A program made the position numbers and the translations under genes. Positions 1-64,000 of a stretch of 64,000 nt of DNA are shown piece by piece. Location of the stretch: positions 363,446-427,445 of the forward strand of contig JBKBPM010000001.1 in NCBI GenBank assembly GCA_046293175.1, in the 5' to 3' direction. The notes beneath the pieces are model-generated. The model searched no databases and was not told where the DNA came from. It saw only the letters and a list, made by a program, of their open reading frames with translations. Numbering within the stretch: the stretch's first letter is position 1; every line of letters begins with the position of its first letter. Source of the stretch: Minisyncoccia bacterium. GTDB lineage: Bacteria; Patescibacteriota; Minisyncoccia; Phycocordibacterales; UBA918.

Positions 1-87
1 GCCTACCGCTTCAATCTCAAAAGAGACTGGTCTTTTGTTGTCAGCCATAATTGGTCTACTATAGCGGGAGAAGTGGTGACTGGCAAA

Positions 88-118
88 TCAAAACGCCACC
101 TTGTTGGTGGCGTTTTAC
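88..118 (-). terminator. Rho-independent-type terminator downstream of the FKBP gene
   Basis: Perfect inverted repeat aaaacgccacc-ttgt-tggtggcgtttt at 90..116, directly after the minus-strand stop codon (119..121) and followed on the minus strand by a T-rich stretch (ggcgttttgatttg). Confidence 0.6.
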
Positions 119-664
119 TTACTTCACAGAGGGAGCAATTTCAAGAAGATCCACCGCAAACACCAGGTTTGCGCCACCAGGGATTGGTCCGTAGCCTTTG
201 TCACCATAACCAAGGTCTGCTGGGACAACGAGGATACGCTTGCCACCTTTTTTCATACCAACAATTCCCTCTTCCCAACCTTTGATTACCTTCCCTTCAC
301 CGACCGTAAAGGTAAATGGTGTGCCGCGCTTGTTTGAGTTATCAAACTCCTGACCATTCTGGAGAGTACCAATGTAGTGCACCGTTACGGTATCGCCTAC
401 CTTCACCTCATCGCCGGTACCAAAAATAACATCATCAATAATAAGCTTTGAGAGATTTCCGGTACTGTCAGCGGCACTCACGATTGCGTCACGGAGGTTA
501 TTCACTTGGTCACCTTCCTCTGACACAAAAACACGTCCAACCTCGGCTGTTTGTGTGCCACTAGAGACAGCGAGTGACCCATTTTCTTTGGTAACAAGAT
601 AGAGGGCCGCGGCCATAGCGGTGACACTCAGAGCAATTCCGGCAATTTCGACTTTAGAAAACAT
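119..664 (-). CDS. FKBP-type peptidyl-prolyl cis-trans isomerase, N-terminally membrane-anchored
   Basis: ORF 119..694 (-). The C-terminal half has a canonical FKBP domain (VTVHYIGTLQNGQEFDNS, FTFTVGEGKVIKGWEEG, ILVVPADLGYGDKG, LVFAVDLLEI). The N-terminus carries a hydrophobic anchor. The tool start is a TTG, so the likely true start is the internal Met (MFSKVEIAG) near 664. Confidence 0.85.
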   Translation of the reverse strand: MFSKVEIAGIALSVTAMAAALYLVTKENGSLAVSSGTQTAEVGRVFVSEEGDQVNNLRDAIVSAADSTGNLSKLIIDDVIFGTGDEVKVGDTVTVHYIGTLQNGQEFDNSNKRGTPFTFTVGEGKVIKGWEEGIVGMKKGGKRILVVPADLGYGDKGYGPIPGGANLVFAVDLLEIAPSVK

Positions 665-725
665 ACAACGACGAATTACGTATAAGTACCACAATGATAC
701 GGTCTATCACTAAAATTGCAACGTG

Positions 726-1793
726 TTAGCGAGGAATCACTATATTTTTGGCCACAATCTGATCAAATAGTGCTGGATCACTCCGGTCAGCAAGACCAAG
801 GAGGAAGCTGTCAGTGGCTTCTTTGTTCATAAGACAAGGTGTGGCTTTGGCACACTGAGACTGCGGATAGAGGGTAAACTGGAGCGTTTTTGGTGTGACC
901 TCAAGCCCAATGACCAACCCAGTTTTGACGTCAGTACTGAAATACTGATCAAACACAAAATTGCCAAGGGAATAAAATACGGGCATATTCTGTATGAGTC
1001 CAACATCTTGAACGACGTGGGGATGATGCCCAATGACGGCATCAACGCCTTCCCCTGCAAACCACGTCGCCAGATCTTCTTGACTACGGTTGTGTATGAG
1101 TTCGTATTCATCTCCCCAATGTATATATACAAATTGAAGGTCTGACTTACCTTTGGCTTCAGTCAGAAGACTCTTCATAGTGGTGCGGTCAGGTGGAACA
1201 AATAATGTGTGTACGTCAAGGACTGCAATAGTGGTACTTCCAACAGGAACATACGTCAGACTGGAAGAACTGACCGTAACGGCATCACCAAAAGGTTCGA
1301 TACCCAGCGCGCGCAGGGATGCGCTCGCATAAGCATAACCTTCGTGTCCGTAATCACGAGAATGATTGTTCGCAAGCGAGGCGTGTGAGACATGGAGTCG
1401 CTCCAAGAGAGTGAGGCTTGATGCTTTGGTTGAAAAGCGCATAGCTCCACTTGGTGTCGGAACATGGGGATTACTCATTGCGCTCTCAAAGTTTGTAAAA
1501 ACAGCCTGAGCAGAAGCAAACAGCGAAATAAAATCGTATGGCTTAATGAGATCTTGCTCCAAAAGAATTTCCACGTGGCGAGCAAGCATGGTATCACCAG
1601 TAAAAAACAAATTAGCTGGCTTTTTTGTAACGACTGAAATTGTAGTGGCAGCTTCTGGTCGCTCCTTTTGTATTGGTGTATGAGTTTGAACTACAGTAAC
1701 TGATGCAGTAAAAAGTATAAGGCTAGCGGCAATAGCAAGACCAGCGATGCTAGCGAGGACGAGATGCTTGTGAGGAGTCACCATGGAAAACAC
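726..1793 (-). CDS. CapA/PgsA-family metallophosphatase-like protein (poly-gamma-glutamate capsule synthesis family), secreted or anchored
   Basis: 355-aa ORF with a signal anchor (LVLASIAGLAIAASLILF). CapA-type motifs are present: GDTMLARH, NNHSRDYG, HWGDEY, GHHPHVVQ, SLGNFVFDQ. Confidence 0.75.
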   Translation of the reverse strand: MFSMVTPHKHLVLASIAGLAIAASLILFTASVTVVQTHTPIQKERPEAATTISVVTKKPANLFFTGDTMLARHVEILLEQDLIKPYDFISLFASAQAVFTNFESAMSNPHVPTPSGAMRFSTKASSLTLLERLHVSHASLANNHSRDYGHEGYAYASASLRALGIEPFGDAVTVSSSSLTYVPVGSTTIAVLDVHTLFVPPDRTTMKSLLTEAKGKSDLQFVYIHWGDEYELIHNRSQEDLATWFAGEGVDAVIGHHPHVVQDVGLIQNMPVFYSLGNFVFDQYFSTDVKTGLVIGLEVTPKTLQFTLYPQSQCAKATPCLMNKEATDSFLLGLADRSDPALFDQIVAKNIVIPR

Positions 1794-2181
1794 CAGCTTT
1801 TTCTACATACATGAGATAGGTGAGCCCCAAGAGCACAATACTCAAAGCCAGAGTAAGTGCGACCATTGTTTGCGCACGCTCAATTTTACGACGTTTTACT
1901 TCAATCTTTTCAATATCATCATCACTGAGAGACACTTTGACACCAAGCAGTGAACTAATATCAGAAGGAGTAAGTCGTTCATCGGAGTGAAAGACACGAT
2001 GGAGCGTATCGACGTGTGTAGCCTTGCTATCACGGTTCTCTTTGAGAACCATGAGTGCGGTATCAACATCGTTATTATCCCAGCGGGCACTAATAAGAAT
2101 TGAACGAATTTCTTCATCGGGAGCAGTTGGTGGAATACCATTTGCTTTAAGAATTGATTCAACTTGTGTTTTTTCGATCAT
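1750..2181 (-). CDS. hypothetical protein with C-terminal TM helix
   Basis: 143-aa ORF with a single C-terminal hydrophobic segment (MVALTLALSIVLLGLTYLMYV). Its stop overlaps the start of the CapA-like gene by 44 nt. No recognisable family. Confidence 0.5.
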   Translation of the reverse strand: MIEKTQVESILKANGIPPTAPDEEIRSILISARWDNNDVDTALMVLKENRDSKATHVDTLHRVFHSDERLTPSDISSLLGVKVSLSDDDIEKIEVKRRKIERAQTMVALTLALSIVLLGLTYLMYVEKAGVFHGDSSQASRPR

Positions 2182-2182
2182 A

Positions 2183-3235
2183 TTATTGCCGTTTGCGTTT
2201 TAAAGGGATGCTATCATCAGAGATATACTGAGCATAAAGCTCAAGTAACACCAAAAAGAGACTAATCATCACCGGCCCAATAATAAAACCTATTGGTCCA
2301 AATAGCGAGATACCCCCGAGGACAGCAAGTAGTACGACAAATGGATGAAGGTTATTACCTCGACTCATGAGATACGGACTAATGAAGTTATCTACTACCA
2401 CAATAGAGATACCGCCCCAGATAGCAAGACCAATGGCAGCTCCAAAATTACCTAAGTAAGCAAGATATATAACACCAGGCACCATAATGGCAACCGTACC
2501 AAGTCCTGGCAGCAAAGCTCCGAGAGCTCCTATCGTACCCCACATAATTGGACGAGGAATGCCAAAAATAGCAAAACCAACTCCGGCAATGAGGCCTTGC
2601 AAGATAGCGACAAGCACTGTTCCGGTAGCCACCGATCGTATCGAGCGAGCAATTCGTTCCATGATGATTTTATCCTCAGTATCCTTTAGTGGACTCACTG
2701 ATACGAGCCACCCAACCAACCGCTCCCCGTCTTTGAAAAGATAAAACGAGCCGAGCATAGCAATCAAGAAGGTTACCACTATCGATACCGTACCAGCAAA
2801 AATGCTACCCAGGTTCCCGGCAAACCACGAAGCACTCTGCTTGAGTTGAGCAGAAAGATTAAAATCAAAACCAGGTATATAGTGTTGCAGTGACGTTTCA
2901 ATCCCCGTGAGCATGGTATCCACTGGAAGTTGACCAGACACTTCAACTGAACGATAAAAGGATACAAACTCATTTACGAGTAGCGTTGACACGAAAAATA
3001 CTGGAATGACGACCGCAAAAAACACAATCAGAGTAGCCAAAAGTGCAGCTAAAGAGCGATGTTGTCTTGTGATAAATCGCAAAATGAAGCGATACATCGG
3101 ATAACAAATAATAACCGTGATAGCGGACAGCGCTAATGCCGTCAAAAATGGCATAAGCATGAACACAGCGACCACACCCACTAACGCCAGTGAGCTAAAG
3201 AAAAAGGTGTACTCGATGATTCGATTTTTCACCAT
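2183..3235 (-). CDS. AI-2E family transporter (PerM/UPF0118-type permease)
   Basis: 350-aa polytopic membrane protein. Architecture and conserved C-terminal block (VLVAILQGLIAGVGFAIFGIPRPIMWGTIGALGALLPGLG, FISPYLMSRGNNLHPFVVLLAVLGG) are typical of AI-2E transporters. Confidence 0.8.
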   Translation of the reverse strand: MVKNRIIEYTFFFSSLALVGVVAVFMLMPFLTALALSAITVIICYPMYRFILRFITRQHRSLAALLATLIVFFAVVIPVFFVSTLLVNEFVSFYRSVEVSGQLPVDTMLTGIETSLQHYIPGFDFNLSAQLKQSASWFAGNLGSIFAGTVSIVVTFLIAMLGSFYLFKDGERLVGWLVSVSPLKDTEDKIIMERIARSIRSVATGTVLVAILQGLIAGVGFAIFGIPRPIMWGTIGALGALLPGLGTVAIMVPGVIYLAYLGNFGAAIGLAIWGGISIVVVDNFISPYLMSRGNNLHPFVVLLAVLGGISLFGPIGFIIGPVMISLFLVLLELYAQYISDDSIPLKRKRQ

Positions 3236-3305
3236 ATGTACTAACTATAGCAAACCTAGTTGTGTGATAGGTGCATAATATTTCATAAAAGTGGATAGGT
3301 CGTTT

Positions 3306-3860
3306 TTATTCAGTTGCGAGAAGTTCGTTTGCAAGCGCTCGTATGGCATCAGCTGTTAGGGGCTGACGCTCGTGGCGCCATAATGTTCCGTCTTTGGTAT
3401 ATAGGACTGTTTCAGGCATGGCGTATCCGGTCACCTCTTTGTAAAACTCGTCGGTTGAGTCAACAACGATGGTGAGATTCGGCAATGGTGGTAAGGTCGC
3501 TAAGTAGGCTTGAGCTTGCGGCAATTGCTCTTTGCGATTGAGTGCAATAAAGGTTATGGGTTTGTCTTTAAATTCACCAGCCACATCATTAAGGGCAATA
3601 AGTTCATCACGAGATAATGGACTCCAGCTTGCCCAGGTGTTTACATACAAGACTTTGTTGCCGATGTCAGCACCAATTTCAACATTACCACCGTTAATAT
3701 CGGTAAAGCGGTTTTTGGTGTCGGTATCAATAAGGGCACGACCAGCGTCGCTACGCTTTTCATTGTGGTCAACCACTGTGCGATAGGTAAACCACACTGC
3801 TACCAAAAGAATACCAATCAGTAAAAGAACGACAATAATAGTTGACCGCTTCGCTTGCAT
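3306..3860 (-). CDS. TlpA/ResA-like thioredoxin-fold protein with CxxC replaced by SxxS (predicted redox-inactive), membrane-anchored
   Basis: ORF 3306..3902 (-), probable ATG at 3860 (MQAKRSTIIVV..., 1 nt after the stop of the upstream gene). N-terminal TM anchor. The motif YVNTWASWSPLSRDE aligns with the TlpA/ResA active site WA[ST]WCxPCRxE, with both Cys replaced by Ser. Confidence 0.6.
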   Translation of the reverse strand: MQAKRSTIIVVLLLIGILLVAVWFTYRTVVDHNEKRSDAGRALIDTDTKNRFTDINGGNVEIGADIGNKVLYVNTWASWSPLSRDELIALNDVAGEFKDKPITFIALNRKEQLPQAQAYLATLPPLPNLTIVVDSTDEFYKEVTGYAMPETVLYTKDGTLWRHERQPLTADAIRALANELLATE

Positions 3861-3861
3861 A

Positions 3862-4335
3862 CTACCCCTTAATGAACAACTCAAAAGACTCTGGTGTCTC
3901 ATTAGCAGCCGCTTCTACTAAATTGAGCTCTACGGCTTTACCCATAAAGCGAGCACTTAGCGTTGCTTCTATGGAGGCGGTAGCAGTCACCAAAAAACGC
4001 TGCATGGTCACCACCTGCGCACAGGCTTCAGCGGTATTAACCACATCAAAGTCAAAGGTGACTTGTTCTGGGTACGATTCTGCCACCATCGAGCGATATG
4101 TCAGTAGATCACAAGGGGTTGGCATAGGAAGTTCACCGACAATTGTGTGAATTCCATCTCGATAAAAATGCTTGGCATCAATACGAGTAATACCATACGC
4201 GTCACTTTGTGGTTCTAAGGTTGCCGCTGGTGACTCAACAGTCGCGGATTTTTTAACCAAGTAGGTATAGGTAAACATACCAAAAACAATCACCAGAAGC
4301 AGTGATGAGATGAGCACAATATCACGATGTCGCAT
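3862..4335 (-). CDS. hypothetical membrane-anchored protein
   Basis: 157-aa ORF with an N-terminal signal anchor (IVLISSLLLVIVFGMFTYTYLV). No recognisable domain. Confidence 0.5.
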   Translation of the reverse strand: MRHRDIVLISSLLLVIVFGMFTYTYLVKKSATVESPAATLEPQSDAYGITRIDAKHFYRDGIHTIVGELPMPTPCDLLTYRSMVAESYPEQVTFDFDVVNTAEACAQVVTMQRFLVTATASIEATLSARFMGKAVELNLVEAAANETPESFELFIKG

Positions 4336-4374
4336 AGTAGATAGTTAGCGAATAACAACACCTACATTATACAC

Positions 4375-6006
4375 CTATTTTAACAGACTGTCTTTACCAG
4401 CGTAGATTATTATTGCCTTTTCACTGGTGTCACTTTGGGCAGAAAGTAAACCAACCTTCAAAATAGTGCGTAGCGCCAACGCTTGTTCCTCAAGGCCAGG
4501 AGGATACACCACAATGGTTTTTTGTTCACTACGAGCTTCGTCGACTGTCAGTGAGCTGACTTCAAAACCAGCTTCTTCTAAAGCAAATTTGGTAGCTGCG
4601 CCTGCTCCCGCTTGACCACTTATATTAATCACTTTGATTTGGTTTGGTTGATTAGTTTGTGGTTCTGGTTTAATTTTACTTTCACGAAGTTTTTGGTAGG
4701 CCAAATCTTCAGAAGACATCACAACATCTTCACCAACATTTTCAACTGACACTTCAAAATGAGCAGCGTCCTTCATGATACCAAGAACAGCAAGATACAT
4801 ACCAACTAGTACAGCACCAACCACAATAATACCAAGAAGAATAAACCGGTAATGGAAAAAGAAATTAAAAAGTGCACTAAACTTTTCTCGTATGCCACTA
4901 CCACCACGCCATGAATCAACGATTTCCTGGGCAGTAGCACGCACAGGCGCTGAGACACCAGTATACCGCTTGACTACCATGGTTTGTTTGGACACGCCAC
5001 CACGTTCATGAAGTGGCACGTATGGAGCTTCGTGAACATTAACACCTGAAAGAGCTAGCATCCGATCAATGTAACGACGGATGAGCCATAAAGTGATTTT
5101 GACTCCAATGAAGAGTATAAGGAGTGTGATAAGTATGGTGGTATAGGGAATCACCCAAAAATAGGTTGTGCTCGTGACATACTTTTTACCATCTTCACCA
5201 TAGCCAAGTGTAGCTACTGCCTTGTAACGTCCAATATCATACGCATCAGTGTCCCCTTTCCAAGTAAATGAAAATTTACGAATGCTATTTGGCAACACGT
5301 TACCAAAATGAGTCTGGTGATTAATCGGAATAAAACCACGTTCCTTTCCCCACATATTAAATATTTTGATGTCACCTTGGGGCTGTACGTGGACATTACC
5401 CGTATTCTCAAAACGCATGTAAAGTGTAGCTTCAGGTTTTTGAACTATTCCTTGTTCAGTAGAAAATTCTCGAATATCGCCTGACTCAAACACTTCGCCA
5501 GCTACTCGTACAAAAAAGAGTGAGGTGACAAATTGTGCTGTTTGTACTTGAGACAAATCGCTACCGTCGCTTGGTGGTTTAGTCCCCACGAGAATAGCCG
5601 CATAGTGCCCACCTGGTGCGGCGTTTTCAGGGACTTGGACCTGCAAGGGTATTTCGGCGGTAGCTTGTGGATCAATTACAACTGGATCAGTCGGTACAGT
5701 AATCCACTCTGCCAATGTTTGTCCTTGGGTTTCAGACTCAAAGACTGGAATGAGATCACCTCGGCCGTCTTCTCCAAGGGGCGCAAAGTTTACTGCCTGT
5801 GGGTACACCGTAATTGGATAGTCATTCACATTAATGACCCGTAGCTGACTTGTCCATGTTTGACTGCGATTGGCCTGCATTTCAAATAGTGTCGGTGACA
5901 CTGACAAGGTCTGTGAATCAGCACCTTGCGCAAATACAGCCATCGGCGCCAACATAAATAAGTAAAGAAGAAGTACTCCCTTAATTTTGTTTGAGATTGA
6001 TATCAT
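4375..6006 (-). CDS. CscA-like (DUF916/DUF3324-like) surface protein fused to a C-terminal LytR_C-like domain; two TM helices
   Basis: ORF 4375..6069 (-). The likely start is an internal Met near 6006 (MISISNKIKGVLLLYLFMLAPMAVFA signal). The ectodomain is a paralog of 5981..6967, 22397..23347 and 58657..59715. It is followed by TM1 (VIPYTTILITLLILFIGVKI), a cytoplasmic loop, TM2 (FILLGIIVVGAVLVGMYLAVLGI) and a C-terminal domain resembling LytR_C (IKVINISGQAGAGAATKFALEEAGFEV...IVVYPPGLEEQALALRTIL). Confidence 0.6.
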   Translation of the reverse strand: MISISNKIKGVLLLYLFMLAPMAVFAQGADSQTLSVSPTLFEMQANRSQTWTSQLRVINVNDYPITVYPQAVNFAPLGEDGRGDLIPVFESETQGQTLAEWITVPTDPVVIDPQATAEIPLQVQVPENAAPGGHYAAILVGTKPPSDGSDLSQVQTAQFVTSLFFVRVAGEVFESGDIREFSTEQGIVQKPEATLYMRFENTGNVHVQPQGDIKIFNMWGKERGFIPINHQTHFGNVLPNSIRKFSFTWKGDTDAYDIGRYKAVATLGYGEDGKKYVTSTTYFWVIPYTTILITLLILFIGVKITLWLIRRYIDRMLALSGVNVHEAPYVPLHERGGVSKQTMVVKRYTGVSAPVRATAQEIVDSWRGGSGIREKFSALFNFFFHYRFILLGIIVVGAVLVGMYLAVLGIMKDAAHFEVSVENVGEDVVMSSEDLAYQKLRESKIKPEPQTNQPNQIKVINISGQAGAGAATKFALEEAGFEVSSLTVDEARSEQKTIVVYPPGLEEQALALRTILKVGLLSAQSDTSEKAIIIYAGKDSLLK

Positions 6007-6967
6007 GGTCTTTAAGGTCGCTATGGACGCCATTTCTGATATACATCGGTAAATTTTCGCTATCTTCATGATGAATTGGTTTGCGTCCGTGATAGATATA
6101 CAACAATGTTAAGAACAAACTACCAGCTAAGAGAATACCAAACAGAACGAGAATTGTTTGCAGTGGTACAACAGTAAAAAAGGTTGTGTCATATAAGTTG
6201 GCACGCTGAAGCTCTCCATATTCTACATCAAGAAAGGCTTTATGTCGGCCATACATGCTGCCTTTTGGCACCGAGCCAGTAAAGGCAACTGTCTCTCCAG
6301 CTTTGAGAGTTTTGTTTTCGGTATTAACCAGAATACTAGCTACCTCACGTCCTCTGACGTCATATACAATAATTTCACCTTGTGGTGTAGTGGGCAAATC
6401 ACCTACGTTTTCGAGTTCGTAGCGGACCGGGATAGTGTCGCCACTTGTTATATATCGATCAATTGAGAAGCTATGGAGGCGTAGGTACTCACTACGTACA
6501 TCGGCCATAGAAATACGCATCGTTACGCCTGGTGCACGACCTGCCATAACCGCATTTTCAGCTTCGTCACGTTTATCACCGGAACCAAAACCTATAAATG
6601 CATAGTAGTCACCTTGCACAGCATTGGGGTTAATAGTAAGAGTGACAGGAATTTTGACAGATTCACCTGGTTGTAGTTCGAGTCTAGCGCGCGATACGGC
6701 AATCCAGCTCGTCACATTACGAGTCTGGTCCGTCATCACGGGTGACTCAAAAGATTTTATTGAACCATCTTCACCAAGCGTAATTGGGTGGACTGAGGGG
6801 AATATCTTCACAGGTACCGTACCAGTGTTTGTGATCTTGATACTATCCTCGAGCATATCACGTGGCTTCACCTTGTGTTCAATCACTGGCGGCGTCACTG
6901 TGTACGATTGCGCATAGCTAAAAGTTGGATACGCAAGGAGAGTAAGTAAGAGAAAGAGGTAACGCAT
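5981..6967 (-). CDS. CscA-like (DUF916/DUF3324-like) cell-surface protein with C-terminal TM anchor
   Basis: 328 aa: signal peptide (MRYLFLLLTLLAYPTFSYAQ), about 260-aa ectodomain, TM (ILVLFGILLAGSLFLTLLYIY), and a short charged tail. The size and topology match the DUF916/DUF3324 family (cscA) of Firmicutes. Four paralogs occur in this window. Confidence 0.6.
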   Translation of the reverse strand: MRYLFLLLTLLAYPTFSYAQSYTVTPPVIEHKVKPRDMLEDSIKITNTGTVPVKIFPSVHPITLGEDGSIKSFESPVMTDQTRNVTSWIAVSRARLELQPGESVKIPVTLTINPNAVQGDYYAFIGFGSGDKRDEAENAVMAGRAPGVTMRISMADVRSEYLRLHSFSIDRYITSGDTIPVRYELENVGDLPTTPQGEIIVYDVRGREVASILVNTENKTLKAGETVAFTGSVPKGSMYGRHKAFLDVEYGELQRANLYDTTFFTVVPLQTILVLFGILLAGSLFLTLLYIYHGRKPIHHEDSENLPMYIRNGVHSDLKDHDINLKQN

Positions 6968-6979
6968 ACGTAAATTAGA

Positions 6980-9900
6980 CTAGTAGACAGGTACTGCTAT
7001 ATACACCACTTCGGTTGTATAGATAGCCGCCGGCTGGAGGCCAGTCACCCGTACTCTGTATACAATATCATGAGTATCGTTGGCTGGAATAGGGCTATAC
7101 ATAACTTCAGCCACAGCTGTGTGTAAACCAGCGTAACTATCAAGAGGTGCAAAACGGGTTGAACCACCAGACAGTGTTGCGTCAGTAGTGTGGTAACCAG
7201 TACAACCAGTTGCAGAGGCAAGACAACCCACCGCCCAAGCCACCGGACTAGCATTAGTACCAGAAATTGGAGGTATTGGAGTGCCATAGTCGTTTATGAG
7301 TTGCTGGCGAGCAAACGAGAGGACACGATACCCATCAGTGGCATTGGTGGTGACCGCTAGTCGGTGTGCCGCTAAGGCATCGGTGTTAATTGGAATAGAA
7401 CCAAAGCTGACCGTAGACGGTGTTGTTGTTACCGTAGTCATGACACCAGCTGTGGTTGTACCACTAGGAAGACCACTGATACTCAATGTGAGTTTTGGTG
7501 TCTCTGTCACTAGACTTGGCAGTGTCTCACCATTTGCAGCTGCTACTGGCATATCCTCAAACACCTCATAGAGTCTAAAGTAGTACACGGCTCCAGCGCG
7601 CGCGGCTGCATGTCGTAGATAAAAGGCAAACTCGGTATCAGCTCCTGCTAGATGAGTATACCCCGTAGTATACGTGGGCGATTCATTATGAGTACCACAA
7701 CCAGATCCTACGCCTGAGGCGCAACTATTGGCATCTGATAGGACTTTAGTGGTGATTGTTGCATTGTCTGTACCGCCACCATCTACATAACACCAGGTTG
7801 AGGTGGCGGTACAACTTGAAGTTGCAACCACATCATGGGGTGACGTAAACGCCGGTGATTCATCATATTGCAGTTTAAACTTTATATCCTGACCAACTAC
7901 AGATTTACGTTGTCCAACTATGACACGAAGCGCAAATTCATTTCCATTTTGTACTTCGACTGGTGCATTTATTTCACTAGCCAGTGGTGTGACTGGAGTC
8001 TCGTTTTCAGCATCTTCATAAAAGCGCCAACGTTTAGTTTGTGGGGAGTAGCCAGCTGTTCGAATCTGTGGGTAGTTAAAGTAACCGTCTAATGGAGTAC
8101 CGTCGCTGCGCACCATGCGGAAGCAATAGGTACTCCGTGAAATGGCTCCATTATGCTCAATAAACCAATCGTACTCAACATCTTCGCCGGGATCAACCAA
8201 ATAAGGATTAGCTGGCGCGGGATTCTCTTCCACCAAACTTCCCGCTCGATCAGCTACCGAAATAAGGAGATCGCCTCCAGTTGGTGGGTTCGTGCTCAAC
8301 ATTGTACCATTGGTGGTACCCGTGGCTGCATAACCACGCCAAATGCCACTGCCGTTTGCGGCATCAAGGTCATTCCAGGTGCCAACGGTCGAACACGAGG
8401 TAGCTCGCAAACCATACTGCAGCTTAAAATCATACAAACCGGCCGGCAGGTTGGCATTGGCCACTCGCATCGTCATCCGGAGTCGAACCACATCTCCATC
8501 ACCAAGTGGCTCGTCTGCAATTGAGATGGGATTATTTTCGCCGAGATCAGATACACCAGGAGGCCATGGATCAGTTGGAGTTAGATTGTTATTGTTAGCG
8601 TAGAACCTAAAGTAATTTTGTCGAATCGCCAAACCGGATATTGGCCACTCAACAATTTCAGTACGATAGGTCATTTCACCTGACGCTTCACTGCGCCACA
8701 GTTCGTAGGTGGATGTCCCGGTAATTCGAGCACCGGCAAACACCAGCGGGAACGTGGTATTGGCACCAACCACACGTGTGTTGGCAAAAATGGAGGCATT
8801 GTTGGTCGCATCAATTGGTGAGAAAATTGAAATTGATAATGTAACCGGTTCTGTACCAGCGTTGGTTGTACCATTGGTGCGCTGCACATCCATTGCGCCG
8901 GCACTGGTTTGGAGGTTTTCAATAATCCATGCCACTGATGTGTGACCGCTCGGAGTGGTTGCCGCCGCCTCAAGTCGAAACGAAACTGCTCCAATACTTG
9001 ATAACCAAACTTCGTGACCAAAGTTGTTAACGTTACCTAAGGCATTCATCCGTTTTTGAGTATGGATAAAGGCGCGAGCGAGACTGTTTACCGGTGTAGG
9101 AATTGATTCAGTTTCAACCACACCAGCCGCTGTGTAGGTATGTTCAATTCGTTGTACTTGCCAGTTTATGCCAGTAAACTCAACCACTGCGTAACTCACA
9201 TTAATAATTGCTCCACCAGCATTACGGTTAAATACCGGAGCAGTACTGGTCGGACTCCATTGCGAAGTGGTCTGTCCCGCATAATAAAAGTTTCGTGCAG
9301 TATCACGGTTTTCTACGCCGGTAATAAAAACGACCACGTCGGCATTATCGGTGATAGTCCCAAGACTGGTTCCAGTCGCAACGAGTGCAGCACTCGCTAA
9401 GTTCACACTTCCTACCCCACGCACTTTCATTTCATTGTCGGTACCAGCATCACCTATAAATTCGATAATCTCCCAGCTCACCCGCGTGTTACCAGTTGCC
9501 GCTGGTGGGCGGGAAATAGTAAAGCTGGTTGGTAAATTCGCTGACGATATATAGGCAGTTACATCATCTGCATTTTGAGCACCACCACCGGCAGTGGTTC
9601 GTCCAGGGCCAGTATTGTGAGTGTCGGTGATACGAACAAAGGCTGTTGTTGTACTTAAAGGTGCTGTGTAATCAACACCAGCAGTAAAGGTTTGTGAAGT
9701 ACCGATAATTGTTGCTGTTCCGCGCTGGACTTTGAAGTCACGTTTTGGTGCGGTGGTTAATTCAGCGTAGTTGGTGTACGTGAGAGGTTCACCATTATTG
9801 GTTAAGCGGAAACAATATGTCGTATTAAAACCAGTAATATTCGTTGAGGTAATACTAAATTCGTATTCAGTAAATTCGGTGGTACTCATCGCAAGCGCCG

Positions 9901-12900
9901 AGGTAGTACTCGTGGTATCACGTTGGCCGGCATTTGCGCTAATAAACGAAGGATTAGGGTCAGTAATACCGCCGTTTGCGACTGAAATGTTAGTGGTGTT
10001 ATTGCCGTTGGTGAGATTGGCACTATCAAACATATTCCAGTCATCAGCCGCATCGCCAACCGGTGTCCATACACTCACCGCACTACAGGTAGTAACCCGT
10101 GGCCCGAATTCCAGTCGATAGGCAGTTGAAACTGACGCTGCGGCTCCTTCGTTTGAGAGTGCCACCCGCAAACGAATTGGTGAATTGGCTGGATGATCAG
10201 TCAAAATGGTATTTTCCGTGCCGCCTGTGGCCGATAATGCGTCAGTTTCAATACCGGTGTCATTGCGCCAGTGGTAGCCGGTTTGGGTAATCACTGGACC
10301 GGACAGCGTTGTTGTACCCGCAATTGCAATTGGTGTTGATGGTGAAACTGATCCGGCTGAAACAACCACATCATTGGCTGGTGAAGAAATTTCTATTTGG
10401 ACAGTGTCGCCATTACTAGCGGTACTCAAAACATCAAATACCACGTACAAACACAATGCTTGTGTGGTAGTTACTGTCACAGAATCACTAAATGTTGAGG
10501 TACCATTGTCGGCAGTAAAGCCGTCGGTGTCAGTAGCCCCGTACTGCGGTTCTGTTCCGGCATACGTCTCACTCGCACAGTTGTACGGTGCGGTGGTATC
10601 GAGGTCGTAACGAAGTCGAATGTTATCAAGATCGTTGAGGGCATCAACAGTACCATTTTCGGCAATCAAAATACTTGTAATGTTGCGACTGCTCGTATTT
10701 TCGCGGAATACAAACTGACCACCAACATGTTGGTTGGTTGATGGTACAAGAAGTGATGTTGCTTGGGTTCCAGAAGCGGTAACACTAACATCTGCCGCAA
10801 TTGTAACACTGGGGAATTGTGAATAGACCGGTAAGGGTGTACCAGCATTAGTAACTCGAAAACAGTACGTAGTTCCTTCAACTGCTGTAGTTGAAGCGAC
10901 AATAGCATACTCAAGTTCAACAAAATTCGCATTGGAGAGTGTAAGTGATCCGGTTTGTGAAGAAATTTCGCGCATACCACCATTTGGTGTGAGGAATGTG
11001 GTATTCTCATCAGCCACGCCACCGTTGGCAACAGCAATATTTGTCGTATTATCACCTTCAACGAAGTTAGATGATAGTGACATATTCCAGGCATCATCAG
11101 TCGCACCCACATCAGTCCATGAAGTTATATCGGTACAGTTTGGTGCAGCTTCACCATATTCAAGCCGGAACGTAGTTGCAGCACTTGAAAGGGATCCTTC
11201 GTTAGATACTTGTAGACGAAGTCGACGTGGTGAATTTACCTGCAGAGCCGGAATTGGTGTATCAGCCACACCAGCAGTAGCTGACAAAGCGGCTGTTTCT
11301 ACACCAGCATCAGTACGCCAGTGGTAGTGTGTTTGGGTCAGTTCATCATTTTGAATAAGACTAGAAGAGGCGGTACGAACTGGGCTCACCGGCATCACAT
11401 CTACACCACCAGTAACGATAATATCGTTATTCGGATCTTCTACAGAGACGGCGAGCGTATCTCCATCAAGCACACTTTCAAGCACGTCAACCACCACATA
11501 GAAACACATCGCTTGGGTAGTTGAGATGCTCTGGAGTCCAGAAAAGCTCGCAGTTCCATTAGGTCCCGAAAAGCCATTGGTATCTGTAATCCCAAACTGT
11601 GTCTCGCTACCACTGTACGATTCACTGGCACAGTCATACGGTGCCGTGGTATCAAGATCGTAGAGTACTTTGATATTTTTGACGTCAGTACTACCATCAA
11701 CAGTACCTCGTTCACTAATCACAATGGCAGTCACATTACGACTACTCTGACTTTCACGAATCGCATACTTCCCACCAGTATAGACGTCTGTGGTACCACC
11801 AACGATAGTACTCACCGCAGTACCCGTGGCATAAAGTTTAGTAATTGGCGCAATATCAGCGAGCGTATCACCAAAATAATCATCAGGTGCTGGGTCTGTC
11901 CATGACACATAAATGCGCTCATCACTCATGAGATTAATATCAAGACCACGATGATCACCAGGAGTGACTCCAGAGACTGTCTGTTCTGCACTCCAGGAAG
12001 ACATGGCTGAAGTAGATGTAGACCAGTAAATTCCACCTGTTGTGGCTGTAGCTGGCGTCGAGCGTAACACATACGCCACATACACCGTACTGGTATTGGT
12101 ATCAAGGCCAATTGCAACGGTGTTGAGTCCCCGGGTAGTGTTGGTAAAGACAGCCGTTGTACCAGTCCATGATCCAGAAGAAAACTTGGCGGTACGCACA
12201 TCGTGGTCAAGTGTTGTGTAATTGTCATGATCGGCACCATAAGCGAGATACACATCACCGGAATTTGGGTCAACTACTGCAGCCATACTTGTGTCGTAAG
12301 TGGCACTTTCAACCGCGGCACCATCAATGGTCGTCCAGCTTGCTGACCAGCTTGATCCATTCCATACGCGAGAACGAATAACGTTGGCACTAATGTCACG
12401 ATTAATAAGCAGTACATCTCCTGTGGTTAGGGCGAGAAGAATATTTGTATCGTTATCAAGATCCATAAAGCGTGCGCCACCCGGCTCATCCCAACCAGTG
12501 GTAGCAGTACATCCGGAATCGGTATCACACCGTACAACAAAAGAGTCAGTGGCATCAGAAATGCCCATAAAAACTTCATTACCGGTATTTTTGGTAATCG
12601 TGACGTTATTCTGACCACTGGTAAATGTACCTGTCTGACCCGAATTACTACTCGTGTCTACTGGTGAGCTACCTAAAAGGAGGGTGTCTGTCGAGGTATC
12701 AAGCGCGTTGTAATAGAGACGATCGGTGGCCGCAGCAGTTTCCATAGTAGCGATGTGAATGGTAGTACCGTAGTCACCGGGCGTCCACTGGTCATACCAA
12801 ACAGCAATACTTGCACAGTCTGTTTGAGCATCAACCGTTACTGCTCCATTCCACGAACTACCTCCGTTAGTGGTTTTACTATAGACACAGGTGTTCGCAG

Positions 12901-13141
12901 CATCACGATAAAACTTGTACCCAACCTGATCAGAAATGAAAACCGTTTGGGAACCGCCAAAGAAAAAGGAGTTGGCATCGGTACTCACGGAGTTATCAAT
13001 AGTAGTTTGAGCCGCTTCGGCAAAACTGGGCCAAACCATGTACTCCAAAAACGAGAAGTTGAGGAAAACCGTAACAAACAACAACGAGCCAGCTATAACT
13101 TGTCGCCATCCATACCAAAAAAACGCTGGAAACCTCCGCAT
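6980..13141 (-). CDS. giant surface protein (2053 aa): BNR-like beta-propeller, four ~120-aa RW...YCFR modules, Cys-rich C-terminal W-G-I-type domain
   Basis: Uninterrupted 6162-nt ORF with an N-terminal signal anchor. Asp-box-like blades (SSWNGAVTV, VWNGSSWSASW, SSGSWTGTTA, MSSWSAEQTV) span about aa 60-430. Repeated modules each begin Y-H/R-W-R-x-D-x-G and end YCFR[VLM].N.G. The C-terminal roughly 200 aa are homologous to the C-termini of the 7450-aa and 625-aa proteins. Confidence 0.85.
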   Translation of the reverse strand: MRRFPAFFWYGWRQVIAGSLLFVTVFLNFSFLEYMVWPSFAEAAQTTIDNSVSTDANSFFFGGSQTVFISDQVGYKFYRDAANTCVYSKTTNGGSSWNGAVTVDAQTDCASIAVWYDQWTPGDYGTTIHIATMETAAATDRLYYNALDTSTDTLLLGSSPVDTSSNSGQTGTFTSGQNNVTITKNTGNEVFMGISDATDSFVVRCDTDSGCTATTGWDEPGGARFMDLDNDTNILLALTTGDVLLINRDISANVIRSRVWNGSSWSASWTTIDGAAVESATYDTSMAAVVDPNSGDVYLAYGADHDNYTTLDHDVRTAKFSSGSWTGTTAVFTNTTRGLNTVAIGLDTNTSTVYVAYVLRSTPATATTGGIYWSTSTSAMSSWSAEQTVSGVTPGDHRGLDINLMSDERIYVSWTDPAPDDYFGDTLADIAPITKLYATGTAVSTIVGGTTDVYTGGKYAIRESQSSRNVTAIVISERGTVDGSTDVKNIKVLYDLDTTAPYDCASESYSGSETQFGITDTNGFSGPNGTASFSGLQSISTTQAMCFYVVVDVLESVLDGDTLAVSVEDPNNDIIVTGGVDVMPVSPVRTASSSLIQNDELTQTHYHWRTDAGVETAALSATAGVADTPIPALQVNSPRRLRLQVSNEGSLSSAATTFRLEYGEAAPNCTDITSWTDVGATDDAWNMSLSSNFVEGDNTTNIAVANGGVADENTTFLTPNGGMREISSQTGSLTLSNANFVELEYAIVASTTAVEGTTYCFRVTNAGTPLPVYSQFPSVTIAADVSVTASGTQATSLLVPSTNQHVGGQFVFRENTSSRNITSILIAENGTVDALNDLDNIRLRYDLDTTAPYNCASETYAGTEPQYGATDTDGFTADNGTSTFSDSVTVTTTQALCLYVVFDVLSTASNGDTVQIEISSPANDVVVSAGSVSPSTPIAIAGTTTLSGPVITQTGYHWRNDTGIETDALSATGGTENTILTDHPANSPIRLRVALSNEGAAASVSTAYRLEFGPRVTTCSAVSVWTPVGDAADDWNMFDSANLTNGNNTTNISVANGGITDPNPSFISANAGQRDTTSTTSALAMSTTEFTEYEFSITSTNITGFNTTYCFRLTNNGEPLTYTNYAELTTAPKRDFKVQRGTATIIGTSQTFTAGVDYTAPLSTTTAFVRITDTHNTGPGRTTAGGGAQNADDVTAYISSANLPTSFTISRPPAATGNTRVSWEIIEFIGDAGTDNEMKVRGVGSVNLASAALVATGTSLGTITDNADVVVFITGVENRDTARNFYYAGQTTSQWSPTSTAPVFNRNAGGAIINVSYAVVEFTGINWQVQRIEHTYTAAGVVETESIPTPVNSLARAFIHTQKRMNALGNVNNFGHEVWLSSIGAVSFRLEAAATTPSGHTSVAWIIENLQTSAGAMDVQRTNGTTNAGTEPVTLSISIFSPIDATNNASIFANTRVVGANTTFPLVFAGARITGTSTYELWRSEASGEMTYRTEIVEWPISGLAIRQNYFRFYANNNNLTPTDPWPPGVSDLGENNPISIADEPLGDGDVVRLRMTMRVANANLPAGLYDFKLQYGLRATSCSTVGTWNDLDAANGSGIWRGYAATGTTNGTMLSTNPPTGGDLLISVADRAGSLVEENPAPANPYLVDPGEDVEYDWFIEHNGAISRSTYCFRMVRSDGTPLDGYFNYPQIRTAGYSPQTKRWRFYEDAENETPVTPLASEINAPVEVQNGNEFALRVIVGQRKSVVGQDIKFKLQYDESPAFTSPHDVVATSSCTATSTWCYVDGGGTDNATITTKVLSDANSCASGVGSGCGTHNESPTYTTGYTHLAGADTEFAFYLRHAAARAGAVYYFRLYEVFEDMPVAAANGETLPSLVTETPKLTLSISGLPSGTTTAGVMTTVTTTPSTVSFGSIPINTDALAAHRLAVTTNATDGYRVLSFARQQLINDYGTPIPPISGTNASPVAWAVGCLASATGCTGYHTTDATLSGGSTRFAPLDSYAGLHTAVAEVMYSPIPANDTHDIVYRVRVTGLQPAAIYTTEVVYIAVPVY

Positions 13142-13195
13142 GTCCTAATTTTGTCACGGTATTGCTTTATTTTCTATGCTTTTACTGTAGAGAAA

Positions 13196-14746
13196 CTACT
13201 CGACCACAGGTATGACTGTTGGTGAAGCATTAGGGGTAAACGGGGTAACCACAAGATCAGGTATTTCAGCTGTTGGCCCTGGCTGTGGTTCGATGATTGT
13301 TGACTCTTTGATCAGGGTAAGGTCCAAGGTTAAACCGGTGGTACTGGCAGTACTGACTGTTGTGGTAGCTAGATCTAACTCAAGATCAGGTGGTGTACTG
13401 GAAGCATTTGTATCACTTGGTGGTGCACCCTCAAGTGCCTCTTCTTCTGTAGTTGATTTTGCAGTGAGCAGTGCTCGCGGTTCGCCAGTGGTATCAGGAT
13501 CAGGAATCTCTTCTGGTAGTGGGGCTGGCTCTGCAGCAAATGAGGTTATTTCACCTGTTACTAAGTCATAACCGCGCGTTATTGTCTCGCCACTATCCAT
13601 CGCTGCGTCATACACAAGAACCATACGCGGATTTGAAATAGTACCTCCGTTATCATCACGAATCGTCATAAAGGCACGTGAGTTTAGATCGTAGACCTCT
13701 ATAGTTTTTTCGTTGTAATGAACACGGTGCCAAACCACAAGATTATTTCGTACGACTGGCGCTAAATTGTGTTCACTGGTGTTGGTGAGTTGGTTCGCTG
13801 TCTCGCCATCAAAGAGCATAATCTGCCAAGCATCGTTGTCCCAGTACTGCCAAACAATAATGTTGTCTGCTCGGAATGGCTCCATGTTGTTGGTGCTGGT
13901 ATTTGTTAACTGCTGTTCTTCACCCGAAGCCATATCGTAGACCATAATCTGATACCGTTCATCAATCAAACGATGCCAAACAAGACTATCTGATGCCGGG
14001 TCGTAGTAGGGTGACGCATCATCAACTGTATTGAAGGTAATTTGCTGCATTCCATTTTTATTTTTGATGTAGATTTCGAGATCACCATCACTGTCAGGTA
14101 ATGAGAATAATCCCTGTTCGTCGCTGACCGGAGTTGTTGTTGCAACCTGACAGTAGAAGGAGCCATCTTCAACAGCCAGACAGTTATCTTTATTGAATTG
14201 AATCATCTGGTCACTCTCAACCGTCAGTGTTGGTGCATTTGGGTCGGTGGTTGTTGCGGTTGAGGTGGCAATTTCTTCTATGGTGGTAGTCGCATCACTG
14301 GCAAGAGCAACTTCTTCAGGAACCACAACTTCCCCGTCACCTGAGGTATCAGGTGCAGGGTCAAGCGGCGGCGGGTCTTGAGGAGGTGGACTTTCGTTTG
14401 GTAACTCTGGCGTGACAGGAGGGACTTCAGGTGCAACTACGTCGCCATCAGGAGAGGTGTCAGACTGAGCAACCTCTACCTCGGCAACCGGCTCTGGGGT
14501 TGTTTCAGTTCGTTCTGAAATCTCGTGTTGGATAGTAGCTACCGTTTCATCAGTGATAGTAACTTTGAGGTCTGGTGCTGGTTCAGGAACAGGTTCAGAG
14601 GCATAGGCACGCTCAATTGTTTGGAGTAAAAATGAACAAACCAGAACAACAACAAAGACCCGTACAAGCGCACGTTCAAAGACAAGTCGATACAACAGGG
14701 GTGTACCTGGAGGCGACGAAGATGTATTGGCTGGTAGTTGTTTCAT
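13196..14746 (-). CDS. secreted Pro/Thr/Glu-rich protein with propeller-like W-rich repeats
   Basis: 516 aa with a signal anchor and acidic PT/PE-rich low-complexity N- and C-terminal regions. The central domain has repeated ~40-aa units (LVWHRLIDERYQIMVYDM, IVWQYWDNDAWQIMLFD, LVVWHRVHYNEKTIEVYDL, MVLVYDAAMDSGETITRGYDL), suggesting a beta-propeller. Confidence 0.65.
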   Translation of the reverse strand: MKQLPANTSSSPPGTPLLYRLVFERALVRVFVVVLVCSFLLQTIERAYASEPVPEPAPDLKVTITDETVATIQHEISERTETTPEPVAEVEVAQSDTSPDGDVVAPEVPPVTPELPNESPPPQDPPPLDPAPDTSGDGEVVVPEEVALASDATTTIEEIATSTATTTDPNAPTLTVESDQMIQFNKDNCLAVEDGSFYCQVATTTPVSDEQGLFSLPDSDGDLEIYIKNKNGMQQITFNTVDDASPYYDPASDSLVWHRLIDERYQIMVYDMASGEEQQLTNTSTNNMEPFRADNIIVWQYWDNDAWQIMLFDGETANQLTNTSEHNLAPVVRNNLVVWHRVHYNEKTIEVYDLNSRAFMTIRDDNGGTISNPRMVLVYDAAMDSGETITRGYDLVTGEITSFAAEPAPLPEEIPDPDTTGEPRALLTAKSTTEEEALEGAPPSDTNASSTPPDLELDLATTTVSTASTTGLTLDLTLIKESTIIEPQPGPTAEIPDLVVTPFTPNASPTVIPVVE

Positions 14747-14852
14747 TCAAAAGGGACTTTCAAAACTAGAAAGTTCTACGTTGTCCCATCAAACATATAA
14801 TACCAGTACTTTGTCAACGTTTGTTTTTGCTTATCAACAGCTAAAAAGCGTT

Positions 14853-14875
14853 TCTGCCGTCAGAAAACGGCTAAC
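14853..14875 (-). terminator. weak hairpin immediately after the stop of the cohesin/dockerin gene
   Basis: gccgtcagaaaacggc (14856..14871) forms a 5-bp stem with a 6-nt loop, directly downstream of stop 14876..14878. On the minus strand it is followed by a weak T-run (agaaacgcttttta). Confidence 0.3.
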
Positions 14876-15628
14876 TTAATTTTTTGAACGGAAATAATTC
14901 GCTAGGAGTATTGAAAAATCTTTAAATGTCATCAAACCATCATTATTAAAATCGTAGCGGTTATTTTGCTTGAACCACTCCACCATAAAAATACTAATAT
15001 CTTCTAGGGTCACCTTACCATCAGCATTGACATCACTGACCAAAAGTACCACTGCTTCCCCTTCAAGGGTTCCGTTTGATTCAGCAATCTGCACGCGTGC
15101 CACACTATCTTCGCCGACTTTGGCGTCAATTTTGGTACCACGACCGTCTCCAGCCAATAAATTGGCTTCTTTAGTGGTAATAACAACCTCACCGGTAGCC
15201 CGAGCTTTTGCATTAATGGTGGCAATGAGGTGCTTACCAACAAAGCCTTTACGGTACGTACCTCCTTCTAAGATAACTGCGCCATTTTCGACCCGCGGGT
15301 CACTTGTCCAAAGCGTAATCACTGACTCCCCACGGTCTATACCTAATATTTCAATTTTGTCCTCTGGGTAGGCAATAGAAAGTGAAACGGCATTCACGGG
15401 TGTATTCGCAACCGCATACACATCTATAGCAAAAGTCTCATTTGTTAAGTGTTGCTTTTGTTTAGTTTCAAGTACAATAGTTGATTTTGAACTTCCGACC
15501 ACCGAAGCCACACTTACTACCAACACTAGCAAAAAAGCTAGCGAGAACATATACCGCACAGTTTGATTGGGCGGCACTGGTCGTCGCTTCTTTATGACTT
15601 CTTTAAGTGCCGACCGAAATTTGATCAT
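14876..15628 (-). CDS. small cohesin-domain plus dockerin-domain protein
   Basis: 250 aa with a signal anchor. The N-terminal cohesin-like block (FAIDVYAVANTPVNAVSLSIAYPEDKIEILGIDRGESVITLWTSDP...) parallels the cohesin domains of 16319.. and 52812... The C-terminus is a classic duplicated dockerin (DVNADGKVTLEDISIFMVEW...DFNNDGLMTFKDFSILLANY). Confidence 0.7.
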   Translation of the reverse strand: MIKFRSALKEVIKKRRPVPPNQTVRYMFSLAFLLVLVVSVASVVGSSKSTIVLETKQKQHLTNETFAIDVYAVANTPVNAVSLSIAYPEDKIEILGIDRGESVITLWTSDPRVENGAVILEGGTYRKGFVGKHLIATINAKARATGEVVITTKEANLLAGDGRGTKIDAKVGEDSVARVQIAESNGTLEGEAVVLLVSDVNADGKVTLEDISIFMVEWFKQNNRYDFNNDGLMTFKDFSILLANYFRSKN

Positions 15629-16302
15629 ATTGTTTGCAACTCTCGTCTGGTGGCCTCAATTTGTTGCATTCGAACCGTCATATTATTTTTGATGTCAGTT
15701 ACGTTACGAAGGGTTCTGGTAATCTCATCAGAATCACGACTCTTGCCTGCGAGAAGAGCCATAATGATGTCGCGCTGGAGTTCTACTAGTCGAGTAAAGT
15801 CGGCGGCAGTTGAAAGTTCATCATCTGCTACCCGTTGCCAAAGTGCTACTCGCTCTGTCAATTCATCATCAGTTGATAGAATCCGCGCTCGTAATGAAAT
15901 ATACTCTTCATAAACACTTACTTCGCGAGCGAGTCGAGCCGCCATCACAGACTTTTTGTCAGCAAAGTAACTTCCACAAGCAAAGAAGAGACTATCGAGC
16001 TCAGTAAGCTCAGATCGAGTAATAGTAGACGAAAGTTTATCGAGGAGTGTCTCAAAGCGCTGACGCTCGGTTGGCGAGCAATCGACTACAATGCGTTCTG
16101 TAATTTCGTCTGCCTCATTTCGTTTGGTGAGGTCAGCAATAGTTGCCAGTACGAGTTCTTGTTCCGCAATATTAGTATCAAGGGCCAAGCTCGTGGAATC
16201 AAGCTTCTTCGCGACAGCAGAATCTGTGTACAAAGAAATGCCCCACAGAAGAAGTACAATACCGATAATAATCAGGGTTATTTGGCGGGCAGAAACATGC
16301 AT
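15625..16302 (-). CDS. hypothetical membrane-anchored coiled-coil protein
   Basis: 225 aa with an N-terminal TM (ITLIIIGIVLLLWGISLY). The rest is helical, charged and heptad-like. The gene overlaps its neighbour by 4 nt, consistent with an operon. Confidence 0.55.
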   Translation of the reverse strand: MHVSARQITLIIIGIVLLLWGISLYTDSAVAKKLDSTSLALDTNIAEQELVLATIADLTKRNEADEITERIVVDCSPTERQRFETLLDKLSSTITRSELTELDSLFFACGSYFADKKSVMAARLAREVSVYEEYISLRARILSTDDELTERVALWQRVADDELSTAADFTRLVELQRDIIMALLAGKSRDSDEITRTLRNVTDIKNNMTVRMQQIEATRRELQTI

Positions 16303-16318
16303 AGCAAAATTGGGTTAG

Positions 16319-18034
16319 TTAGTCAGTTAGTTTGGTTACATCGGATACCTCTTTTTGAACAATACGCTCTGCAGATTTTAGCACATCTCGAACGTCGGTG
16401 ATAAGGGCTTCCTCTGTAGTAGTAAGCTTGCCAGATTTGCGACTACGAACAATATCAGCTTCGTGATTGCGAAGGAGAGCTTCAATGGCCAAAAATTGGC
16501 TATGTAGTGCAACACCAACTTCACTACTCTCGCGATTAAGAAGAATACGGAAACGACGATAGCGAGCCAAGAAATAAAGACAAAGAAGCACCGTCAGTGC
16601 TAAAAGGGCAACCAGTGGAATGATAACGGAGAGAACATCAATCAAAAATGAACCGATTCGGAGTAACCCCATTGGCTGTACCACAAACTGTATTGGATCA
16701 GATACGCTACTTTGAGCACCAAACTCATCTTTAGCAGAAGCGGTTAGTGTATATACACCTTCAGTGAGTGCACTGTTAGGAATAAATCTAAACGAGCCAG
16801 TCTCATCACTTTTCACTTCATACCTCGCTGGCTCCTGACCACTATTTGTGAGAGTTATGGCAACCGTAGCATTTGGACGAGTTGTTCCCATGAAGACCGG
16901 AATAACCCCAGTGCTGATTTCGGCCGGAACATCTGTAAAGCGAGGTGCTTCAAAAGATTCAATTTCAAAAGTAAAGGTTGAAACTGTACTATTGCCAGCG
17001 GCATCTACTACTTCAACCACTAAGGTCTGGCGACCGGGCGTGAGATTTTCAAGTTTTATTTCATTTTTACCATCTTCGTTTTTGTACTCAACTGGCGCAG
17101 CCCCATTAAGCTGGACCATAAAGGATTTGATTGGTGAACCGTTTGTGTCAGTGGTCGAGGCTACAATAATTTGGGTTGGATTAGCAAGGTTGCTGTCAGG
17201 CTTGAGACTGAGGACTACATTTTGCGGTGCAGTAGTGTCAACCGCAAGACGATAATGTGTCACCTTCCCCCACCCCTCGTCATTTTTGAACTGGATATGG
17301 AAATATGACACTCCTTCTTCAAGATCAGTGAGGGTAATCTCTTTGATTGGACTATCGTACACCTTAGTTGGAATAGCAGTTGGTGATTCATCAAGGGCTG
17401 TACGTACCGCAACGACATCTGAAGGCAATGTCCAACGCAATACTGCTGTGGTTTCCTTTGACCAGCCAGCAGGGTCGCCATGCGTATCAGAGGTGATTTT
17501 TGGTGCGGCTGGTGTATTGGCTGGAGGGACAAACTCGACAATCGCTTCAGGTTCTGGCGTCTCACTCGCTGCCGAGATGGTATAGGCACCACTTCCCATA
17601 CTAGAAAGTACATTGGTGCCACGACCATCGGCTGCCAACACCGAGCCACTGCCAAAATTGACGCGTGCTGAACCAGAACCAAGGGTGCGGAATGTAATAG
17701 TCATCACTGTTCCAGAACCACCAGTATAGCCAGTTGGGGTGCCACCACTAAAACTGATAGTTCCAGCACTATTTGAAAAGGCTGGCTCAGTAGTCCATAG
17801 GTTGAAGATGGAACTACTACGAGAAACCGAAACTACCTGCAGGGCTTTGTTGTCAAAGGTAATAGTTCCATCAGCCGCATTAATGGCTGCCCCTTTTGTA
17901 TCAACTGATACACGGACAGTAAATGTACTGCCACTTCCATAGACACCAGTGGCTGGTGAAATATTAAGAGTTGCAGCAAACGAAATACTGCTGTAACCAA
18001 AAAGAGCGAGAACGATGAGTAAACGAAGGAACAT
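16319..18034 (-). CDS. cohesin-domain membrane protein with Ig-like domains, C-terminal TM and conserved cytoplasmic helical tail
   Basis: ORF 16319..18133 (-). Probable start at an internal Met (MFLRLLIVLALFGYSSISFA signal) near 18034. The cohesin block (ATLNISPATGVYGSGSTFTVRVSVDTKGAAINAADGTITFD...LWTTEPAFSNSAGTISFSGG) is followed by a PT linker, Ig-like domains (VEVVDAAGNSTVS), a TM (VLSVIIPLVALLALTVLLCLYFL) and a roughly 90-aa tail homologous to the tail of 52812..54365. Confidence 0.7.
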   Translation of the reverse strand: MFLRLLIVLALFGYSSISFAATLNISPATGVYGSGSTFTVRVSVDTKGAAINAADGTITFDNKALQVVSVSRSSSIFNLWTTEPAFSNSAGTISFSGGTPTGYTGGSGTVMTITFRTLGSGSARVNFGSGSVLAADGRGTNVLSSMGSGAYTISAASETPEPEAIVEFVPPANTPAAPKITSDTHGDPAGWSKETTAVLRWTLPSDVVAVRTALDESPTAIPTKVYDSPIKEITLTDLEEGVSYFHIQFKNDEGWGKVTHYRLAVDTTAPQNVVLSLKPDSNLANPTQIIVASTTDTNGSPIKSFMVQLNGAAPVEYKNEDGKNEIKLENLTPGRQTLVVEVVDAAGNSTVSTFTFEIESFEAPRFTDVPAEISTGVIPVFMGTTRPNATVAITLTNSGQEPARYEVKSDETGSFRFIPNSALTEGVYTLTASAKDEFGAQSSVSDPIQFVVQPMGLLRIGSFLIDVLSVIIPLVALLALTVLLCLYFLARYRRFRILLNRESSEVGVALHSQFLAIEALLRNHEADIVRSRKSGKLTTTEEALITDVRDVLKSAERIVQKEVSDVTKLTD

Positions 18035-18035
18035 A

Positions 18036-19061
18036 TTATACGATATCGGTAATATCAGCTGCTTCTGGTACCGTCGCAGCACACTTGGTTTTACGTCTAC
18101 GACGCCAGTACCAGATGAGTAGCGTAAGGACAACGAGGGCTACCACCGCACTTCCACCAGAAGCTATCATCCAGAGTGGCCAACGTTCAAGACTCGCATT
18201 CTTTGGAGCTAATGTTGCAATATACTCGTTTCCGGCCTTGTCTACCGCGCGGACACGAATGGTACTCTTAAGACTCTGATCATTGAGAACATACGGACTA
18301 CGAGTTTCAGTCCAGACTGTGGTAGCAGCACCAAAGGTGAAAAGGCGGGTATCTTCAACCGGTTCTTCAATTACTTCGTAGTGACTGATGCCACTTTGTT
18401 TGTCGGTGGTATTAAAGACAATATAGTATTTCTTATCAAAGGCAAACTCATCCTTTTCAAGTGTAATCGAGAATTCCTCAGGCGGAATATTATCAGCAGT
18501 AATGACATCACGCCAATCATCAACAATGGTACTTCCTACCACTTGATTGAGGATAAGTTCTGCACCAAGGGTTTGGAGTTGTGCTTCGGTCCCAAAACCA
18601 TCATTGAGAAAAGCGCGTGTTTCAGGCTTAAAGGTGACAGTACCTAAAGCCGGAACATCAGTTCCACCAACAGTGAGGCCTGGGGCTCGAAAGACAATCT
18701 GTAGCAACGTGTTTGTAAGACGTGGATCCCCTTCAACACGACCACAATAACCATTTGGAATGCCGCCGGCAAAAGTGATGGTTCGGCTGTCTTTATCAAT
18801 GACGGGTTGTTCTACCCAGATTGGGAAAATTGATTGTCCAATTGAAATGTCAACTGGATTAATTGCTTCGTTGTAAGTAATAACACCATCAATGGCATTA
18901 ATACATTCATCGGTCGCTTCATCAGTATCAAGACGAACTGAGAGGGTTACCGAGTCACCTCGGTTAAGTGTGGGACGTGGCGGATCAAGATACAAAGTAG
19001 CTGCTGACGCGAAATCAGCTGCAAAAAACATACACAAAAGAAGAGCGAGTCGATAGACCAT
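18036..19061 (-). CDS. cohesin-like membrane-anchored surface protein
   Basis: ORF 18036..19166 (-). Likely start at MVYRLALLLCMFFAADFASA (near 19061). The cohesin-like N-domain (ATLYLDPPRPTLNRGDSVTLSVRLDTDEATDECINAIDGVITYNE...) is followed by an Ig-like domain (VRAVDKAGNEY), a C-terminal TM (VVALVVLTLLIWYW) and a short basic tail. Confidence 0.65.
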   Translation of the reverse strand: MVYRLALLLCMFFAADFASAATLYLDPPRPTLNRGDSVTLSVRLDTDEATDECINAIDGVITYNEAINPVDISIGQSIFPIWVEQPVIDKDSRTITFAGGIPNGYCGRVEGDPRLTNTLLQIVFRAPGLTVGGTDVPALGTVTFKPETRAFLNDGFGTEAQLQTLGAELILNQVVGSTIVDDWRDVITADNIPPEEFSITLEKDEFAFDKKYYIVFNTTDKQSGISHYEVIEEPVEDTRLFTFGAATTVWTETRSPYVLNDQSLKSTIRVRAVDKAGNEYIATLAPKNASLERWPLWMIASGGSAVVALVVLTLLIWYWRRRRKTKCAATVPEAADITDIV

Positions 19062-19172
19062 ACTCACAGTATACAGAATGACACCAGTCAAAAAGGGTTT
19101 TTTACACAAACAAAAATTCCCCGTGGTGGGGGGAATTTTTGTTGTATTACTCCAAGCTTGGACCAATATTCT

Positions 19173-20327
19173 TTAGAACACTGGGGTTGCTACGTATGTC
19201 AGCGTAGCGGTATAGTCGTTCCCCGCTTCCTGGAGCGGAGAAATTTCAACTTTGTAACCTACGCGGGTACTACCAACATTTGGAGTGGTCCCGTCTGAAG
19301 GTCCATTGTGTCGAAATACTTCAACTGGTGTGGTTGATGCAGACACAAACAGTTGCCCGGTTGTGCTTGCAGCAAATGGATCCGTCAAAGCATCGGTGAG
19401 TGAAGAGTCTTCTGTGGTTATACCCCAGTGACCCCACGTATTCTCATCGCTGATTGAACCGGTTGGCGGTTGCCACGCCACTGGCGTGTTAGTGTACGCA
19501 CCATCGATAAATCCATCAATATCAGCACCAGTTGAAGAGAGCAACTGCTGATCAACTTGCACAGTTACGGCAAAACCGTAGCTCGCATTTGTTGACACAG
19601 ACAATTGCTGAGCTGATGTCGTGGCTGTACCCTGTGTCAAAACACCAAATGGAATTGATGTGGCAGAGGTTGAGCCAGTAATTGCTTCTTGGTTAACTGT
19701 TCCAGTAGCGACACCGCTTACGGTAAATGTAAAGCTAGTATCAACTGCAGCAGTAACAACGACTGGTGAGATGATAGCTACTCGAGTAGTTCCACTATCC
19801 GCTGAACCCGCAGTAATGTCGATTTCGTATGAACCGACAGCTGGGTTGGTCAGCTGAGCATTACCAGTGGCACCAAAAGTGGCATTGGTTCCGATCTGGA
19901 TAGTAGTTGTACCGTTGGCCGGCAACGAAGCACCATCACCAGCACAGAACTCGAGGGTAATGGTGTTGGTACTTGTTGAAAAACCAACCTCATCAGTGCC
20001 TCCACATCCTGCACCAATAGACAAATCTGTACCGTCATCAGTGATGTCGACGTCATCAAATGCGACTGCTCCAAGAGCGAACGGCCCGTTAGAGAAATCG
20101 ATGACAATTGATTCACCGTTTGCAACACCAGAAGGTGTAACAAAGCTGATGGTGTGATTTGATGGCACACTCGGAGCTGAATCCGAGAGCGTATCACTTA
20201 CTAATCTGACATTTGCGGCCTCCGCAAAGCGGAACGTTGGTAGACCCAAAGACCATAACAAGATGGCGAGTCCAACAACAGAAGCCAGTGCTTGGAGTAG
20301 TCCGAACGTTGAATTCGTTCTACTCAT
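19173..20327 (-). CDS. WxL-like cell-surface protein (N-terminal SNHTIxF domain, C-terminal W-G-[IL] beta-rich domain)
   Basis: ORF 19173..20399 (-). ATG verified at 20327 (MSRTNSTFGLLQALASVVGLAILLW signal). The C-terminal half (SFTFTVSGVATG...TWGHWGITTEDSS...TATLTYVATPVF) carries two motifs reminiscent of the WxL domain. A paralog lies at 59876..60997. Confidence 0.65.
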   Translation of the reverse strand: MSRTNSTFGLLQALASVVGLAILLWSLGLPTFRFAEAANVRLVSDTLSDSAPSVPSNHTISFVTPSGVANGESIVIDFSNGPFALGAVAFDDVDITDDGTDLSIGAGCGGTDEVGFSTSTNTITLEFCAGDGASLPANGTTTIQIGTNATFGATGNAQLTNPAVGSYEIDITAGSADSGTTRVAIISPVVVTAAVDTSFTFTVSGVATGTVNQEAITGSTSATSIPFGVLTQGTATTSAQQLSVSTNASYGFAVTVQVDQQLLSSTGADIDGFIDGAYTNTPVAWQPPTGSISDENTWGHWGITTEDSSLTDALTDPFAASTTGQLFVSASTTPVEVFRHNGPSDGTTPNVGSTRVGYKVEISPLQEAGNDYTATLTYVATPVF

Positions 20328-20626
20328 GACTCTACATTGTATTAGCCAGGCACTACTGCGAGAGTTAGACAATGCAGTAACGTGACTCGCGACCGTCATC
20401 GTTCACAGTGTGGTCTCCACCCCACTTCTGTATAGACGAGCGACAGGCATACTAATGCTGTAACAGCGGCTGTTCTGTCCTAGCATACCATTGTGGTGGG
20501 AGCTAGCAGTATCATTAAAGAGATACCTCCAACATTAGTACTATTTCATTGTAGCCTGCTCCCCGAAACAAAAGAGAAACTTATACACAAAATTTATTTG
20601 GTTTGTCCCATTCAATTGAATATTGC

Positions 20627-21119
20627 TCAGTTAAGTAGGCTTTTACTTAATAAAAGCATCGTTGCTAACGTATAGATATTTAAACGTTCACCATTGGATT
20701 GCACCCACCAGGTATGTGCTGGTGACATATTTGTTTGATTTGACACATAATTTTTACCGCCTATAATCGCATTTGCATCTCTACTAACAAAATAAGTGTT
20801 TGGATCTATTCTTGTGGTTTTTGAATTTTCAAAATGTTTAATGTTTGTTACAAAATCTGCAACAATTTTTAAGTTCTTTGACCCTTCAGTTCTTGAAAAA
20901 ATTTTCTCAATGTTTTTATCATTACTGAATACTTTAATCCAATCTTTTAGATGATAAAGATAAAAAAATATATAAATAATCTTCTTGTTCAACTATAGGC
21001 ACTCCGTTTATCTGGTGAACATTTGACTCAACCTCTTTCACTTTCGTATGCCATCTTTTTACATGTTCCCACTGTTCCAAGTAGTCTTTTCCTTGAAATT
21101 GAGGTGTAAAACTTTGCAT
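20627..21119 (-). pseudogene. AT-rich-island gene interrupted by a frameshift in a T7 homopolymer (possible phase-variable or degraded gene of unknown function)
   Basis: ORF 20934..21119 (-) ends ...EQEDYLYIFLSLSSKRLD. ORF 20627..20992 (-) begins only at a TTG, with no ATG. The two frames cross at the A7/T7 run at 20962..20968. A +1 shift gives a continuous product of about 165 aa (...EQEDYLYIFFYLYHLKDWIKVF...HTWWVQSNGERLNIYTLATMLLLSKSLLN). The surrounding 0.8 kb is about 30% GC against about 50% elsewhere. Confidence 0.45.
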
Positions 21120-21284
21120 ATAATGATTTTAACACCAAACTTCGAAATCTGGACTATTACATAGGTAGTATGAAACAAAATGCTTGCTAGCAAGGCGCAC
21201 CAGTGATAAAGAACGAGCTATATTGTTATACGGTGATGATTCCGAACAATATGCAACAAAGCTAGGGAGGATTTTGATCGTAGC

Positions 21285-22391
21285 CTAACCGGTCCAGTTG
21301 AAAAGAAGAATAGAAAAGTCCTCCAACCCTACCCGCCCATTACTATTAATGTCAGCTGGTGGATTTGAGTCGCCACCGGCAGTCTGCCACCAGAAAATGA
21401 GAATAGAAAAGTCAGTGAGATTTACTTTACCATCGCGACTGAGGTCAGATGGGGAACTTGGTGCCCCATCAACTCCCAACAGAAGCTGTACAACGCTACT
21501 ATAGCCACTTTGTGTAAGCAACGGTGGTGTACCAGTAATCGAGCGTACTTTGATTGGATAGGTAGCATTTCGCATCGAAGCAGTGTTCAGGGTAAAGGTA
21601 TAGCGACCACTCGCATCACTCGTCGTACGCTCAGTACGGAGACTACTATTTCCCACTTGGATTTCAATTGTAGCACTCGGGACCGCTTGGCCAAAAATGG
21701 TGATCGTGCTACCTGGACTCACTTTAGTATTCGAGAGAATGAGAGTTGGTGGCAACAAAAGGCCACTCACGTTTGTTACCGCTCCTTGGGTCACATCAAA
21801 GGTACTATTGAGCGTGATTGATCTGACACCATTAGCATCGTTTGCCCACACTCCAAGTGTCGCTGTTCCAGGAGACGCTTTAGTAGAAAATTCAAACCGT
21901 CCTGAGCTATTGGCTCGTACCGAGCCAACCGACTTGGTATCAAGTAAAAAGTTTACTTGTTGGTTAGGGTAAGCGATACCAGTCACGCTGATTGACGCAT
22001 CACCCAAATCACGTGTACCTCCTCCTCCCCCACCACCACCTGAGGATCCACCACCACCTGAACCAGCCGGTTCAATTTGGCAGGTAGCCGAACAAAAGTC
22101 ACCGCCGGTATTGTTGGCGTCGTCACATTCTTCTGCATAAGTGGTCTGCAAAATACCATCGCCACAGTACGGTCCATAGTCACAAACGGCATTACACTGA
22201 CGACCGGCTATAGTGGTACTGTATAGCCCAATTTCACCAGGCACATCACACTGCTCACCAACATCCACTAGTGCATTACCACAGATACTGAGATCGATAG
22301 TAGTAGTCGCAGTTGAAATCGTCACCGCATGAGCATCGCCAGGAAAAGTTCCAAGTGAAGCAATTATGAGAAGGAAGGCTATCCACTGCAT
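21285..22391 (-). CDS. secreted dockerin-domain protein with N-terminal Cys-rich (myxococcal-type CxxxGEECD) repeats and Ig-like/CarD-like beta domains
   Basis: 368 aa with a signal peptide (MQWIAFLLIIASLGTFPGDAHA). Cys-rich repeats (CGNALVDVGEQCDVPG, CGDGILQTTYAEECDDANN, CSATCQ) are followed by a Gly linker and beta-sandwich domains. The C-terminus is a duplicated dockerin (DLSRDGKVNLTDFSILIFWW...DINSNGRVGLEDFSILLFNW). Confidence 0.75.
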   Translation of the reverse strand: MQWIAFLLIIASLGTFPGDAHAVTISTATTTIDLSICGNALVDVGEQCDVPGEIGLYSTTIAGRQCNAVCDYGPYCGDGILQTTYAEECDDANNTGGDFCSATCQIEPAGSGGGGSSGGGGGGGGTRDLGDASISVTGIAYPNQQVNFLLDTKSVGSVRANSSGRFEFSTKASPGTATLGVWANDANGVRSITLNSTFDVTQGAVTNVSGLLLPPTLILSNTKVSPGSTITIFGQAVPSATIEIQVGNSSLRTERTTSDASGRYTFTLNTASMRNATYPIKVRSITGTPPLLTQSGYSSVVQLLLGVDGAPSSPSDLSRDGKVNLTDFSILIFWWQTAGGDSNPPADINSNGRVGLEDFSILLFNWTG

Positions 22392-22396
22392 AGTTG

Positions 22397-23347
22397 TTAG
22401 CCTAAACGTCGCGACCGGCGATTGTGAATAAAATAAAGGATAACTATCAAGAGCGCAAAGATTGGGAGAAGGAGTGAGAGCTTATGAGCAATAGAAAGTC
22501 CCATAAAACCATAACCGGCAAGCTGCAAGGTACCATACGGCAAAATACTAAGGTTTAACTCACCTTCCTGTTTGACGTCTTCTTCATTCTTGATGGAGTA
22601 CCGCACCATATAGCTCCCAGCCGGTAGACGGGTTGGCAGCGAAGCATTAATCTCTTCAATGGCGTATGGAGCAATTTTTTTAAGTCTACCAGTGTTATGT
22701 GTCTCTTCGAGGAGTACTGCCCCAGCCCGATCATAAATACGAAACTCAACATCAGACGGTGCGACATCGACATTACCGGTGTTTTCAATCAACATTGCAA
22801 AATTAATTTTTCCGGGGAAGTAGAGCCATCCCACTTTCTTACCTTCATTGAGATCATTTACTGAAATCTTACGAACACGGAAATCTTTAATCACTTTATC
22901 AATCACAGAAAGATCAATATCTACTTGAGCACCAAGCGAAATACTTACCACACCCTCAGCTACTTGATCATCGGCGGAGAGAGTTCGAATACGAATCTTA
23001 CCGGTATAGTCTCCAAAATCAGCATCTGCTGGAACTTTGATGCGTACCGTCATTGGTACCTTCTGCTGACCACGTGGCAGCGGAATAGATTGTCCTTCTA
23101 CGATTTCAATCCAGTCTTGAATCTCCGGTGCATCAATAGTGACTTCGGCTTTGAGGTTATCGCTTGGGTTACCTCGTACCAAGAGGATTTGTTGTTCGTA
23201 AGTTGAGTTTCGAGTGAGACTGGTATTGCGAACATACGGTGGAGTAATACCAAAACTAGCATGACTTAAAGCTGGCCAAAAGACTAGGATTGCGACCACG
23301 CACAAAACAAAAGAACGAAACAAAAACGTTGGCAAAATTACCTTCAT
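22397..23347 (-). CDS. CscA-like (DUF916/DUF3324-like) cell-surface protein with C-terminal TM anchor
   Basis: ORF 22397..23425 (-). ATG verified at 23347 (MKVILPTFLFRSFVLCVVAILVFWPALSHA). About 270-aa ectodomain, a C-terminal TM (LLLPIFALLIVILYFIH) and the tail NRRSRRLG. It lies immediately downstream of 23440..25317. Confidence 0.6.
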   Translation of the reverse strand: MKVILPTFLFRSFVLCVVAILVFWPALSHASFGITPPYVRNTSLTRNSTYEQQILLVRGNPSDNLKAEVTIDAPEIQDWIEIVEGQSIPLPRGQQKVPMTVRIKVPADADFGDYTGKIRIRTLSADDQVAEGVVSISLGAQVDIDLSVIDKVIKDFRVRKISVNDLNEGKKVGWLYFPGKINFAMLIENTGNVDVAPSDVEFRIYDRAGAVLLEETHNTGRLKKIAPYAIEEINASLPTRLPAGSYMVRYSIKNEEDVKQEGELNLSILPYGTLQLAGYGFMGLSIAHKLSLLLPIFALLIVILYFIHNRRSRRLG

Positions 23348-23439
23348 GCGATACAGACTATTATCGAAAATATCTGACAAAAAAGCAATAACCACTGTTA
23401 GGATAACAGTGGTTATTGAAGTCAATTATGGTCTGTTAT

Positions 23440-25317
23440 TTACCAAGCAGATGGTGTTGAGATAGCACCAGTGAATGTGTTCTGACCGGTATACGATCCT
23501 GCGAGTGTAATCGTACCTGGTACTGCAATACCCCAGTAGGTTGTTCCAGAAGTTGGAGTTGAGGTACTCGTTGGCTTTGGAATCTGAATTTGGAGCAAAG
23601 CCGGCGAGGTAGTGGCAGGAAGGGGTGATCCCGATGCGTAGGCAACTGCCGAGGTTGCATAGCGCTGCTGGTTTTGCGGGATAGTTGAGGTTGCAGAGAC
23701 GGGACAAAGACTACTGTTACTAAATGTTGTACACATAGACTCTCCACCGAGCAGCTGGTTGAGGCCAGTGTTACCAAGTACTCGCAGTGACGATGATGAA
23801 GTCAAGTTCGGCATGTTGGTACCTGGTTCGAGCTGATCGTACGCAATGGTACTCGTGAGAAGGTCAATCGCCACCAGACTAAGTAGCTCTACTGGGCTAG
23901 TGGTGGTAGCCATGGTACCCGTAGCAAAGTCATCGTCGACGCCTGCCACACCAGCACTCCAGGCTTGGGTATCAAATGGTGTACCAGAAACTGTTGGGTC
24001 GGCAATAAACCAAAGTGGGAAACTACATGAGTAGTTAATCGTGTCATCAGTAGCACCTGTACACGAAGTAGATGAAGCGGTACATGAGAGGTTCCAGACC
24101 GACGACGAGACACCACTTGGGTAACAGTTGTTGGGGTTGTAGCTACCGGCGGTACCGTTACAGGTAGTGGTACCGATAGAGCTGCGGAAGATAGATACAA
24201 CCGAGCCAATAATTTCATCAGCAGAACCGCCACCAACTGCATCACAACTATTGGCATCTGCAACCACAAAGTCAAGGGTAAAACCTGATGTTTGCGCCCC
24301 TGGAACGGTCAGTGCCATATCAAGACCACCATTAAGAGAGATGGTACTTCCTGAAATAGTTGGAGCAACGTTATTGACTGCAAAGGTGACATTTGTTCCT
24401 TGTGCTCCACCTACTGCCTCATGGCCATGTTCGTCATAAAGGTACCCAAAAGCATTATAGTTCGTGTCTTGGAGAATACTTGCCATTACCCGACTAGTTG
24501 TCGCATTAGCATAAGCGAGTGATATTGATGAAGACGCAACGGTGTCACCAGAGGCACAACTGTTTGTGGTAGTACTATAGGATGCACTGCCGCACACAAC
24601 AAGATAGAGAACATCTTCTGTGTCAACAACGTCTGGGTCAGTTGATGTGGATCGAAATAGCAGTGTACCGCCTGGGTCTACCGGTCCATCATTACTGAAG
24701 CCAGAAAATATTGGTCGACGGTTAACGTTAAATGGAGAAGAGTTAGTAGCGTTTGTTCCTTGTGAAAAAGTTGTACTACAACGTGGATTTACAGGATCAT
24801 CATCACATACCCAAGCATACCACTCGTTTGACTCAGAAAATAGACCTACTTCGTCAGTGGTGGTCGCGGCGCGAGCCTCTGTACCACTTGGAGTTCCTGT
24901 AGAGACAGCCCATCGGGTACCGGCACTACAAACTGGAGGTCGGGTACCAAGCGTTGAGGTTGATTGTTGTGCTGTTGGAGTCGCACTGGTACTACAAATA
25001 ATGAGGAAGTACGGTGCACCGTTAGCGTCTGTTGCTGTACCTACCCATGCTATCTGATCACCAGAGTTCGTCGGCGAAGTTGATGAGGAGCTTATCAACT
25101 CACGTGCTTCTTGACCGGCCACCCACGTTGGTGGGGTGTTTAGTACCGTTAGAGTGGTCGTCGCGGTGCTGGTCGCTTCAGCCTTTTCTAGTTCAGTTTT
25201 ACCAATGTTAAGAATAAATATAAAGGTAAAAATGAGCAGTCCTGATAACGCTGATAATACAGTGATCTTTCCTGCGGTCTCTACATACCGCGGAAGGTTA
25301 TTTTTGTTGTACAACAT
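23440..25317 (-). CDS. surface protein (625 aa) with Cys-rich C-terminal domain ending YWGIAVP, homologous to the C-termini of both giant proteins
   Basis: Signal anchor (ITVLSALSGLLIFTFIFIL). The C-terminal roughly 250 aa (SSIGTTTCNGTAGSYNPNNCYPSG...IPQNQQRYATS...TYWGIAVPGTITLAGSYTG...) align block-by-block with residues about 7200-7450 of the 7450-aa protein. Confidence 0.7.
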   Translation of the reverse strand: MLYNKNNLPRYVETAGKITVLSALSGLLIFTFIFILNIGKTELEKAEATSTATTTLTVLNTPPTWVAGQEARELISSSSTSPTNSGDQIAWVGTATDANGAPYFLIICSTSATPTAQQSTSTLGTRPPVCSAGTRWAVSTGTPSGTEARAATTTDEVGLFSESNEWYAWVCDDDPVNPRCSTTFSQGTNATNSSPFNVNRRPIFSGFSNDGPVDPGGTLLFRSTSTDPDVVDTEDVLYLVVCGSASYSTTTNSCASGDTVASSSISLAYANATTSRVMASILQDTNYNAFGYLYDEHGHEAVGGAQGTNVTFAVNNVAPTISGSTISLNGGLDMALTVPGAQTSGFTLDFVVADANSCDAVGGGSADEIIGSVVSIFRSSIGTTTCNGTAGSYNPNNCYPSGVSSSVWNLSCTASSTSCTGATDDTINYSCSFPLWFIADPTVSGTPFDTQAWSAGVAGVDDDFATGTMATTTSPVELLSLVAIDLLTSTIAYDQLEPGTNMPNLTSSSSLRVLGNTGLNQLLGGESMCTTFSNSSLCPVSATSTIPQNQQRYATSAVAYASGSPLPATTSPALLQIQIPKPTSTSTPTSGTTYWGIAVPGTITLAGSYTGQNTFTGAISTPSAW

Positions 25318-25395
25318 ACTAAATACTCTTATATTCTATAGGATACAAAGCAAAGTTATGCACTAGTTATGCACACCAGACAACCTTTACGACTT

Positions 25396-25576
25396 CTGGT
25401 GAGTTGTATGCTCACGCAATAATTTTCTAAAAGTACGAGGCGAGACCTCGTACTTACAAACGATTTTCTACTAAAGAGTTGCGAGCAGTAGCTGAGAGAC
25501 GTGGATTGGGCCATTAGGAATAGGCCCAACTCACGGAAATTCGCCATTGTCGGGCTAAAGCCCTCTGTGGCTTATT
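25396..25576. repeat. hairpin-rich intergenic repeat element, copy I
   Basis: ggtgag...ctgagagacgtgga-ttgggcc-attaggaata-ggcccaa-ctcacggaaattcgccattg...ctctgtggct. Contains the hairpin gtacgagg-cgaga-cctcgtac (25433..25453) and the covarying hairpin at 25506..25529. Lies between the stop of the ABC permease and the start of 23440..25317. Confidence 0.7.
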
Positions 25577-26785
25577 TCATTCATATCTGATGGCATCAAG
25601 TGGGTTGAGTGATGAAGCGCGGCGAGCTGGAAAAATACCAGTTAGGTATCCCACAGCTGCCGAAAAAAGCGCAATAAATACCAAAAAGCCAATTGGGAAT
25701 GAGAAGAGTTTTACAGCTTGACCACCAAATTGACCAGCAACAATATTAAGAAATAGATTAATAGTGACACCCAAGCCCACCCCCATCACAATTCCACTAA
25801 TACCACCAAGGAAGCCTACCACCACTGATTCAGATACGAAGAGGTATTTTACATCATTAGGTGATGCACCAATGGTGCGCATAATACCAATCTCCTTGGT
25901 ACGCTCAAGGAGTGTCACCGTCATGGTATTAAACATACCAATCGCGGACACAACCAAAGCAATACCACCAAAAGTGGCAAGGACAATCTGAATGCCTTGA
26001 AAGATCTTTGACGCTTGCTCTACAGTTTTTGAGAGCGCTGTTACACGGTACCCGGCCTCAATGAGCTTATTCTCTACTACCGGGAGGTTTTCATTCGTAT
26101 CAACACGCACCTGAATACGTTCAAACTCTTCAATGCCTACATAATTACGGAGTTCTGGTAACATCATCATGGCATTAAGGACACCCTCCTCTTTGGTGAT
26201 ACCACGGACGGTAAACTCTTTATTAATTACCACTTCGGTATTATTGTTCGTACCATCGTTTGCGGGAATCAAAATACGAAATGACACCTTCTCCCCCACA
26301 AAACTCGCTGGGTCTTCGACCCCGAAGAGCTTGAGGACTGCTGGTGAAATCATCACTGAGTTGGTGTCACCGGCATCAGCATCTGTGAATACTGTTCCTT
26401 CGGTAGCAGATACACCAGCATAGCGCAGATACGGTGGCTCCACGCCTTGAATAAAGACGTTACCGGTCAGTCCTTTGTAGGTCACGAGGGCGGGAAAGCG
26501 AGCCAAAGGTGCCGCATCAAGTACTTCAGGCATTTTTTCAAACTCAGCTACGGTGTCGGCGGTCAATTTAAGATTTTGAGCACCGGTGGCTGACACACCA
26601 AGAGACAACAGCGTCTCACCAAACACAATTTGTTCCAAGATGATTTGTTGGAGACCAAAGCCAAGACCCACGAGGATTACCACCGCTCCAGTCCCCACCC
26701 CCATACCCAAAATCGTCAACCAGGTACGGAGAGGGTTCGTTTTGAACATACGCGTAGAAAGCTGCGCTAGATCCTGCACTCGCAT
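25577..26785 (-). CDS. ABC transporter permease, FtsX/MacB-type (periplasmic-domain-containing)
   Basis: ORF 25577..26869 (-). ATG verified at 26785 (MRVQDLAQLSTRMFKTNPLRTWLTILGMGVG). N-terminal TM, large extracytoplasmic domain, then a C-terminal FtsX-like four-helix bundle (IGIMRTIGASPNDVKYLFVSESVVVGFLGGISG...). Confidence 0.85.
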   Translation of the reverse strand: MRVQDLAQLSTRMFKTNPLRTWLTILGMGVGTGAVVILVGLGFGLQQIILEQIVFGETLLSLGVSATGAQNLKLTADTVAEFEKMPEVLDAAPLARFPALVTYKGLTGNVFIQGVEPPYLRYAGVSATEGTVFTDADAGDTNSVMISPAVLKLFGVEDPASFVGEKVSFRILIPANDGTNNNTEVVINKEFTVRGITKEEGVLNAMMMLPELRNYVGIEEFERIQVRVDTNENLPVVENKLIEAGYRVTALSKTVEQASKIFQGIQIVLATFGGIALVVSAIGMFNTMTVTLLERTKEIGIMRTIGASPNDVKYLFVSESVVVGFLGGISGIVMGVGLGVTINLFLNIVAGQFGGQAVKLFSFPIGFLVFIALFSAAVGYLTGIFPARRASSLNPLDAIRYE

Positions 26786-26885
26786 AGTACATCCATTATG
26801 ACACAACTCGTTACATGCATTGGGCAGATAACCCCACCTATTAAAGGTAAACTTTGTACTAGAGCACACTAGTTGATTTAAGATT

Positions 26886-27195
26886 CAAGGTGAGAAATGG
26901 GATGGGGTAAAGAATGATGGGTATCATTCTTTACGAGGTTGCCAGCTATTTTGATTAAAAATAGCGACAACCTGTACTGGTCATGTAATGACCCATTTCG
27001 TAAGACGTTGCCAGCTACTTTATGAGAGAAACGAAATAAAGTAGTGACAAGGTGTGCTACTCCTCTAAGGAGGTGAGAAATTTTGAATTGTTTTAAAATG
27101 CTACCTAAAGTAAGGTTGTGGTAACTGAGAGACGTGGACAAAGCCATTAGTAATAGGCTTTGCTCACGGAAATTCTCACTAGTCAGCTTACACCT
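26886..27195. repeat. hairpin-rich intergenic repeat element, copy II (between ABC ATPase and permease genes)
   Basis: ggtgagaaatgg..., two sub-copies of the gccagcta hairpin (gctattttgattaaaaatagc; gctactttatgagagaaacgaaataaagtagt), then ctgagagacgtgga-caaagcc-attagtaata-ggctttg-ctcacggaaattc (hairpin 27139..27162 with compensatory changes relative to copies I and III). Confidence 0.7.
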
Positions 27196-27207
27196 CGTTT
27201 GTTTATT

Positions 27208-28530
27208 TCAGCTTTTGTACGAGACATCAACCCCCTGCGCAATCAGCTTCTCAAAATAGCGCGTCATATCATCAGCCTCACTTTCTGAGAGAGCTAGACC
27301 TTTACTTTTCACACCCTCCATAAGACGAGCGTTGAAGTCTTTCTCTTCTATCACTCCCGTCACACGATCGGCTACCAATTCAACTAGATTTGCATCTTGG
27401 TCTTTACTGAGTTTCATGCGATAGACTTCCAGGAGGTGGTCACGAAGACGTTCAGCTAATTTGTGTTGACTGAAAAATACGCCAGCGTTGTCCTTTTTGG
27501 CGCGGAAACGACGAATGTCATCTGATTGTTCAATTAGCTTTTCACTGCGTTTGGCCATATCCTTGGCCACGTTTTCAGGAATCTCTACTCCACCACGTTC
27601 AAGTGGTAAAACAAGAGCTTTGATAAATGCATCACGGTCAATTTTACCTTTGATAAAAAAGGCTACAGCCCGCTCAAGACGCTGAAGTTGATCAAACGTA
27701 TAGTCCTGAGTCAGGTAGTTTACGAGACTTTTTACACGGAGAGTTTCCACCGAGTCATACGGGAAGAGACGGGCCAGCTGTTCGAGTTCAGTTACAATCG
27801 TCTCACCTTCTCGTACTGGTTTGATTTGTTTTCGCTGTGGGTTAACCACCTCACGAACAATTAAGCCATCTTTGAGATAGTACACCCGATGGGCGTAGGA
27901 GAGGTGGGCCGCGTTGTGGGATACCATAATAATTGTTCGACGATCAAATGTGTTAATTTCGTCAATCTTGTCCATCACTTGCTGTGTTGAAATTGAGTCG
28001 AGGTTACCAGTTGGTTCATCAGCAAGGAGAATTTTTGGGTCATTCACCATACTTCTGGCGACCGATACACGCTGCTGCTGACCCCCCGAAAGCATCGAAG
28101 GGATCTTATGAGAAACGTGACCCACTCCAAAGCGTTCAAGGAGCGATTGGGCACGTCGATTACGCGTCTGCTTGTCTGCATTACAGAAAATCATTGGCAA
28201 GGCGACGTTGTCGAGCACCGAAAGAGAACCAATCAAGTTGAAGGACTGGAAGATAATACCCATCACATAACGTTGAAAGTACACACGTTCCGAGGGTGGA
28301 TAGGAGTAGATATCGTCACCGCGAATGAGGAGTGTCCCATCACCGGGCGGGAGTGAACCTTGAATCGAATACATCAAGGTCGACTTACCAGAACCAGAAG
28401 CACCGAAGAGAATAATGTACTCGCCTTCATAGATATCCGTGTTCACGTTCTGGAGCGCACGAAATTCATTGGACTTGCCCTTATTATAAATAATCGACAA
28501 GTCACGGCACACAATGAGTGGTTTCGCCAT
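27208..28530 (-). CDS. ABC transporter ATP-binding protein (MacB/LolD-like) with an unusual ~215-aa C-terminal extension
   Basis: Walker A GASGSGKST, Q-loop, signature LSGGQQQRVSVAR, Walker B ILLADEPTGNLD and H-loop VSHN lie in residues about 1-225. Residues about 226-440 (IKPVREGETIVTELEQLARLF...LIAQGVDVSYKS) are helical, charged, and have no recognisable family. Confidence 0.9.
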   Translation of the reverse strand: MAKPLIVCRDLSIIYNKGKSNEFRALQNVNTDIYEGEYIILFGASGSGKSTLMYSIQGSLPPGDGTLLIRGDDIYSYPPSERVYFQRYVMGIIFQSFNLIGSLSVLDNVALPMIFCNADKQTRNRRAQSLLERFGVGHVSHKIPSMLSGGQQQRVSVARSMVNDPKILLADEPTGNLDSISTQQVMDKIDEINTFDRRTIIMVSHNAAHLSYAHRVYYLKDGLIVREVVNPQRKQIKPVREGETIVTELEQLARLFPYDSVETLRVKSLVNYLTQDYTFDQLQRLERAVAFFIKGKIDRDAFIKALVLPLERGGVEIPENVAKDMAKRSEKLIEQSDDIRRFRAKKDNAGVFFSQHKLAERLRDHLLEVYRMKLSKDQDANLVELVADRVTGVIEEKDFNARLMEGVKSKGLALSESEADDMTRYFEKLIAQGVDVSYKS

Positions 28531-28559
28531 ACGTTTCTCTATTATGACATATCAGTACA

Positions 28560-28870
28560 AATGCAGTCGTCTCCCCTATCCCCATTAGTCTCCTCTTTAG
28601 GTTCTGAGAAATAAATGTAGTATGCAAGCGAAAGTAAGGTTTCAAAAATCAGTGTAATTCGAGGTGAGAAATGGAAAGGGACCATTTCGCAAGGCTCATT
28701 TAGAATCTTTTGAGTGATAACAAATAAAGAGCCAAATGAGTGGACAGCCTCTGTAAGAGGGGCGAGGAAATTATTGCTGCAAGATTTGAGAGACATGGAC
28801 AAAGGCATTAGGAATAGCCTTTGCTCACGGAAACTCGCCATAGTCGGCTACGGCCTCGTTGGCTCATTCC
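28560..28870. repeat. hairpin-rich intergenic repeat element, copy III (upstream of ABC ATPase gene)
   Basis: ggtgagaaatgg-aaaggga-ccatttc (28668..28688), cctct-gta-agagg (28748..28760), ctgagagacatgga-caaaggc-attaggaata-gcctttg-ctcacggaaactcgccat (hairpin 28800..28823), ...ggctcatt. Confidence 0.7.
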
Positions 28871-30345
28871 TAATTAGTTATATTCTTAACCCAACCAAAA
28901 GTTGATTCGAAGTTCTCGAGAATCAAATCAATAATGTTCTTTTCTTGAATTGGGGTGAAGAGCACGAAGTTTTCAGATTGGATTGTGTTGTTCGCTTCAT
29001 CAGTACAATTAAGCCAGAATTGGTACACGGTGGCTGGCGCAAAGTCGGTAATAACTTCAACATGATTGGTGTTGTACTCAAGCACTTCCTTTTCGAGCAC
29101 AATCGGGTCAACACCACCAGCCACCCCTTCACGATACGTCATGATACACGAAGCTGGTTCGTCGGTATTCCATTCCACAATGGTCTGAATTCGCGACTCA
29201 CCACCAGGGAAAATGGTTGATTCGTTAGTAACATTTGAAATGAGAGGTGCTGAAATATCACGTACGGTAATGAACTGAATTGGCTGACTCCGCACCCGAT
29301 CACCACCAGAGTTTTCTGCAATCACAAAAGCAACATAACGGGTACCAAGAGTAAGATCTGAGAGTCGCATCTGGTGTGTGGTTGCAAGAGTTGGTCGCCC
29401 TACCGAACTTTGTGTTCCCTGTGTCAAATCCTGGTATTCAATGAGCGCTTTGGCGGGCACCGTGGTGTCCCATGCCAACGTAGCGGCATTTTCTTCCACT
29501 TTAACAATTCTGAGGTTACGGATCTCTGGCAAGGCGGCTTTCGTACGAAAGGTGTACGTCCGACTTTCACCGGTAATCTGGTACGAGTCAGTGGAGCGAA
29601 CTTGAAAACTGTATTCTGTGTACGGTTCAAGACCAATAAGTCGAATTTCGTGATCAGTCACAGCACCAGCAGTAGATGACTGTGAAAAATCAAAGTTTGT
29701 ACCATCAAAACCATTTGTTTTTGAGAACCGCACTTCAGAACTCGCTTCGCGGTCGGTTACCCATGAGACTGTAGCTGAAGTTGTCTCAGGTACTACCGTT
29801 GGTGGACCTACAATGGTGAGGTCTTCGGTAATACCGGCAATCGCTTTAATAGTTTCGTTCAAAATCTCCTGCAGTTGTTGAGGGTTTTGAATTTCCTGTA
29901 TTTGCTCAACAATTTCTTGCGGAGTATTGGTTTGACCGGGACCAATACCAGTTCCGGTACCACTATCTGAAGTTGTCTCACTTTCTACTTCAATTTTGTA
30001 GTCAGCAGAGATACCCTGATTACCCTCAGCATCAGCTGAAATCACTCGGAAATAGTACGTTCGTCCCGGTTCTAAACTTTCAAGCGTCACCGAATGACTG
30101 GTACGATTAGCAACTGGCACACGCACCACACCCAGATCTGGGTTCAAGCTATAATTTACTGCTGAATCAGCATTTTCACTGGTCTTCCAAGTAATTGTCA
30201 CTGAGGTGTCAGTTGAAGAAGCTACTTTTACTTCGGTAATTTCTGGCGCTTTGGTGTCGTTAGTCTGAGCAATCACCAGTACAGTCGGCCATACTAAAAG
30301 CGCCATTACGAGGAACAATGCCAAAATATTCCGAGACATAATCAT
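28870..30345 (-). CDS. secreted protein with four FN3-like (purple-acid-phosphatase-N-like) domains
   Basis: 491 aa with a signal peptide (ILALFLVMALLVWPTVLVIAQT). Four ~100-aa repeats each end in Y.F.V-type motifs (RTYYFRVISADAEGN, TEYSFQVRSTDSYQ, TRYVAFVIAENSGGD, TVYQFWLNCTDEANN). No C-terminal anchor. Confidence 0.7.
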   Translation of the reverse strand: MIMSRNILALFLVMALLVWPTVLVIAQTNDTKAPEITEVKVASSTDTSVTITWKTSENADSAVNYSLNPDLGVVRVPVANRTSHSVTLESLEPGRTYYFRVISADAEGNQGISADYKIEVESETTSDSGTGTGIGPGQTNTPQEIVEQIQEIQNPQQLQEILNETIKAIAGITEDLTIVGPPTVVPETTSATVSWVTDREASSEVRFSKTNGFDGTNFDFSQSSTAGAVTDHEIRLIGLEPYTEYSFQVRSTDSYQITGESRTYTFRTKAALPEIRNLRIVKVEENAATLAWDTTVPAKALIEYQDLTQGTQSSVGRPTLATTHQMRLSDLTLGTRYVAFVIAENSGGDRVRSQPIQFITVRDISAPLISNVTNESTIFPGGESRIQTIVEWNTDEPASCIMTYREGVAGGVDPIVLEKEVLEYNTNHVEVITDFAPATVYQFWLNCTDEANNTIQSENFVLFTPIQEKNIIDLILENFESTFGWVKNITN

Positions 30346-30371
30346 AAAATCATAAACAGTATACCACTTTA

Positions 30372-33300
30372 CTACGGTGACACCGGAGTAAAGACGTTGA
30401 TACCAGCGTGAGGTGCACTATTGACCCCAAACGGAACCTCAATACCCCAATAGATATTTGTGGTAACCGCTGGTGATGGTACCGTTGGCTTGGCAAGGTT
30501 AACATCTAGTGTCACCGGTGTTGATGATGACAAGAGTGAACAAACCGAACAGCCAGCGTACGTGAAGGTACTGGTGGCAAATTTTTGCTGATTTGCTGGA
30601 ATAATTGAGCTGCTACCGTCACTGAGGTCTGTTCCTTCGACTTCGATGTCAAAGGCGACGTTACCAGTGTTTGCAATGGTGGTAGTTGGGTTGTACGAAC
30701 CAGTGTTGTCCTGTGGTGCAAGTGATCCGTAATTGATACCAGAGTCAACGCTTAGGGCGCGCACGGTGTAAAGCTCAACACCAGCAGGTGGTGTGGCCAT
30801 ATCATATCCACCACTCGTATCACTCACCTCAAGGTACGCCAACCAAGTGTCACCGTTATCGTCGGTTGCTTCAGCGTGGAAGAAGATGTCGGCATAACAC
30901 TCAAAGGTACAGGTGTTGCCACTACAATTGGTAAATGAACACTTATTACCAATTGTCGAAACATAACAGTTGTTGTTGTTTGGCGTACAACTTGGACCAA
31001 CGCTACTTCGATAGATGGTACTTGTTCCATTTACCAAGTCAGCCACCCCATTAAAGTCAGTCACCGTACCAGTCGCATAGACTCGAGTAGTAGTACCTGG
31101 TAAGAGAGAGATATCAAACCCGTTGTTAAGTGCCACCGTACCGAAAGTTGGATCAAATTGGAGTCCAAGCTCAGCGACTTCGCCATAGAAATCAATTGGT
31201 GTTGCATCATTAACCACACGGAAACAGTAATTGTCGGTAGCGTTGAGGGTTGGGGTGATGACGTACTCAAGTTCGGTATAGTTATCGGCCGGCACCGTCA
31301 GTGCGCTCGACATATTTGATGGACTTTCAACTACCATACCTGGTGTAAACTGACCATTAATAGTCGTCAGTAAGTCAGTGGTTGGTGCCCCATCAGTAAC
31401 CTGAGTTGAAGTCTGCATACAGATTGGTGAAGAGCCACAGGAAGCTTGATTTGGTACTGCCACATAACTGCCGCTTGATACCGCTTCGCAACTCGGTGAA
31501 GTGCCTTTTGCTGCATATTGGAGTCGGTACGTTTGTCCAGTAACCGTCAATCCAGAATTTTCGATACCGATACGGAGACGACGTGTCACACCAGGGAGCC
31601 CACTGCCCAGAGCATTTTCTGCAGAAAGCCAGGTGGCTCCGCCATAGGTTTGTTTGGCACCAAATGTAATTCCTGGATTGATTGGACCGCGATCACTGAC
31701 ATGATAACTATCCCAGGCACCATTTTGCACCCAGAAGGTGAAGCCCATGCCACCGCTGGTGTACGAACTATCGGTAGCTGATGTGGTGGCAACGAGCGTA
31801 CCTGAAGGGTTATAAAGGTACACATCAATACGGTTGTTGGTTTGCCAATCGATTTCCACTTGGTACCAGCCTGTTGTGTAGGTCACCGTGGTAGAAGCCA
31901 AACGAGTACCAGAGATATCGTTGTCAGTCACATTCTTTGAGAGTGAAAGACGATCGGTACCAAAGAGCTCAAGACAGACCGCGTAGTTGTTGTTGGCAGT
32001 ACCTGGTGTCTGTACCCCAAAGAGCGCACAACCTTCATCAGCCGCGCCACCAGATATGTCAACGTACTGTCGATACCGGATAATCTGTCCTTGCGCGGTG
32101 AGGTTACCGGTACGGAAGATACCATCAGTCGTTCGACCTGATTTGTTTTGGGCTTCAAGGGCATAAGCACCACCATAGACTGGTGTTGTATCAGTTTGGA
32201 AGAGGCTTGTATCACCACTGTATTCAGTAATATTATTATCTTCAAAGTCATCACTGAAACTAAAAGTATTGGCAGCCGAACTTGAACTGGTTGAACTCGC
32301 ATTACCAAAGTACATAAAGAGATTAGTGTACGCATTTGGAGCTAGACTTGGTACTTCTACCCACACCACTGCTTCGGTACTGGCGACATACCGATCCACC
32401 CAGAAATCAAGTGGGGTAAGACCATCGCTACTGGTGAATCGGAGATCATCGAAGTCGGACTGCATCGCACTATCATACGGCACGGTGACGCGTACAGTTG
32501 TCGTTGCAAAGGTTGTTGCCGTAGTGTTTTCGACACGTACTCGCTCACGGTAAGTCCAAGCAAAGTTATACCACTCAGAATTTGGTGCCCCTTCTCCCCC
32601 ATCATCGGCTCGCCAACGAGAACTGGTTTGTGAGGTCAAGAGACAACCACTGTCATCAAAGCGAATCGCTCCACAGAGGCCACCAATGTCACTGTCAAAG
32701 GCTTCCCCGCCAATATTGCCGTAGTTACCACTAAAGCGCCACGCATTGGTCGTACTTCCCACCAAGGCTACGTTTGTACCGGTCCAACTATTACCAGCAT
32801 TAAAGCCAACGGCGGTAAAGATCTTTGAAGCGTTCGCATTTAATGCAGTGTCAGTAAGACTAATTAACGTACCACCATTTACCGCGAGATTGTAGTACGC
32901 ATTACTGAGATTGGTGATAGTGGGCGCGTTACTGAAGGAGAGACCACTACTATTAAGCGCATCAAAGCGGTAGTACTGGGCGTTAAATGTTCCGCCAGTA
33001 ACAAGGAATGCGTGGGTACCAGTACTGATAGCCCCAATGGTAGTACTTGCGCTCGCAGCACCGAGGATAGCGAGACTGCCGCTTTGTACCGTGGTGGTAC
33101 TATTTTGTGCCATGCGGACAGTCACCGCACGCTGACTCGGTCCGACCAGTGCAGCACCATCAAAGTCCGTACTGTATGACCAGTATTCACTGGTGGTGGC
33201 AACCGTAAAGTCGCCGTAGATATTAAGTGTACCATCAACAGCTCCATGATCCTGTGAGTAGAGTGAAGCTCCGGTACCAAGCGTCGTAGTAGCCACCGTA

Positions 33301-36300
33301 CTATTCCACAACCGAAGATCAGCCGAACTAATCGCCAAGGTAGCGTAATCATCTCCTCCAGCAGACTTCGTATTAATTGTGTACGGAGCACTATTCGTGA
33401 GACTGATGATGGTATTAATCCAAGTGGTAGCGCCACCACCAACCAAGTTCGTGAATACGCCACCAATGCTCAGTGTGGTACCAGCTTCCTTTGTAAACGA
33501 CGACGCGGTGGTCAACGTGACATTATTGGTAGTTGTTGCATTACCCTGCCAAGTCCAACCACCTGAAGCACTGGCAAACTGGACGTTATAGAACGGACTG
33601 GTACTCGCATTAATGGTCTTGCCACTAGCGGTTGCATTAAAGAGGACAGTACCAGAGGCATGATCAAACGTACCACCGGTAACAAGGAACGAACCGCCAA
33701 CTGAAAGTGTATTGGTAGCTGAGATGAATGCGCCAGCACTGATGACCACATCATCACGGAAGGTGGCCGAAGCATCGGTGATAGTGATGGTGCCAACCCC
33801 CGTCTTTCGGAGAGCAAATAAATCTGATCCACGGGTGGTGATTGAAGCGTCAGCGGCACTCGTCATATAGAGATCAGCAGTGTTATGCGTCACGGTACCA
33901 CTGGCGTTGGTGAATGATCCACCGACAGCCAGTGCACCACTTGGGAGCGTGACCGTACCGGTATTGCTGATGACGAAGCTACCAGTTGTAGTTGCATTTG
34001 TATCGGTCATACTCCAACTACCAGCAGCACCCGTAAAATACAAAGCTGGTACTGTTGCGTCATCAAAGCGTACGATGTTGCCGGTTGATGAACTCACGAA
34101 GGCCAATCCAGTGCCGGGCATTGAGAAGCTACCGCCAGTAGCGTTAAACGAAGCCCCTATGGTGGTAGTACCACTACCAAAGGTTACCGCACCAGCGCTT
34201 TGGGTAAATGATCGGGTTGTTGTAAAGGTAGCATCAGTCACTGTCCAGGAACCACTTCCAGTAAAGGCTACGTTGTAGAATGGGCCACCGTTTACATCGA
34301 TTGTACGACCCGCTCCGGTGGTGGTGAACGTAGTGGTTGACTGACCGGCGATGAAGATCGCTCCCGGACCAAAGATGAAACTACCGCCAATACTATGGGT
34401 TTCAGTACCCAAGGCGCGCCACGTAGCATTCGCTTGCGCTTCGAGTGTACCGTCTTGCGCTCCGCCACCACCCCCACCACTTAAGGTGACATTACCGTTT
34501 GGTTCAAAGGTTTTACCAGACCAAATGAGGAGCTTTTGGTCTGCTGGCAACGTCAAGGTATCACTACCTGCATCAACTGCGGTAAAGAGAATATCACCAT
34601 CATCTGAACTGTCCCAGACTGCCATATCAGCAATTGAGAGTGGACTGGTATTTTCGTGTCGAACAATGACACGATTTTCATACAGATGCATGTTACTGAT
34701 CGATGAAATCGGATCAGCACTGACTGTTACTGCTTTCCGAATATTGTTGTCAATATATACCGTAAGGGTGTCAGCCGGACTAAAAGCTACGTTTGAAATA
34801 CTGTACGCACCAGTACCTGGATCACATGAGGCAGTATACGTAGTCAGTCCAGCAACGCGCAGGAGGATATTTTGAGTTACTCCGTCACAGACCGGAGAAA
34901 CGGTTACCCCTTCATCACTGTAGACGTTACCCGAAACGGTGATCAGAGCAGCTGAATCGTCCCATACAATATAACCTGGATCACCAGCTGGATCATTATC
35001 ATAAGCTTCTCCATCAATTGAACCAATGTGGTTTGTGAAGCGCCATGAACTGACAGCAGTACCGGTAGCAGTCACGTTTGTAGCCGCACTTACACCTGAT
35101 GAAGTCGCGAAGCTGTTATTGGTGAAGTTCTTGGCTGGGTTGTTGTTGAGAACGGTCGCGCCAACGGTTATACCAGTACCACTGTTAGCTGCTACCTCGA
35201 TATCAACCCGTGAGAAATCTGTAACGGTTGGTATACCAGTAAAGACAATACCGGTTGAAGTAGCATTACGAATGGTGGCGTAGTTCCAGTTGGTTGTTCC
35301 ACTGCCGCCAATCGTCACATTGTAGGTACCAGACCCTTGATTGTTGATCGAGGTTGAAGCATTGGCGGCACCAACAACAGAGAGACTACCACCGAGGAGA
35401 TTGTAGCTGGCTCCTGAGGCAAAAGCTACAGTCACTACTCGTTCACTACCAGTCAGTGAAGCACCATCAAAATCGGTGGCATAACTCCAGTAATCACTGG
35501 CAGTGGTTTCGGTAAAGGTACCGTAAATATGAAGGAGGCCATTGGTATTATTGTGATCTTGTGAGTAGATACCACCAAGCGCATTGTAGGTGGTAGCACT
35601 ACTATTCCAGAGGCGGATACGAGTATCACTTGCTACCGAAAGAGTACTGTAGGTATCAGCCGTAGTCTTTTGGTTGACTGCAATATTACCACCACCATAG
35701 AAGTAGAGGGTGCCTGGGAAATCGGTAGCAGCGCCTCCGAGCTGATTTTCAAAGACACCTGCAACCGCTAACGTGGTCCCTGTGGCAACTCTAAAGAGAC
35801 TATGGTTTTGGAGGATAAAGCTTTGGGTTGACGTCGCTGACTCGGTCACCGTAAAGGATCCAGTACCATTGATACGAGTGCGAGCAAGTGGTGAGTTACC
35901 CATCGCAATAGTATGTGTACCGCTACCGGTAAAGGCGACCACGCCACCATTGGCAAGTACTGTACCATTAGCATCAATGCTGCCAGCGATAGTGGTAGTC
36001 GCCGTATCACTAAGACTGAGGGTGGACGCAGTTGCCACAAAGACATCGCCAGACACCGTCAGTACTGGATCTGATTGATTGGTCGTAAAGGTTGAAGACG
36101 CGGTACCGTTACCAATCGTCAGGTTGCGGTTTACCAAGATACCGACACCACTGGTCGTGAAGGTTGAACTACCAACAGTTGTACCAATCGCTAAGTCGTA
36201 GTAGGTCGTACCAAGTACGGTGGCATTTGCACCACTATAGGTAACGAGACCTGTACCTGATCGATAGGTTCCGGCTACTGAAAAGACAGTTCCACTACCG

Positions 36301-39300
36301 GTTAGATTAATAGCGGTTGCACCAACATCATACACGTGAGCTGCACTGACCGTCAGTCGGCCACTAACCGTAGTCGTAGCAGCTGAGGCTGGAGTTGTGG
36401 TACCGGCCATCGAACCATTACCGAGCACGAGATTTGCAAAGGTCCATGGTGTAGTGCCGCCGAGAGTATTAGTACGAGCAATGGTGGTAGTCCCAGCTCC
36501 AAGTGACAACGTACCGTTACCGGTGAGCTGACCATTGAGGAGTGAGATGTTGTTGGTGCCCGTCACCGTACCAGCAGTAATAGTCATGTCACCAGTAAGA
36601 CTCAGTGGTGCGGTGATGTTCCAGGCTCCGCCAACGCCAGTAAACGATAGGTTGTGGAAGTTTTGGGTAGCAGCGGCCGTAATACTCTTACCGGTAGTTG
36701 TTGCCGTAAAGACAAACGTCGAAGAGGCAGCGGTGATAGTGGCATTGGTACCAACAACGAGTCGTCCTGAGAGACTATGGGTATCAGTGCCAGCGGCGAC
36801 GAACTGTGAAGAAGTGGCGAGGGTGAGGCTGCCTTCAAAGGCACTACTTGACGCGTTACCGGCAAGCGTCACAGGGCCACCAGGGGTAAAGGTGGTACTC
36901 GCCCACACAAAGAGACCGTTGTTTGCAAATACAGTGAGCGAGGTCGACGGTGTAGTGGTCGCAGTAAAGCGCAAGTCAGTATCAGACGCGGTGTTAAAGA
37001 GGGTCAAATCAGCAATTGAAAGCGGCACAGCTCCTTCATGGCGAGTAATGAGCTGGTAAGCATACACATCAAAGTTGGTGATATCAGTAGTTGGTGTCTT
37101 CGTGACAGCTGCACCTGTAACACCACCATTGGTGTTGAGGTAGACGGTAATCTTCGGGTCACCAATAAAGGCGACGTTACTGAAACTGTATGCACCAGTT
37201 GCCGCATTACATGATGTTTGTGCAGTATAACTGCCGCTGTTCACAACCACCCGAACATTTGGTGTTACTCCATCACAAACTGGTGCACCCAGTGCGGCTG
37301 AACCATCGCTGCGTAATACCCGACCAGAAACAGTAATCAAGTATGAACTATCGTCAAAGCGAATGGCACCGGGGTTGGTATCCCCTCCATCAAACGCTTC
37401 ACCGTAAAGATTGCCAGTTCCCTCCTTAAACCAAACGAAGCTGGTTGATGTACCGGTAAAGGTGACGTTACTGCCTGTACCAGCTGTGGTCGTCGCAAAG
37501 GCAACCCGCAAGAACTGCTTGGCTGGGTTGGTGTTCACGGTGGTGCCATCAATGCGAAGACCTGAGGTGCCAGGCGTCACCTCGACATACCCATCATCAA
37601 ATTGTGACAAGGTCGTTGAACCTAGGAGTCCAAAGCCAGCGGGACCGGTACTAGCAACACTGAAGTTACGAGCGGTGACAATTGAGTTGGTGGCATTAAG
37701 TGAGAATGAGCCAGTGAGTGCAGCGACGGTGGTGGTAGCTGAAGTGGTACCGGTAAGGTTAAGCGAAGCTGCGGTGAAGCCAATACTTGAACCACTTGCC
37801 ACCCGCACGTCAACCTGCCGAGGACTACCAAGTACCGTACCATCAAAGTCAGTGGCGTACGCCCAATGTTCAGTGCCGGTACTGCGAATGTAATTACCAT
37901 AGATATTGAGGTCACCATCAACTCCAGCATGATCTTGTGAGTAAATTGAACCAGTACCATTGGTGGTATACGTTGCAGCTGATGAATTCCACATCGCCAC
38001 ATCGGTGTCGCCGTCAACGAAGAGTGTGCCGTAGACATCTCCCGAGAAAGTCTTTGCGTGCATACTATGATCCCCACCAATGAGACGGAGGATTGAACCA
38101 GTCCAAGTCGTTGAGGTGCCGGACATGGTTTGCGAGAATGTACCTGAAGCAGTCAGCGAGATACCACTGTTTAGGGTGAACTGGGTGGCGGTTATAAGAT
38201 TAATGGCCACGGTTGATGTTGCCGCTTCAGTGATCGTGAAGTCTCCCCCCGCACTATTAAATTCAAGTGTCGCAAAGTTTGAATTACCAGCAGCAATAGT
38301 TTCTGCTCCAGCGATTGAATTAAAGCGAACAGTACCGCTGGCATTGAAGAAGGTAGCGTTGTTATCAAATGATCCTCCTACACTCAAGACTCCTGTTGGG
38401 AAGGTTGTATCTCCTCCAGTATCAAGCACAAAGTTACCTAAGATAGTGGCATTGGTATCTGTAAAGGTACGAGCAAATCGTGCTTGACTACTACTTGTTG
38501 CGTAGAACGTACTCGCACTGATCTGATTGTTATATTCAGTGGTCAACCAGCCGTTTGTACGAGCCACATTAGACAGACGAATTTCATCAATGATGCCCGA
38601 GAAGAAGCGACCACCAGCATCATCTTGCCCAAACTTGAGATCGTTGATGGTTGAAGAGGCATGGGTAGTACTATTACTACTACTAGCTGAACCAGAAGTA
38701 GCAAAACGATAGATAGTAGCGGTGGTTGGATTGACCACCAGGGCAGCCATAAACCACTGATTTTGAAGATAGGTTGGTGCCCCATTCCAGCCATAGGTGG
38801 CAACCGTATCGTTCCAGTGGTACCCAAGGTTTCCAGCCGTACCGTTAATACCAAGACCGGTGGTTACCGCACCACGAGAGAAAACCACACCATCGTATGC
38901 ACTCTGTGCTCCGTTTGGACGCATCCACACCGACCAGGTAGATGTCGCCATCGAAGCCGCAAAAGTAGTCTGAATAAACTCGTTCGTACCATCAATACTT
39001 TGACCTCGACCCACCTGTGCAGTCACTCGGTCACCCACCTCCATATTATTACTCGTACCGGTGGTACTACCCGTACTACCAACATACTGTGGGGCAGAGG
39101 CAGTTGGGCTTTCATCCAAGTGATAAACCGCGAGATATCCATTGGTCCAAACATTATTGCGACCAAATGGATCTGTTACAGCATAAGCACTAGCAGCACT
39201 GTTGCCGTAGTAAATATAGAAAGTGGTGTTCGTAACATTACTAATAGTTGGCGCTTTGAAGTGTAACTCGCCACTTAGTGAACCAGTGTTTATGCTCACA

Positions 39301-42300
39301 AGTTCATATGGTACTTCGGTTACACCATCACTCGTGGTGACGCGAATATCACTACCGTCACTTTTCACTCCTGCAAAGAAGGCACTACCAAGCGTAGCCA
39401 AATCAACATAGACTGGGAAATCCGTCACTGTTTCCGCGACCTGACTGGCACTAATAGTGATGGCCATGCGACTCGTCCAACTGTTGTTATACCAAGAACC
39501 AACCCCGCTACGAGTACGTAGATGGTTGAAACTTGAACCATTGGTGCTGATTTGATTGGCATCCTGCACCAACAAAATGACTTCACCATTGTTGTGGGCA
39601 AAGGCCCCAGAACCAGTTACAGCAAAGTCACCGCCTACAGTTAACGTGCCGCTTGGCATAGTGACGGTACCGCTTTGAATACGATGTGCACGTGTGGTAG
39701 TGGCGGCACTTTCAGAGTAAGTCCACGAGCCTGCACCAGCAAAGGTAAGATCGTAGAAGGCATTAAGGAAATTCGTAGCCCTTTGGGTAATTGTGCGTCC
39801 AGCTACACTACTGGTCATACGAACCTCACCATTGTTATGTGCAAACTGTCCGCCCGTATTGAGGAAAGATCCCGCAATCGTCGTAGTACCAGTTGGCAGC
39901 GTGACCGTACCGGTTGCGATGGTGAGTGTACCATTAAGGACTAGTGTACTTGTGCTAAATGACCAGTTACCACCAGCACCGGTAAATGACAGGTTGTTAA
40001 AGGCAGAGGTACCACGTGCAATCACACCGGTACTGGTACCAACAAAGGTCACCGTACCACTTTGCGGAACAAAGAGGTTGTTGTTTGTCCAGGCCCGGAC
40101 GACATTTATGTTAAAGCCAGAACCAGAGGCATTAAGCGTATCGTCTGCTCCAATAGTTATCGACTCGCTGCCGACATTACCAGAGAGCGTGATGGTTTTG
40201 GCTGTACCATCAATGACAACATTACCGACATTAGTACTTGAAGCGGCACTTTTTGCATCACCCCAAAGACTACTGCCAGCACCATCAAAGGTGGTTGTAC
40301 CAAGCCCACTAAAAGTACCATTGGCGCCAAGACTTAAGTTACCGCCGATGTTTATACTCGATGTACCACGAGCCAAGGTTCCAAAGTTCATCGTCACATT
40401 ACCAGAAGCAATCAGTGGTTTTGTGAGACTAAACGTAGCATTACCACTACCTTCACCAAAGGTAACATTATGGAAGAAGAGTGAACTTGAGGCATTAACT
40501 GGCGTTTGGGTCGAAGTAGTAGCCGTAAAGATAATGGTTGAAAGACCAGTCGTAAATGTACCTTGGTTATTCCAGAGATTACTAATACGGAAGGTACTGG
40601 TGGCTGGGGCAAAGGTACCATTATTTTGGAAATTAATGACACTCGTGTCAGCCCCTGGTGCGTAGGTTGAACCAGAAAGTACTCGCAGACGAGCATCACC
40701 ACAAGTTGATTCAGCACAGAGAGTGATAGCGTTACCACCATCAGCACTAAAGAAGATGTCTTCGTTGGCACTATTGGCATAGAGCGCAAGCTGAGCATTG
40801 GTGATTGTGGTGTTGTCGTTTGAACCAATCGTCAAGTGACGCTTACTGAGCACCATACCCGTAATATCGCCCGAACCATCATAGACGGTGGTGCCCACTG
40901 CTTCGTCGGTACCACTTGCATTTTGCATAAACACCGTGATGACATCACCAGCCACAGCTGACACATTTGGAATCGACCAAGAACCAGCCGCTGAGACTGT
41001 TGACCAGGTAATAACCACCCGTCCAGGATTACCATTGCCTCCATTGGTTGAAGTCGCACTGGTACCACCACTACCAGCTCCACCACCATAATCACTGTCG
41101 GTGTTATTACCAGGTAGACCAGGAGAGGTGGAAGAACCACTGACCGTTGATGTAGCAGTTACACCACTGGTTGTAATATACGATGAACCACCGCCGCCGC
41201 CGGCACTCGCTTGGTAGATACCTGCCCCACTAGCACCGCCGCCGCCGCCGTAATAACCGGCGCCACCACCAGCACCACCAGCAGCCAGGGTTGATGAGGC
41301 ACCGGCACCACCAGCCCCACCACCATGTATGCCACCAGCACCACCGGCGCCACCACCAGCACCAGAACTACCACTACCGCCGTTATAGGCCGAACCCACG
41401 GTTGCATTCCCGCCACCAATGGCACCACCCGTTGACTGTGTACCACCAGTTCCAGCTGTACTGCCAGTCACACTGACTCCATCACCACCAACGAGACCAC
41501 CTCCAACCCCACCAGCACCCGCCAGTGTTCCGGTGACGCTATGCGGTTTGAGCGCAAAGGTAAAGTAGCGACCAACATCAGCACCAACTGATGCTTGTGT
41601 CATGGTAGGTGCACCAAGCTGTCCAGGTGCCCCAACTGGATTATTATCGTAACAAAGGAAAACAGAGTTGTCGGTACCGTTAGCGTTAGCTGAATAAAAG
41701 TTTGCATCAGCATTCGTTGGGATGTCACAAGAACCTCCGCCAGGACCCCAGGTGTTGTTATCCATCGAGCCACCAACATGAACTACCATGGCATCTGCCA
41801 CCGTGGCATTGAGATCAGTTCCCGTAAAGACAGTATTGGCTACCGTGACGGCAGTGTTTGTACCAACCACATCATACGGATTACCAGTAGTAGTCACGCC
41901 ACGATAGGCCCAAATACGACCGGTGTATGACTCAGTGGCTGGTCCACCAAAAGTTGGATTACCAGGCACAGCACCAGTGCGGCGATAGTACCAGACAGAC
42001 AAACGACCTTCACCAGCCGATCCTGCTTGAGAAGAAAATTCTGTCCAACCGGTGCAGTTAGCGGTACATGTATGTGCGGTGTTTGTTCGTGAATGTAATA
42101 CGGCAATATAAACGTCATCAACTGCTGTACCAGCCGGAATGGTTGGAGTACAACTAGCACCGCTAACCGCACAAGCTGTACCAACCCCAACATAGCTTAT
42201 GCCACCAGCCACTGACCCACCACCGCCACCAGCACCAGCCACAAAGAGTGGTGTTGAGGCACGCATCACGGAGGTAGCGCCACCTCCCCCACCACCACCC

Positions 42301-45300
42301 GGTGGTGCACCAGTTACTCCTCCGCCGCCGCCACCACCGACGTGAATGGTGAGATTTTCACCAGGAATAGTCGTGAGTGTACCCCCAACAAATCCACCCC
42401 CACCACCAGTTGCTCCAGCATATTGTGTACCGCCACCACCAGCACCACCACCTGCACCCCAAGCCTTGACGGTGACATTAGTAACACCAGGTGGTACCGT
42501 GAAAGTACTGGTACCTGCAGTACTATAGACCATTTGTTGGGTGGTGGTACCAACTGCAATTTGAGCTGTTTTACCTGACTGTAAGACACCGTTTACCGCA
42601 ATCGCAACGGTACCAGTAGCCACCAAGGTTGACTGATCATATTCAAAAGCACTACCAGATACCGTAAGCCCTTCAGACCATTCAACTGACCAATCTTGTA
42701 TTGATGGACAATTTCCACTATCACAAAGGAGTTCCGCATCAAGCTTGAGCACTGCATAGATGTTTTTATCAAGGTTTGAAAGATCAATTGGTGAGTTAGT
42801 GAATCCTGCCGCATTACCAGGCAACGCTGAATCAGGAATCAACACAAAGTTACCTGGGGTTGTTTCATAGTAAACCCGATACAACACATCACTCAGGCCT
42901 GGTGTCGTATCAGTAAAGCGTACTCGCTCCCAACGTGGACTGACCCCGTCTTCAAAATTAATAGCAGTTGAGCGTATTGCACCCGAGGTAAAGCTTGGGT
43001 AGATTTGAGCAGCAATTGTTAGGGATCCATCAAAAGGCAACGTCGTAATTGATGGACTTGTACTGAAGTTCTCCCGCGCGGTCCATGTCACCCCATCCCA
43101 GCGACTTGTGTCATAGCGATCAGGGTTTGAACCATCATCAAACGCGAGCATGTGAATGTTACTATCACCACCACGTACGGTCTGGATACGCCAACTATTA
43201 TTGACTGTATCAAGACTAAACTCTCCAGAAGAAGTACCAGTAAGTACCGAATACGTTTGATAGCGGGCTGCTACTGTATCTGAATACGCGACAATCACTT
43301 CGCCTTCAGCTGTGCCAGGAGTAGTTTGAAATTCACAATCAACAGGCAAACCACGGTTATCATTACCGGTGGTGGTCATTTCAGTGAAAGTACCCCAACC
43401 ACTACCTGTCCAACGGAGTACACCAATGTCAGTATCAGCGTCCATGTAACAGAGAATCATTCGGTCACTGCCCTCGTCACGTTTAAGACTTCCCCAGGTC
43501 ATGACGTTGCCGAGCGCTACTGTGCTGGTGGCTGACCAAGTTGAACCATTCCACGTCTTCCATGGCATATTGACAGTACCATTTGGAAGCGCCAAAACCG
43601 CTTGATCTCCTGATTCTTCATATTCTATTACAATTGCTTCGTTAGAGTTAGCACTAACATCACCAAAACGATTCGAATTGCCCCAACTACTACCATTCCA
43701 CACGAGCGCCTCGTAATCAGGTGTAGATGCATTATTGTGTCGGAAGACTACAATCATTTCGTTTGAAGTAGGGTCACTGGCCAGCTTTACCCACTCACAG
43801 TCAGCGGCTTTAACTAAATCAATACTCGAAGTAGCTGACCAGCTTGTTCCATTCCAGATAGCGTAAACAGCATCATTGCCGGTACATGCTACGGCCATCA
43901 ATCGACCAGAGACAGTCTCGTACCCAATATCAAAACGACGTTTTGTTGATTCAGTGGCATTGTCAACAATTTCAAATATATTACCCCACGACTCAGTGAG
44001 AGCGTCATAGATTTGGATATTGATGTCAAGGTCAGTACCAAGAGTACCAAGGGCATATTCAGGTCGAGTTGTCGCAGCTTTGAGTTGTGTCCAGCGGATC
44101 TGGGCACCAACGGTCTCAGCGGACTGAGCGGAACTCCAAGTAGAGCCATTCCAGGTGCGGAACTGCGGTGCCTGTGCGGTACCAATACCATAAGCAGTCA
44201 TTGCGCCACTAATAATTGATGTTACTTGCGCACCGCCAGCCACAGTTTCAATATCAACATTGTCGTTAGTGGCAAACTGATCACCGGTCGTTTGATACCA
44301 GACTGATACATTAGTGGCTGTGTCAACCGTAAAGCTAAACGGTGTTGCGTAATTTGACCAACTATTGTTGCCACCGGGGTCACGCGCCCGTGCACGCCAC
44401 CAGTAGGTCACTCCATTTGTGAGTGGCGTCTGAGTTTGATAACGAACCGTGTTACCTGACGTGTATGGATTAGTATCAGCTGGGGTGGTGACATTTGTGA
44501 AACCAGCATCCACGCCAGAGAGGAAGGTAGATGGACTAGCAAAGTCTGCAGTACTCGAAATTTGCACTTCGTACTGCAAATCGTCGTTTTGTGGATCGGT
44601 TGTGGTAAAGGTGAAGGCTGGTGTCACAGTGGCCGTCTTTGCATTGTCAAAGAGTGAGATAAGCGTTGGTGGCTCAATCTTTTGACTCCAGGTCACCGTC
44701 ATATCTAAAAGCCGTGGCAAGGTAGAGTTACCAGAGAAGACCGAGGTAATACGAAGCACGTTATATGTCCTGGTATCAAGGTTTGCAATTGATATTGGTG
44801 ACGAAGTAAAGCCGCTACTGTTACCAGGCAAGTCAGTATCAGGCACCAGTTCAAATGTATTGGCAGAAACTTCATACTCAACGTAGTGTCGAATGGTACC
44901 AGAGGTGACATTTTGGTTGAAGTTTATACTACCCCACGCATTACCAATTTCTCGGTTATCATAATCAATTTCGGTAGTCGTTGTAGTCGCAGCAGTAAAG
45001 CCTGTGTTAATACCAGTATCATTGGTGGTGGTACTCGTGATCGCATCATTAAGGCTGTTGGTATTAAATTGATCACCGGTTGTTTGGTACCAGGTTGTGA
45101 TGACTGTGGCACTATTAATTGTAAAGCTTTTAGCTTCAGACCAATTACCGTAGGTATTTGAACCAAAATCATCTTTGGCACGTACTCGCCACCAGTAGGT
45201 TACTCCATCAGTCAAACCAGTGTTTGGAATAAATTGAATTGTCTGGCCAGACGAATACTGACTACGTTCTGAAGGTGAAGCTAAGTTGGTGAATTGTGAA

Positions 45301-48300
45301 AAATTAGCATTTGATTCCCGAATAAGGGTTGGTGAAGAAAAGTCAGCATCGTCATCAATCACCACTTCGTATGATACGAGGTCGCCCAGTTCATCTGTAG
45401 CGGCAAATTCAAAAGTTGGTGACGTTGAAGCCATCTGTTCGTTGTCAAATGGTGCAATCAGTGTCGGTTCAAGTGGTGCCGCGTTGGTAATCAACCGTGG
45501 GTAGTTGTCATAGCTATTCAACACAGAACCATCAGCATACACGACACGGAAACAGTAACTCGTATTAGCAGCTGCATTGTTGTTTTGAAGTACAAAGTCC
45601 CATTCAGCATTTTGACCTACCAATAATGCATTACGATTGAGATTGGTAGGGTTGTACTCTTCATACGTCTCAGGGAACGTACTACTAGCCAGCAAAGTGC
45701 TTGGTAGCACTCGACCATCACTGATGATTTCTTCAGAGGCAACGGCATAAAAGCCCGTAGGGTTTGATTTGTTATTAAAGGTGGTTTGTATCCAGCCGTC
45801 ACTACGAACGATATTTGAAATAGATACTTCATCAATACCACCGGTAAAAAGTCGTCCACCTAATGGATCTTGTCCAATATCAAGAGCTGCATAGGTACCC
45901 GTCGAGTGGGTTACCGCATTAGTTCCACTTGCTACCCCCACCCCGGAGTGACGCCACATTACCGCTCGAGTCGGCTCAATGGTCAAGGTGGCCATAAATG
46001 GCGCACTAGAAGTTGGATAGGTCGGCCCCCCTGTCCAGTTGTACGTAGCAGCAGCATCACGCCAGTGGTAGCCGAGACGATTTGTATTCGATGGAATATT
46101 GATACCACTGGTTTCACCTGACGCGCGAGTCATTAAAAGACCATCAAAGGCGCCTTGGTTACCGGTTGAAGAAGCCCAGATTTGCCAGGTTGAGTTGAGG
46201 AAAGAACGATTAAAGCTTGAACCAAGATCGATATACTCATTGGTTCCATCAATTGCTTGGAAGCGACCAACAATACCGTTCTGACGATCGCCCACTTCCA
46301 TATTTTGTGATGTACCATTACTATTGCCGGTACTATCAATAAATTGTGGTGCTGTGGCAGTTGGACTTTGATCAAGGTGGTACACCGCCAAGAAGTTGTT
46401 ACTCCATACATTATTGCGACCATAGGTAGCTGAGACACTATAGCCACTGGCTGCACCATTGCCGTAGTACACATAAAAGTCAGTGTCGGTTGTTGTCGAA
46501 AGCGATGGGGCTCGGAAGTGGAGCTCACCAATATCACTACCCGTATCAAGCGAGACTAGTTCATATGGTACTTCAGTTACTCCGTCACTGGTGGTGATGC
46601 GGATATCGTCACCGTCACTTTGCACATTATCAAAGAATTGCGCAGGAAAATCATCGAGATTGAGGTAAACCGGGAAGTTTGTTACATCATTACCTGAAAC
46701 TAAAGAACTCTCAACTGTCACCTTAACCCGCCGTGGCCAAGAGGCACTGTACCAATCAGTACCAACGATTGAGTTCGCATATCCGCGCCAGGTTGCCGTT
46801 GTACTTCCAACCGCACCCACGTCTTGCCAACCGGTAGCAATATTACAGGAGACACCAGTTGCGTACTGTAACTTGAAGGCGGACGTACTCGTCGGCAACG
46901 TCACATTTGCCCCCTCAAGTGAGAGACGAAGACGGATCACATCGTTGAGACTGACCGCTTCTGCTGAAGTGAGTGCAGTATTTTCTGCCACATCGGTACC
47001 TCCTACCGGCCAGGCATCCGTCGGGGTAAAGACACTCGCGTTTGTATACCAGCGAAAATCATTTTGTACGAGTTTTGGCTTACGCACCCAAGCCACTGAC
47101 CAATCATCAAGACTCGCACTGGTGGCGCCAAACGTGGTCAAGGTGGCCTCAAGACAAATCTGACTGTATGTGGTGGTAGAAAGACCAGTCAAGTTAAGAG
47201 GCATAGCCGTACTGTCAAAACCTGCACTATTTCCTGCCAGTGCTCCGTCTGGTATATAGGTGTCACAAGTGGTCGTACTCGTGTATTTAAGCTTTACCGT
47301 TACGTCCGTTCCAAACGGCTCAGTTGAAGAGAACGTAAAATCACCCCAGGTTTGCTGGTTTGGCACCGCCGAAAAGACAATCGGCTGCGTCGTCACAGTA
47401 CTTTGAGTAAATTGGTAGCGCTTAGCAGCCATTTCAAACGTTTCAAATGGAGCACCGGCTATTGAAGATGGGTTTGGTACTATTGATTGTTTCGTTGACC
47501 AGCTGGTTCCGTTCCAGTACGTTGACTCTATTTCATCCCCCGCCACAGCATCATCGTGTGAGACTGAGACGATGGTGCCATCTCCAGCTCGTTCTGTCTG
47601 CACCCAAAATACACCAGTACCCGCTCCGACACCTGTAATGGGCTGAGGGGCTGACCATGATGATGTCGCATACACGCTATACCGTGCATTAGTTGTGTCC
47701 GAATAGGCGGCGAGCGTATACCCCGAGCGACCTGCTACCGTCTCATATTCACAATCAATTGGTCGCCCAGCCTGAGAGTTACCAGCCGTAGAAAAATCAT
47801 TATAGGTGCCGGTCCAGATACTACCATCCCACCGGATCGCTCCTGGACGAGCCGAATCATTGATGTAACACAACACCATGTTGTCTGAGTTTGGATCAGC
47901 CGAGAGTGTTCCCCATTCAAAGTCATTTTGCAGTGCCTGGGTGGCAGGAGCGGTCCAATCAAGACCCGTCCAAGTACGATAGATGAAACTATTTCCCGTA
48001 CCATTGGTGACTGCTACAATCGCTTGATCACCGGAAGTTTCATACTTCACCCCAATACCAGCTCTCGCTTCTTGACCAGCCTGTACCGAACCCATGACCC
48101 GACTATTACCAAAAGCCGAACCGTCCCACACGAGCATCTCGTAGTTGTTACCAACCGCCGCTCCACTATCGCGTACTACCAAAATCATTTCATCTGAGGT
48201 TGGATCAGACGCAATCTCAACATGGTTACAGACGTTGACGAGGCTGGTAGTAATACTACTTGTAGCTGACCAGGTAGAACCATTCCAAATACGATAGACC

Positions 48301-51300
48301 GGATCTTTAGTGTTACTACAAGACACCACCATGGCGTCACCCGAGACACTTTCATACCCAACGGCAATACCACGGCGGCCGACATTTGAGACAGTGTTCG
48401 TGATGAGTGTTTGATTACCCCATGAACTACTCGTTGCATTATAGACCTGCGCATAGGTGGCGTTTGATTGGTCCATGGTCACAAGAATATACTCATCTCG
48501 CTTCACTCCAGCAGCAGTGCGCACCCAGTTTATGGTACCCCCTACTGGAATTGCCGATTGCTTAATACCCCAACTTGTACCACCCCAAAGACGGTAACGT
48601 GGCGTATTGTTGGTGCCATCACCATAGGCAATGAGCATCTCGGTGTTGGTAGTCGAATTAACGACGACATTATCATTATTAGAAACACCACCAAATAAGG
48701 TGTTGGTATTAAACTGACCGCTTGTGGTCTGGTACCAATTCGGCACGGTATCCGCCGCATTTACTGTAAAGCTTTGGGTTGTCGAGTAGTCACCAAAACC
48801 ACCAGAACCGGTTACATCCCTGGCTCGCACACGCCAATAGTAGGTCGTCAGGTCGGTGAGTGTCTCACTGGGTTGTAACTGGTAGCGGATTTTTTGCCCT
48901 TCTGTAAATGGAGAAGTATCGCCACCCGAAACAGTGTTGTAAAAGCCAGCATCACTGCTTGAGACCCGTACGGTAGCAGTAGCAAAGGTTGATGAAGTTG
49001 AAATCGAAAATTCATACTCAATATCAGAGGTCCCATCTGGATCACTCGCAGTAAACTCAAAATATGGAGTAGTTGAAGCCAGGCGAGCATTATCAAACGG
49101 CACGCCATGCAATGTTGGTGCAGCCGGACGGAAATCAAGCGCAGCTTTTTTCCACAACATGAGTGTTCCTGGTGTCGTTGAACTTACCTGACCAGCAGTG
49201 GCCTCCTGCTGACTTTGGATAGAAATAATTTGTCCAGCCGTGACACCTTCAAGGAGAAACACGAGATTGCCAGAAGCTTCAGCGTGTCCATTTTGATTAC
49301 GAATAAAATTTGACTTTGTCTGGGCACCAGTGGTGGTTACACCATTAACAGTGACCGTAATGCGATTGTTGGTACGCGCAGTGGCACCAGTAAAAGCACC
49401 ATTGTATGTCAGGAGGTAATCACCACTGGCGTTGACAGTTATCTGGTGACTATTAACTGCGGTTGAATGTGTATAGGCGTTACTATCGTACGCCAGTTGC
49501 GTATTAAACCGTGACGAAGAAGCATTACTATTGTTAAAGTTCATGCCAGTTGTACCATTGAGGTAGTTGCCGGTGAGGGCAATCACACCGGTTGATGGTA
49601 ACTTTTGTATATAGATTGATCCAGCAAACCCTGGTGTCACCACCACATTACCACCACCCGCTTCTTGTTGTGTCGTTACTGTCAATACACTGTTAGTGGA
49701 GCTGGCGACCACAATACCAGACCAGTGAATACTCGAGTCACCATCGCTTTCCGTCGCTGCCGTTTCCATATATCCCTGCATAAATTGCGCTCCGGGTACA
49801 GCCATGCCATTGATGAGCACTTGTCCTTTTACGTTTGTTTGGACCGTATGGTTAACGCCGGTGAGTGGAATATTGATATGAACCATGTAGGTACCGGTGG
49901 CTGACAGTGTAATGTTTTGTGGCGATACGGTATTTGAGTGCACATAACCACTATCCTGGCGAGTTTCTACCCAGTCAAGTGCGTTTGCTGTCGCTGTGTT
50001 AAGGCTCGTGGTCGCTGTCGAACGGGTTGTGGTCGCGGCAAATACTGTATTGGTATCGTTAATATATTCGAGATACATCGAAGCCAGGCCGGTTACGTTG
50101 ACGGTGTCTCCTGCGTCGATAGTGTTGAGGTTTTCGACAAAGACTTCAATGTAATCGTTTGCGCTAACATCAGTGAGCAAGAATGCGACGTTTGAAGATG
50201 ACTCAGATTGTGCTCCAGCATTTTCAATGTAGCCACTACGTCCAAGACCTTCTTGGACGGCAATTCCATTCTTTCGTACTTCTATACCAGAACGAGTACG
50301 ACTCACATTAGCGTCAGTTCGCTGTACTGGCAAGTTGACCGAAACAAAGTAATCACCATTCTGACGAAGGGTTACTCGCTGTGAGTTGGTTGAGGTCGAA
50401 TGAGAATAATAGTAGTTATCAATTGAACTGGTTGACCACTGCATTGGACTTGGAGCTTCGTTTAGGTTTGTACCTGCAACAGTCCGCGTCCCTTTGAACC
50501 AACCGATATTGTTAAGAGCGTCAGAAGCAATTTGCCACTGCCGCAACTCGTGGAAGGTATCCATCTGGAGCGGTCCCAAAAGATACATATATGGACTTAT
50601 ATCCGGTGCGTCAAAGGTGTATGAGAGTGTAATCTCATCACCCTCATTAAGCGTAATATCCGACCAGGTTATCACACTGTACTGTGGAAGAGCAGTAATA
50701 GTGGCTCCTTCTAGTCCTTCTATAATAAAACCACGCGGTACTCGTTCGGTGATATCACCTGTGTAGGTTCGGTTGGCTTTAATATTGAGATCAACCTTAT
50801 ATGGTGCTGGTGGATAGATACGAGTTGGCGCAGTACGAGTGATGTCAAACGGAATGTAATCACGCACTTCAAATGAATCAGTAATTTTATGAACAACTTC
50901 CCCATTCACATTCAAATGCTGCAACTGAATCGTGTACTCACCCCACTCACCAGTATCTGTAAAGGTGGCCAGGTAGTCTGGCATATCAGTCACATTGTTG
51001 GCATTACATGAGCCAGACTGTTCGACCGGCACTTCATAGATGGTTCCTTTTGGATCAATAATCTTCATTTGCAGATTTGCATCACAAATCGTGTCACCAC
51101 TATCAGTCAACGCAGCAAGATTGAGTTGCACTTCTTCGTTCGGGAAGTACATACTCTTTTTTGTGTTCACCGCCAAAAGACCCCAATAGAATTCAAAGGT
51201 ATCGATGAACTTTTCACCATTTTCGAGTACTTCTACGGTGACTTCATATTTGCCTGGTTCAAGTGTGTACGGGAGTTGCTGTACCTCCATAGACCAAGTC

Positions 51301-52724
51301 AGATCATCGTAGTATTTAATATCAAACAAAGCTGGTATCTCAGTTCCTTCTGGATTTTTTATACTCACCCGATCAACAACAAAGGTGTTTTCGGTAAAGA
51401 TAGCTCGGAAGATACGATTGAGGAAACCTTGTTGTGGGTCGTATGAGAGCGTAAACATCGGTGACTTGCCAAGTACCTGATCGAGATCGGCATTGACAAG
51501 CTCATTGAGACTTGGTTCTTTCAAATCACGCTCGTAGCTAATGGTATCGGTTGGCGCTTTAAAATCTGAAGCTTCATAAAAGCGGCCAGAGGTGACATCA
51601 AGCCACACCCCATCTACAAACACCTCTTCAGTCTCAGTTTCGATACCTTCGTAGGCCACTTTAACGCGGAGATTTGAGAGGTCATTACTATATGGTGAAA
51701 CAGCGAGTGCTACAAGGAAATGATCACCATTGAGACTATTAGAAATTTCGCCATCCACATCAATGACAGTACCTGGGAGGTAGGTTGCACCAGCATCAAG
51801 CGAGTACGATACAACAAACCGCTGAATGGCACTACCTGGCTTAGCTTTGGCTGCCAGCGACAGGCGGAGCTGCACCGTATCAAGTACCGTACCACTGGTG
51901 AACTCTGGCAAGGCAAAATTATCAAACGTGAGTGACCGAGTCTTACAGCCGGCTTCAATCAAACATGGCGAAAGTCCAAAGAGATCCGTAGTCGATGTGG
52001 CAGTCAACTCAACCAGAGCTGATTCCTCTTCATTACTGGTAGTAGCAGCTTCACCATCTACTGCCGGCATGACAGCAGTTGTCTCTTCACCAGCTACAGG
52101 TTCAGATGTAGGTAGCGATTCTGGAGTAGGAAGTACCGTTTCTTCCACTGGTTCTGTTGGACTTTCATTTACTACCTCTTCACTCACCACTACATCATCA
52201 GAAACCGGTGTGGTTTCATCAAATTGCGCCAGCGGGTATGTCTCGGCCTTTAGTGAAGTTTCAAGTGGCGTTTCAGTCGGTGCTGGTTGTGGAGCAGGCT
52301 CTGGTGTTGGCTCTGGTTCCGAAGTGGACTCTGCCGGTGTTTCAGTTGGTTTTGGTTCAGTGGTCGGAACATCAGGAACAACACCGTCAGCTGGAGTATC
52401 AGGTGAAGGGTTTTGATTTGGTGCGTCTCCTGTTGGTGTTTGTGGTTCTGTTGGAGCGAAATATTTAAAGTAGGCAGAATTGCTGCTAGTGAAGTTTTGC
52501 AAAATACCATCACCGTCAACATCTTGAATCAAAACTTCGTTCGGATTATCAAAGCCATCTGACACAACGCCACCTGGCACTACGAGCAATTCCTCGGTGG
52601 TATAGACGGTGCGATCAATATACGAGTACGCCAAAAAGCCACTGATACAGACAAATACCAGCAGAACCCGCAAAGTGAGGCGGTTTAGCTTAGGAATTAC
52701 ATGCGACACAACTCTAGCGCCCAA
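30372..52724 (-). CDS. giant multidomain surface protein (7450 aa)
   Basis: Single uninterrupted 22,353-nt ORF; the residue count matches exactly. Approximate layout by aa: signal anchor (1-40); acidic PT-rich linker (95-250); three ~140-aa jelly-roll-like repeats (770-1190); FN3-like (1200-1325; 2420-2545; 2685-2805); two 8-bladed BNR/Asp-box-like propellers (1370-1760; 2855-3220; blades like YRIWNGSTWSATSSI); DUF2341-like + LamG-like modules (1996-2320; 4415-4745; 6700-7020); Gly-rich region (3420-3900); parallel beta-helix-like ~95-aa repeats (3940-4410; 4750-6690); Cys-rich C-terminal domain (7200-7450) ending NIYWGIEVPFGVNSAPHAGINVFTPVSP. The annotated start is TTG; the true start is uncertain. 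Confidence 0.9.
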   Translation of the reverse strand: MGARVVSHVIPKLNRLTLRVLLVFVCISGFLAYSYIDRTVYTTEELLVVPGGVVSDGFDNPNEVLIQDVDGDGILQNFTSSNSAYFKYFAPTEPQTPTGDAPNQNPSPDTPADGVVPDVPTTEPKPTETPAESTSEPEPTPEPAPQPAPTETPLETSLKAETYPLAQFDETTPVSDDVVVSEEVVNESPTEPVEETVLPTPESLPTSEPVAGEETTAVMPAVDGEAATTSNEEESALVELTATSTTDLFGLSPCLIEAGCKTRSLTFDNFALPEFTSGTVLDTVQLRLSLAAKAKPGSAIQRFVVSYSLDAGATYLPGTVIDVDGEISNSLNGDHFLVALAVSPYSNDLSNLRVKVAYEGIETETEEVFVDGVWLDVTSGRFYEASDFKAPTDTISYERDLKEPSLNELVNADLDQVLGKSPMFTLSYDPQQGFLNRIFRAIFTENTFVVDRVSIKNPEGTEIPALFDIKYYDDLTWSMEVQQLPYTLEPGKYEVTVEVLENGEKFIDTFEFYWGLLAVNTKKSMYFPNEEVQLNLAALTDSGDTICDANLQMKIIDPKGTIYEVPVEQSGSCNANNVTDMPDYLATFTDTGEWGEYTIQLQHLNVNGEVVHKITDSFEVRDYIPFDITRTAPTRIYPPAPYKVDLNIKANRTYTGDITERVPRGFIIEGLEGATITALPQYSVITWSDITLNEGDEITLSYTFDAPDISPYMYLLGPLQMDTFHELRQWQIASDALNNIGWFKGTRTVAGTNLNEAPSPMQWSTSSIDNYYYSHSTSTNSQRVTLRQNGDYFVSVNLPVQRTDANVSRTRSGIEVRKNGIAVQEGLGRSGYIENAGAQSESSSNVAFLLTDVSANDYIEVFVENLNTIDAGDTVNVTGLASMYLEYINDTNTVFAATTTRSTATTSLNTATANALDWVETRQDSGYVHSNTVSPQNITLSATGTYMVHINIPLTGVNHTVQTNVKGQVLINGMAVPGAQFMQGYMETAATESDGDSSIHWSGIVVASSTNSVLTVTTQQEAGGGNVVVTPGFAGSIYIQKLPSTGVIALTGNYLNGTTGMNFNNSNASSSRFNTQLAYDSNAYTHSTAVNSHQITVNASGDYLLTYNGAFTGATARTNNRITVTVNGVTTTGAQTKSNFIRNQNGHAEASGNLVFLLEGVTAGQIISIQSQQEATAGQVSSTTPGTLMLWKKAALDFRPAAPTLHGVPFDNARLASTTPYFEFTASDPDGTSDIEYEFSISTSSTFATATVRVSSSDAGFYNTVSGGDTSPFTEGQKIRYQLQPSETLTDLTTYYWRVRARDVTGSGGFGDYSTTQSFTVNAADTVPNWYQTTSGQFNTNTLFGGVSNNDNVVVNSTTNTEMLIAYGDGTNNTPRYRLWGGTSWGIKQSAIPVGGTINWVRTAAGVKRDEYILVTMDQSNATYAQVYNATSSSWGNQTLITNTVSNVGRRGIAVGYESVSGDAMVVSCSNTKDPVYRIWNGSTWSATSSITTSLVNVCNHVEIASDPTSDEMILVVRDSGAAVGNNYEMLVWDGSAFGNSRVMGSVQAGQEARAGIGVKYETSGDQAIVAVTNGTGNSFIYRTWTGLDWTAPATQALQNDFEWGTLSADPNSDNMVLCYINDSARPGAIRWDGSIWTGTYNDFSTAGNSQAGRPIDCEYETVAGRSGYTLAAYSDTTNARYSVYATSSWSAPQPITGVGAGTGVFWVQTERAGDGTIVSVSHDDAVAGDEIESTYWNGTSWSTKQSIVPNPSSIAGAPFETFEMAAKRYQFTQSTVTTQPIVFSAVPNQQTWGDFTFSSTEPFGTDVTVKLKYTSTTTCDTYIPDGALAGNSAGFDSTAMPLNLTGLSTTTYSQICLEATLTTFGATSASLDDWSVAWVRKPKLVQNDFRWYTNASVFTPTDAWPVGGTDVAENTALTSAEAVSLNDVIRLRLSLEGANVTLPTSTSAFKLQYATGVSCNIATGWQDVGAVGSTTATWRGYANSIVGTDWYSASWPRRVKVTVESSLVSGNDVTNFPVYLNLDDFPAQFFDNVQSDGDDIRITTSDGVTEVPYELVSLDTGSDIGELHFRAPSLSTTTDTDFYVYYGNGAASGYSVSATYGRNNVWSNNFLAVYHLDQSPTATAPQFIDSTGNSNGTSQNMEVGDRQNGIVGRFQAIDGTNEYIDLGSSFNRSFLNSTWQIWASSTGNQGAFDGLLMTRASGETSGINIPSNTNRLGYHWRDAAATYNWTGGPTYPTSSAPFMATLTIEPTRAVMWRHSGVGVASGTNAVTHSTGTYAALDIGQDPLGGRLFTGGIDEVSISNIVRSDGWIQTTFNNKSNPTGFYAVASEEIISDGRVLPSTLLASSTFPETYEEYNPTNLNRNALLVGQNAEWDFVLQNNNAAANTSYCFRVVYADGSVLNSYDNYPRLITNAAPLEPTLIAPFDNEQMASTSPTFEFAATDELGDLVSYEVVIDDDADFSSPTLIRESNANFSQFTNLASPSERSQYSSGQTIQFIPNTGLTDGVTYWWRVRAKDDFGSNTYGNWSEAKSFTINSATVITTWYQTTGDQFNTNSLNDAITSTTTNDTGINTGFTAATTTTTEIDYDNREIGNAWGSINFNQNVTSGTIRHYVEYEVSANTFELVPDTDLPGNSSGFTSSPISIANLDTRTYNVLRITSVFSGNSTLPRLLDMTVTWSQKIEPPTLISLFDNAKTATVTPAFTFTTTDPQNDDLQYEVQISSTADFASPSTFLSGVDAGFTNVTTPADTNPYTSGNTVRYQTQTPLTNGVTYWWRARARDPGGNNSWSNYATPFSFTVDTATNVSVWYQTTGDQFATNDNVDIETVAGGAQVTSIISGAMTAYGIGTAQAPQFRTWNGSTWSSAQSAETVGAQIRWTQLKAATTRPEYALGTLGTDLDINIQIYDALTESWGNIFEIVDNATESTKRRFDIGYETVSGRLMAVACTGNDAVYAIWNGTSWSATSSIDLVKAADCEWVKLASDPTSNEMIVVFRHNNASTPDYEALVWNGSSWGNSNRFGDVSANSNEAIVIEYEESGDQAVLALPNGTVNMPWKTWNGSTWSATSTVALGNVMTWGSLKRDEGSDRMILCYMDADTDIGVLRWTGSGWGTFTEMTTTGNDNRGLPVDCEFQTTPGTAEGEVIVAYSDTVAARYQTYSVLTGTSSGEFSLDTVNNSWRIQTVRGGDSNIHMLAFDDGSNPDRYDTSRWDGVTWTARENFSTSPSITTLPFDGSLTIAAQIYPSFTSGAIRSTAINFEDGVSPRWERVRFTDTTPGLSDVLYRVYYETTPGNFVLIPDSALPGNAAGFTNSPIDLSNLDKNIYAVLKLDAELLCDSGNCPSIQDWSVEWSEGLTVSGSAFEYDQSTLVATGTVAIAVNGVLQSGKTAQIAVGTTTQQMVYSTAGTSTFTVPPGVTNVTVKAWGAGGGAGGGGTQYAGATGGGGGFVGGTLTTIPGENLTIHVGGGGGGGVTGAPPGGGGGGGATSVMRASTPLFVAGAGGGGGSVAGGISYVGVGTACAVSGASCTPTIPAGTAVDDVYIAVLHSRTNTAHTCTANCTGWTEFSSQAGSAGEGRLSVWYYRRTGAVPGNPTFGGPATESYTGRIWAYRGVTTTGNPYDVVGTNTAVTVANTVFTGTDLNATVADAMVVHVGGSMDNNTWGPGGGSCDIPTNADANFYSANANGTDNSVFLCYDNNPVGAPGQLGAPTMTQASVGADVGRYFTFALKPHSVTGTLAGAGGVGGGLVGGDGVSVTGSTAGTGGTQSTGGAIGGGNATVGSAYNGGSGSSGAGGGAGGAGGIHGGGAGGAGASSTLAAGGAGGGAGYYGGGGGASGAGIYQASAGGGGGSSYITTSGVTATSTVSGSSTSPGLPGNNTDSDYGGGAGSGGTSATSTNGGNGNPGRVVITWSTVSAAGSWSIPNVSAVAGDVITVFMQNASGTDEAVGTTVYDGSGDITGMVLSKRHLTIGSNDNTTITNAQLALYANSANEDIFFSADGGNAITLCAESTCGDARLRVLSGSTYAPGADTSVINFQNNGTFAPATSTFRISNLWNNQGTFTTGLSTIIFTATTSTQTPVNASSSLFFHNVTFGEGSGNATFSLTKPLIASGNVTMNFGTLARGTSSINIGGNLSLGANGTFSGLGTTTFDGAGSSLWGDAKSAASSTNVGNVVIDGTAKTITLSGNVGSESITIGADDTLNASGSGFNINVVRAWTNNNLFVPQSGTVTFVGTSTGVIARGTSAFNNLSFTGAGGNWSFSTSTLVLNGTLTIATGTVTLPTGTTTIAGSFLNTGGQFAHNNGEVRMTSSVAGRTITQRATNFLNAFYDLTFAGAGSWTYSESAATTTRAHRIQSGTVTMPSGTLTVGGDFAVTGSGAFAHNNGEVILLVQDANQISTNGSSFNHLRTRSGVGSWYNNSWTSRMAITISASQVAETVTDFPVYVDLATLGSAFFAGVKSDGSDIRVTTSDGVTEVPYELVSINTGSLSGELHFKAPTISNVTNTTFYIYYGNSAASAYAVTDPFGRNNVWTNGYLAVYHLDESPTASAPQYVGSTGSTTGTSNNMEVGDRVTAQVGRGQSIDGTNEFIQTTFAASMATSTWSVWMRPNGAQSAYDGVVFSRGAVTTGLGINGTAGNLGYHWNDTVATYGWNGAPTYLQNQWFMAALVVNPTTATIYRFATSGSASSSNSTTHASSTINDLKFGQDDAGGRFFSGIIDEIRLSNVARTNGWLTTEYNNQISASTFYATSSSQARFARTFTDTNATILGNFVLDTGGDTTFPTGVLSVGGSFDNNATFFNASGTVRFNSIAGAETIAAGNSNFATLEFNSAGGDFTITEAATSTVAINLITATQFTLNSGISLTASGTFSQTMSGTSTTWTGSILRLIGGDHSMHAKTFSGDVYGTLFVDGDTDVAMWNSSAATYTTNGTGSIYSQDHAGVDGDLNIYGNYIRSTGTEHWAYATDFDGTVLGSPRQVDVRVASGSSIGFTAASLNLTGTTSATTTVAALTGSFSLNATNSIVTARNFSVASTGPAGFGLLGSTTLSQFDDGYVEVTPGTSGLRIDGTTVNTNPAKQFLRVAFATTTAGTGSNVTFTGTSTSFVWFKEGTGNLYGEAFDGGDTNPGAIRFDDSSYLITVSGRVLRSDGSAALGAPVCDGVTPNVRVVVNSGSYTAQTSCNAATGAYSFSNVAFIGDPKITVYLNTNGGVTGAAVTKTPTTDITNFDVYAYQLITRHEGAVPLSIADLTLFNTASDTDLRFTATTTPSTSLTVFANNGLFVWASTTFTPGGPVTLAGNASSSAFEGSLTLATSSQFVAAGTDTHSLSGRLVVGTNATITAASSTFVFTATTTGKSITAAATQNFHNLSFTGVGGAWNITAPLSLTGDMTITAGTVTGTNNISLLNGQLTGNGTLSLGAGTTTIARTNTLGGTTPWTFANLVLGNGSMAGTTTPASAATTTVSGRLTVSAAHVYDVGATAINLTGSGTVFSVAGTYRSGTGLVTYSGANATVLGTTYYDLAIGTTVGSSTFTTSGVGILVNRNLTIGNGTASSTFTTNQSDPVLTVSGDVFVATASTLSLSDTATTTIAGSIDANGTVLANGGVVAFTGSGTHTIAMGNSPLARTRINGTGSFTVTESATSTQSFILQNHSLFRVATGTTLAVAGVFENQLGGAATDFPGTLYFYGGGNIAVNQKTTADTYSTLSVASDTRIRLWNSSATTYNALGGIYSQDHNNTNGLLHIYGTFTETTASDYWSYATDFDGASLTGSERVVTVAFASGASYNLLGGSLSVVGAANASTSINNQGSGTYNVTIGGSGTTNWNYATIRNATSTGIVFTGIPTVTDFSRVDIEVAANSGTGITVGATVLNNNPAKNFTNNSFATSSGVSAATNVTATGTAVSSWRFTNHIGSIDGEAYDNDPAGDPGYIVWDDSAALITVSGNVYSDEGVTVSPVCDGVTQNILLRVAGLTTYTASCDPGTGAYSISNVAFSPADTLTVYIDNNIRKAVTVSADPISSISNMHLYENRVIVRHENTSPLSIADMAVWDSSDDGDILFTAVDAGSDTLTLPADQKLLIWSGKTFEPNGNVTLSGGGGGGAQDGTLEAQANATWRALGTETHSIGGSFIFGPGAIFIAGQSTTTFTTTGAGRTIDVNGGPFYNVAFTGSGSWTVTDATFTTTRSFTQSAGAVTFGSGTTTIGASFNATGGSFSMPGTGLAFVSSSTGNIVRFDDATVPALYFTGAAGSWSMTDTNATTTGSFVISNTGTVTLPSGALAVGGSFTNASGTVTHNTADLYMTSAADASITTRGSDLFALRKTGVGTITITDASATFRDDVVISAGAFISATNTLSVGGSFLVTGGTFDHASGTVLFNATASGKTINASTSPFYNVQFASASGGWTWQGNATTTNNVTLTTASSFTKEAGTTLSIGGVFTNLVGGGATTWINTIISLTNSAPYTINTKSAGGDDYATLAISSADLRLWNSTVATTTLGTGASLYSQDHGAVDGTLNIYGDFTVATTSEYWSYSTDFDGAALVGPSQRAVTVRMAQNSTTTVQSGSLAILGAASASTTIGAISTGTHAFLVTGGTFNAQYYRFDALNSSGLSFSNAPTITNLSNAYYNLAVNGGTLISLTDTALNANASKIFTAVGFNAGNSWTGTNVALVGSTTNAWRFSGNYGNIGGEAFDSDIGGLCGAIRFDDSGCLLTSQTSSRWRADDGGEGAPNSEWYNFAWTYRERVRVENTTATTFATTTVRVTVPYDSAMQSDFDDLRFTSSDGLTPLDFWVDRYVASTEAVVWVEVPSLAPNAYTNLFMYFGNASSTSSSSAANTFSFSDDFEDNNITEYSGDTSLFQTDTTPVYGGAYALEAQNKSGRTTDGIFRTGNLTAQGQIIRYRQYVDISGGAADEGCALFGVQTPGTANNNYAVCLELFGTDRLSLSKNVTDNDISGTRLASTTVTYTTGWYQVEIDWQTNNRIDVYLYNPSGTLVATTSATDSSYTSGGMGFTFWVQNGAWDSYHVSDRGPINPGITFGAKQTYGGATWLSAENALGSGLPGVTRRLRIGIENSGLTVTGQTYRLQYAAKGTSPSCEAVSSGSYVAVPNQASCGSSPICMQTSTQVTDGAPTTDLLTTINGQFTPGMVVESPSNMSSALTVPADNYTELEYVITPTLNATDNYCFRVVNDATPIDFYGEVAELGLQFDPTFGTVALNNGFDISLLPGTTTRVYATGTVTDFNGVADLVNGTSTIYRSSVGPSCTPNNNNCYVSTIGNKCSFTNCSGNTCTFECYADIFFHAEATDDNGDTWLAYLEVSDTSGGYDMATPPAGVELYTVRALSVDSGINYGSLAPQDNTGSYNPTTTIANTGNVAFDIEVEGTDLSDGSSSIIPANQQKFATSTFTYAGCSVCSLLSSSTPVTLDVNLAKPTVPSPAVTTNIYWGIEVPFGVNSAPHAGINVFTPVSP
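30375..31124 (-). other. Cys-rich C-terminal domain of the giant ORF ending in the YWGIEVP motif, shared with 23440..25317 and 6980..13141
   Basis: aa about 7200-7450: SVGPSCTPNNNNCYVSTIGNKCSFTNCSGNTCTFECYADIFFHAEATDDNGD...IPANQQKFATSTFTYAGCSVCSLLSS...TTNIYWGIEVPFGVNSAPHAGINVFTPVSP. Confidence 0.6.
32654..38474 (-). other. long array of ~95-aa parallel beta-helix-like repeats within the giant ORF (approx.)
   Basis: aa about 4750-6690. Recurrent pattern ...F.NL.FTG.GG.W..S...L.L.G.LTI..GTVT.P.G..T..GSF.N.GG.F.HN.G.V.. occurs more than 15 times. A shorter array lies at aa about 3940-4410 (nt about 39494..40904). Confidence 0.5.
41024..42467 (-). other. Gly-rich low-complexity region of the giant ORF (GGxGG repeats) containing short (CCG)n tracts
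   Basis: aa about 3420-3900: AWGAGGGAGGGGTQYAGATGGGGG..., GSGSSGAGGGAGGAGGIHGGGAGGAGASS..., interrupted by a Cys-containing island (ACAVSGASCTPT...HTCTANCTGW). Nucleotide tracts of ccgccgccgccg occur near 41211, 41236 and 42321. Confidence 0.6.
45765..46739 (-). other. DUF2341-like + LamG/ConA-like lectin module (copy 1 of 3) within the giant ORF (approx.)
   Basis: WPRRVKVTVESSLVSGNDVTNFPVYLNLDDFPAQFFDNVQSDGDDIRITTSDGVTEVPYELVSLDTG...FYVYYGNGAAS followed by a ~220-aa LamG-like block. Copies 2 and 3 lie at nt about 38489..39482 and 31664..32627 (SRWRADDGGEGAPNSEWYNFAWTYRERVRVENTT...LRFTSSDGLTPLDFWVDRYV...NLFMYFGNAS). Confidence 0.55.
47445..48617 (-). other. BNR/Asp-box-like 8-bladed beta-propeller domain within the giant ORF (approx.)
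   Basis: aa about 1370-1760. Blades: RLWGGTSWGIK, YNATSSSWGNQ, YRIWNGSTWSATSSI, LVWDGSAFGNS, YRTWTGLDWTAP, IRWDGSIWTGT, YSVYATSSWSAP, TYWNGTSWSTK. A second propeller lies at nt about 43067..44162. Confidence 0.55.
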
Positions 52725-52748
52725 AAAAACTTTTGGGTTACATACAGT

Positions 52749-52781
52749 ATAACGCGCCGGTCGTTATGACCGGCGCGTTAT
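52749..52781. terminator. perfect 33-nt palindrome (14-bp GC-rich arms, 5-nt loop): putative bidirectional terminator or operator between the cohesin gene and the giant gene
   Basis: ataacgcgccggtc-gttat-gaccggcgcgttat. It lies 35 nt after the stop of 52812..54365 and about 30 nt before the annotated TTG start of the giant ORF. A second A/T hairpin (cccaaaagtttttttggg) follows on the minus strand. Confidence 0.55.
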
Positions 52782-52811
52782 AGCTAATTTATTGTGGATT
52801 GTTTAGCTCAC

Positions 52812-54365
52812 TTAGCGAAGAATAGTTTTTACGTCATTGATTTCCTTCTCTATCAAGGTCTCTGATACTTCGAGTGCTTGATTGAGACCCTCTACAGCTT
52901 CTTTTTCTTTCTTTGAAAGGCGTGGACGCTTCGTGATGAGATTTATCTGATCATAGATTTCATCGCGTAGCGCTGAGAAGATTTTTTCCATCTGGTCTTG
53001 AATCTCACGTGTCTCGCGACGGAGCTTATCTTCACGGAGTTTGTTCTGCTTGCGGTCATACCAAATGTAGATGAACTGCATGAGAATTGTGATGAGGAGC
53101 AACGCGGTGAAAATGTTTCGTCCAGTGAGGTAATCCCAGATGGTCGTTTCGATTTCTACTTCTGCTGGTTTGATCCACCCGGCAGTGATCTGTACAGCCA
53201 CGCGAGATTCTTTGGTGTTACCAGCCTTGTCGTGCGCTACTACTTTGACAGTATACGTACCATCTTCCAGTTCCTTAAGGAGATAGCCAATAGCTGCTTC
53301 ATCAGGACTAACTTTGATTGGTTCATTATCCGCAATCGTCATTTCGTAGTAATCGATACCAGAGGTGGTGTCGTTCGCTGCGAAATTAAGTTGTGGGAAG
53401 CCGGTCGGTGAGTTCGAGACCCGTACTTCAATAATGAAGTCTTCCGGTGGGATCGTATCAATCATGATCTTACGATTGAGGACCGCACCCCAACCGACCT
53501 GATTCTTATATTTGATACTGAGGTACTGAATACCTTCAATGACATTTTCTCGGTTCAAAGCAAATTCTTTAACCGGAGGATTTGAAATTGCTGACTTCGT
53601 GAGCTCTGGCTGATTCTCGGATGAGGTAGACAGCATCACGGCGAGTTCGTTCACATCAAACGGGATATCCCATTCAAAGAGACCATCGGTGGTTGCGTAC
53701 CAGGTTTCCGGATCAAGGAAGGTCTTTGATCCAACCTCAGGCGCCCGTGGTGGATCACCAAACACAATTGCCGCATTACTATCTTCGTTGTCATCATTAC
53801 GTGGAGGTGTTGGCGTATCGGTAGGAGTCGGTGTTAGTGTTGGAGTTGGTGGTGGGGTTGCTCCAGCCGCTACCGTAAACGATCCATTAGTACTCTTGGC
53901 ATAAACATCGGTTCCGCGACCATCTGCTGCAAGAACAGAGGCACTTGAGACCGTGAGCGCTCCGGTACCGGCAGCAACCGCCCGGAAGGTCACACTCACG
54001 AGGTTAGACTGGGCCGTAAACGGAGATGGACTACCACCACCAAAGGTAATGGTTCCGGCACTGTTTGAGTAAGTTGGCTCAGTCGTCCATAGCGAGAAAA
54101 CCGAACCGGTCTTACTGACGTTTACAACTGAGAGTACCGCCGGATCAAACTTGAGACTCGCCTCAACCGCGTTTACACTCTGACCACCAGGAGACACACG
54201 AACTGAGACGGTAAAAGTCTGGCCAGGAGTGTAGTTACCGGTACTTGGTGAAATAATCAAATCGGCAGCCTGTGCAACACTAGAGAAAAAAGCAAACAAC
54301 AGAACAGCTCCCGCCAAGGCCAATACTTTACTTATATGTGTACGTGTGGATGTAAATGAGAACAT
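52812..54365 (-). CDS. cohesin-domain membrane protein with Ig-like domains, C-terminal TM and conserved cytoplasmic helical tail (paralog of 16319..18034)
   Basis: 517 aa with a signal (VLALAGAVLLFAFFSSVAQA). Cohesin block (ADLIISPSTGNYTPGQTFTVSVRVSPGG...LWTTEPTYSNSAGTITFGGG), TP linker, Ig-like domain (VVAHDKAGNTKES), TM (IFTALLLITILMQFIYIWY) and a cytoplasmic tail (...RLSKKEKEAVEGLNQALEVSETLIEKEINDV). Confidence 0.7.
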   Translation of the reverse strand: MFSFTSTRTHISKVLALAGAVLLFAFFSSVAQAADLIISPSTGNYTPGQTFTVSVRVSPGGQSVNAVEASLKFDPAVLSVVNVSKTGSVFSLWTTEPTYSNSAGTITFGGGSPSPFTAQSNLVSVTFRAVAAGTGALTVSSASVLAADGRGTDVYAKSTNGSFTVAAGATPPPTPTLTPTPTDTPTPPRNDDNEDSNAAIVFGDPPRAPEVGSKTFLDPETWYATTDGLFEWDIPFDVNELAVMLSTSSENQPELTKSAISNPPVKEFALNRENVIEGIQYLSIKYKNQVGWGAVLNRKIMIDTIPPEDFIIEVRVSNSPTGFPQLNFAANDTTSGIDYYEMTIADNEPIKVSPDEAAIGYLLKELEDGTYTVKVVAHDKAGNTKESRVAVQITAGWIKPAEVEIETTIWDYLTGRNIFTALLLITILMQFIYIWYDRKQNKLREDKLRRETREIQDQMEKIFSALRDEIYDQINLITKRPRLSKKEKEAVEGLNQALEVSETLIEKEINDVKTILR

Positions 54366-54392
54366 AAGAACAATTCAGGATTACGGCGAGAG

Positions 54393-54857
54393 CTATTTGG
54401 GGGGCCGGCGCTTATCGGCAGTAATCTTCAGCTTGACCCGTTCCTTCTCTTCAGGTTTTAACAGTGGCAAGATGAGAATGAGTACACCATTTTTAATCTT
54501 TGCTTCTGCCTTCTCGATATCAACACTCTCGGGCAAAATAATTCGACGGTAAAAGTCTCCCCACACACATTCTTCAGTAAAGAATGAACCGCGTGGCTTA
54601 CTCTTCGGGAAGACAATAAACTCGGGTCGGATGCGACGACCTTCGATGAGCACAATGTCAGCATCGCCTTCAATTGAGACGTGTACGTCATTCATGTCAG
54701 CACCAGCTGACTGAGCGTAGATAACGATCGTACGCTCAGTTTGAAACACATCCACATCAAGTTGCGCCACCTTGTCGACGGCAGTTTCCTCCTCACTTGA
54801 TTGCAAGGTTTGGTCAGAGCGAACTCCCCTTCCTTTGAGACGCTGTAAAAATGACAT
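54393..54857 (-). CDS. Hsp20/alpha-crystallin family small heat-shock protein
   Basis: 154 aa. An alpha-crystallin domain (LDVDVFQTERTIVIYAQSAGADMNDVHVSIEGDADIVLIEGRR...GDFYRRIILPESVDIEKAEAKIKNGVLILILP). An AGGA SD-like sequence sits 6 nt upstream of the ATG. Confidence 0.8.
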   Translation of the reverse strand: MSFLQRLKGRGVRSDQTLQSSEEETAVDKVAQLDVDVFQTERTIVIYAQSAGADMNDVHVSIEGDADIVLIEGRRIRPEFIVFPKSKPRGSFFTEECVWGDFYRRIILPESVDIEKAEAKIKNGVLILILPLLKPEEKERVKLKITADKRRPPK

Positions 54858-55051
54858 ACTAGTTCCTATACATTATATAGGTGTCAACTTGCACATGTAG
54901 AGGTTTCCCACAGTACTGCCCTATCATAGAAACAAAATTTGGTGAGGGTGATTATTGTGGTTCGTTGGTAGAGATTAGTTCGGCTTTAATAATCTCACGT
55001 GTATTAGGCAAGAGCTAGTGTCATCGTCGCAAATAATAGCTTCAATTTGAC

Positions 55052-56968
55052 TTAGCCGGTCCAGTTGAAGAGGAGAATCGAAAAGTCGGTAAGGTTCACC
55101 CTACCATCCTGACTAATATCCGCCGGTGGATTTGAATCGCCACCATCGGTGTTCCACCAGAAGAGGAGGATCGAGAAGTCGGTAAGGTTCACCTTCCCAT
55201 CTCGATTAAGGTCAGAGTTACTGCCTGTTGATTGGGACGGCCCACCCACACCATAGAGGGTGTACTGGGAGAAGTTTGAGGTGAGTGTCCCGGCCACGGC
55301 TTTCGCTCGAACTTTGTAGGTACCGTTGCTGAAGCCTCCGGTATCTATCGGAGTTGACCAGGCACCACTACCGTTTGCTTTCACGGTATACGACTTGCGA
55401 GAAGCGGTGTTTTTATCTTTTTCATTTTCAATGGTCACTTCGGCATCGGGGAATGTGTAGCCAGAAATGGTGAGAGCCTGCCCAGGATTAACGGGGTTTG
55501 GTGAGACCAAAATGGATGGCGGAATATTGATGTTACTCAAAGCCGATTCACGCGCACCAGCCACCGTAAAAGAAGTACTGAAAGTCGATGACTTCGTACC
55601 AGCAGCATCGGTAGCATAAATACCAAAAGTATATGCTCCGCGAGCAATCTTTTCGACTGTAGCAGTATAGGCACCGTTGCTATCAGTATTAGCGGTCACT
55701 GCCGACTTACCATCCACCAGTACAGTAATTTTTGCTCGCGGCGATGCATACCCGGTAATCACCACCTGACCATCACCACTCCGGTATGGAGCGGGAGATG
55801 ATTCAAATCCCCCGCCACCCCCGCCACCGCTACCGCTACTACCGCCGCCGCCACTACCGCCGCCACTACCGCCGCCTGAGGAACCTTGTGTACTTCCACC
55901 GCCAGTGGCAGCACCTCCTTGATTTCCACTACCAGAGCCACTACCAGATCCACCATTACCGGTACCAGTTCCCGAGCCACTACCATTACCGTTTTCGGTT
56001 GAACTACCGGTTGGCTGTGCACTCACGAAGAAACTAATGAGATAGTCATCAATGTTGAAGTTGCCTTCATCGTCTCGGCAGCGGACGTAGAAGTCTTGTT
56101 GGGAATTTGGGGTCACCGCTACGACATTTGTATGAAACAAGAGACCAGTATTAGAAAAAACTGCCGACATGGTGTTGTAGTCTGCACCGGGACTACGAGC
56201 AAATCGACAGGTAGCAAATTCATCGGTCTCGAGACTAATTTCTACGTTAAGCGTCGTTCCACCCACAGTTGATGTCGGAGCACCATTAAAGCGAAGTGGT
56301 GGCACCAGCTCGGTGGTGTCGACCGGGCCAATTCCCACCTGTTCAACCAGCGCAATCAAAAACCCAGCATTGGCGATTTCAGTTGCGGTGTTATCGTAAA
56401 TACGCATATTAACCTCTTTGGTACCTATATCTGGACCATTGATGATACCCGGTACATCAGCCGGTACAGTCGTAGTTCCGGTTGAGGTACTAAAGATAAA
56501 TCCTCCTTTATTGGCTAAAAAAGTATGGTTACCGATTTTGAGTTCCAGAAGACTACCTGCGGCAATACCAGTACTTTGATTTAACGTATAGCGGATCATG
56601 CCCGGTGCCCCAGGGATAATATCAACCTTGTCATCTGTGGCAGATAAAGACGCTCCAACATCCCGCCGCACCCCATTGACCCGTAGCTCAACATTACGGA
56701 GTTCTGAGAACTGCGCACTACTGACGACCGTAAAGTCATCTGGTGGCACCACTTCAATGTAGCCTTCAGGAGGGATGCTCGTCGTATCAACCAGACGAAA
56801 TGAAAGAGTGTGATTGGAAGCGAGGTTTGGGGCTGACCGAGAAAGGGTATCTTTATATTCTTTGACGTTGCGAGCAAAAGAAAAATGTGGAGAGGACAAC
56901 AAAAAGGCCATGGAGCAAAGTCCCAAAACGAAATACACGAACAGACGCAGCGGTCTCGTGATATACAT
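55052..56968 (-). CDS. secreted dockerin-domain protein with N-terminal SNHTLxF domain (shared with the WxL-like proteins), Gly/Ser linker and Ig-like domains
   Basis: 638 aa with a signal (LRLFVYFVLGLCSMAFLLSSPHFSFA). N-domain YKDTLSRSAPNLASNHTLSF..., compared with LVSDTLSDSAPSVPSNHTISF (19173..) and LVSNTLSDSDVSALSNHTIRF (59876..). A long G/S linker precedes a C-terminal duplicated dockerin (DLNRDGKVNLTDFSILLFWW...DISQDGRVNLTDFSILLFNW), about 70% nt identical to the dockerin of 21285..22391. Confidence 0.75.
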   Translation of the reverse strand: MYITRPLRLFVYFVLGLCSMAFLLSSPHFSFARNVKEYKDTLSRSAPNLASNHTLSFRLVDTTSIPPEGYIEVVPPDDFTVVSSAQFSELRNVELRVNGVRRDVGASLSATDDKVDIIPGAPGMIRYTLNQSTGIAAGSLLELKIGNHTFLANKGGFIFSTSTGTTTVPADVPGIINGPDIGTKEVNMRIYDNTATEIANAGFLIALVEQVGIGPVDTTELVPPLRFNGAPTSTVGGTTLNVEISLETDEFATCRFARSPGADYNTMSAVFSNTGLLFHTNVVAVTPNSQQDFYVRCRDDEGNFNIDDYLISFFVSAQPTGSSTENGNGSGSGTGTGNGGSGSGSGSGNQGGAATGGGSTQGSSGGGSGGGSGGGGSSGSGGGGGGGFESSPAPYRSGDGQVVITGYASPRAKITVLVDGKSAVTANTDSNGAYTATVEKIARGAYTFGIYATDAAGTKSSTFSTSFTVAGARESALSNINIPPSILVSPNPVNPGQALTISGYTFPDAEVTIENEKDKNTASRKSYTVKANGSGAWSTPIDTGGFSNGTYKVRAKAVAGTLTSNFSQYTLYGVGGPSQSTGSNSDLNRDGKVNLTDFSILLFWWNTDGGDSNPPADISQDGRVNLTDFSILLFNWTG

Positions 56969-57156
56969 ACATATATTCTACCCCGTACGGACTAGCCAAA
57001 TGGTCGTTCTCCCACACCTATTAAATTTATTAGGACTCAGCAAATGACCCTAGATTCGAGGCGTCGAGGACTGAGAGCCTGAGGTGTATTAGATAGATAT
57101 ACATTGAAGGTTTGAAGGACGAAGACAACAAAGAAGATGGGGTTAGCTAGGTGGTT

Positions 57157-58149
57157 CTAGAGAAAGAGGGCAACAATGAGGAAATAAACCCACAATGTCA
57201 TCACATCGCGAATCACCGTCGCCACTGGACCACTTGTGAGTGCAGGATCGTATTTGAGCTTCGTTGCCAAAAACGGTATCACGAGCGCCACCACCATCGC
57301 GAGCATAAGGGTTGCCAAGATAGCGGTAAACAAAAGCGGCACAAGTTCAGATGCGCCAAACCACCACGAGGTAATGCACCCAACGACCACACCAAGAATT
57401 GTGGCCAAAGTACCGGAGACAATCACTTCACGAAAGAAGTACCGGCGGAATCGCGCAAAGGTACCAAGCTCGGGATCAAGCGCAATCGCGCGTACAAAGA
57501 TGATTTCGGTTTGTGAACCCACCGCATCAGCCAAGTAGACCACTAGTGGGATAAAGGCCACAATGAGAACATGAACGGCCAGCGCCTCTTCAAAACGCTG
57601 CACGATAGAGGCCGCGAGTAGTCCACCAAGCAACCCTAAAATGAGCCAGGGTAGCCGTTTGCGGATATGGAGGAGAGGCGTACCAGATAACAGTGAATTT
57701 TGTGGGTCTTCAAAGTTCGTGGTACCGGCGTGCGCAAGCGCATCAGCGATGCGGCCGTAGTGAAGAATATCGCGTATCTTATCTGGGGTCACCACCCCAA
57801 GTAACCGACCAGTACCCTGATCAACAACCGGAACTGCCTTGAGGTTGTGATTAATGGCAGTCAGGGCCACCTGTTCCGCTCTCATGGTGGCCGGGACTGA
57901 CACCAAAGTCGCTTTGGCAGCAGCAGCCGCAATAGTATGATGTGAATGCGTAAAGACTTCTTTGACTGAGACCACTCCGGTGAGCTGGCGACTACTATTA
58001 ACAAGATAGACATACGCCACACTAGAGTATGAGGAAGCGTGTCGAGACAGGAGATTGACGATTTCACCGATAGTGGCTTTGGGTGAAATTACCGGGACAT
58101 TTTCGACCATGCAATCGATGGCGGTTAAATTTTTGAAACGATCAGACAT
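57157..58149 (-). CDS. mgtE: magnesium transporter MgtE (CBS pair + MgtE membrane domain; no N-terminal MgtE_N domain)
   Basis: 330 aa. Two CBS-like motifs (VISPKATIGEIVNLL..., LKAVPVVDQGTGRLLGVVTPDKIRDIL) are followed by a five-TM MgtE-type domain (RLPWLILGLLGGLLAASIV...DPALTSGPVATVIRDVMTLWVYFLIVALFL). Confidence 0.85.
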   Translation of the reverse strand: MSDRFKNLTAIDCMVENVPVISPKATIGEIVNLLSRHASSYSSVAYVYLVNSSRQLTGVVSVKEVFTHSHHTIAAAAAKATLVSVPATMRAEQVALTAINHNLKAVPVVDQGTGRLLGVVTPDKIRDILHYGRIADALAHAGTTNFEDPQNSLLSGTPLLHIRKRLPWLILGLLGGLLAASIVQRFEEALAVHVLIVAFIPLVVYLADAVGSQTEIIFVRAIALDPELGTFARFRRYFFREVIVSGTLATILGVVVGCITSWWFGASELVPLLFTAILATLMLAMVVALVIPFLATKLKYDPALTSGPVATVIRDVMTLWVYFLIVALFL

Positions 58150-58219
58150 AAGAACTGTGTACTATTATAGTCTTCAAGACTAGAAAGACCAACCACTGAC
58201 CAATGCGTAAGGTCAGGGT

Positions 58220-58642
58220 TTAGACGGTAACGTTTTGCTGCGTCAATCGTAACCGCTCTCGACTCCGAGCGTAGTCAAGTGCGTAATTGAGAATAATGAG
58301 CACAAGGAGAATAAAGAGAATGGTAGCGAGTACAAAGGTTCCAGAATCAAGTCCGGCAATACTGCCACCTTTATTGATACCAACTTCAATTTCTCGCTCT
58401 GAAAGTGCGAGCTCTCGCTCATCAAGTTCACGCTCACGAGCAGTTAGGGCTGCTGTCATTTGATTAAGTTCAGTTGGTGCAACACCAACAGATACCCCAA
58501 CTGCATTGGCGAGATAAAGCTCGGTACGATCAGCGAGTCTGGCTGTGACTGGACTGAAGAGTCCACTCTCAAAGACGAGCATCACCGCTACTACCGCACT
58601 CGCGATACGTAAGAGACTATGATATGAAGAATTTCCTAACAT
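58220..58642 (-). CDS. hypothetical two-TM membrane protein with coiled-coil loop
   Basis: 140 aa. TM1 (SAVVAVMLVFESGLF), a charged helical segment (ARERELDERELALSEREIEV) and TM2 (FVLATILFILLVLIILNYAL). Confidence 0.5.
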   Translation of the reverse strand: MLGNSSYHSLLRIASAVVAVMLVFESGLFSPVTARLADRTELYLANAVGVSVGVAPTELNQMTAALTARERELDERELALSEREIEVGINKGGSIAGLDSGTFVLATILFILLVLIILNYALDYARSRERLRLTQQNVTV

Positions 58643-58656
58643 ATATAAAGTATACC

Positions 58657-59715
58657 CTACGCAAACAAGATGAGGAGCACAATAAAGAACAGCGCACTGA
58701 CTGACAACATCACAAGGAAGATGAGGAGGATCGGATTACCCGTATTGCGACGCTCCACAATCCTTCGAGTACCACCGCCAGTGTAGTACGCGAGCTTGCG
58801 ACGAATATACAGCTTCACACCAAAGTATACGGTAAGGAGCAGTATCGCCAAGATACCAAGGGCTGGAAGTACAATCTTAACCGGTAAGACCCAGAAGGTT
58901 ACGGAACTCGACATTGTCTGCTTGGCTCCCTCTTCGCCGTAAATAGGACTCACGACCGCCTCGTAGCGACCAAAACCATATCCCTCACCTTTCCAATCAA
59001 ACGTAAATTCTCTCGTATCAGCCGGAAACACTGCTGCAGCAGATTCGTTAAAGATAAGATTGTCATCAACCTTTTGTCCAAACATGTTCGTAATCTCTAC
59101 TGGTCCGACCGGACGAACAAGTGTATTACCGTCGTTTTCAATCCGAAGATTAAAGGTTACATTTGGAGAACCATAGATATAGTTATCGGTCGAAAATTGA
59201 CGAATCTTAGCTGACTCAACACACTCACCGGCCACCCGCAAACTGATGATGTTTGCGACCTCGTAACCAATAGCGGCACCACTCTCACTGAGCTTGGGTG
59301 GTTCCATTGAGACGAAGATCCCAGCAAAGTGATTACATGGCGGTGCATCAGGCGGAACAGATACAACAAATGAGATTGGGGCTTCTCCTCCGGCTGGGAC
59401 TGTCACAGTATCAGCAGTCAAAGTAATCCAACTACTCATATCAAGTGGAGTCGGCTCAACGTTGTCTGGAGCATAAACAGGCACGCTGCCATCCCGCACA
59501 CCAATGATATCGCGACGACCAAGGTAGTAGGTCTGTTCAACGTCACTCTCATTCTTAATTGATGCCACGAAGGTTTTTGTTGCACCAGGATCAATTTTTT
59601 CTTCAATGGTGGCAGGCTTCAACGTAACACCAGCACTTCCCTGCGCACCCACCAACGTAGGAGCGAAACCAACAAACAACACAGCCAACAAAAGTGATAA
59701 GAATGTCCTTCGCAT
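58657..59715 (-). CDS. CscA-like (DUF916/DUF3324-like) cell-surface protein with C-terminal TM anchor(s)
   Basis: ORF 58657..59760 (-). ATG verified at 59715 (MRRTFLSLLLAVLFVGFAPTLVGAQ). About 270-aa ectodomain, a TM (IVLPALGILAILLLTVYFGV), a basic loop and a second C-terminal hydrophobic segment. It lies immediately downstream of the WxL-like gene 59876..60997. Confidence 0.6.
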   Translation of the reverse strand: MRRTFLSLLLAVLFVGFAPTLVGAQGSAGVTLKPATIEEKIDPGATKTFVASIKNESDVEQTYYLGRRDIIGVRDGSVPVYAPDNVEPTPLDMSSWITLTADTVTVPAGGEAPISFVVSVPPDAPPCNHFAGIFVSMEPPKLSESGAAIGYEVANIISLRVAGECVESAKIRQFSTDNYIYGSPNVTFNLRIENDGNTLVRPVGPVEITNMFGQKVDDNLIFNESAAAVFPADTREFTFDWKGEGYGFGRYEAVVSPIYGEEGAKQTMSSSVTFWVLPVKIVLPALGILAILLLTVYFGVKLYIRRKLAYYTGGGTRRIVERRNTGNPILLIFLVMLSVSALFFIVLLILFA

Positions 59716-59875
59716 GCAAAAACTCATAGTGATAATGTTATTTATTATAGCATCGCTCAACTGTCATGAGCAGAACCTATAAACAGCGGGAGGGATTTGT
59801 TACACAACAAAAAACTCCCAATGGGAGTTTTTTGTTTCTACTTTTTTAATGCTTGCGACAAATTATAGACTTTCT

Positions 59876-60997
59876 TTAGAAGGTAGGAGTTGCGATGTAC
59901 GTTAGGACTGTACTGTAGTCATCTCCCGCTTCCTGGAGTGGTGAAATTTGGATTTGATATCCAATATCAGTTTCTCCAATGTCAGCGGTTGCACCATCAG
60001 ATGGACCATTGTGTGCAAAAATCTGTCGTGGCGTTGTACTCGCTGCGACAAAGAGTACAGATCCGAACTCATCACCGTTAAGGTCAGAATCTTCTGAAGT
60101 GAGACCCCAGTGACCCCAGGTATTTTCATCAGTAATGTTGTTCGTCGGAGATGACCATACGGTTGGCGTATTTGTGTACGTACCGTTGGCAAAACCATCG
60201 ATGTCAGCACCTGTAGATGAGAGAAGATTTTGGTCTTGCTCTACAGTTACTACGAAGCCGTTACGGGCGTTCGTGGTTACGTTCAATCGTTGTGCCAGCG
60301 TCTTTAGCTCACCGGCTGTCAAGACACCGAATGGAATAGCAGTGGCGGTAGTAGAACCAGTAGTACTGGTACCATTAACTGCTGTACTGGTAGCAAGACC
60401 AGTTACCGTAAAGGTAAATGAGGTATTGACGATAGCAGTGACATCAACGTTATCAAGAATAGCTACTCGTGTGCGACCGGTATCGGCCCCCGCTGTCACA
60501 AGAAATTCGTAAGAACCCGCAGTTGGATTCGTGACACGATTTGTACCACCAGAAGCATTTGTACCGACACGAATAATGATTGCATCAGTGTTAGTGGCAA
60601 TTGCCGTTCCTGTTCCTGCTGTGAACGTAATGTTCTGTCCTGCTACAGCAACACCCCAGGTGTTAAGCGCAGGGGCACCAGCCAAAGTCTGGTCAACGCC
60701 ATCGATTGACATATCAATGTCACCGAGTGCAACTGAACCAAGCGTGAAGCCAGCTGGAAACGCGACAACAATTGTCTGTCCAGTGGACACACCAGCTGAT
60801 GAGGTAGCAAGCGTGAAGCGAATCGTATGATTCGAGAGAGCTGATACGTCAGAGTCTGATAAGGTGTTGCTTACCAAAGTAAGGTTTGCAGCATCAGCTG
60901 TATTGTAGAAACCTACAGACACAACTAGTACAGCTGCAGCAACGAGCATCGCGACTACTCGGTGCAAAGCTTCAACACTCGTTGAAATTTTTTGCAT
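59876..60997 (-). CDS. WxL-like cell-surface protein (paralog of 19173..20327)
   Basis: 373 aa with a signal (VAMLVAAAVLVVSVGFYNTADA). The N-domain contains SNHTIRF. The C-terminal domain (SFTFTVTGLATSTAVNG...IPFGVLTAGE...TWGHWGLTSEDSDL...TVLTYIATPTF) has the canonical W-G-L (WxL) spelling. Confidence 0.65.
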   Translation of the reverse strand: MQKISTSVEALHRVVAMLVAAAVLVVSVGFYNTADAANLTLVSNTLSDSDVSALSNHTIRFTLATSSAGVSTGQTIVVAFPAGFTLGSVALGDIDMSIDGVDQTLAGAPALNTWGVAVAGQNITFTAGTGTAIATNTDAIIIRVGTNASGGTNRVTNPTAGSYEFLVTAGADTGRTRVAILDNVDVTAIVNTSFTFTVTGLATSTAVNGTSTTGSTTATAIPFGVLTAGELKTLAQRLNVTTNARNGFVVTVEQDQNLLSSTGADIDGFANGTYTNTPTVWSSPTNNITDENTWGHWGLTSEDSDLNGDEFGSVLFVAASTTPRQIFAHNGPSDGATADIGETDIGYQIQISPLQEAGDDYSTVLTYIATPTF

Positions 60998-61261
60998 GAA
61001 TATTATTTTTTAAATAACTAATATTGTAGTCAGAGGCGACTCTCCGGTACAAGCTCGGTTGAAGGTGGAGATAAATGAGATAGTTATGTGAAAAAAATTC
61101 AGCCACTATTCATTTAATGCTTCAACCGATCTAAGTACATTATAAAGACTTTTAGAAATACTGTCTCAAATCGCGTGTTGATAAGTAAAGTATCGAACAT
61201 TTTGTGCTTATAGAAAGTTGTTATCACACAATCGTTTTCTTCAATTCAGTATGTCTTCTAC

Positions 61262-61295
61262 CAAAAAAACTCTAAAGTACCTGCGTCTTAGAGGG
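61262..61295 (-). terminator. Rho-independent terminator downstream of the Y-family polymerase gene
   Basis: On the minus strand: ccctctaag-acgcaggtac-tttagag followed immediately by TTTTTTTGG (A-run 61263..61269 on the plus strand). It sits about 15 nt after stop 61308..61310. Confidence 0.7.
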
Positions 61296-61307
61296 CTTTT
61301 TAGAGAC

Positions 61308-62567
61308 TCAGGCCTTGACGATTTGGAGTGCTTGCCACTCTGTCGTATAGGCTGGTGAACGTAAGGCAATTTTTGTTTGCCAGGTAGGTGTCTTCGTGAA
61401 TTGGCCAAGCTTGATGGTATCGCGACCGTAGCGCTGGTTAAGCGTATCAACCATTTCATCAACCACATCGGCCTTCCCTGTCTGCACATCAGTAGCGGCA
61501 AACAAGCTCTGCGGAACAAAGGCGGTGGGCATTAATCCAAAAGCCACTACGCCAGTTTTGGTGTACGGTACACCTGGTCGATACAGTTGTTTGAGGGCCT
61601 TAAGCGCCTCATTAAGCACAATAGTTGTGGTTGCTGTGGGAATCTCAAATACCACTCCAGTACTACCACCATAACCACGCCAATCACCATGGCGTGAGGT
61701 ATAGAGAATGACCTGTAGACCGCTTGCCACCAGATCTTGTTCACGCAATTCTTCACACACAAAGCGCACATGGTACGCGAGCGCATCTTTTATAACCGCA
61801 AGATTATTCGTCTTTTCACCAAAAGAACGTGTAGACATTTGAGACTTGGGAATTGAGTGGGATTCCGTTACCAGGTACACTGCCTGCCCCGCCAATTCAG
61901 CTTGCAGCTGTACACCATTTTTATGAAAAAGCTTCGCTATCCGTGGAGTTGGGGCAGCCAGTAGGTCGTTGATTGAATGGATCTTGGCTTCCTTGTAGGC
62001 AACAACCAGCTGTCGACCCACCCCCCAGATATCTTCAAGTGGCGTTCCCCCAAACTCAGTGATGAAATCTTCTCCCGCAAAGACCCCAATACCACCATTG
62101 CGCTTAGCATAGGCATTTACCCGTTTGGCCCGCGTTTTTGTGTCAGAGACACCGATGGAAACCGGAATACCAACGAGTCGCTCCACTTGTTCTTTAAGCG
62201 TCAGAGCGTACTGACGAGCCTCAGCTGCCGTCGTGGCCGGTACAAGGAAAAAAGCTTCGTCAATAGAATACTGTTCTATCTGGCCACAGTATGACTTGAC
62301 CACCGAGAACACCCGCCTGGAGATATCGCGATAGAGCGCAAAGTGTGAAGAAAAGCAGACGGCACCTATGTCTTTTAGTATGTCCTTTACTTCAAAATAA
62401 GGGACACCCATCGGGATACCATTGTCCTTTATTTCCTGTGACCTAGCGACAATACAACCGTCATTACTCGAGAGGACTGCTACCGGCCGGTGCCGTAAGT
62501 CAGGGCGAAACAGCCGCTCACAGGAAACGAAGAAGTTGTTACAATCAAGGACCGCAAGGTATGCCAT
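61308..62567 (-). CDS. Y-family DNA polymerase (UmuC/DinB-type translesion polymerase)
   Basis: ORF 61308..62633 (-). ATG verified at 62567, with GGAG 7 nt upstream (MAYLAVLDCNNFFVSCERLFRPDLRHRPVAVLSSNDGCIVARSQEIK...YSIDEAFFLV). These N-terminal motifs are diagnostic of the UmuC/DinB (IMS) family. No umuD-like gene is adjacent. Confidence 0.85.
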   Translation of the reverse strand: MAYLAVLDCNNFFVSCERLFRPDLRHRPVAVLSSNDGCIVARSQEIKDNGIPMGVPYFEVKDILKDIGAVCFSSHFALYRDISRRVFSVVKSYCGQIEQYSIDEAFFLVPATTAAEARQYALTLKEQVERLVGIPVSIGVSDTKTRAKRVNAYAKRNGGIGVFAGEDFITEFGGTPLEDIWGVGRQLVVAYKEAKIHSINDLLAAPTPRIAKLFHKNGVQLQAELAGQAVYLVTESHSIPKSQMSTRSFGEKTNNLAVIKDALAYHVRFVCEELREQDLVASGLQVILYTSRHGDWRGYGGSTGVVFEIPTATTTIVLNEALKALKQLYRPGVPYTKTGVVAFGLMPTAFVPQSLFAATDVQTGKADVVDEMVDTLNQRYGRDTIKLGQFTKTPTWQTKIALRSPAYTTEWQALQIVKA

Positions 62568-62654
62568 AGATACTCCTAGTATACCAAAACCCACTGGCCA
62601 GTGGGTTTTGGTATACATTTTGTTTTTGGTCACCTGTGAGGACGGTCAATAATG

Positions 62655-62962
62655 CTGCAGGTTCGAGGTGAGAAATAATTCATAAGACCTTGCCAGCTAC
62701 TTTATGAGTGAAGTGAAATAAAGTAGCGACAAGGTGTACTGCTCCGGTACGGAGGCGAGGAGAAACAAAGTGATACGGCGCGGATAAAGCCATTAGGTGA
62801 GAAAACGTGGGACGTTTTCGCAAGACTCATTGAGTAATTTTATGAGTGATAACGAAATAAAATAACCAATGAGTAGACAGTTTCTGTAAGAAATAGGCTT
62901 TACTCGCGACAATTCGCCATTGTCCCACTTCGTACTCTGTGGCTCATTCTACGTTGAACTTT
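62655..62962. repeat. hairpin-rich intergenic repeat element, copy IV (two tandem units; left stem of the 3' hairpin deleted)
   Basis: Unit A 62655..62795 (ggtgagaaat...gccagctactttatgagtgaagtgaaataaagtagc...ctccg-gta-cggag...aagccattag). Unit B 62796..62962 (ggtgagaaaacg-tggga-cgttttc, tttct-gta-agaaa, aataggctttactcgcgacaattcgccattgtcc...ctctgtggctcatt). Lies between the Y-family polymerase and GH18-like genes. Confidence 0.7.
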
Positions 62963-63008
62963 TTTGTGACGCAGGCAATAAAGAAGATGCGGTATTAGTG
63001 GCTGTACT

Positions 63009-64000
63009 CTAGAAGAGTTTCCAGATGTTCTTATCCTCCTCCCCATCAATCTTAAACATCACTACCCCACGAAGGTCATGTTCTTTGGCAATATCAAGTT
63101 TATCCTCAATAGCCTTGGCATCACTATAGGTGATAAATCGTACACTCACAGTCTCACCAGTTTTGTTGGCATAAGCGAGTGCTTTGGCAGCCGCTTCCAT
63201 ACCTTTTGGCGTACCTTTTGGAGTTCTTTGGTGCTTGAGCTTCTCCCAGGTCGAATCCTCGGGGAAATAACTCATTACCGCTTCACCACCAGCACTCCGA
63301 CCAATTGGAGTTTTGTAGATTTTCTTTGAGAGCTCGAGGATGCGTGGGGGATTAAGAGTCGCCACGCGTGTGTAGTTGCTAAACCAATCTGGCTCAACCG
63401 TCACATCCCAAGCACGTCCGTAGGTAGCGACACCAACGAGAACCTTATCTTTTGGAAAATCCTTAAGAGCAAGCTCCACCACCTTTTCTACCCATTCTTT
63501 GTCTGCCACTGGTGCATAGGGGTAGCCAGCACGTTTTTTGTTGAGCGTCAGGTCGGCCCGCTGCTGGTCGTAGGTCATGATTTCGATATGATCACAGTGC
63601 TTTGCAATTTCTTTGTAGTCATTGGCATAGTTGAGTGGATTAGGCACATTAACGTACAAATCCTTGGGTGGTGTACGAGCCTCAACGGTGCAGGTGAGAA
63701 GTTTTCCCTTTAGGGCTTGTTTGAGATCTTTAAGGAAAAGAGAGAAGTAGTCTTTGGTTTCGCTATTTTTGTCCTCATAGTCGATATTAATACCGTCGAA
63801 TTTCCCCTTCTCGACAATCTTAACAATAGACTTGATTTGGTCTTCGCGGTACTTGTCATTGCTCAAAATCGGATGAATTTGATCACCGTCAAACCAAGCA
63901 ATGGTCGGAATAATTTCCACCTTATTCTTGCGCGCGGTTTTGAAAAAGGTCTGCCACTGACGCTCATCGAGATTGGCTTTATCGATGATACTTCCAGCTG
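63009..64000 (-). CDS. glycoside hydrolase family 18-like protein, 5'-truncated by the window edge
   Basis: The in-frame reading continues without a stop from 63920 to the window end (...[39 protein letters not shown]). The GH18-type DxxDxDxE-like motif FDGINIDYE is present, with N at the second Asp position. The tool start at 63920 is a GTG. Confidence 0.6.

What the first reader, a model, noticed from the sequence alone, without database searches (positions are those of the whole stretch)
30372..31124. Shared Cys-rich C-terminal domain ending Y-W-G-I-x-V-P on three otherwise different proteins (candidate sorting/anchoring module)
The last ~250 aa of the 7450-aa protein, the 625-aa protein (23440..24200) and the 2053-aa protein (6980..7600) align block-by-block. 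Each has a Cys-rich core (CTPNNNNCY...CSFTNCSGNTCTFEC against CNGTAGSYNPNNCY...CTASSTSCTGA), an IP[AQ]NQQ block, and a terminal Y-W-G-I-[EA]-V-P.

A conserved C-terminal module on the largest exported proteins, together with dedicated downstream TM-anchored CscA-like partners, suggests a non-covalent wall or partner-binding domain analogous to, but distinct from, WxL or LPXTG sorting.
Basis: seen in the sequence. Interest (0 to 1): 0.75.

Follow-up and report, generated by a model that had tools for sequence, protein, structure and literature searches.

The report
Unannotated C-terminal docking module, CPR surface proteins
Two of the three proteins (the 7450-aa giant and the 625-aa protein) end in the same unannotated ~260-residue two-part beta-sandwich module, which in many candidate-phyla-radiation bacteria sits beside a membrane-anchored chaperone-like protein, so it most likely docks or assembles giant adhesins on the cell surface; the third protein ends in a different, pilin-type domain.

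Summary
The shared C-terminal module is real for the 7450-aa and 625-aa proteins: SEG-masked BLASTP gives 59 bits, E 7e-15, against a maximum of 23 bits in 300 shuffles. The 2053-aa protein does not have it. That protein ends ...VVYIAVPVY and carries the C-terminal domain of the window's two Pam-like pilins.

The module has no Pfam or NCBIfam match. AlphaFold2 models it as two beta-sandwiches (pLDDT 93.5). A profile finds 2079 cluster representatives. In 141 of the best 150 it ends within 12 residues of the C-terminus, on proteins of 174-7696 aa.

This repeats the logic of Firmicute WxL clusters and of the CPR Pam pilus, but with a new domain family. The most likely role is a chaperone-dependent docking or assembly domain, possibly by strand complementation. 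The mechanism is inferred, not shown.

Verdict: observation partly confirmed, interpretation partly supported, a new variant of a known kind.

The parts
30372..31160 (-). C-terminal module of the 7450-aa protein (last 262 aa plus stop). Subdomain 1 (Cys-rich beta-sandwich) is about 30780-31160. Subdomain 2, about 30375-30779, contains IPANQQKFATS, YWGIEVP and the terminal strand HAGINVFTPVSP.
   Evidence: BLASTP to the 625-aa protein. Family alignment A1. AF2 model with pLDDT 93.5 and two beta domains. Profile hit at residues 7180-7449, E 6e-106 (this sequence was itself in the profile's alignment, so the score locates the module, not independent evidence).
23440..24381 (-). The same module at the C-terminus of the 625-aa protein (residues ~313-625), ending ...TTYWGIAVPGTITLAGSYTGQNTFTGAISTPSAW.
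   Evidence: Profile hit at residues 313-621, E 3e-57 (this sequence was itself in the profile's alignment). Conserved in 17 orthologues.
25123..25167 (-). Nearly invariant segment TATTTLTVLNTPPTW at the predicted mature N-terminus of the 625-aa protein. It is an 'orphan' beta-strand-plus-linker motif and a candidate donor strand. This role is an inference.
   Evidence: Alignment of 18 orthologues, consensus atTt.tVLNTpP.w directly after the AxA-type signal-peptide site. Small module-only proteins of other lineages have the equivalent TSVTVGNAAP directly before the module.
22397..23320 (-). Partner gene immediately downstream of the 625-aa gene. It encodes a signal peptide, an invariant mature N-terminus FGITPPYV, two beta-sandwich domains and a C-terminal TM helix (WxLIP / PapD-like). 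The likely start is M36 of the listed ORF.
30372..52724 (-). The 7450-aa 'large' module protein: an N-terminal hydrophobic segment that is probably a cleavable signal peptide, a repetitive passenger region, and the C-terminal module.
   Evidence: N-termini of full-length relatives. Relatives of 5000-7696 aa carry the same terminal module.
6980..7519 (-). C-terminal domain of the 2053-aa protein. This is NOT the module. It is a pilin-type C-terminal domain shared with the two Pam-like pilins.
   Evidence: BLASTP to the 408-aa pilin, E 1.6e-6 (it was itself a row of the pilin alignment, so its E 5e-55 profile match is not independent). Weak sub-threshold NF058581 CPR_Pam_pilin_C hit, 18.5 bits against a cutoff of 55.
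19173..20327 (-). Pam-like pilin (384 aa as annotated in the MAG). It is context for the third protein, not part of the module system.
   Evidence: 100% identical to P0225 from a Ca. Paceibacteria MAG; 2036 homologues. NF058581 hit of 24.4 bits, below cutoff.

Best explanation
The shared ~260-aa C-terminal module is the docking or assembly domain of a CPR cell-surface system. The system has three parts:
1. A 'large' protein: a variable passenger of up to ~7,400 aa plus the module. Here this is the 7450-aa protein.
2. A 'small' protein: a signal peptide, a short conserved N-terminal strand and the module. Here this is the 625-aa protein, which carries a ~290-aa insert.
3. A membrane-anchored two-domain protein with a WxLIP / PapD-like chaperone fold. 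Here this is the 342-aa ORF at 22397..23425.

Proposed sequence of events. All three proteins are exported by Sec. The TM-anchored chaperone-like protein captures the module through beta-strand contacts that involve the module's conserved terminal strands. The giant protein is then held on the cell in one of two ways: directly by this partner, or through the small protein, whose orphan N-terminal strand would plug into the neighbouring module (donor-strand complementation, as in Pam and chaperone-usher pili, and as predicted for WxL-WxLIP).

Shown: the domain family, its terminal position, its fold class, the triad synteny and the partner's fold.
Inferred: physical binding, strand complementation, polymerisation and the adhesin role.
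For: 1. The module is a real, deeply conserved family that no library annotates. It has 2079 representatives at E<=1e-3 and 797 at E<=1e-30.
2. Positional constraint. 141 of the best 150 hits end within 12 residues of the protein's C-terminus. In six of the nine exceptions other domains are inserted inside the module while its last strands (YWG.xVP...GxYxGxxTFxA) still end the protein. This resembles chaperone-usher pilins, where the C-terminal strand and carboxylate engage the chaperone (established knowledge).
3. Triad synteny. The order large, small, TM-anchored partner appears in L034, L035, L036, L038, L039 and L040, loci chosen only through a module protein. It also appears in the orthologous operon, 32 CPR loci down to ~40% identity; the 625-like gene is seen in 21 of them and the partner in 18, the other contigs ending first.
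5. The mature large and small proteins show no other anchor: no C-terminal TM and N-termini that look like cleavable signal peptides.
6. A conserved orphan N-terminal strand sits directly before the module in small proteins and at the mature N-terminus of the 625-aa family.
7. The best Foldseek PDB hit of the module is the CfaE-CfaB tip-adhesin/pilin fusion (3f83, E 5e-5), and a chaperone-tip adhesin complex (6k73) is also listed.
8. Published parallels. WxL clusters consist of one WxLIP plus a small and a large WxL protein, with a predicted strand insertion (PMC10599100, PMC9772566). Pam pili have TM-anchored PapD-like chaperones, no usher and a tip subunit that lacks a donor strand (bioRxiv 10.64898/2026.03.03.709456).
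Against: - No sequence-level link connects the module to WxL or to the Pam pilin C-terminal domain. Pfam and NCBIfam give nothing. hhalign of subdomain 2 against the pilin C-terminal domain is colinear but not significant (P 0.018, probability 2.5%).
- The AF2 monomer model has seven strands in subdomain 2 and is very confident, so the fold may be self-complete rather than groove-bearing. I had no coordinates and no multimer prediction.
- Contig L033 has four module genes in a row and no partner within 12 kb, although the contig ends there.
- No experimental data exist for any member.
Confidence: 0.5

Rival explanations
1. Direct, non-covalent cell-wall (peptidoglycan or other envelope polymer) binding domain, as classically proposed for WxL. 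The module itself sticks to the wall, and the TM-anchored neighbour only stabilises it or has a separate function.
For: The architecture parallels WxL proteins: the domain is always C-terminal and is the sole domain in the small paralogue (PMC9772566). The proteins have no covalent or TM anchor. The module is Cys-rich and rich in conserved surface Asn, Thr and Ser, which is compatible with glycan binding.
Against: Fold searches show no similarity to any known wall-binding module. The strict requirement that the last strands end the protein, and the fixed adjacency to a PapD/WxLIP-like protein, are better explained by protein-protein strand pairing. CPR envelopes are poorly characterised.
Confidence: 0.17
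2. Distal ligand- or host-binding (lectin-like) head. The proteins would be anchored by uncleaved N-terminal TM segments, and the conserved C-terminal module would be the business end that contacts the host cell.
For: The N-terminal hydrophobic segments of the window's giant and 625-aa proteins have atypical cleavage regions. The module is a disulfide-rich extracellular beta-sandwich. Weak galectin-like sequence matches appear at E~1.
Against: The same module is kept almost unchanged on passengers of completely different composition and size, and as a stand-alone small protein. Host-binding heads usually vary while anchors stay constant. Most relatives have canonical AxA signal-peptide sites. 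The galectin matches are not significant. Synteny with a membrane-anchored chaperone-like protein is unexplained by this model.
Confidence: 0.13
3. C-terminal recognition domain for the ABC transporter encoded between the two module genes, serving export, release or processing of the giant protein.
For: An ABC ATPase (27208..28530) and a four-TM permease (25577..26869), together with an FN3 protein, lie between the giant gene and the 625-aa gene. They are present there in most of the 32 orthologous loci, 28 for the ATPase and 26 for the permease, the other contigs ending before those genes except L017.
Against: The ABC genes are absent from L017 and from all six diverse triad loci that keep the module and partner. 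The module proteins have N-terminal Sec-type signals. A 260-aa folded double domain is unlike known C-terminal secretion signals.
Confidence: 0.06
4. Merely a conserved structural 'cap' of a fibrillar protein family, inherited by descent, with no special sorting, anchoring or assembly role.
For: Fold searches return generic Ig-like domains. Many hits could be orthologues of a few giant genes.
Against: The module occurs on non-homologous passengers: Kelch, LamG/DUF2341, ice-binding-like and beta-propeller repeats. It also occurs alone in small proteins and in a fixed triad with a chaperone-like partner.
Confidence: 0.08

Closest known systems
WxL / Csc clusters of Lactobacillales and Listeria (small WxL protein + large WxL protein + WxLIP, i.e. 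DUF916-DUF3324-TM, CscA)
   Different: The module is not a WxL domain by sequence: there is no PF13731 hit and no pair of WxL motifs, only one invariant W-G-[ILV]. It is larger (~260 aa, two subdomains, up to 8 Cys). It is found in CPR rather than Firmicutes. No LPxTG protein is present; dockerin and cohesin-TM genes follow instead. Passengers reach 7,700 aa.
Pam pilus of CPR bacteria (PamA/PamB pilins, PamT tip, PamC/PamD TM-anchored chaperones, PamR anchor; bioRxiv 10.64898/2026.03.03.709456)
   Same: Both are found in CPR. Both have PapD/FimC-like chaperones with a C-terminal TM helix and no usher. Both have subunits whose C-terminal Ig-like domain is the assembly interface, and a tip subunit that needs only the acceptor domain. 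The window also encodes Pam-like pilins and a 2053-aa protein ending in the pilin-type C-terminal domain.
   Different: The module gives no hit to NF058581 CPR_Pam_pilin_C, and its hhalign comparison with the window's pilin C-terminal domain is not significant. The candidate donor strand is N-terminal, whereas in Pam it is an interdomain linker. The partner (o22397 family) is a distinct subfamily of the chaperone-like proteins. The Pam paper does not describe giant tip proteins.
Classical and alternate chaperone-usher pili (e.g. CFA/I CfaE tip adhesin + CfaB, Pap, Fim, Csu)
   Same: The system works like them on paper: a tip adhesin with a pilin-type C-terminal domain, a small subunit with an N-terminal strand, and a PapD-like chaperone. 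The subunit's C-terminal strand must be terminal. The top Foldseek hit of the module is the CfaE-CfaB fusion 3f83.
   Different: There is no outer membrane and no usher. The chaperone is membrane-anchored. No Pfam fimbrial families match. The structural match is weak (TM 0.43) and not clearly better than generic tandem Ig hits.

Membership tests
WxL domain (Pfam PF13731) | Significant match to the WxL profile | tested here: not met
   hmmscan against Pfam-A at E<=1 returned no family for the C-termini of the 7450-, 625- or 2053-aa proteins.
WxL domain (Pfam PF13731) | Two conserved Trp-x-Leu motifs on adjacent strands | tested here: not met
   The family alignment shows one invariant W-G-[ILV] (W238-G239) and one further invariant Trp (W106, W-x-A context). 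There is no second WxL motif.
WxL domain (Pfam PF13731) | Always the C-terminal domain of large proteins, and the sole domain of small secreted paralogues | tested here: met
   141 of 150 best profile hits end within 12 aa of the C-terminus. Small proteins of 304-317 aa consisting of signal peptide plus module occur in L033-L040.
WxL / Csc cluster | Cluster of at least one WxLIP (two Ig-like domains plus C-terminal TM) with a small and a large domain-bearing protein | tested here: met
WxL / Csc cluster | Peptidoglycan binding of the domain | not testable with these tools
   This needs biochemistry.
Pam pilus system (CPR) | Pilin C-terminal domain matching NCBIfam NF058581 CPR_Pam_pilin_C (cutoff 55 bits) | tested here: not met
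   The module gives no hit in the window proteins or in any of 36 family members. For comparison, the 2053-aa C-terminus scores 18.5 bits and the two pilin-like proteins score 24.4 and 19.5 bits. All are below cutoff, so even those are only Pam-like.
Pam pilus system (CPR) | PapD/FimC-like chaperones carrying a C-terminal TM helix, encoded next to the subunits, with no usher | tested here: met
Pam pilus system (CPR) | Incomplete Ig-like acceptor domain completed by a donor strand of the next subunit | not testable with these tools
   Only a monomer model without coordinates was available, and no multimer prediction could be run. The orphan N-terminal strand is suggestive only.
Pam pilus system (CPR) | Restricted to CPR / Patescibacteria | tested here: inconclusive
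   All 32 genome loci carry titles naming CPR groups or only 'bacterium' (Paceibacterota, Parcubacteria, Kaiserbacteria, Lloydbacteria, 'Saccharibacteria'). However, the scan used one close-relative peptide pattern, and the 2079 profile hits carry no taxonomy.
Known C-terminal sorting signals (LPXTG, PEP-CTERM and relatives, T9SS CTD) | Short motif plus hydrophobic tail, or a match to curated CTD models | tested here: not met
   There is no C-terminal hydrophobic segment and no NCBIfam or Pfam sorting-domain hit. The proteins end in a polar beta-strand.

The most novel reading that the evidence does not exclude
The module defines a third, undescribed chaperone-dependent, usher-less fibre system of monoderm CPR bacteria. 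Small module-only subunits would polymerise by N-terminal donor-strand complementation into a stalk. Giant adhesins of up to ~7,700 aa would be its tip subunits, and a membrane-anchored WxLIP/PapD-like protein would act as chaperone and base. On this reading, Firmicute WxL clusters, Pam pili and this system are branches of one ancient monoderm 'chaperone-pilin' superfamily.
Probability: 0.25. Interest if true: 0.8.

Novelty: new variant of a known kind. Interest (0 to 1): 0.6.

Why it matters
CPR bacteria are mostly uncultured epibionts, and how they attach to hosts is poorly understood. Their largest genes are annotated as 'hypothetical'.

A recognisable terminal module, with at least 2,000 sequence clusters and a fixed chaperone-like partner, would help in three ways:
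- It gives a handle for annotating these giant proteins as surface-displayed.
- It allows prediction of which small proteins and chaperones work with them.
- It allows binding and assembly experiments to be designed.

It also links two literatures that do not cite each other: Firmicute WxL/WxLIP clusters and the newly described CPR Pam pilus. This suggests that membrane-anchored PapD-like chaperones are a general monoderm solution for mounting large adhesins.

Tried and rejected
1. Three-way homology including the 2053-aa protein. Rejected: BLASTP E 7.2 and 0.19, and no profile hit.
2. Pfam and NCBIfam annotation of the module. Nothing was found, even when 36 members were scanned.
3. Sequence search of the PDB. 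Only noise at E~1, such as galectin-8 and odorant-binding protein. Pam pilin structures were not detectable.
5. The AFDB50 fold library was unavailable.
6. hhalign of the module against the window's pilin family. Not significant for the whole module (P 0.07) or for subdomain 2 against the pilin C-terminal domain (P 0.018, probability 2.5%).
8. ABC transporter as cognate partner. Rejected as a core component because it is absent from L017 and from six diverse loci.
9. Rfam scan of the window: no RNA families.
10. Literature search for a prior description of this domain or of CPR WxL-like clusters: none found in the held library.

Full report
**Setting.** All long ORFs of the window lie on the minus strand. 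The 408-aa ORF at 19173..20399 is 100% identical to a hypothetical protein of a Candidatus Paceibacteria MAG on a 676-kb contig. The window therefore comes from a CPR/Patescibacteria genome.

**Check of the observation.**
- The C-termini of the 7450-aa ORF (30372..52724) and the 625-aa ORF (23440..25317) align over 294 columns at 30% identity, E 7e-16.
- With SEG masking the score is 59.3 bits (E 7e-15). 300 shuffles of the 625-aa C-terminus never exceed 23.1 bits. The S/T-rich composition therefore does not explain the match.
They are invariant or nearly invariant in a 36-sequence family alignment.
- The third protein does not belong. The 2053-aa ORF ends ...TTEVVYIAVPVY and aligns with neither of the others (E 7.2 and 0.19). 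A profile of the module misses it.
- Its last ~180 residues are instead homologous to the C-terminal domain of the 408-aa and 373-aa pilin-like proteins of the window (BLASTP E 1.6e-6; it was itself a row of the pilin alignment, so its E 5e-55 profile match is not independent).
- Those three sequences give weak, sub-threshold hits to NCBIfam NF058581 'CPR_Pam_pilin_C' (18.5-24.4 bits against a cutoff of 55).

**What the module is.**
- It has no Pfam or NCBIfam match, either in the window proteins or in 36 relatives. It has no sequence relative in the PDB.
- AlphaFold2 with the family alignment gives a confident model (pLDDT 93.5) of two beta-sandwich subdomains. The first is Cys-rich (residues ~1-127 of the last 262). 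The second (~128-262) contains the IPANQQ block, the YWGIxVP strand and a final conserved strand.
- A profile search of 1.84 billion representatives finds 2079 proteins at E<=1e-3 and 797 at E<=1e-30.
- In 141 of the best 150, the match ends within 12 residues of the protein's C-terminus. These hosts range from 174 to 7696 aa, and 26 of them exceed 5000 aa.
- The nine exceptions are informative. In six, foreign domains are inserted inside the module while its last strands (YWG.xVP...GxYxGxxTFxA..D) still end the protein. In two, extra domains follow the module.
- The module is therefore not a short sorting signal. It is a folded domain whose terminal strands must stay terminal.

**Context.**
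- In 32 species-level CPR genomes the giant gene's C-terminus is followed by the same genes. The order is an FN3 protein, an ABC ATPase, an ABC permease, the 625-like protein, a 342-aa-like protein, a dockerin protein, a pilin, and cohesin-TM proteins. This holds down to ~40% identity.
- L017 lacks the FN3 and ABC genes but keeps giant, 625-like and 342-like genes in that order.
- I then fetched loci through diverse module proteins chosen only by the profile. L034, L035, L036, L038, L039 and L040 all show [large module protein], then [small 304-317-aa protein made of signal peptide, short conserved strand and module], then [signal peptide, two beta domains and a C-terminal TM helix]. The last protein matches the HMM of the 342-aa family at E 1e-41 to 1e-57. 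Dockerin and cohesin-TM genes often follow.
- Two further contigs (L033, L041) end too early to judge.
- The core unit is thus a triad. The window's 625-aa protein is the 'small' member with a ~290-aa insert.

**The partner.**
- The 342-aa ORF probably starts at M36, at 23320.
- It has an invariant mature N-terminus FG[IV][ST]PP[FY][VI], two beta-sandwich domains and a C-terminal TM helix.
- Its family is homologous to the three other chaperone-like proteins of the window: 58657..59760, 5981..6967 and 4375..6069 (hhalign probability 98.1%, E 8e-14).
- Those three lie next to the Pam-like pilin and the 2053-aa protein. They give weak Pfam WxLIP_PGBD (former DUF916) hits.

**Comparison with what is known.** Two published systems share this logic.
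- In Firmicute WxL/Csc clusters, a small protein that is only a WxL domain and a large protein with a C-terminal WxL domain are encoded with one WxLIP (DUF916-DUF3324-TM). AlphaFold predicts that a WxLIP strand inserts into WxL (PMC10599100, PMC9772566).
[quoted passage not shown] The PapD/FimC-like chaperones carry a C-terminal TM helix, there is no usher, and a tip subunit has only the acceptor domain (bioRxiv 10.64898/2026.03.03.709456).
- The present module fails the sequence tests for both families. It gives no WxL profile hit, lacks the double WxL motif and gives no NF058581 hit.
- Its hhalign comparison with the window's pilin C-terminal domain is colinear over ~125 columns but not significant (P 0.018, probability 2.5%; control pairings P 0.07-0.5).
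- I therefore do not file it as a WxL or Pam domain. I treat it as a new domain family used in the same kind of system.

**Mechanism (inferred).**
- The large and small proteins have N-terminal segments that look like cleavable signal peptides in most relatives. They have no other anchor, so something must hold them on the cell.
- Three facts point to the module being the surface through which the membrane-anchored chaperone-like partner binds them: the constant C-terminal module, its terminal-strand constraint, and its fixed adjacency to that partner.
- The small proteins carry a conserved orphan strand directly before the module (TSVTVGNAAP). The 625-aa family keeps the equivalent ATTTLTVLNTPPxW at its predicted mature N-terminus, 290 residues away from its module.
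- The same V-x-N-x-A-P-T motif precedes the module inside the 625-aa protein, directly after the end of the domain that comes before it.
- An orphan copy of this strand is what a donor strand would look like. A plausible chain is membrane, then partner, then small protein (possibly repeated), then giant protein.
- None of these contacts was tested. The monomer model has seven strands in subdomain 2 and may be self-complete.

**Rivals.** I considered four alternatives:
- direct wall binding;
- a distal host-binding head;
- a recognition domain for the neighbouring ABC transporter, which is disfavoured because the transporter is absent from L017 and from the six diverse loci;
- a mere structural cap.

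**Verdict.**
- The feature is a new variant of a known kind of system. Its mechanistic details remain open.

Noticed in passing
window 19173-20399, 59876-60997 (both minus strand): Two paralogous pilin-like proteins (54% identical) end ...YTATLTYVATPVF and ...YSTVLTYIATPTF. They give sub-threshold hits to NCBIfam CPR_Pam_pilin_C. The family is abundant (2036 homologues), and every source name seen among the listed hits is 'hypothetical protein'. They are probably divergent Pam-type pilins of Paceibacteria.
   Followed up: partly
window 6980-13141, 5981-6967, 4375-6069 (minus strand): The 2053-aa protein carries the pilin-type C-terminal domain and is followed by two TM-anchored chaperone-like genes. 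One of them has an extra C-terminal LytR_C domain (Pfam E 1.4e-8). It looks like a giant tip subunit of the Pam-like pilus. The two chaperone ORFs overlap by 89 nt as listed, so one start may be miscalled.
   Followed up: partly
window 52812-54365, 16319-18133, 18036-19166, 14876-15628, 55052-56968, 21285-22391: This is a cohesin-dockerin set. Three cohesin proteins have a C-terminal TM helix and a fourth (14876..15628) combines a cohesin-like region with a dockerin-like end. Two further secreted Ig-repeat proteins end in dockerin type I. One of these (55052..56968) begins with a pilin-like N-terminal domain (profile E 9e-11). Dockerin and cohesin-TM genes also follow the triad in L035, L038 and L039.
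   Followed up: partly
window 25577-30345 (minus strand): An FN3-repeat secreted protein (491 aa), an ABC ATPase with a long C-terminal extension (440 aa) and a four-TM permease with a large external loop lie between the giant gene and the 625-aa gene. They are present in most of the 32 orthologous loci (missing from L017; some contigs end first) and absent from more distant triad loci. Their role is unknown.
   Followed up: partly
P0152, P0160, P0196, P0166, P0206, P0212; L033:3196-7197 and 8294-10327: In some lineages the module is split by large inserted domains (DUF2341 + LamG, beta-propeller-like repeats, others), and the two halves still match the profile. L033 has four module genes in tandem. 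The module seems to serve as a scaffold that displays variable inserts.
   Followed up: partly
L036:837-2389 and L037 (same arrangement): Just upstream of a module triad lie a bAvd-like gene (PF22296) and an Lcl_C protein (PF07603). These families are typical of diversity-generating retroelements. A possible link between DGRs and these surface loci was not examined.
   Followed up: no
window 20400-21285: This stretch between the dockerin gene and the pilin gene is AT-richer (the 20001-22000 window has GC 0.42, against ~0.46 around it). It holds only short ORFs (121 and 61 aa) and has no Rfam match. It could be a promoter or regulatory region for the highly conserved pilin gene, or a small unannotated gene.
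   Followed up: no
window 22397-23425 and orthologues/analogues in L034-L040: In the analogous partners of L034-L040 and the orthologues aligned, the predicted mature N-terminus begins, right after the signal-peptidase site, with [AGS]FG[IV][ST]PP[FYW][VI]. AF2 gives this invariant stretch low confidence (pLDDT below 50 for residues 15-31), as expected for a segment that becomes ordered only in a complex.
   Followed up: partly

What the first reader, a model, noticed from the sequence alone, without database searches (positions are those of the whole stretch)
30372..52724. 22.4-kb single ORF encoding a 7450-aa mosaic surface protein
One uninterrupted reading frame occupies 35% of the window. 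Modules are listed in the feature entry above; notable points are two BNR-like eight-bladed propellers, three DUF2341-like+LamG lectin-like units, and tens of ~95-aa parallel beta-helix-like repeats.

The arrangement suggests an extended fibre with several lectin-like heads. Proteins of this size, together with cohesin/dockerin and Csc-like partners, fit a host- or prey-attachment organelle of an episymbiont.
Basis: partly seen in the sequence, partly recalled or inferred. Interest (0 to 1): 0.7.

Follow-up and report, generated by a model that had tools for sequence, protein, structure and literature searches.

The report
Conserved giant lectin-studded surface fibre gene
This is a real 22.4-kb gene for a 7,450-residue surface fibre with sugar-binding-type modules; it belongs to a giant-protein family kept, with the same neighbouring genes, across hundreds of species of tiny, small-genome Paceibacteria, so it is a good candidate for how they touch other cells.

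Summary
The ORF is real. It lies at window 30372-52724 on the minus strand, is 7,450 codons long and has no stop. Chance would give this at about 1e-163. Two independent contigs match its ends at 100% identity, and internal DNA repeats are only 70-81% identical. Relatives are intact and colinear in at least 53 GTDB species, and full-length calls of 5,300-7,700 aa exist. The organism is a Patescibacteria (CPR) bacterium of the Paceibacteria/Kaiserbacteria group.

- Two eight-bladed beta-propellers are present, but they are not BNR-like. They lack Asp-boxes and best match fucose-lectin propellers (PLL/AAL).
- Three DUF2341 plus ConA/LamG units are present.
- The beta-helix stalks hold about 16 repeats of 77-97 aa, not "tens of ~95 aa".

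New here: the last ~900 aa define the family, and the final ~260-aa Cys-rich domain is almost always at the extreme C-terminus. A co-encoded 625-aa membrane protein shares that domain. The order giant, FN3 protein, MacB-type ABC transporter, 625-aa protein, 342-aa protein, dockerin protein is conserved wherever the fetched flank reaches, among the 80 genomes examined. The lectin cassettes are optional inserts in a conserved scaffold.

Best reading: a membrane-anchored, carbohydrate-binding adhesion fibre. Function is inferred. It is a new member of a known kind.

The parts
30372..52724 (-). Whole ORF, 7450 codons (probable start is the GTG at 52709, giving 7445 aa), with its stop codon at 30372-30374
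52614..52691 (-). N-terminal basic stretch plus one ~20-residue hydrophobic helix (aa ~12-37). It is a Sec signal-anchor or a signal peptide, followed by the family's juxtamembrane motif (ours EELLVVPGGVVSDGF).
   Evidence: Whether it is cleaved was not tested.
51990..52457 (-). Pro/Thr/Glu-rich low-complexity linker (aa ~90-245)
   Evidence: Read directly from the sequence. Not conserved in 26 giant relatives.
50505..51992 (-). N-terminal region (aa 245-740), assumed beta-sandwich from sub-threshold MG2 and GBS104-like Ig hints only
   Evidence: Present in 19-21 of 26 giant relatives.
49125..50507 (-). Three tandem ~154-aa repeats (aa 740-1200), with a sub-threshold SusF/SusE-like hint. This is an accessory cassette, present in 5 of 26 relatives.
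48735..49124 (-). FN3/Ig-like domain before propeller 1 (aa 1201-1330). It is a paralogue of the Ig_Rha78A_N-type domains at aa 2400-2820.
47385..48611 (-). Beta-propeller 1 (aa 1372-1780): eight ~50-aa blades with the motif Y-R-x-W-N-G-S-x-W-S
   Evidence: blades; AlphaFold, pLDDT 82.5; best PDB matches are PLL/PHL/AAL fucose lectins; no Asp-box
46770..47387 (-). Post-propeller beta-sandwich region (aa 1780-1985); the AlphaFold model reaches only aa 1900. Conserved in 26 of 26 relatives.
45690..46772 (-). DUF2341 plus LamG unit 1 (aa 1985-2345)
   Evidence: Pfam DUF2341; 51% identical to unit 2. Accessory, present in 14 of 26 relatives.
44265..45527 (-). FN3/Ig_Rha78A_N-like domains with an inserted sandwich (aa 2400-2820)
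42975..44189 (-). Beta-propeller 2 (aa 2846-3250): eight blades. The block aa 2691-3390 is 39% identical to aa 1201-1900.
   Evidence: Accessory, present in 11 of 26 relatives.
40995..42557 (-). Glycine-rich domain (aa 3390-3910), matching Pfam Gly_rich_2 and a phage-tail PHROG, with a ~230-aa insert. It is a lineage-specific insertion.
   Evidence: Absent from several orthologues and partly present in L010.
39510..40997 (-). Beta-helix stalk block 1 (aa 3910-4405), repeat period ~80 aa
   Evidence: The fold is assumed from sequence similarity to block 4 (dot plot), which was modelled.
38445..39512 (-). DUF2341 plus Laminin_G_3 unit 2 (aa 4405-4760)
   Evidence: Pfam, both above threshold. Accessory, present in 11 of 26 relatives.
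32625..38447 (-). Three super-repeats (aa 4760-5205, 5205-6000, 6000-6700). Each is a beta-helix stalk followed by a ~230-300-aa 'cap' module (YSQDH...DFDG; caps 39-43% identical to each other).
31620..32627 (-). DUF2341 plus ConA-like lectin-fold unit 3 (aa 6700-7035), part of the family-defining C-terminal module
31155..31622 (-). Disulfide-containing Ig-like domain (aa 7035-7190), also found in the 2053-aa ORF 6980-13141
30375..31157 (-). C-terminal domain (CTD, aa 7190-7450): two beta-sandwiches with six conserved Cys within 31 aa (five invariant, one nearly invariant in the family alignment), ending in ...YWGIEVP...G.N.FT. It is the hallmark of the family.
28870..30345 (-). Conserved downstream partner 1: secreted FN3/PAP_N-repeat protein (491 aa)
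25577..28530 (-). Conserved downstream partners 2 and 3: ABC ATPase (440 aa) and MacB_PCD/FtsX-type permease (430 aa)
23440..25317 (-). Conserved downstream partner 4: 625-aa protein with an N-terminal TM helix; its C-terminal 300 aa are homologous to the giant's CTD
   Evidence: (hhalign probability 100%, E 7e-57)
21285..23425 (-). Conserved downstream partners 5 and 6: a 342-aa protein with TM helices at both ends, and a 368-aa dockerin-bearing protein

Best explanation
The ORF is one genuine gene of a Patescibacteria (CPR) bacterium of the Paceibacteria/Kaiserbacteria group. It encodes a Sec-exported protein of about 7,445 residues. A single N-terminal hydrophobic helix holds it in the cytoplasmic membrane, and a Pro/Thr-rich linker lets it leave the wall.

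The rest is an all-beta fibre. My rough estimate of its length, from domain counts, is 100-200 nm. It has a conserved scaffold of FN3/Ig-like sandwiches and four beta-helix stalk blocks with cap modules. It ends in a family-defining tail: DUF2341, a ConA-like lectin fold, an Ig domain and a Cys-rich C-terminal domain (CTD).

Optional carbohydrate-binding-type cassettes are inserted into this scaffold. They are two eight-bladed lectin-type propellers, two further DUF2341-LamG units, three 154-aa repeats and a phage-tail-like glycine-rich domain.

The most likely function is multivalent, long-reach binding of glycans on another cell or on a matrix. It probably works together with the co-conserved neighbours: the FN3 protein, the MacB-type ABC transporter, the 625-aa membrane protein that carries the same CTD, and the dockerin and cohesin proteins.

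What is shown: gene integrity, family membership, folds, architecture and synteny. What is inferred: membrane topology, fibre length, sugar binding, the adhesive role and any functional link to the ABC transporter.
For: Gene reality:
- intact frame, chance ~1e-163; 100% identical independent contigs; diverged repeats.
- nearly all of the GTDB loci with a full 10-kb upstream flank are open for all 3,333 upstream codons; only 5 of the 80 loci hit a stop.
- 26 full-length relatives of 5,000-7,696 aa, including ones of 7,456 and 7,440 aa.

Taxonomy.

Export and anchor: a single N-terminal hydrophobic segment and no other TM helix. The same layout plus a conserved juxtamembrane motif is seen in relatives.

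Folds:
- AlphaFold pLDDT 90.1 for aa 6251-7450 and 82.5 for aa 1201-1900.
- The propeller best matches PLL/PHL/AAL fucose lectins, TM 0.62-0.68.
- The beta-helix matches EtpA, Fap2 and Pet adhesin stalks.
- Pfam finds DUF2341 three times, plus Laminin_G_3, Ig_Rha78A_N and Gly_rich_2.

Scaffold versus cassettes.

Cluster: identical gene order in essentially all 80 species loci. CTD shared with the 625-aa neighbour.

Literature:
- Very large surface proteins with lectin, FN3 and propeller domains are typical of CPR and are read as adhesins (PMC5220378, PMC13059738).
- 82 of the 149 NCBI Patescibacteria proteins over 4,000 aa carry FhaB and/or DUF2341 domains (PMC11809585).
Against: - No binding, localisation or expression data exist.
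- No sugar-binding residues were checked.
- The lectin-fold matches have only 8-15% sequence identity, and the propeller has 8 blades against 7 or 6 in the matched lectins.
- Family conservation is high for a host-specific adhesin: 41-49% median identity across very different species, with fixed synteny. This fits a housekeeping envelope structure equally well.
- The strongly conserved end is the C-terminus. That is unexpected if it is simply the free distal tip.
- Short family members (about 1,290 aa, e.g. P0026) appear to have a cleavable signal peptide and no obvious anchor. This hints that the C-terminal module, not the N-terminus, may hold the protein on the cell.
- In two relatives the gene is split by frame breaks.
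Confidence: 0.6

Rival explanations
1. It is a conserved envelope structure rather than a host-specific adhesin. The fibre would be part of the cell's own surface architecture, such as a coat, spacer, S-layer-associated scaffold or cell-wall organiser. Its lectin folds would bind the cell's own glycans, and it would be built or serviced by the adjacent MacB/FtsX-type ABC system.
For: - 221 GTDB species genomes carry a relative, and the CTD is found in 2,112 representative clusters.
- The scaffold modules are present in 26 of 26 giants at 41-49% identity.
- The gene order is invariant, and the ABC ATPase is 74-96% identical in most loci (47-50% in the most distant ones).
- FtsEX/MacB-type transporters are known, from general knowledge, to do mechanical work on envelope partners.
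Against: - The optional lectin cassettes vary between species, as expected for adaptation to external ligands.
- The nearest structural analogues of the stalk and heads are adhesins and lectins.
- No peptidoglycan- or S-layer-binding domain was detected in the giant.
Confidence: 0.2
2. The orientation is reversed, or the protein is part of an assembled appendage. The conserved C-terminal module would be the cell-proximal docking or assembly end. It would be held by the CTD-sharing 625-aa membrane protein, the FN3 protein or the ABC system, or it would be joined to a Pam-like donor-strand pilus as a tip adhesin. The variable N-terminal part would be the distal, ligand-binding end after signal-peptide cleavage.
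For: - The CTD ends within 12 aa of the C-terminus in 212 of 215 proteins, as expected for a terminal sorting or assembly domain.
- The CTD is shared with a co-encoded membrane protein.
- Short family members have a signal peptide that looks cleavable and no other anchor.
- Two window ORFs give weak hits to the CPR Pam pilin model, and the neighbouring ORF 58657-59760 has a C-terminal TM helix.
- The Pam pilus paper describes tip pilins and an RbmA-like anchor (bioRxiv 10.64898/2026.03.03.709456). RbmA is among the Foldseek matches of the C-terminal model.
Against: - Profile comparison of the giant CTD with the Pam-pilin-like neighbour gives a probability of 0.2%.
- The Pam hits are far below the curated cutoff (24 and 19.5 bits against 55).
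- The giant's N-terminal hydrophobic segment is long (~20 residues) and is followed by a conserved motif in relatives. This suggests a retained anchor.
- The AlphaFold model of the CTD is complete and confident on its own.
Confidence: 0.1
3. It is a polysaccharide-processing enzyme scaffold. The beta-helix (pectate-lyase-like) and ConA-like (GH16/PL-like) folds would be catalytic, and the protein would harvest host or environmental glycans.
For: - A GH18 gene lies in the window.
Against: - No glycoside-hydrolase or lyase family was detected by Pfam or NCBIfam in any tile.
- The best ConA-fold matches are non-catalytic CBMs and lectins, and the best beta-helix matches are adhesin stalks.
Confidence: 0.05
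4. It is an assembly artefact or a pseudogene. The single frame would come from mis-joined repeats, or the real gene would be interrupted.
For: - The middle 11.6 kb has no second same-sample contig here.
- One Logan contig ends inside the gene.
- Two relatives have the gene in pieces.
Against: as set out above. In addition, the breaks in the two relatives lie at different positions.
Confidence: 0.02

Closest known systems
Very large DUF2341- and/or FhaB-containing proteins of Patescibacteria (PMC11809585), and the large lectin/FN3/propeller surface proteins noted in CPR genomes (PMC5220378, PMC13059738)
   Same: Same phylum. Size is above 4,000 aa. DUF2341, ConA/lectin, FN3 and propeller content. 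N-terminal signal or TM segment. Read as adhesion or host-interaction proteins.
   Different: Those reports are censuses. They define no orthologous family, no C-terminal domain and no gene cluster. The P. danicum proteins had no full-length homologues, whereas this protein has hundreds of colinear orthologues.
RTX giant adhesins secreted by type I systems (MpIBP of Marinomonas, PMC5550230; SiiE, PMC6272769; LapA)
   Same: Multi-thousand-residue modular fibres in which extender domains present sugar- or peptide-binding modules. They are encoded next to an ABC transporter.
   Different: The giant has no RTX nonapeptides. It has an N-terminal Sec-type signal rather than a C-terminal T1SS signal. 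The neighbouring ABC is MacB/FtsX type, not a T1SS exporter, and no MFP or TolC domain was detected in the window ORFs scanned. The organism is a CPR bacterium.
Beta-helical adhesin stalks of two-partner and autotransporter systems (EtpA 8vba, Fap2 9qe7, Pet 4om9)
   Different: No Pfam family of these systems, including TPS and autotransporter barrel domains, appeared in any tile. This is similarity of fold only.
Fucose-binding beta-propeller lectins (Photorhabdus PLL/PHL/PLL2-5, BP39L/CV39L; fungal AAL/AFL/AOL)
   Same: Best structural matches of propeller 1 (Foldseek E 1e-10 to 1e-8, target TM 0.62-0.68). They share a Trp-rich blade motif of the W-x-G-x-x-W type (I recall this motif in RSL/AAL from memory).
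   Different: Eight blades here against seven or six. Identity is 11-14%. No Pfam hit to those families. Sugar-binding residues were not examined.
DUF2341-containing large proteins in archaeal type IV pilus loci, likened to the PilY1 tip adhesin (PMC4858521)
   Same: DUF2341 in large secreted proteins proposed to sit on a filament tip.
   Different: No pilin-like class III signal at the N-terminus. No T4P-associated Pfam domain turned up in the window ORFs scanned.
Pam pilus of CPR bacteria (bioRxiv 10.64898/2026.03.03.709456)
   Same: A CPR-specific surface filament built of Ig-like domains. Two ORFs in this window give weak hits to its pilin model.
   Different: The giant's CTD shows no profile similarity to those ORFs. 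The hits are sub-threshold. The Pam system is reported mainly in Saccharimonadia and Microgenomatia.
Giant1-5 extracellular proteins of Apilactobacillus kunkeei (PMC12863079, abstract only)
   Same: Surface proteins of 3,000-8,000 aa that occupy several percent of a small genome.
   Different: Firmicutes. Domain content was not compared here.

Membership tests
Paceibacteria giant-protein family defined here by the C-terminal module and CTD | ~900-aa C-terminal module (cap, DUF2341, ConA-like, Ig, Cys-rich CTD) at the extreme C-terminus | tested here: met
   89 database relatives, mostly at 42-84% identity over most or all of the query. Many invariant Cys, Trp and Gly positions. The CTD is terminal in 212 of 215 proteins.
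Paceibacteria giant-protein family defined here by the C-terminal module and CTD | Conserved downstream order: FN3 protein, ABC ATPase, MacB permease, CTD-sharing ~625-aa protein, ~340-aa TM protein, dockerin protein | tested here: met
   Same order and strand in essentially all 80 GTDB loci where the flank reaches that far, and in L003 and L004.
DUF2341 (Pfam PF10102) domain proteins | Match above the gathering score | tested here: met
   Three sites, scoring 24.7, 28.3-28.9 and 62.3 bits against a cutoff of 23.4.
ConA-like lectin / LamG superfamily | Laminin_G_3 match or jelly-roll fold | tested here: met
ConA-like lectin / LamG superfamily | Carbohydrate-binding site residues or a Ca2+ site | not tested
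BNR / sialidase-type propeller | Asp-box S-x-D-x-G-x-T-W repeated in the blades | tested here: not met
   0 strict and 3 relaxed matches against 2.3 expected, none of them in the propellers. No BNR Pfam hit. Sialidases rank below the lectins in the fold search.
PLL/AAL-type lectin propellers | Beta-propeller fold with a Trp-rich blade motif | tested here: met
   Top Foldseek hits. All eleven W-x-G-x-x-W motifs lie in the two propellers.
PLL/AAL-type lectin propellers | Seven (PLL) or six (AAL) blades, and sequence-family membership | tested here: not met
   Eight blades here. No Pfam hit to those families at E<=0.01.
Type I-secreted RTX adhesins | RTX nonapeptide repeats near the C-terminus and a T1SS ABC/MFP locus | tested here: not met
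   No GGxGxDxUx motif. The neighbouring ABC is MacB_PCD/FtsX type.
Sortase-anchored (LPXTG) Gram-positive adhesins | C-terminal LPXTG, then a hydrophobic stretch, then a basic tail | tested here: not met
   The only LPSTG is internal, at aa 1042. The C-terminus has no TM helix.
Cellulosome-type cohesin/dockerin components | A cohesin or dockerin domain in the protein itself | tested here: not met
   None in any tile, and no dockerin-like motif. Neighbouring genes do carry them.
WxL / Csc surface complexes | A WxL domain in the protein, with CscA (DUF916/WxLIP) partners | tested here: inconclusive
   No WxL hit in the giant or in 40 relatives. One sub-threshold WxLIP_PGBD hit lies in ORF 4375-6069. 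The C-terminal endings of several window proteins resemble each other, but this was not tested further.
Pam pilus subunits | Match to CPR_Pam_pilin_C at or above 55 bits | tested here: not met
   No hit for the giant. The neighbours score 24.4 and 19.5 bits. hhalign of the CTD against the neighbour gives probability 0.2%.

The most novel reading that the evidence does not exclude
The giant is the main component of an undescribed surface apparatus found across the Paceibacteria. The ~260-aa Cys-rich CTD would be a new terminal docking or sorting domain. It is shared by the giant and a co-encoded 625-aa membrane protein, and it is present in more than 2,000 sequence clusters. The invariant neighbouring MacB/FtsX-type ABC transporter, FN3 protein, and dockerin, cohesin and pilin-like proteins would assemble, anchor or mechanically operate the fibre. 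On this reading it is a host-contact organelle specific to this large uncultured group.
Probability: 0.3. Interest if true: 0.75.

Novelty: new member of a known kind. Interest (0 to 1): 0.55.

Why it matters
Paceibacteria are among the most abundant and least understood CPR lineages. Very little is known about how they attach to other cells. Related closed genomes are about 1 Mb, so one 22-kb gene is roughly 2% of such a genome. Its scaffold, C-terminal module and neighbours are kept across hundreds of species.

This makes the family and its cluster a concrete, testable candidate for the cell-contact machinery of the group. The optional lectin cassettes may mark differences in ligand or host. 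The conserved CTD is a handle for antibodies, for pull-downs and for finding the family in metagenomes.

For genome annotation, the analysis also shows that the '~1,000-aa DUF2341 proteins' in many MAGs are mostly 3' fragments of a giant gene.

Tried and rejected
I used ~900-1,200-aa segments instead.
2. PDB sequence searches with the whole protein and with the family profile found nothing.
4. The BNR reading was rejected by the Asp-box test.
5. I considered that the ~1,000-aa 'stand-alone' relatives meant a conserved gene boundary or a programmed frameshift. This was rejected: the breaks in L003 and L004 lie at different positions, and nearly all species have an open frame.
6. I considered that only the C-terminus is conserved, because the N-terminal query gave only 14 hits. 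This was revised: full-length relatives share most scaffold modules and an N-terminal motif.
7. The idea that the CTD is a Pam-pilin-like domain was not supported by hhalign.
8. RTX, LPXTG and dockerin motifs are absent from the giant.
9. No tRNA or Rfam element lies in the window.
10. Literature searches found no description of this family or cluster.
Full report
**Observation.** The ORF listing reports an ORF at 30372..52724 on the minus strand, 7,450 aa long, with a TTG start. Its translation has only the terminal stop. It covers 34.9% of the window. With the local base composition, a stop-free run of 7,450 codons has a probability of about 1e-163. The other five frames reach at most 302 codons, and the window contains no N. 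The first plausible start is the GTG at codon 6 (window 52709), which is where the gene was called on an independent contig.

**Is the assembly sound?** Two Logan contigs from run SRR31360863 are 100% identical to window 44371-57123 and to window 28804-32734. Together they cover the first ~2,780 and the last 786 codons. DNA-level internal repeats are only 70-81% identical, so collapse or expansion of repeats is unlikely. The middle part has no second contig from the same sample here. It is colinear, without frame breaks, with orthologues from other species. For example, aa 3847-7450 aligns at 80% identity in L007. In L009, L012, L016 and L084, aa ~2450-3390 aligns and is followed directly by aa ~3910-7450.

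**Organism.** The relatives are named Candidatus Paceibacterota, Kaiserbacteria, Nomurabacteria, Parcubacteria or Minisyncoccia. The window is therefore from a Patescibacteria (CPR) bacterium of the Paceibacteria group. All real genes in the 64 kb lie on the minus strand.

**Architecture.** This comes from self-comparison, Pfam, two AlphaFold models and fold searches.
- aa ~12-37: basic stretch plus one hydrophobic helix. This is the only hydrophobic segment in the protein.
- aa 90-245: Pro/Thr/Glu-rich linker.
- aa 245-740: region with only sub-threshold Ig/MG-like hints, assumed to be beta-sandwich.
- aa 740-1200: three ~154-aa repeats.
- aa 1201-1985: an FN3-like domain, an eight-bladed propeller and a beta-sandwich. 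The model covers aa 1201-1900. The block aa 1201-1900 is duplicated at aa 2691-3390, at 39% identity over 686 aa.
- aa 1985-2345 and 4405-4760: DUF2341 plus LamG units, 51% identical to each other.
- aa 3390-3910: a glycine-rich domain (Pfam Gly_rich_2, and a weak phage-tail PHROG hit).
- aa 3910-6700: four beta-helix stalk blocks. The last three are each followed by a ~230-300-aa 'cap' module, and the caps are 39-43% identical.
- aa 6700-7450: DUF2341, a ConA-like domain, an Ig domain and a ~260-aa Cys-rich C-terminal domain (CTD).

- The propellers are real. Each has eight ~50-aa blades with the motif Y-R-x-W-N-G-S-x-W-S, and all eleven W-x-G-x-x-W motifs of the protein lie in them. The model (pLDDT 82.5) has about 30 strands in that region.
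- The propellers are not BNR-like. Asp-box motifs are not enriched, with 3 relaxed matches against 2.3 expected and no strict match. The best structural matches are Photorhabdus PLL/PHL and fungal AAL/AFL fucose lectins, with sialidases below them.

**The family.**
- The C-terminal 898 aa find 89 database proteins, mostly at 42-84% identity over most or all of the query.
- Many of these are listed as ~1,000-aa 'DUF2341 domain-containing proteins'. Walking the frame upstream in 80 GTDB species loci shows otherwise. Only five loci meet a stop, and nearly all loci with a full 10-kb flank stay open for all 3,333 upstream codons.
- A profile of the CTD scored against 1.84 billion representative proteins finds 2,112 matches, 785 of them at E<=1e-30.
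- Of the 227 matching proteins retrieved, 26 are 5,000-7,696 aa long, including two of 7,456 and 7,440 aa. The CTD ends within 12 residues of the C-terminus in 212 of 215 cases.
- These giants start with Met, a TM helix and a shared motif (about EERTIHVFP..V...GW). The window protein has EELLVVPGGVVSDGF at that place.
- A module census of the 26 giants shows a conserved scaffold. The FN3-like domains, the post-propeller sandwiches, all stalk and cap blocks, unit 3, the Ig domain and the CTD are present in 26 of 26, at 41-49% median identity.
- The same census shows optional cassettes: propellers in 11 of 26, unit 1 in 14, unit 2 in 11, and the 154-aa repeats in 5.
- The glycine-rich block is missing from several orthologues.
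- Two relatives have the gene in pieces, at different positions. One of them is a closed Kaiserbacteria genome. I read these as sequencing errors or pseudogenes, not as a conserved boundary.

**Context.**
- The downstream order is giant, FN3/PAP_N protein, ABC ATPase (440 aa), MacB_PCD/FtsX permease, a 625-aa protein, a 342-aa protein, a dockerin protein and a 408-aa protein. This order is the same in essentially every one of the 80 loci where the flank reaches that far (annotations).
- The 625-aa protein has an N-terminal TM helix. Its last 300 aa are homologous to the giant's CTD (BLASTP E 3e-17; hhalign probability 100%, E 7e-57).
- Cohesin and dockerin proteins flank the gene.
- The giant itself has no cohesin, dockerin, RTX or C-terminal LPXTG feature.

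**Mechanism.** What is shown:
- an intact, conserved gene;
- an exported all-beta protein with a single N-terminal hydrophobic segment;
- stalk-like beta-helices;
- lectin-type folds;
- a terminal conserved module;
- a fixed gene cluster.

What I infer: the N-terminal helix anchors the protein in the membrane. The fibre extends roughly 100-200 nm (my estimate from domain counts). The propellers and ConA-like units bind glycans multivalently. The optional cassettes tune ligand range. The likely role is contact with another cell or a matrix.

Two features keep me from higher confidence. First, the class-wide conservation and synteny would also fit a housekeeping envelope structure. Second, the best-conserved part is the C-terminal end, which it shares with a neighbouring membrane protein. 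That could mean this end docks onto a conserved partner rather than being a free tip. A link to the recently described CPR Pam pilus was considered, because two window ORFs give weak hits to its pilin model. The CTD shows no profile similarity to them.

**Comparison with what is known.**
- Very large surface proteins with lectin, FN3 and propeller domains are a recognised feature of CPR genomes (PMC5220378, PMC13059738).
- 82 of the 149 NCBI Patescibacteria proteins over 4,000 aa carry FhaB and/or DUF2341 domains (PMC11809585).
- DUF2341 proteins in archaeal pilus loci have been likened to tip adhesins (PMC4858521).

The protein is therefore a new member of a known kind. I found no description of the orthologous family, its CTD or the conserved cluster with a MacB-type transporter.

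**Verdict.** Interest is moderate (0.55). A higher-value reading, a Paceibacteria-wide surface apparatus, is not excluded (p about 0.3).

Noticed in passing
window 19173-20399 and 59876-60997 (minus strand): Two paralogous secreted proteins (54% identical) give weak, sub-threshold hits to NCBIfam NF058581 'CPR_Pam_pilin_C'. They score 24.4 and 19.5 bits against a cutoff of 55, and the second hit spans the whole model. Pam pili were reported mainly in Saccharimonadia and Microgenomatia, so a distant Pam-like pilin in a Paceibacteria genome would be of interest.
   Followed up: partly
window 4375-6069, 5981-6967 and 58657-59760 (minus strand): Three paralogous proteins. ORF 4375-6069 and ORF 58657-59760 have TM helices in their C-terminal parts. 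ORF 4375-6069 has a sub-threshold WxLIP_PGBD (DUF916/CscA-like) hit plus a LytR_C domain. ORF 58657-59760 lies next to the Pam-pilin-like ORF. They may be chaperone-like (PamC/D-like) or Csc-like partners.
   Followed up: partly
window 6980-13141 (minus strand): A second large ORF (2,053 aa) has no Pfam or NCBIfam hit. It shares three domains with the giant: its aa 639-784 with giant 7048-7191, 1506-1605 with 1885-1983, and 1638-1695 with 2356-2413. It has an N-terminal hydrophobic segment.
   Followed up: partly
window 21285-30345 (minus strand), and loci L005-L084: The gene cluster downstream of the giant keeps the same order and strand in essentially all 80 species loci. It comprises the FN3 protein, a 440-aa ABC ATPase with an unexplained ~200-aa C-terminal extension, the MacB/FtsX permease, the 625-aa and 342-aa proteins, and the dockerin protein. 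The ATPase is the best-conserved gene, at 74-96% identity in most loci.
   Followed up: partly
window 52748-52782: A perfect 16-bp GC-rich palindrome lies in the 88-nt gap between the cohesin gene and the giant gene. The terminator scan flagged it only on the plus strand. On the coding (minus) strand it is not followed by a T run.
   Followed up: no
L003 (JAWKSP010000002.1) and L004 (CP064968.1, closed 1.05-Mb Kaiserbacteria genome): The orthologous giant gene is annotated in pieces: 2998+2498+60+983 aa in L003 and 5626+994+467+513 aa in L004. The pieces are separated by frame changes and one in-frame TGA. Many '~1,000-aa DUF2341 proteins' in public MAGs are therefore 3' fragments of a giant gene.
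   Followed up: yes
P0026 and P0020 (locus L040): Short family members (~1,290 aa) combine a signal peptide that looks cleavable, an Ice_binding-like beta-helix and an Ig domain with the same ~900-aa C-terminal module. The module is thus reused with a quite different N-terminal part.
   Followed up: partly
window 40995-42557 (aa 3390-3910 of the giant): The glycine-rich domain (PF21722, with a weak phage-tail PHROG hit) carries a ~230-aa non-glycine insert at aa ~3510-3740. Several orthologues lack the whole block, so it looks like a recent insertion.
   Followed up: partly
window 1-64000: Every credible gene in the 64-kb window is on the minus strand. The window has no tRNA and no Rfam match.
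   Followed up: no

Follow-up and report, generated by a model that had tools for sequence, protein, structure and literature searches.

Does the gene pair at positions 58,657 to 60,997 of this window (the entire 64,000-nucleotide stretch that was analyzed) encode a WxL-type cell-surface complex of the kind described for Firmicutes, or a surface structure of another type? A sequence-only reading had assigned the upstream gene, here called A, to the WxL proteins and the downstream gene, B, to the DUF916/DUF3324 proteins, and had described four such pairs in a CPR-like genome. We favor a different answer, to which we assign a probability of roughly two in three: in this Paceibacteria (Parcubacteria) genome, the A-B pair would form the central part of a donor-strand pilus module of the Pam type. 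The relevant features are compiled in Table 1.

Table 1. Positions of the genes, domains, and signals discussed in the text (window numbering)
Feature	Position	Strand	Description
Promoter-like site, GAGACA-17-TATAAT	61139..61167	minus	Upstream of A; 10/12 match, consensus match only
Gene A, Pam-type pilin-like protein	59876..60997	minus	373 aa ORF, stop codon included
Gene A signal peptide, residues 1-36			Cleavage-type site between ADA and AN
Gene A N-terminal domain, residues 37-181	60455..60889	minus	Nine predicted beta-strands; variable portion
Gene A linker, residues 182-193	60419..60454	minus	DNVDVTAIVNTS; candidate donor strand
Gene A C-terminal domain, residues 194-373	59879..60418	minus	Extreme C-terminus ...LQEAGDDYxTxLTYIATPTF
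Terminator-like palindromic hairpin, flanking A and T runs	59806..59836	minus	Between genes A and B, coding strand
Gene B, two-Ig-domain anchored protein	58657..59715	minus	352 aa from ATG 59715; PamC/D-like chaperone candidate
Gene B loop, residues 138-157	59245..59304	minus	EPPKLSESGAAIGYEVANII; candidate donor strand for the C-terminal domain of the partner
Gene B membrane anchor	58660..58881	minus	Helix 279-304, basic loop 305-326 (RRKLAYYTGGGTRRIVERRNTG), helix 327-352
Third cassette gene, 140 aa	58220..58642	minus	N- and C-terminal hydrophobic helices with charged ERELDERELALSEREIE segment between
Pilin-like paralog of A	19173..20399	minus	408 aa, or 385 aa from ATG 20327; same N-domain, linker, and C-terminal domain
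2053-aa giant	6980..13141	minus	Last ~172 residues (about 6983..7498) are the A-type C-terminal domain
B-type paralog, 328 aa	5981..6967	minus	Directly after the giant; PF06030 E 0.08
B-type paralog, 564 aa	4375..6069	minus	Second TM segment, C-terminal LytR_C
Weak B-type relative, 342 aa	22397..23425	minus	After the 625-aa protein; membership uncertain

Results

Organization and conservation of the locus

The open reading frames were located on the minus strand at the positions given by the sequence-only reading, and A and its paralog both carry the TWGHWG[LI]T motif and end in TLTY[IV]ATP[TV]F, as it had noted. The longest B frame (58657..59760) begins 115 bp downstream of A at the TTG codon 59760; because TGCTATAAT, at about 59753..59745, falls within the TTG-started frame, a later start is favored, and positions 59715 and 59727 are likelier. 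A hairpin with a T-run was present in the A-B spacer of all 56 related loci (56/56), with differing stem sequences. From these terminator-like hairpins, A looks to be expressed separately from B, and a hairpin after A fits a highly expressed structural subunit accompanied by a lower-copy helper.

For the synteny comparison, 66 species-level Patescibacteria loci were fetched and 57 were testable. Gene A lay directly upstream of B in 53 of the 57 and 2-3.4 kb upstream in 3 more, confirming that the pairing is conserved in related genomes. The 140-aa two-TM gene directly follows B in 61 related loci, and its product gave no family match. A gene for a CBS-domain Mg transporter (MgtE) adjoins the cassette. 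No usher family was found among 30 proteins of the window scanned with Pfam (the 7450-aa ORF was left out), and no WxL protein was found in the window or the related loci, where the published definition of a WxLIP cluster requires at least two (PMC10599100). All named relatives were assigned to Parcubacteria, Paceibacteria, Kaiserbacteria, Nomurabacteria, or Patescibacteria, in agreement with the earlier impression of a CPR-like genome.

Relationship of B to DUF916/WxLIP proteins

The B protein starts with a signal/TM segment, continues with two domains predicted to be beta-sandwiches, and is anchored in the membrane at its C-terminus. Pfam PF06030 (DUF916, now WxLIP_PGBD) was matched by 56 of 59 B-family members (best E 6e-9), and the B orthologs carry precomputed PF06030 calls as well as one NCBI name, "DUF916 domain-containing protein". 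B itself scored 18.3 bits, under the cutoff of 27.3, and the three window proteins that matched the model, B included, were all below the cutoff (E 0.0024, 6.2e-5, and 0.08). The family profile matched the solved Enterococcus faecium EfmWxLIP1 (9i25_C, 9i1y) at E 1.3e-7. When the AF2 model of B was compared with the PDB using Foldseek, the best match was 9i25_C, "WxLIP bound to long WxL" (E 6.8e-14), with an alignment of 265 columns covering both domains, followed by the chaperones CfaA, CsuC, Caf1M, and PapD (E 5e-12 to 2e-8). PF11797 (DUF3324) was detected by sequence in none of the 59 family members, with true WxLIPs scoring E 5e-38, and the B family matched no NCBIfam model for Pam chaperones. 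These comparisons support the assignment of B as a divergent DUF916/WxLIP relative; the DUF916 label of the earlier reading holds, and its DUF3324 label found no sequence match. On the basis of the predicted structure, B looks like a strand-donating chaperone. The CscA architecture that had been ascribed to B was retained for the signal/TM segment, ectodomain, and anchor but not for the short basic tail, as the basic stretch lies between two helices. The second of these C-terminal helices is conserved throughout the family and adds to the single-helix pattern of WxLIP. We found no literature combining DUF916 or WxL with CPR.

The B loop listed in Table 1 has pLDDT values below 50 at residues 145-149 and aligns with EfmWxLIP1 residues 124-151. 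Its residues P139, P140, G146, A147, G150, Y151, V153, N155, and I156 are at least 90% conserved. By analogy with the WxLIP and Pam chaperone models (PMC10599100; 10.64898/2026.03.03.709456), this loop may act as the strand donor.

Domain structure and conservation of A

Relatives of A numbered 1929 at E<=0.001, all Patescibacteria wherever named, and the best 120 of these share 62-91% identity with A. The AF2 model (mean pLDDT 84) places nine strands within residues 39-181; residues 182-193 form an unstructured linker and residues 194-373 a beta domain. The N-domain is BslA-like. Across 117 diverse relatives, per-block conservation was 0.55-0.65 for the linker, 0.5-0.8 for the C-terminal domain, and 0.26-0.48 for the N-domain. 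The block 181-190 combines the lowest pLDDT in the mature protein (65) with conservation among the highest (0.65), and the family consensus at the linker is TRVAIIDxVxVTAxVxT. High conservation is also a feature of the donated linker of the Pam pilins, and the linker of A is a candidate for the donated strand.

The NCBIfam model NF058581 (CPR_Pam_pilin_C) aligned with residues 217-373 of A over model positions 2-148 of 148 (E 8e-4), and nearly the full model was also matched by the 408-aa paralog (E 2.5e-5) and the 2053-aa giant (E 0.0017, positions 3-148 of 148). The scores of these three proteins, 18-24 bits, are far under the curated cutoff of 55, so NCBI's rule would not call any of them a Pam pilin. 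The model was matched at E<=0.01 by 38 of 60 diverse A-family members (best E 6.9e-10), and true WxL proteins gave no match to it at E<=1. These matches support relatedness at the superfamily level rather than family membership under the curated rule.

A profile of the C-terminal domain retrieved 1390 clusters (50% identity) at E<=0.001. The domain match reached the last residue in 149 of the 150 relatives listed, with the one exception ending 14 residues early, and the proteins bearing the domain ranged from 137 to 1819 aa among the matches listed, with passengers ahead of it that include LVIVD, Laminin_G_3, and Flg_new. The domain behaves like a module at the extreme C-terminus. A match of one relative to TafC (haloarchaeal Tat-fimbriae) was provisionally attributed to its laminin-G passenger and not to the pilin domain. 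Proteins of 190-310 aa from the representative search were considered as PamT-like single-domain subunits, and this argument was dropped because most are N-terminally truncated gene calls.

A conserved Trp-x-Leu motif occurs twice in a WxL domain, the later copy close to the C-terminus, and the residues D and R stand at W1-8 and W1-6, respectively (PMC9772566). A possesses WGL at residues 297-299, its C-terminal block reads YIA instead of WxL, and the D/R pair is absent at these offsets. In the giant, the domain has another residue in place of the WGL tryptophan, which is not conserved within the domain family. Pfam WxL (PF13731) matched 0 of 113 A-family members (53 close at E<=0.1 and 60 diverse at E<=0.01) and no window protein at E<=1, versus E 1e-38 and 7e-8 for true WxL proteins used as positive controls. 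Alignment of the A domain with 18 and 28 true WxL sequences by hhalign gave probabilities of 0.4% and 0.9%, respectively (P 0.06); this weak alignment (at most 0.9%) pairs nGFxVTV with tGWxLxV and Y..LTYIATP with Y..LxWxLxDP, that is, with both WxL motif blocks. No WxL chain was among the fold matches listed for A, and the long WxL chain of 9i25 gave no match when queried by sequence with true small and large WxL proteins. By these searches A is not detectably a WxL protein, and the WxL label that had been given to A and its paralog is not supported, NF058581 being matched instead.

Paralogs and giant proteins in the window

A and the 408-aa paralog are 54% identical over 358 aa (E 1e-108); the paralog has the linker VVVTAAVDTS and matches the N-domain profile at E 1e-50. 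It is followed by a different TM-anchored protein (18036..19166), not of the B type, the N-terminal part of which is related to the window's two Pfam-cohesin proteins. The giant matches the paralog's C-terminal domain (BLAST E 3e-5) and is without the conserved linker motif, its match to the domain profile starting at profile position 19, past the linker. By analogy with FimH/PapG and PamT, the giant is a candidate tip or terminal subunit with a large passenger.

Searching the window with a B profile built without the window's own paralogs returned 4375..6069 (190 bits), 5981..6967 (84.5 bits), and 22397..23425 (24 bits, partial match), so further B-type proteins do follow the 2053-aa giant and, less certainly, the 625-aa protein as proposed. 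The protein encoded at 4375..6069 is 33% identical to B (E 1e-38) and matches PF06030 (E 6.2e-5) and LytR_C (E 1.4e-8); its frame overlaps 5981..6967, and its start is therefore probably near 6006. The 22397..23425 product (BLAST E 3e-4) has a C-terminal TM segment and basic tail and did not match PF06030. Three loci rather than the four recurring pairs were found, given the non-B protein that follows the paralog at 19173..20399. The 625-aa and 7450-aa proteins share a C-terminal domain (30% identity) that gave hhalign probabilities of 0.2-0.3% against the A domain or WxL, only self matches in jackhmmer searches of the fetched loci, and no NCBIfam match. The "W-G-[IL]" proteins, formerly treated as one class, thus carry two unrelated C-terminal domains (hhalign 0.2%), and the giant is without the WGL tryptophan.

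Discussion

A proposed donor-strand pilus and its alternatives

In the pilus reading, A would be a Sec-exported two-domain pilin whose nine-strand N-domain is variable and whose linker strand is conserved, as is the Ig-like domain that closes the protein at its C-terminus. B would be a chaperone tethered in the cytoplasmic membrane via its C-terminal helical hairpin, with two Ig-like domains predicted to resemble PapD/FimC-type chaperones and, most closely, the Enterococcus WxL-interacting protein. A strand of the conserved unstructured B loop would enter the C-terminal domain of A and would then give way to the linker strand supplied by the next A subunit, extending the filament from its base. 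The 408-aa paralog may be a second pilin, and the giant, with an acceptor domain but without the linker motif, would occupy a filament end and display its passenger, served by two B-type paralogs of its own.

The same pair could alternatively form a non-polymerizing WxL/WxLIP-like (Csc-like) surface complex in which B permanently holds A and the giants by an inserted strand, as proposed for Enterococcus, the A domain being a very remote WxL homologue or an analogue. The sequence relationship of B to DUF916/WxLIP_PGBD and its best structural match, a WxLIP bound to a long WxL, are consistent with such a complex, as are the gene order shared with the Firmicute clusters (a large protein and small partner upstream, the WxLIP downstream) and the weak hhalign alignment that lands exactly on the two WxL motif blocks. 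That alignment, however, reaches a probability of at most 0.9% (P 0.06), Pfam WxL matched 0 of 113 members compared to E 1e-38 for the positive control, the WGL tryptophan is not conserved in the domain family, and the A domain matches a Pam pilin model that true WxL proteins do not. In addition, a conserved linker strand in A serves no obvious need in a static anchor, and a terminator after A implies far more A than B, which is hard to square with a 1:1 anchor. We consider a static complex of this type unlikely. The Csc-like proposal of the earlier reading is retained in part, namely a secreted protein whose C-terminal beta domain would be held by an anchored two-Ig-domain partner, but a Pam pilus fits better than a Csc/WxL complex. 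We judge it highly improbable that A is instead an abundant monomeric or lattice-forming coat, S-layer-like or BslA-like, with B an unrelated Ig-domain neighbor having no specific interaction with A. The conservation of A, unusually high for surface proteins of the CPR (the best 120 relatives are 62-91% identical), and its own terminator would suit a coat, but it is the linker and C-terminal domain that are conserved and not the BslA-like N-domain, the C-terminal domain matches a pilin model, and the A-B adjacency in 53 of 57 loci along with the paralogous pairing in the window argues for a specific partnership.

Implications

Building on the pilus reading, we suggest more tentatively, at somewhat less than even odds, that the Firmicutes DUF916/WxLIP proteins and the CPR Pam-type anchored chaperones might be one family and that giants, each assisted by a chaperone paralog of its own, might be mounted on filament ends via a pilin domain that acts as acceptor only. 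If they are one family, the WxL complex and the Pam pilus would be two outcomes of one strand-complementation machinery in bacteria without an outer membrane, and the widespread Paceibacteria module would link them.

The Paceibacteria/Parcubacteria rank among the largest groups of the CPR, and annotation of their cell-surface biology is almost wholly lacking. Nearly all of the sampled relatives have the A-B module, and the pilin-like domain accounts for about 1400 clusters at 50% identity; every source name listed for the pilin-domain proteins is "hypothetical protein", and their NCBIfam scores are below the cutoff. Recognition of these proteins as Pam-type subunits and chaperones would give function to thousands of genes, would widen the range of the Pam pilus well past the two reported classes, and would provide a testable route for some giant CPR proteins to reach and remain on the cell surface. 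The DUF916 signature of the chaperone ties the module to the WxL/WxLIP clusters that lactic acid bacteria and enterococci carry and suggests that these clusters, whose role is still debated, work by the same strand-donation principle.

Comparison with known systems

The fold matches of B connect the module to the chaperone-usher pili (PapD/FimC, CfaA, CsuC, and Caf1M) without sequence similarity. In many chaperone-usher pilin subunits the last residue is aromatic and follows a strand with alternating hydrophobic residues, and the A domain appears to end likewise. In its combination of an acceptor-only domain with a large passenger, the giant is reminiscent of the tip adhesins FimH and PapG. 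In contrast to those systems, no usher was found here and no outer membrane is expected, the chaperone candidate is anchored in the membrane, the donor would be an internal linker rather than an N-terminal extension, and the pilin has an extra N-domain. A conventional outer membrane is not known from CPR bacteria.

The WxL/WxLIP (Csc) clusters of Lactobacillales and Bacillales are represented by PF13731, PF06030, and PF11797 and by the structures 9i25 and 9i1y (PMC10599100, PMC9772566, PMC1534035). Their likeness to the module includes PF06030 in B at the family level, the two-Ig-domain plus TM architecture, the best structural match, a partner gene located upstream, and a partner domain that is always found at the C-terminus, in proteins both small and large. 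A similar mechanism is also proposed, in which a strand of the anchored protein would complete the beta-sandwich of its partner. The systems differ in that the A domain is not detectably WxL by HMM, profile-profile, or the fold matches listed; B lacks a sequence match to DUF3324 and has two TM helices; an LPXTG protein is absent; the A linker is conserved, which is suggestive of polymerization; and the host belongs to the CPR rather than the Bacilli. The Firmicutes WxLIP, the closest solved relative of B, is thought to hold a non-polymerizing surface protein.

Pam pili were first described in 2026 for the CPR bacterium Candidatus Mycosynbacter amalyticus and use donor-strand exchange with no usher (bioRxiv 10.64898/2026.03.03.709456). 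According to the same preprint, in the pilins PamA and PamB a linker joins an N-domain of nine strands to the C-terminal domain; this linker, which is the donated part, ranks with the most conserved regions, the C-terminal domain is conserved as well, and the N-domain is variable; PamC and PamD are PapD/FimC-like with a C-terminal TM helix; the pam neighborhood contains the CBS-domain protein CorB; and the pilins are found mainly in Saccharimonadia and Microgenomatia, with Paceibacteria not mentioned (10.64898/2026.03.03.709456). The accessory subunits are PamT (a single-domain tip), PamE, and PamR (RbmA-like, with a TM helix). Our comparison uses NF058581 and the preprint descriptions; for the Pam filament, the models 25PZ and 25QA exist. 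NF058581 covers the whole C-terminal domain of A, yet scores far below the cutoff. A likewise appears to be a Sec-exported pilin of two domains, in which a linker connects the nine-strand N-domain to an Ig-like domain at the C-terminus; conservation is again highest in the linker and C-terminal domain, and the adjacent B is a PapD-like two-domain chaperone candidate anchored by C-terminal TM helices. The lack of an usher, the CPR host, and the nearby CBS-domain Mg transporter are also shared. Unlike the reported examples, the lineage is Paceibacteria, A contains zero cysteines whereas PamA and PamB have paired cysteines, and B has two C-terminal helices and a clear DUF916 signature that the preprint does not mention. 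Besides A and B, the cassette contains the conserved, unrelated 140-aa two-TM gene; no gene resembling PamT or PamR was identified in it and no PamE was recognized, and the same acceptor domain ends a 2053-aa protein with chaperone paralogs of its own. If the pilus reading holds, the Paceibacteria module would be a further form of the recently described Pam pilus.

Gene organization of the A/B module and its paralogs

Throughout the 64-kb window, all 31 ORFs judged to be genes are encoded by the minus strand; GC content is 44–50%, with no skew switch. The module studied here comprises gene A, encoding a pilin-like protein, and gene B, encoding a membrane-anchored protein with two Ig domains. 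A start of B at 59715 appears more plausible than that of the longest ORF because the TGCTATAAT box falls within the longer ORF. The 408-aa paralog is 54% identical to A (E 1e-108), and the motifs TWGHWG[LI]T and TLTY[IV]ATP[TV]F described in the sequence-only reading were found in both proteins. The giant of 2053 aa ends in ~170 residues that belong to the family of A's C-terminal domain (31% identity to the paralog). A B profile from which the window's own B paralogs had been excluded picked up three further B-type proteins. In the one encoded at 4375..6069, the first TM helix leads into another TM helix and then a LytR_C domain (E 1.4e-8); this ORF shares 89 nt with the B-type gene before it. 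Because the B profile recovers these three proteins, the earlier gene map, which held that a Csc-like WxL/DUF916 gene pair recurs four times, is correct at three loci, but at the fourth the paralog is unpaired; it is followed by another TM-anchored protein, the N-terminal part of which is related to the window's two Pfam-cohesin proteins.

Features of the window and the profile matches of the encoded proteins
Feature	Position	Strand	Remarks
Gene A	59876..60997	-	373 aa; NF058581 E 8e-4
Hairpin with T-run	59806..59836		perfect; between A and B
Gene B	58657..59760	-	longest ORF; 115 bp downstream of A
140-aa two-TM gene	58220..58642	-	directly after B in 61 related loci
MgtE-type transporter	57157..58149	-	CBS domains
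Paralog of A	19173..20399	-	408 aa; NF058581 E 2.5e-5
Giant	6980..13141	-	2053 aa; NF058581 E 1.7e-3
B-type protein	4375..6069	-	190 bits, B profile
B-type protein	5981..6967	-	84 bits, B profile
B-type protein	22397..23425	-	24 bits, only part of B profile covered
Cohesin-type protein	52812..54365	-	hydrophobic helix near C-terminus
Cohesin-type protein	16319..18133	-	hydrophobic helix near C-terminus
Cohesin-type protein	18036..19166	-	hydrophobic helix near C-terminus
Dockerin protein	55052..56968	-	638 aa; secreted; type I dockerin-like segment at end
Dockerin protein	21285..22391	-	secreted; type I dockerin-like segment at end
Dockerin protein	14876..15628	-	secreted; type I dockerin-like segment at end
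7450-aa ORF	30372..52724	-
625-aa protein	23440..25317	-

Relation of protein A to Pam pilins and WxL proteins

The NCBIfam model NF058581 ("CPR_Pam_pilin_C") covers the whole C-terminal domain of A, the paralog, and the giant, with all three matches being sub-threshold (18–24 bits versus a cutoff of 55). The model was matched by 38 of 60 diverse A family representatives at E ≤ 0.01 (best, 6.9e-10) and showed no match to true WxL proteins. It originates from a 2026 preprint in which filaments of the Saccharibacterium Ca. Mycosynbacter amalyticus were studied by cryo-EM and the pilins PamA and PamB of a CPR (Patescibacteria) donor-strand pilus were identified; the C-terminal domain of each pilin takes up the linker of its neighbour, the pam operon provides PapD/FimC-like chaperones (PamC and PamD) with a C-terminal TM helix, and there is no usher (bioRxiv 10.64898/2026.03.03.709456). 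DUF916, WxL, and Paceibacteria are all absent from its text. In the structural model of A, nine strands lie within residues 39–181, the linker (182–193) is unstructured with the lowest confidence in the mature protein, and a beta domain extends from there to the C-terminus, a predicted arrangement that reproduces the Pam pilin layout. Among 117 diverse relatives of A, conservation is concentrated in the linker and C-terminal domain and the N-domain varies, as is likewise the case for the Pam pilins (bioRxiv 10.64898/2026.03.03.709456). A profile of A's C-terminal domain matched 1390 clusters (50% identity) at E ≤ 0.001; the domain reaches the last residue of the protein in 149 of the 150 relatives listed from these clusters, and this residue is aromatic in the tails inspected. 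The relatives listed range from 137 to 1819 aa, with adhesin-type passengers (LVIVD, Laminin_G_3, and Flg_new) on larger members.

The proposal that A is itself a WxL protein was not upheld. Pfam WxL was matched by none of 53 close and 60 diverse relatives, and true WxL genes from Enterococcus plasmids, the positive control, scored E 1e-38 and 7e-8. Profile–profile comparison of A to true WxL sequences, first 18 and later 28 of them, yielded a probability of 0.4–0.9% (P about 0.06); the weak alignment coincides with the two WxL motif blocks, which is a lead and not evidence. The fold comparison between A and WxL covered the top-listed matches, which included no WxL chain, and used the whole protein rather than the C-terminal domain alone. 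We conclude that A is not detectably a WxL protein.

The Enterococcus gilvus plasmid pCR1A contains a genuine Firmicute WxLIP cluster, in which the proteins at 4736..6280 (DUF285/BspA-like) and 7168..7776 (a 202-aa hypothetical protein) have a common C-terminal domain ending in ...YQLYNT. Pfam WxL does not match this domain in either protein; therefore, Firmicute WxLIP partners may not all be recognisable WxL domains.

Relation of protein B to DUF916/WxLIP

The assignment of the anchored protein to the DUF916 lineage was supported. PF06030 (WxLIP_PGBD, formerly DUF916) was matched by 56 of 59 B family members (best E 6e-9), with the B-type proteins of the window matching below threshold only; among the B orthologs, several come with a precomputed PF06030 annotation and one bears the name "DUF916 domain-containing protein". 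The B family profile found the structurally solved Enterococcus faecium WxLIP (9i25_C and 9i1y) with an E value of 1.3e-7. In the AF2 model of B (mean pLDDT 84), a pair of beta-sandwich domains precedes two long helices. The top PDB match of this model is 9i25_C, "WxLIP from E. faecium locus A bound to long WxL" (265 aligned columns, E 6.8e-14), and the chaperone-usher chaperones CfaA, CsuC, Caf1M, and PapD rank next. No sequence match to DUF3324 was present in B, and genuine WxLIPs reach E 5e-38 using the same library. We conclude that B is a DUF916/WxLIP relative. Its loop EPPKLSESGAAIGYEVANII (residues 138–157) has the lowest model confidence yet is near-invariant across the family. The C-terminus does anchor the protein as had been suggested, but instead of a lone helix with a basic tail it forms a hairpin in which two conserved hydrophobic helices surround a basic loop. 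B also agrees with the description of PamC and PamD.

Conservation of the gene cassette

With each species represented by one genome, the scan recovered 66 loci, every one from Patescibacteria. The pairing of the two genes is conserved; for the 57 loci with enough upstream sequence, an A-type gene was immediately upstream of B in 53 and was 2–3.4 kb upstream in three others. In the 140-aa protein encoded after B, a charged, repeat-like ERELDERELALSEREIE segment lies between two hydrophobic helices; no family match was found for it, and the published pam operon description includes no counterpart (bioRxiv 10.64898/2026.03.03.709456). The MgtE-type Mg transporter gene is located immediately after this three-gene cassette, and a CBS-domain CorB Mg transporter is reported in the pam neighbourhood (bioRxiv 10.64898/2026.03.03.709456). 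A Nomurabacteria genome keeps a wider order of GH18, DinB, A, B, the small gene, a dockerin protein (~635 aa), HSP20, a ~510-aa protein, and a 7799-aa giant, with the MgtE-type transporter missing at the position after the cassette.

A terminator-like hairpin was present in 56 of 56 related A–B spacers, with the structure being kept and the stem sequence not (stems include CTCCC/GGGAG, CCTCC/GGAGG, CCGC/GCGG, and CCCC/GGGG). Because an A-run and a T-run usually flank the stem, the hairpin could work in both directions. Such a hairpin fits a far higher output of A than of B, the expected relation between a structural subunit and its helper.

Other surface proteins in the window

A cohesin–dockerin surface system runs parallel to the pilin-like module. 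The Pfam cohesin domain is present in two of the cohesin-type proteins, and that at 18036..19166 is tied to them by BLAST alone, over its N-terminal part; one cohesin-type protein directly follows the second pilin-like gene. The dockerin segment exceeds the Pfam cutoff only in the 638-aa protein, one of three. This protein begins with a homologue of the pilin N-domain (E 1.6e-9), including its SNHT[IL]xF first strand, and has no pilin C-terminal domain. In more than 30 related loci, the region about 0.3–5 kb downstream of B encodes a ~600–710-aa protein with a pilin-type N-domain.

The 7450-aa and 625-aa proteins have a common Cys-rich C-terminal domain (30% identity) of ~260–300 aa that ends in ...YWGI[AE]VP...; it had no family match and no detectable relation to A's domain or to WxL. 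A weak B-type relative follows the 625-aa gene, and an fn3-repeat protein lacking a TM anchor follows the 7450-aa gene. The syntenic 7799-aa giant of the Nomurabacteria genome has DUF2341 matches.

Proposed mechanism and comparison with known systems

The A/B module is best accounted for by a Pam-type filament mechanism, to which we assign a probability of roughly 0.7. The analysis shows only family links, architecture, conservation, and synteny; strand donation, polymerisation, and a tip role are inferred from Pam and WxLIP. A would be exported by Sec and captured when the conserved loop strand of membrane-anchored B is donated to its C-terminal domain. The main rival, a static WxL/WxLIP-like anchor, has the same first step and differs solely in whether A polymerises; we regard it as unlikely. 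According to the Pam-type mechanism, the next A subunit would supply its linker in exchange for the B strand and the filament would extend from its base, with the paralog at 19173 as a putative second pilin. The giant has the acceptor domain, and its domain-profile match starts past the linker motif; this protein may be situated at the filament end and display its passenger, aided by two B-type paralogs of its own, of which one has a fused LytR_C domain.

The core idea of the module is already in the preprint (bioRxiv 10.64898/2026.03.03.709456). Extending beyond the searchable literature are a very widespread Paceibacteria clade of the Pam-type system, the recognition of the candidate chaperone as a DUF916/WxLIP protein, the anchor of B with its two helices along with the conserved third gene, and giant proteins with a pilin acceptor domain at their end. 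The module's connection with both WxLIP and giant surface proteins is new and can be tested. By curated thresholds the module belongs to none of the Pam, WxLIP–WxL, and chaperone-usher systems; in its proposed action it works like the Pam pilus, and it resembles the WxLIP–WxL and chaperone-usher systems at the chaperone step.
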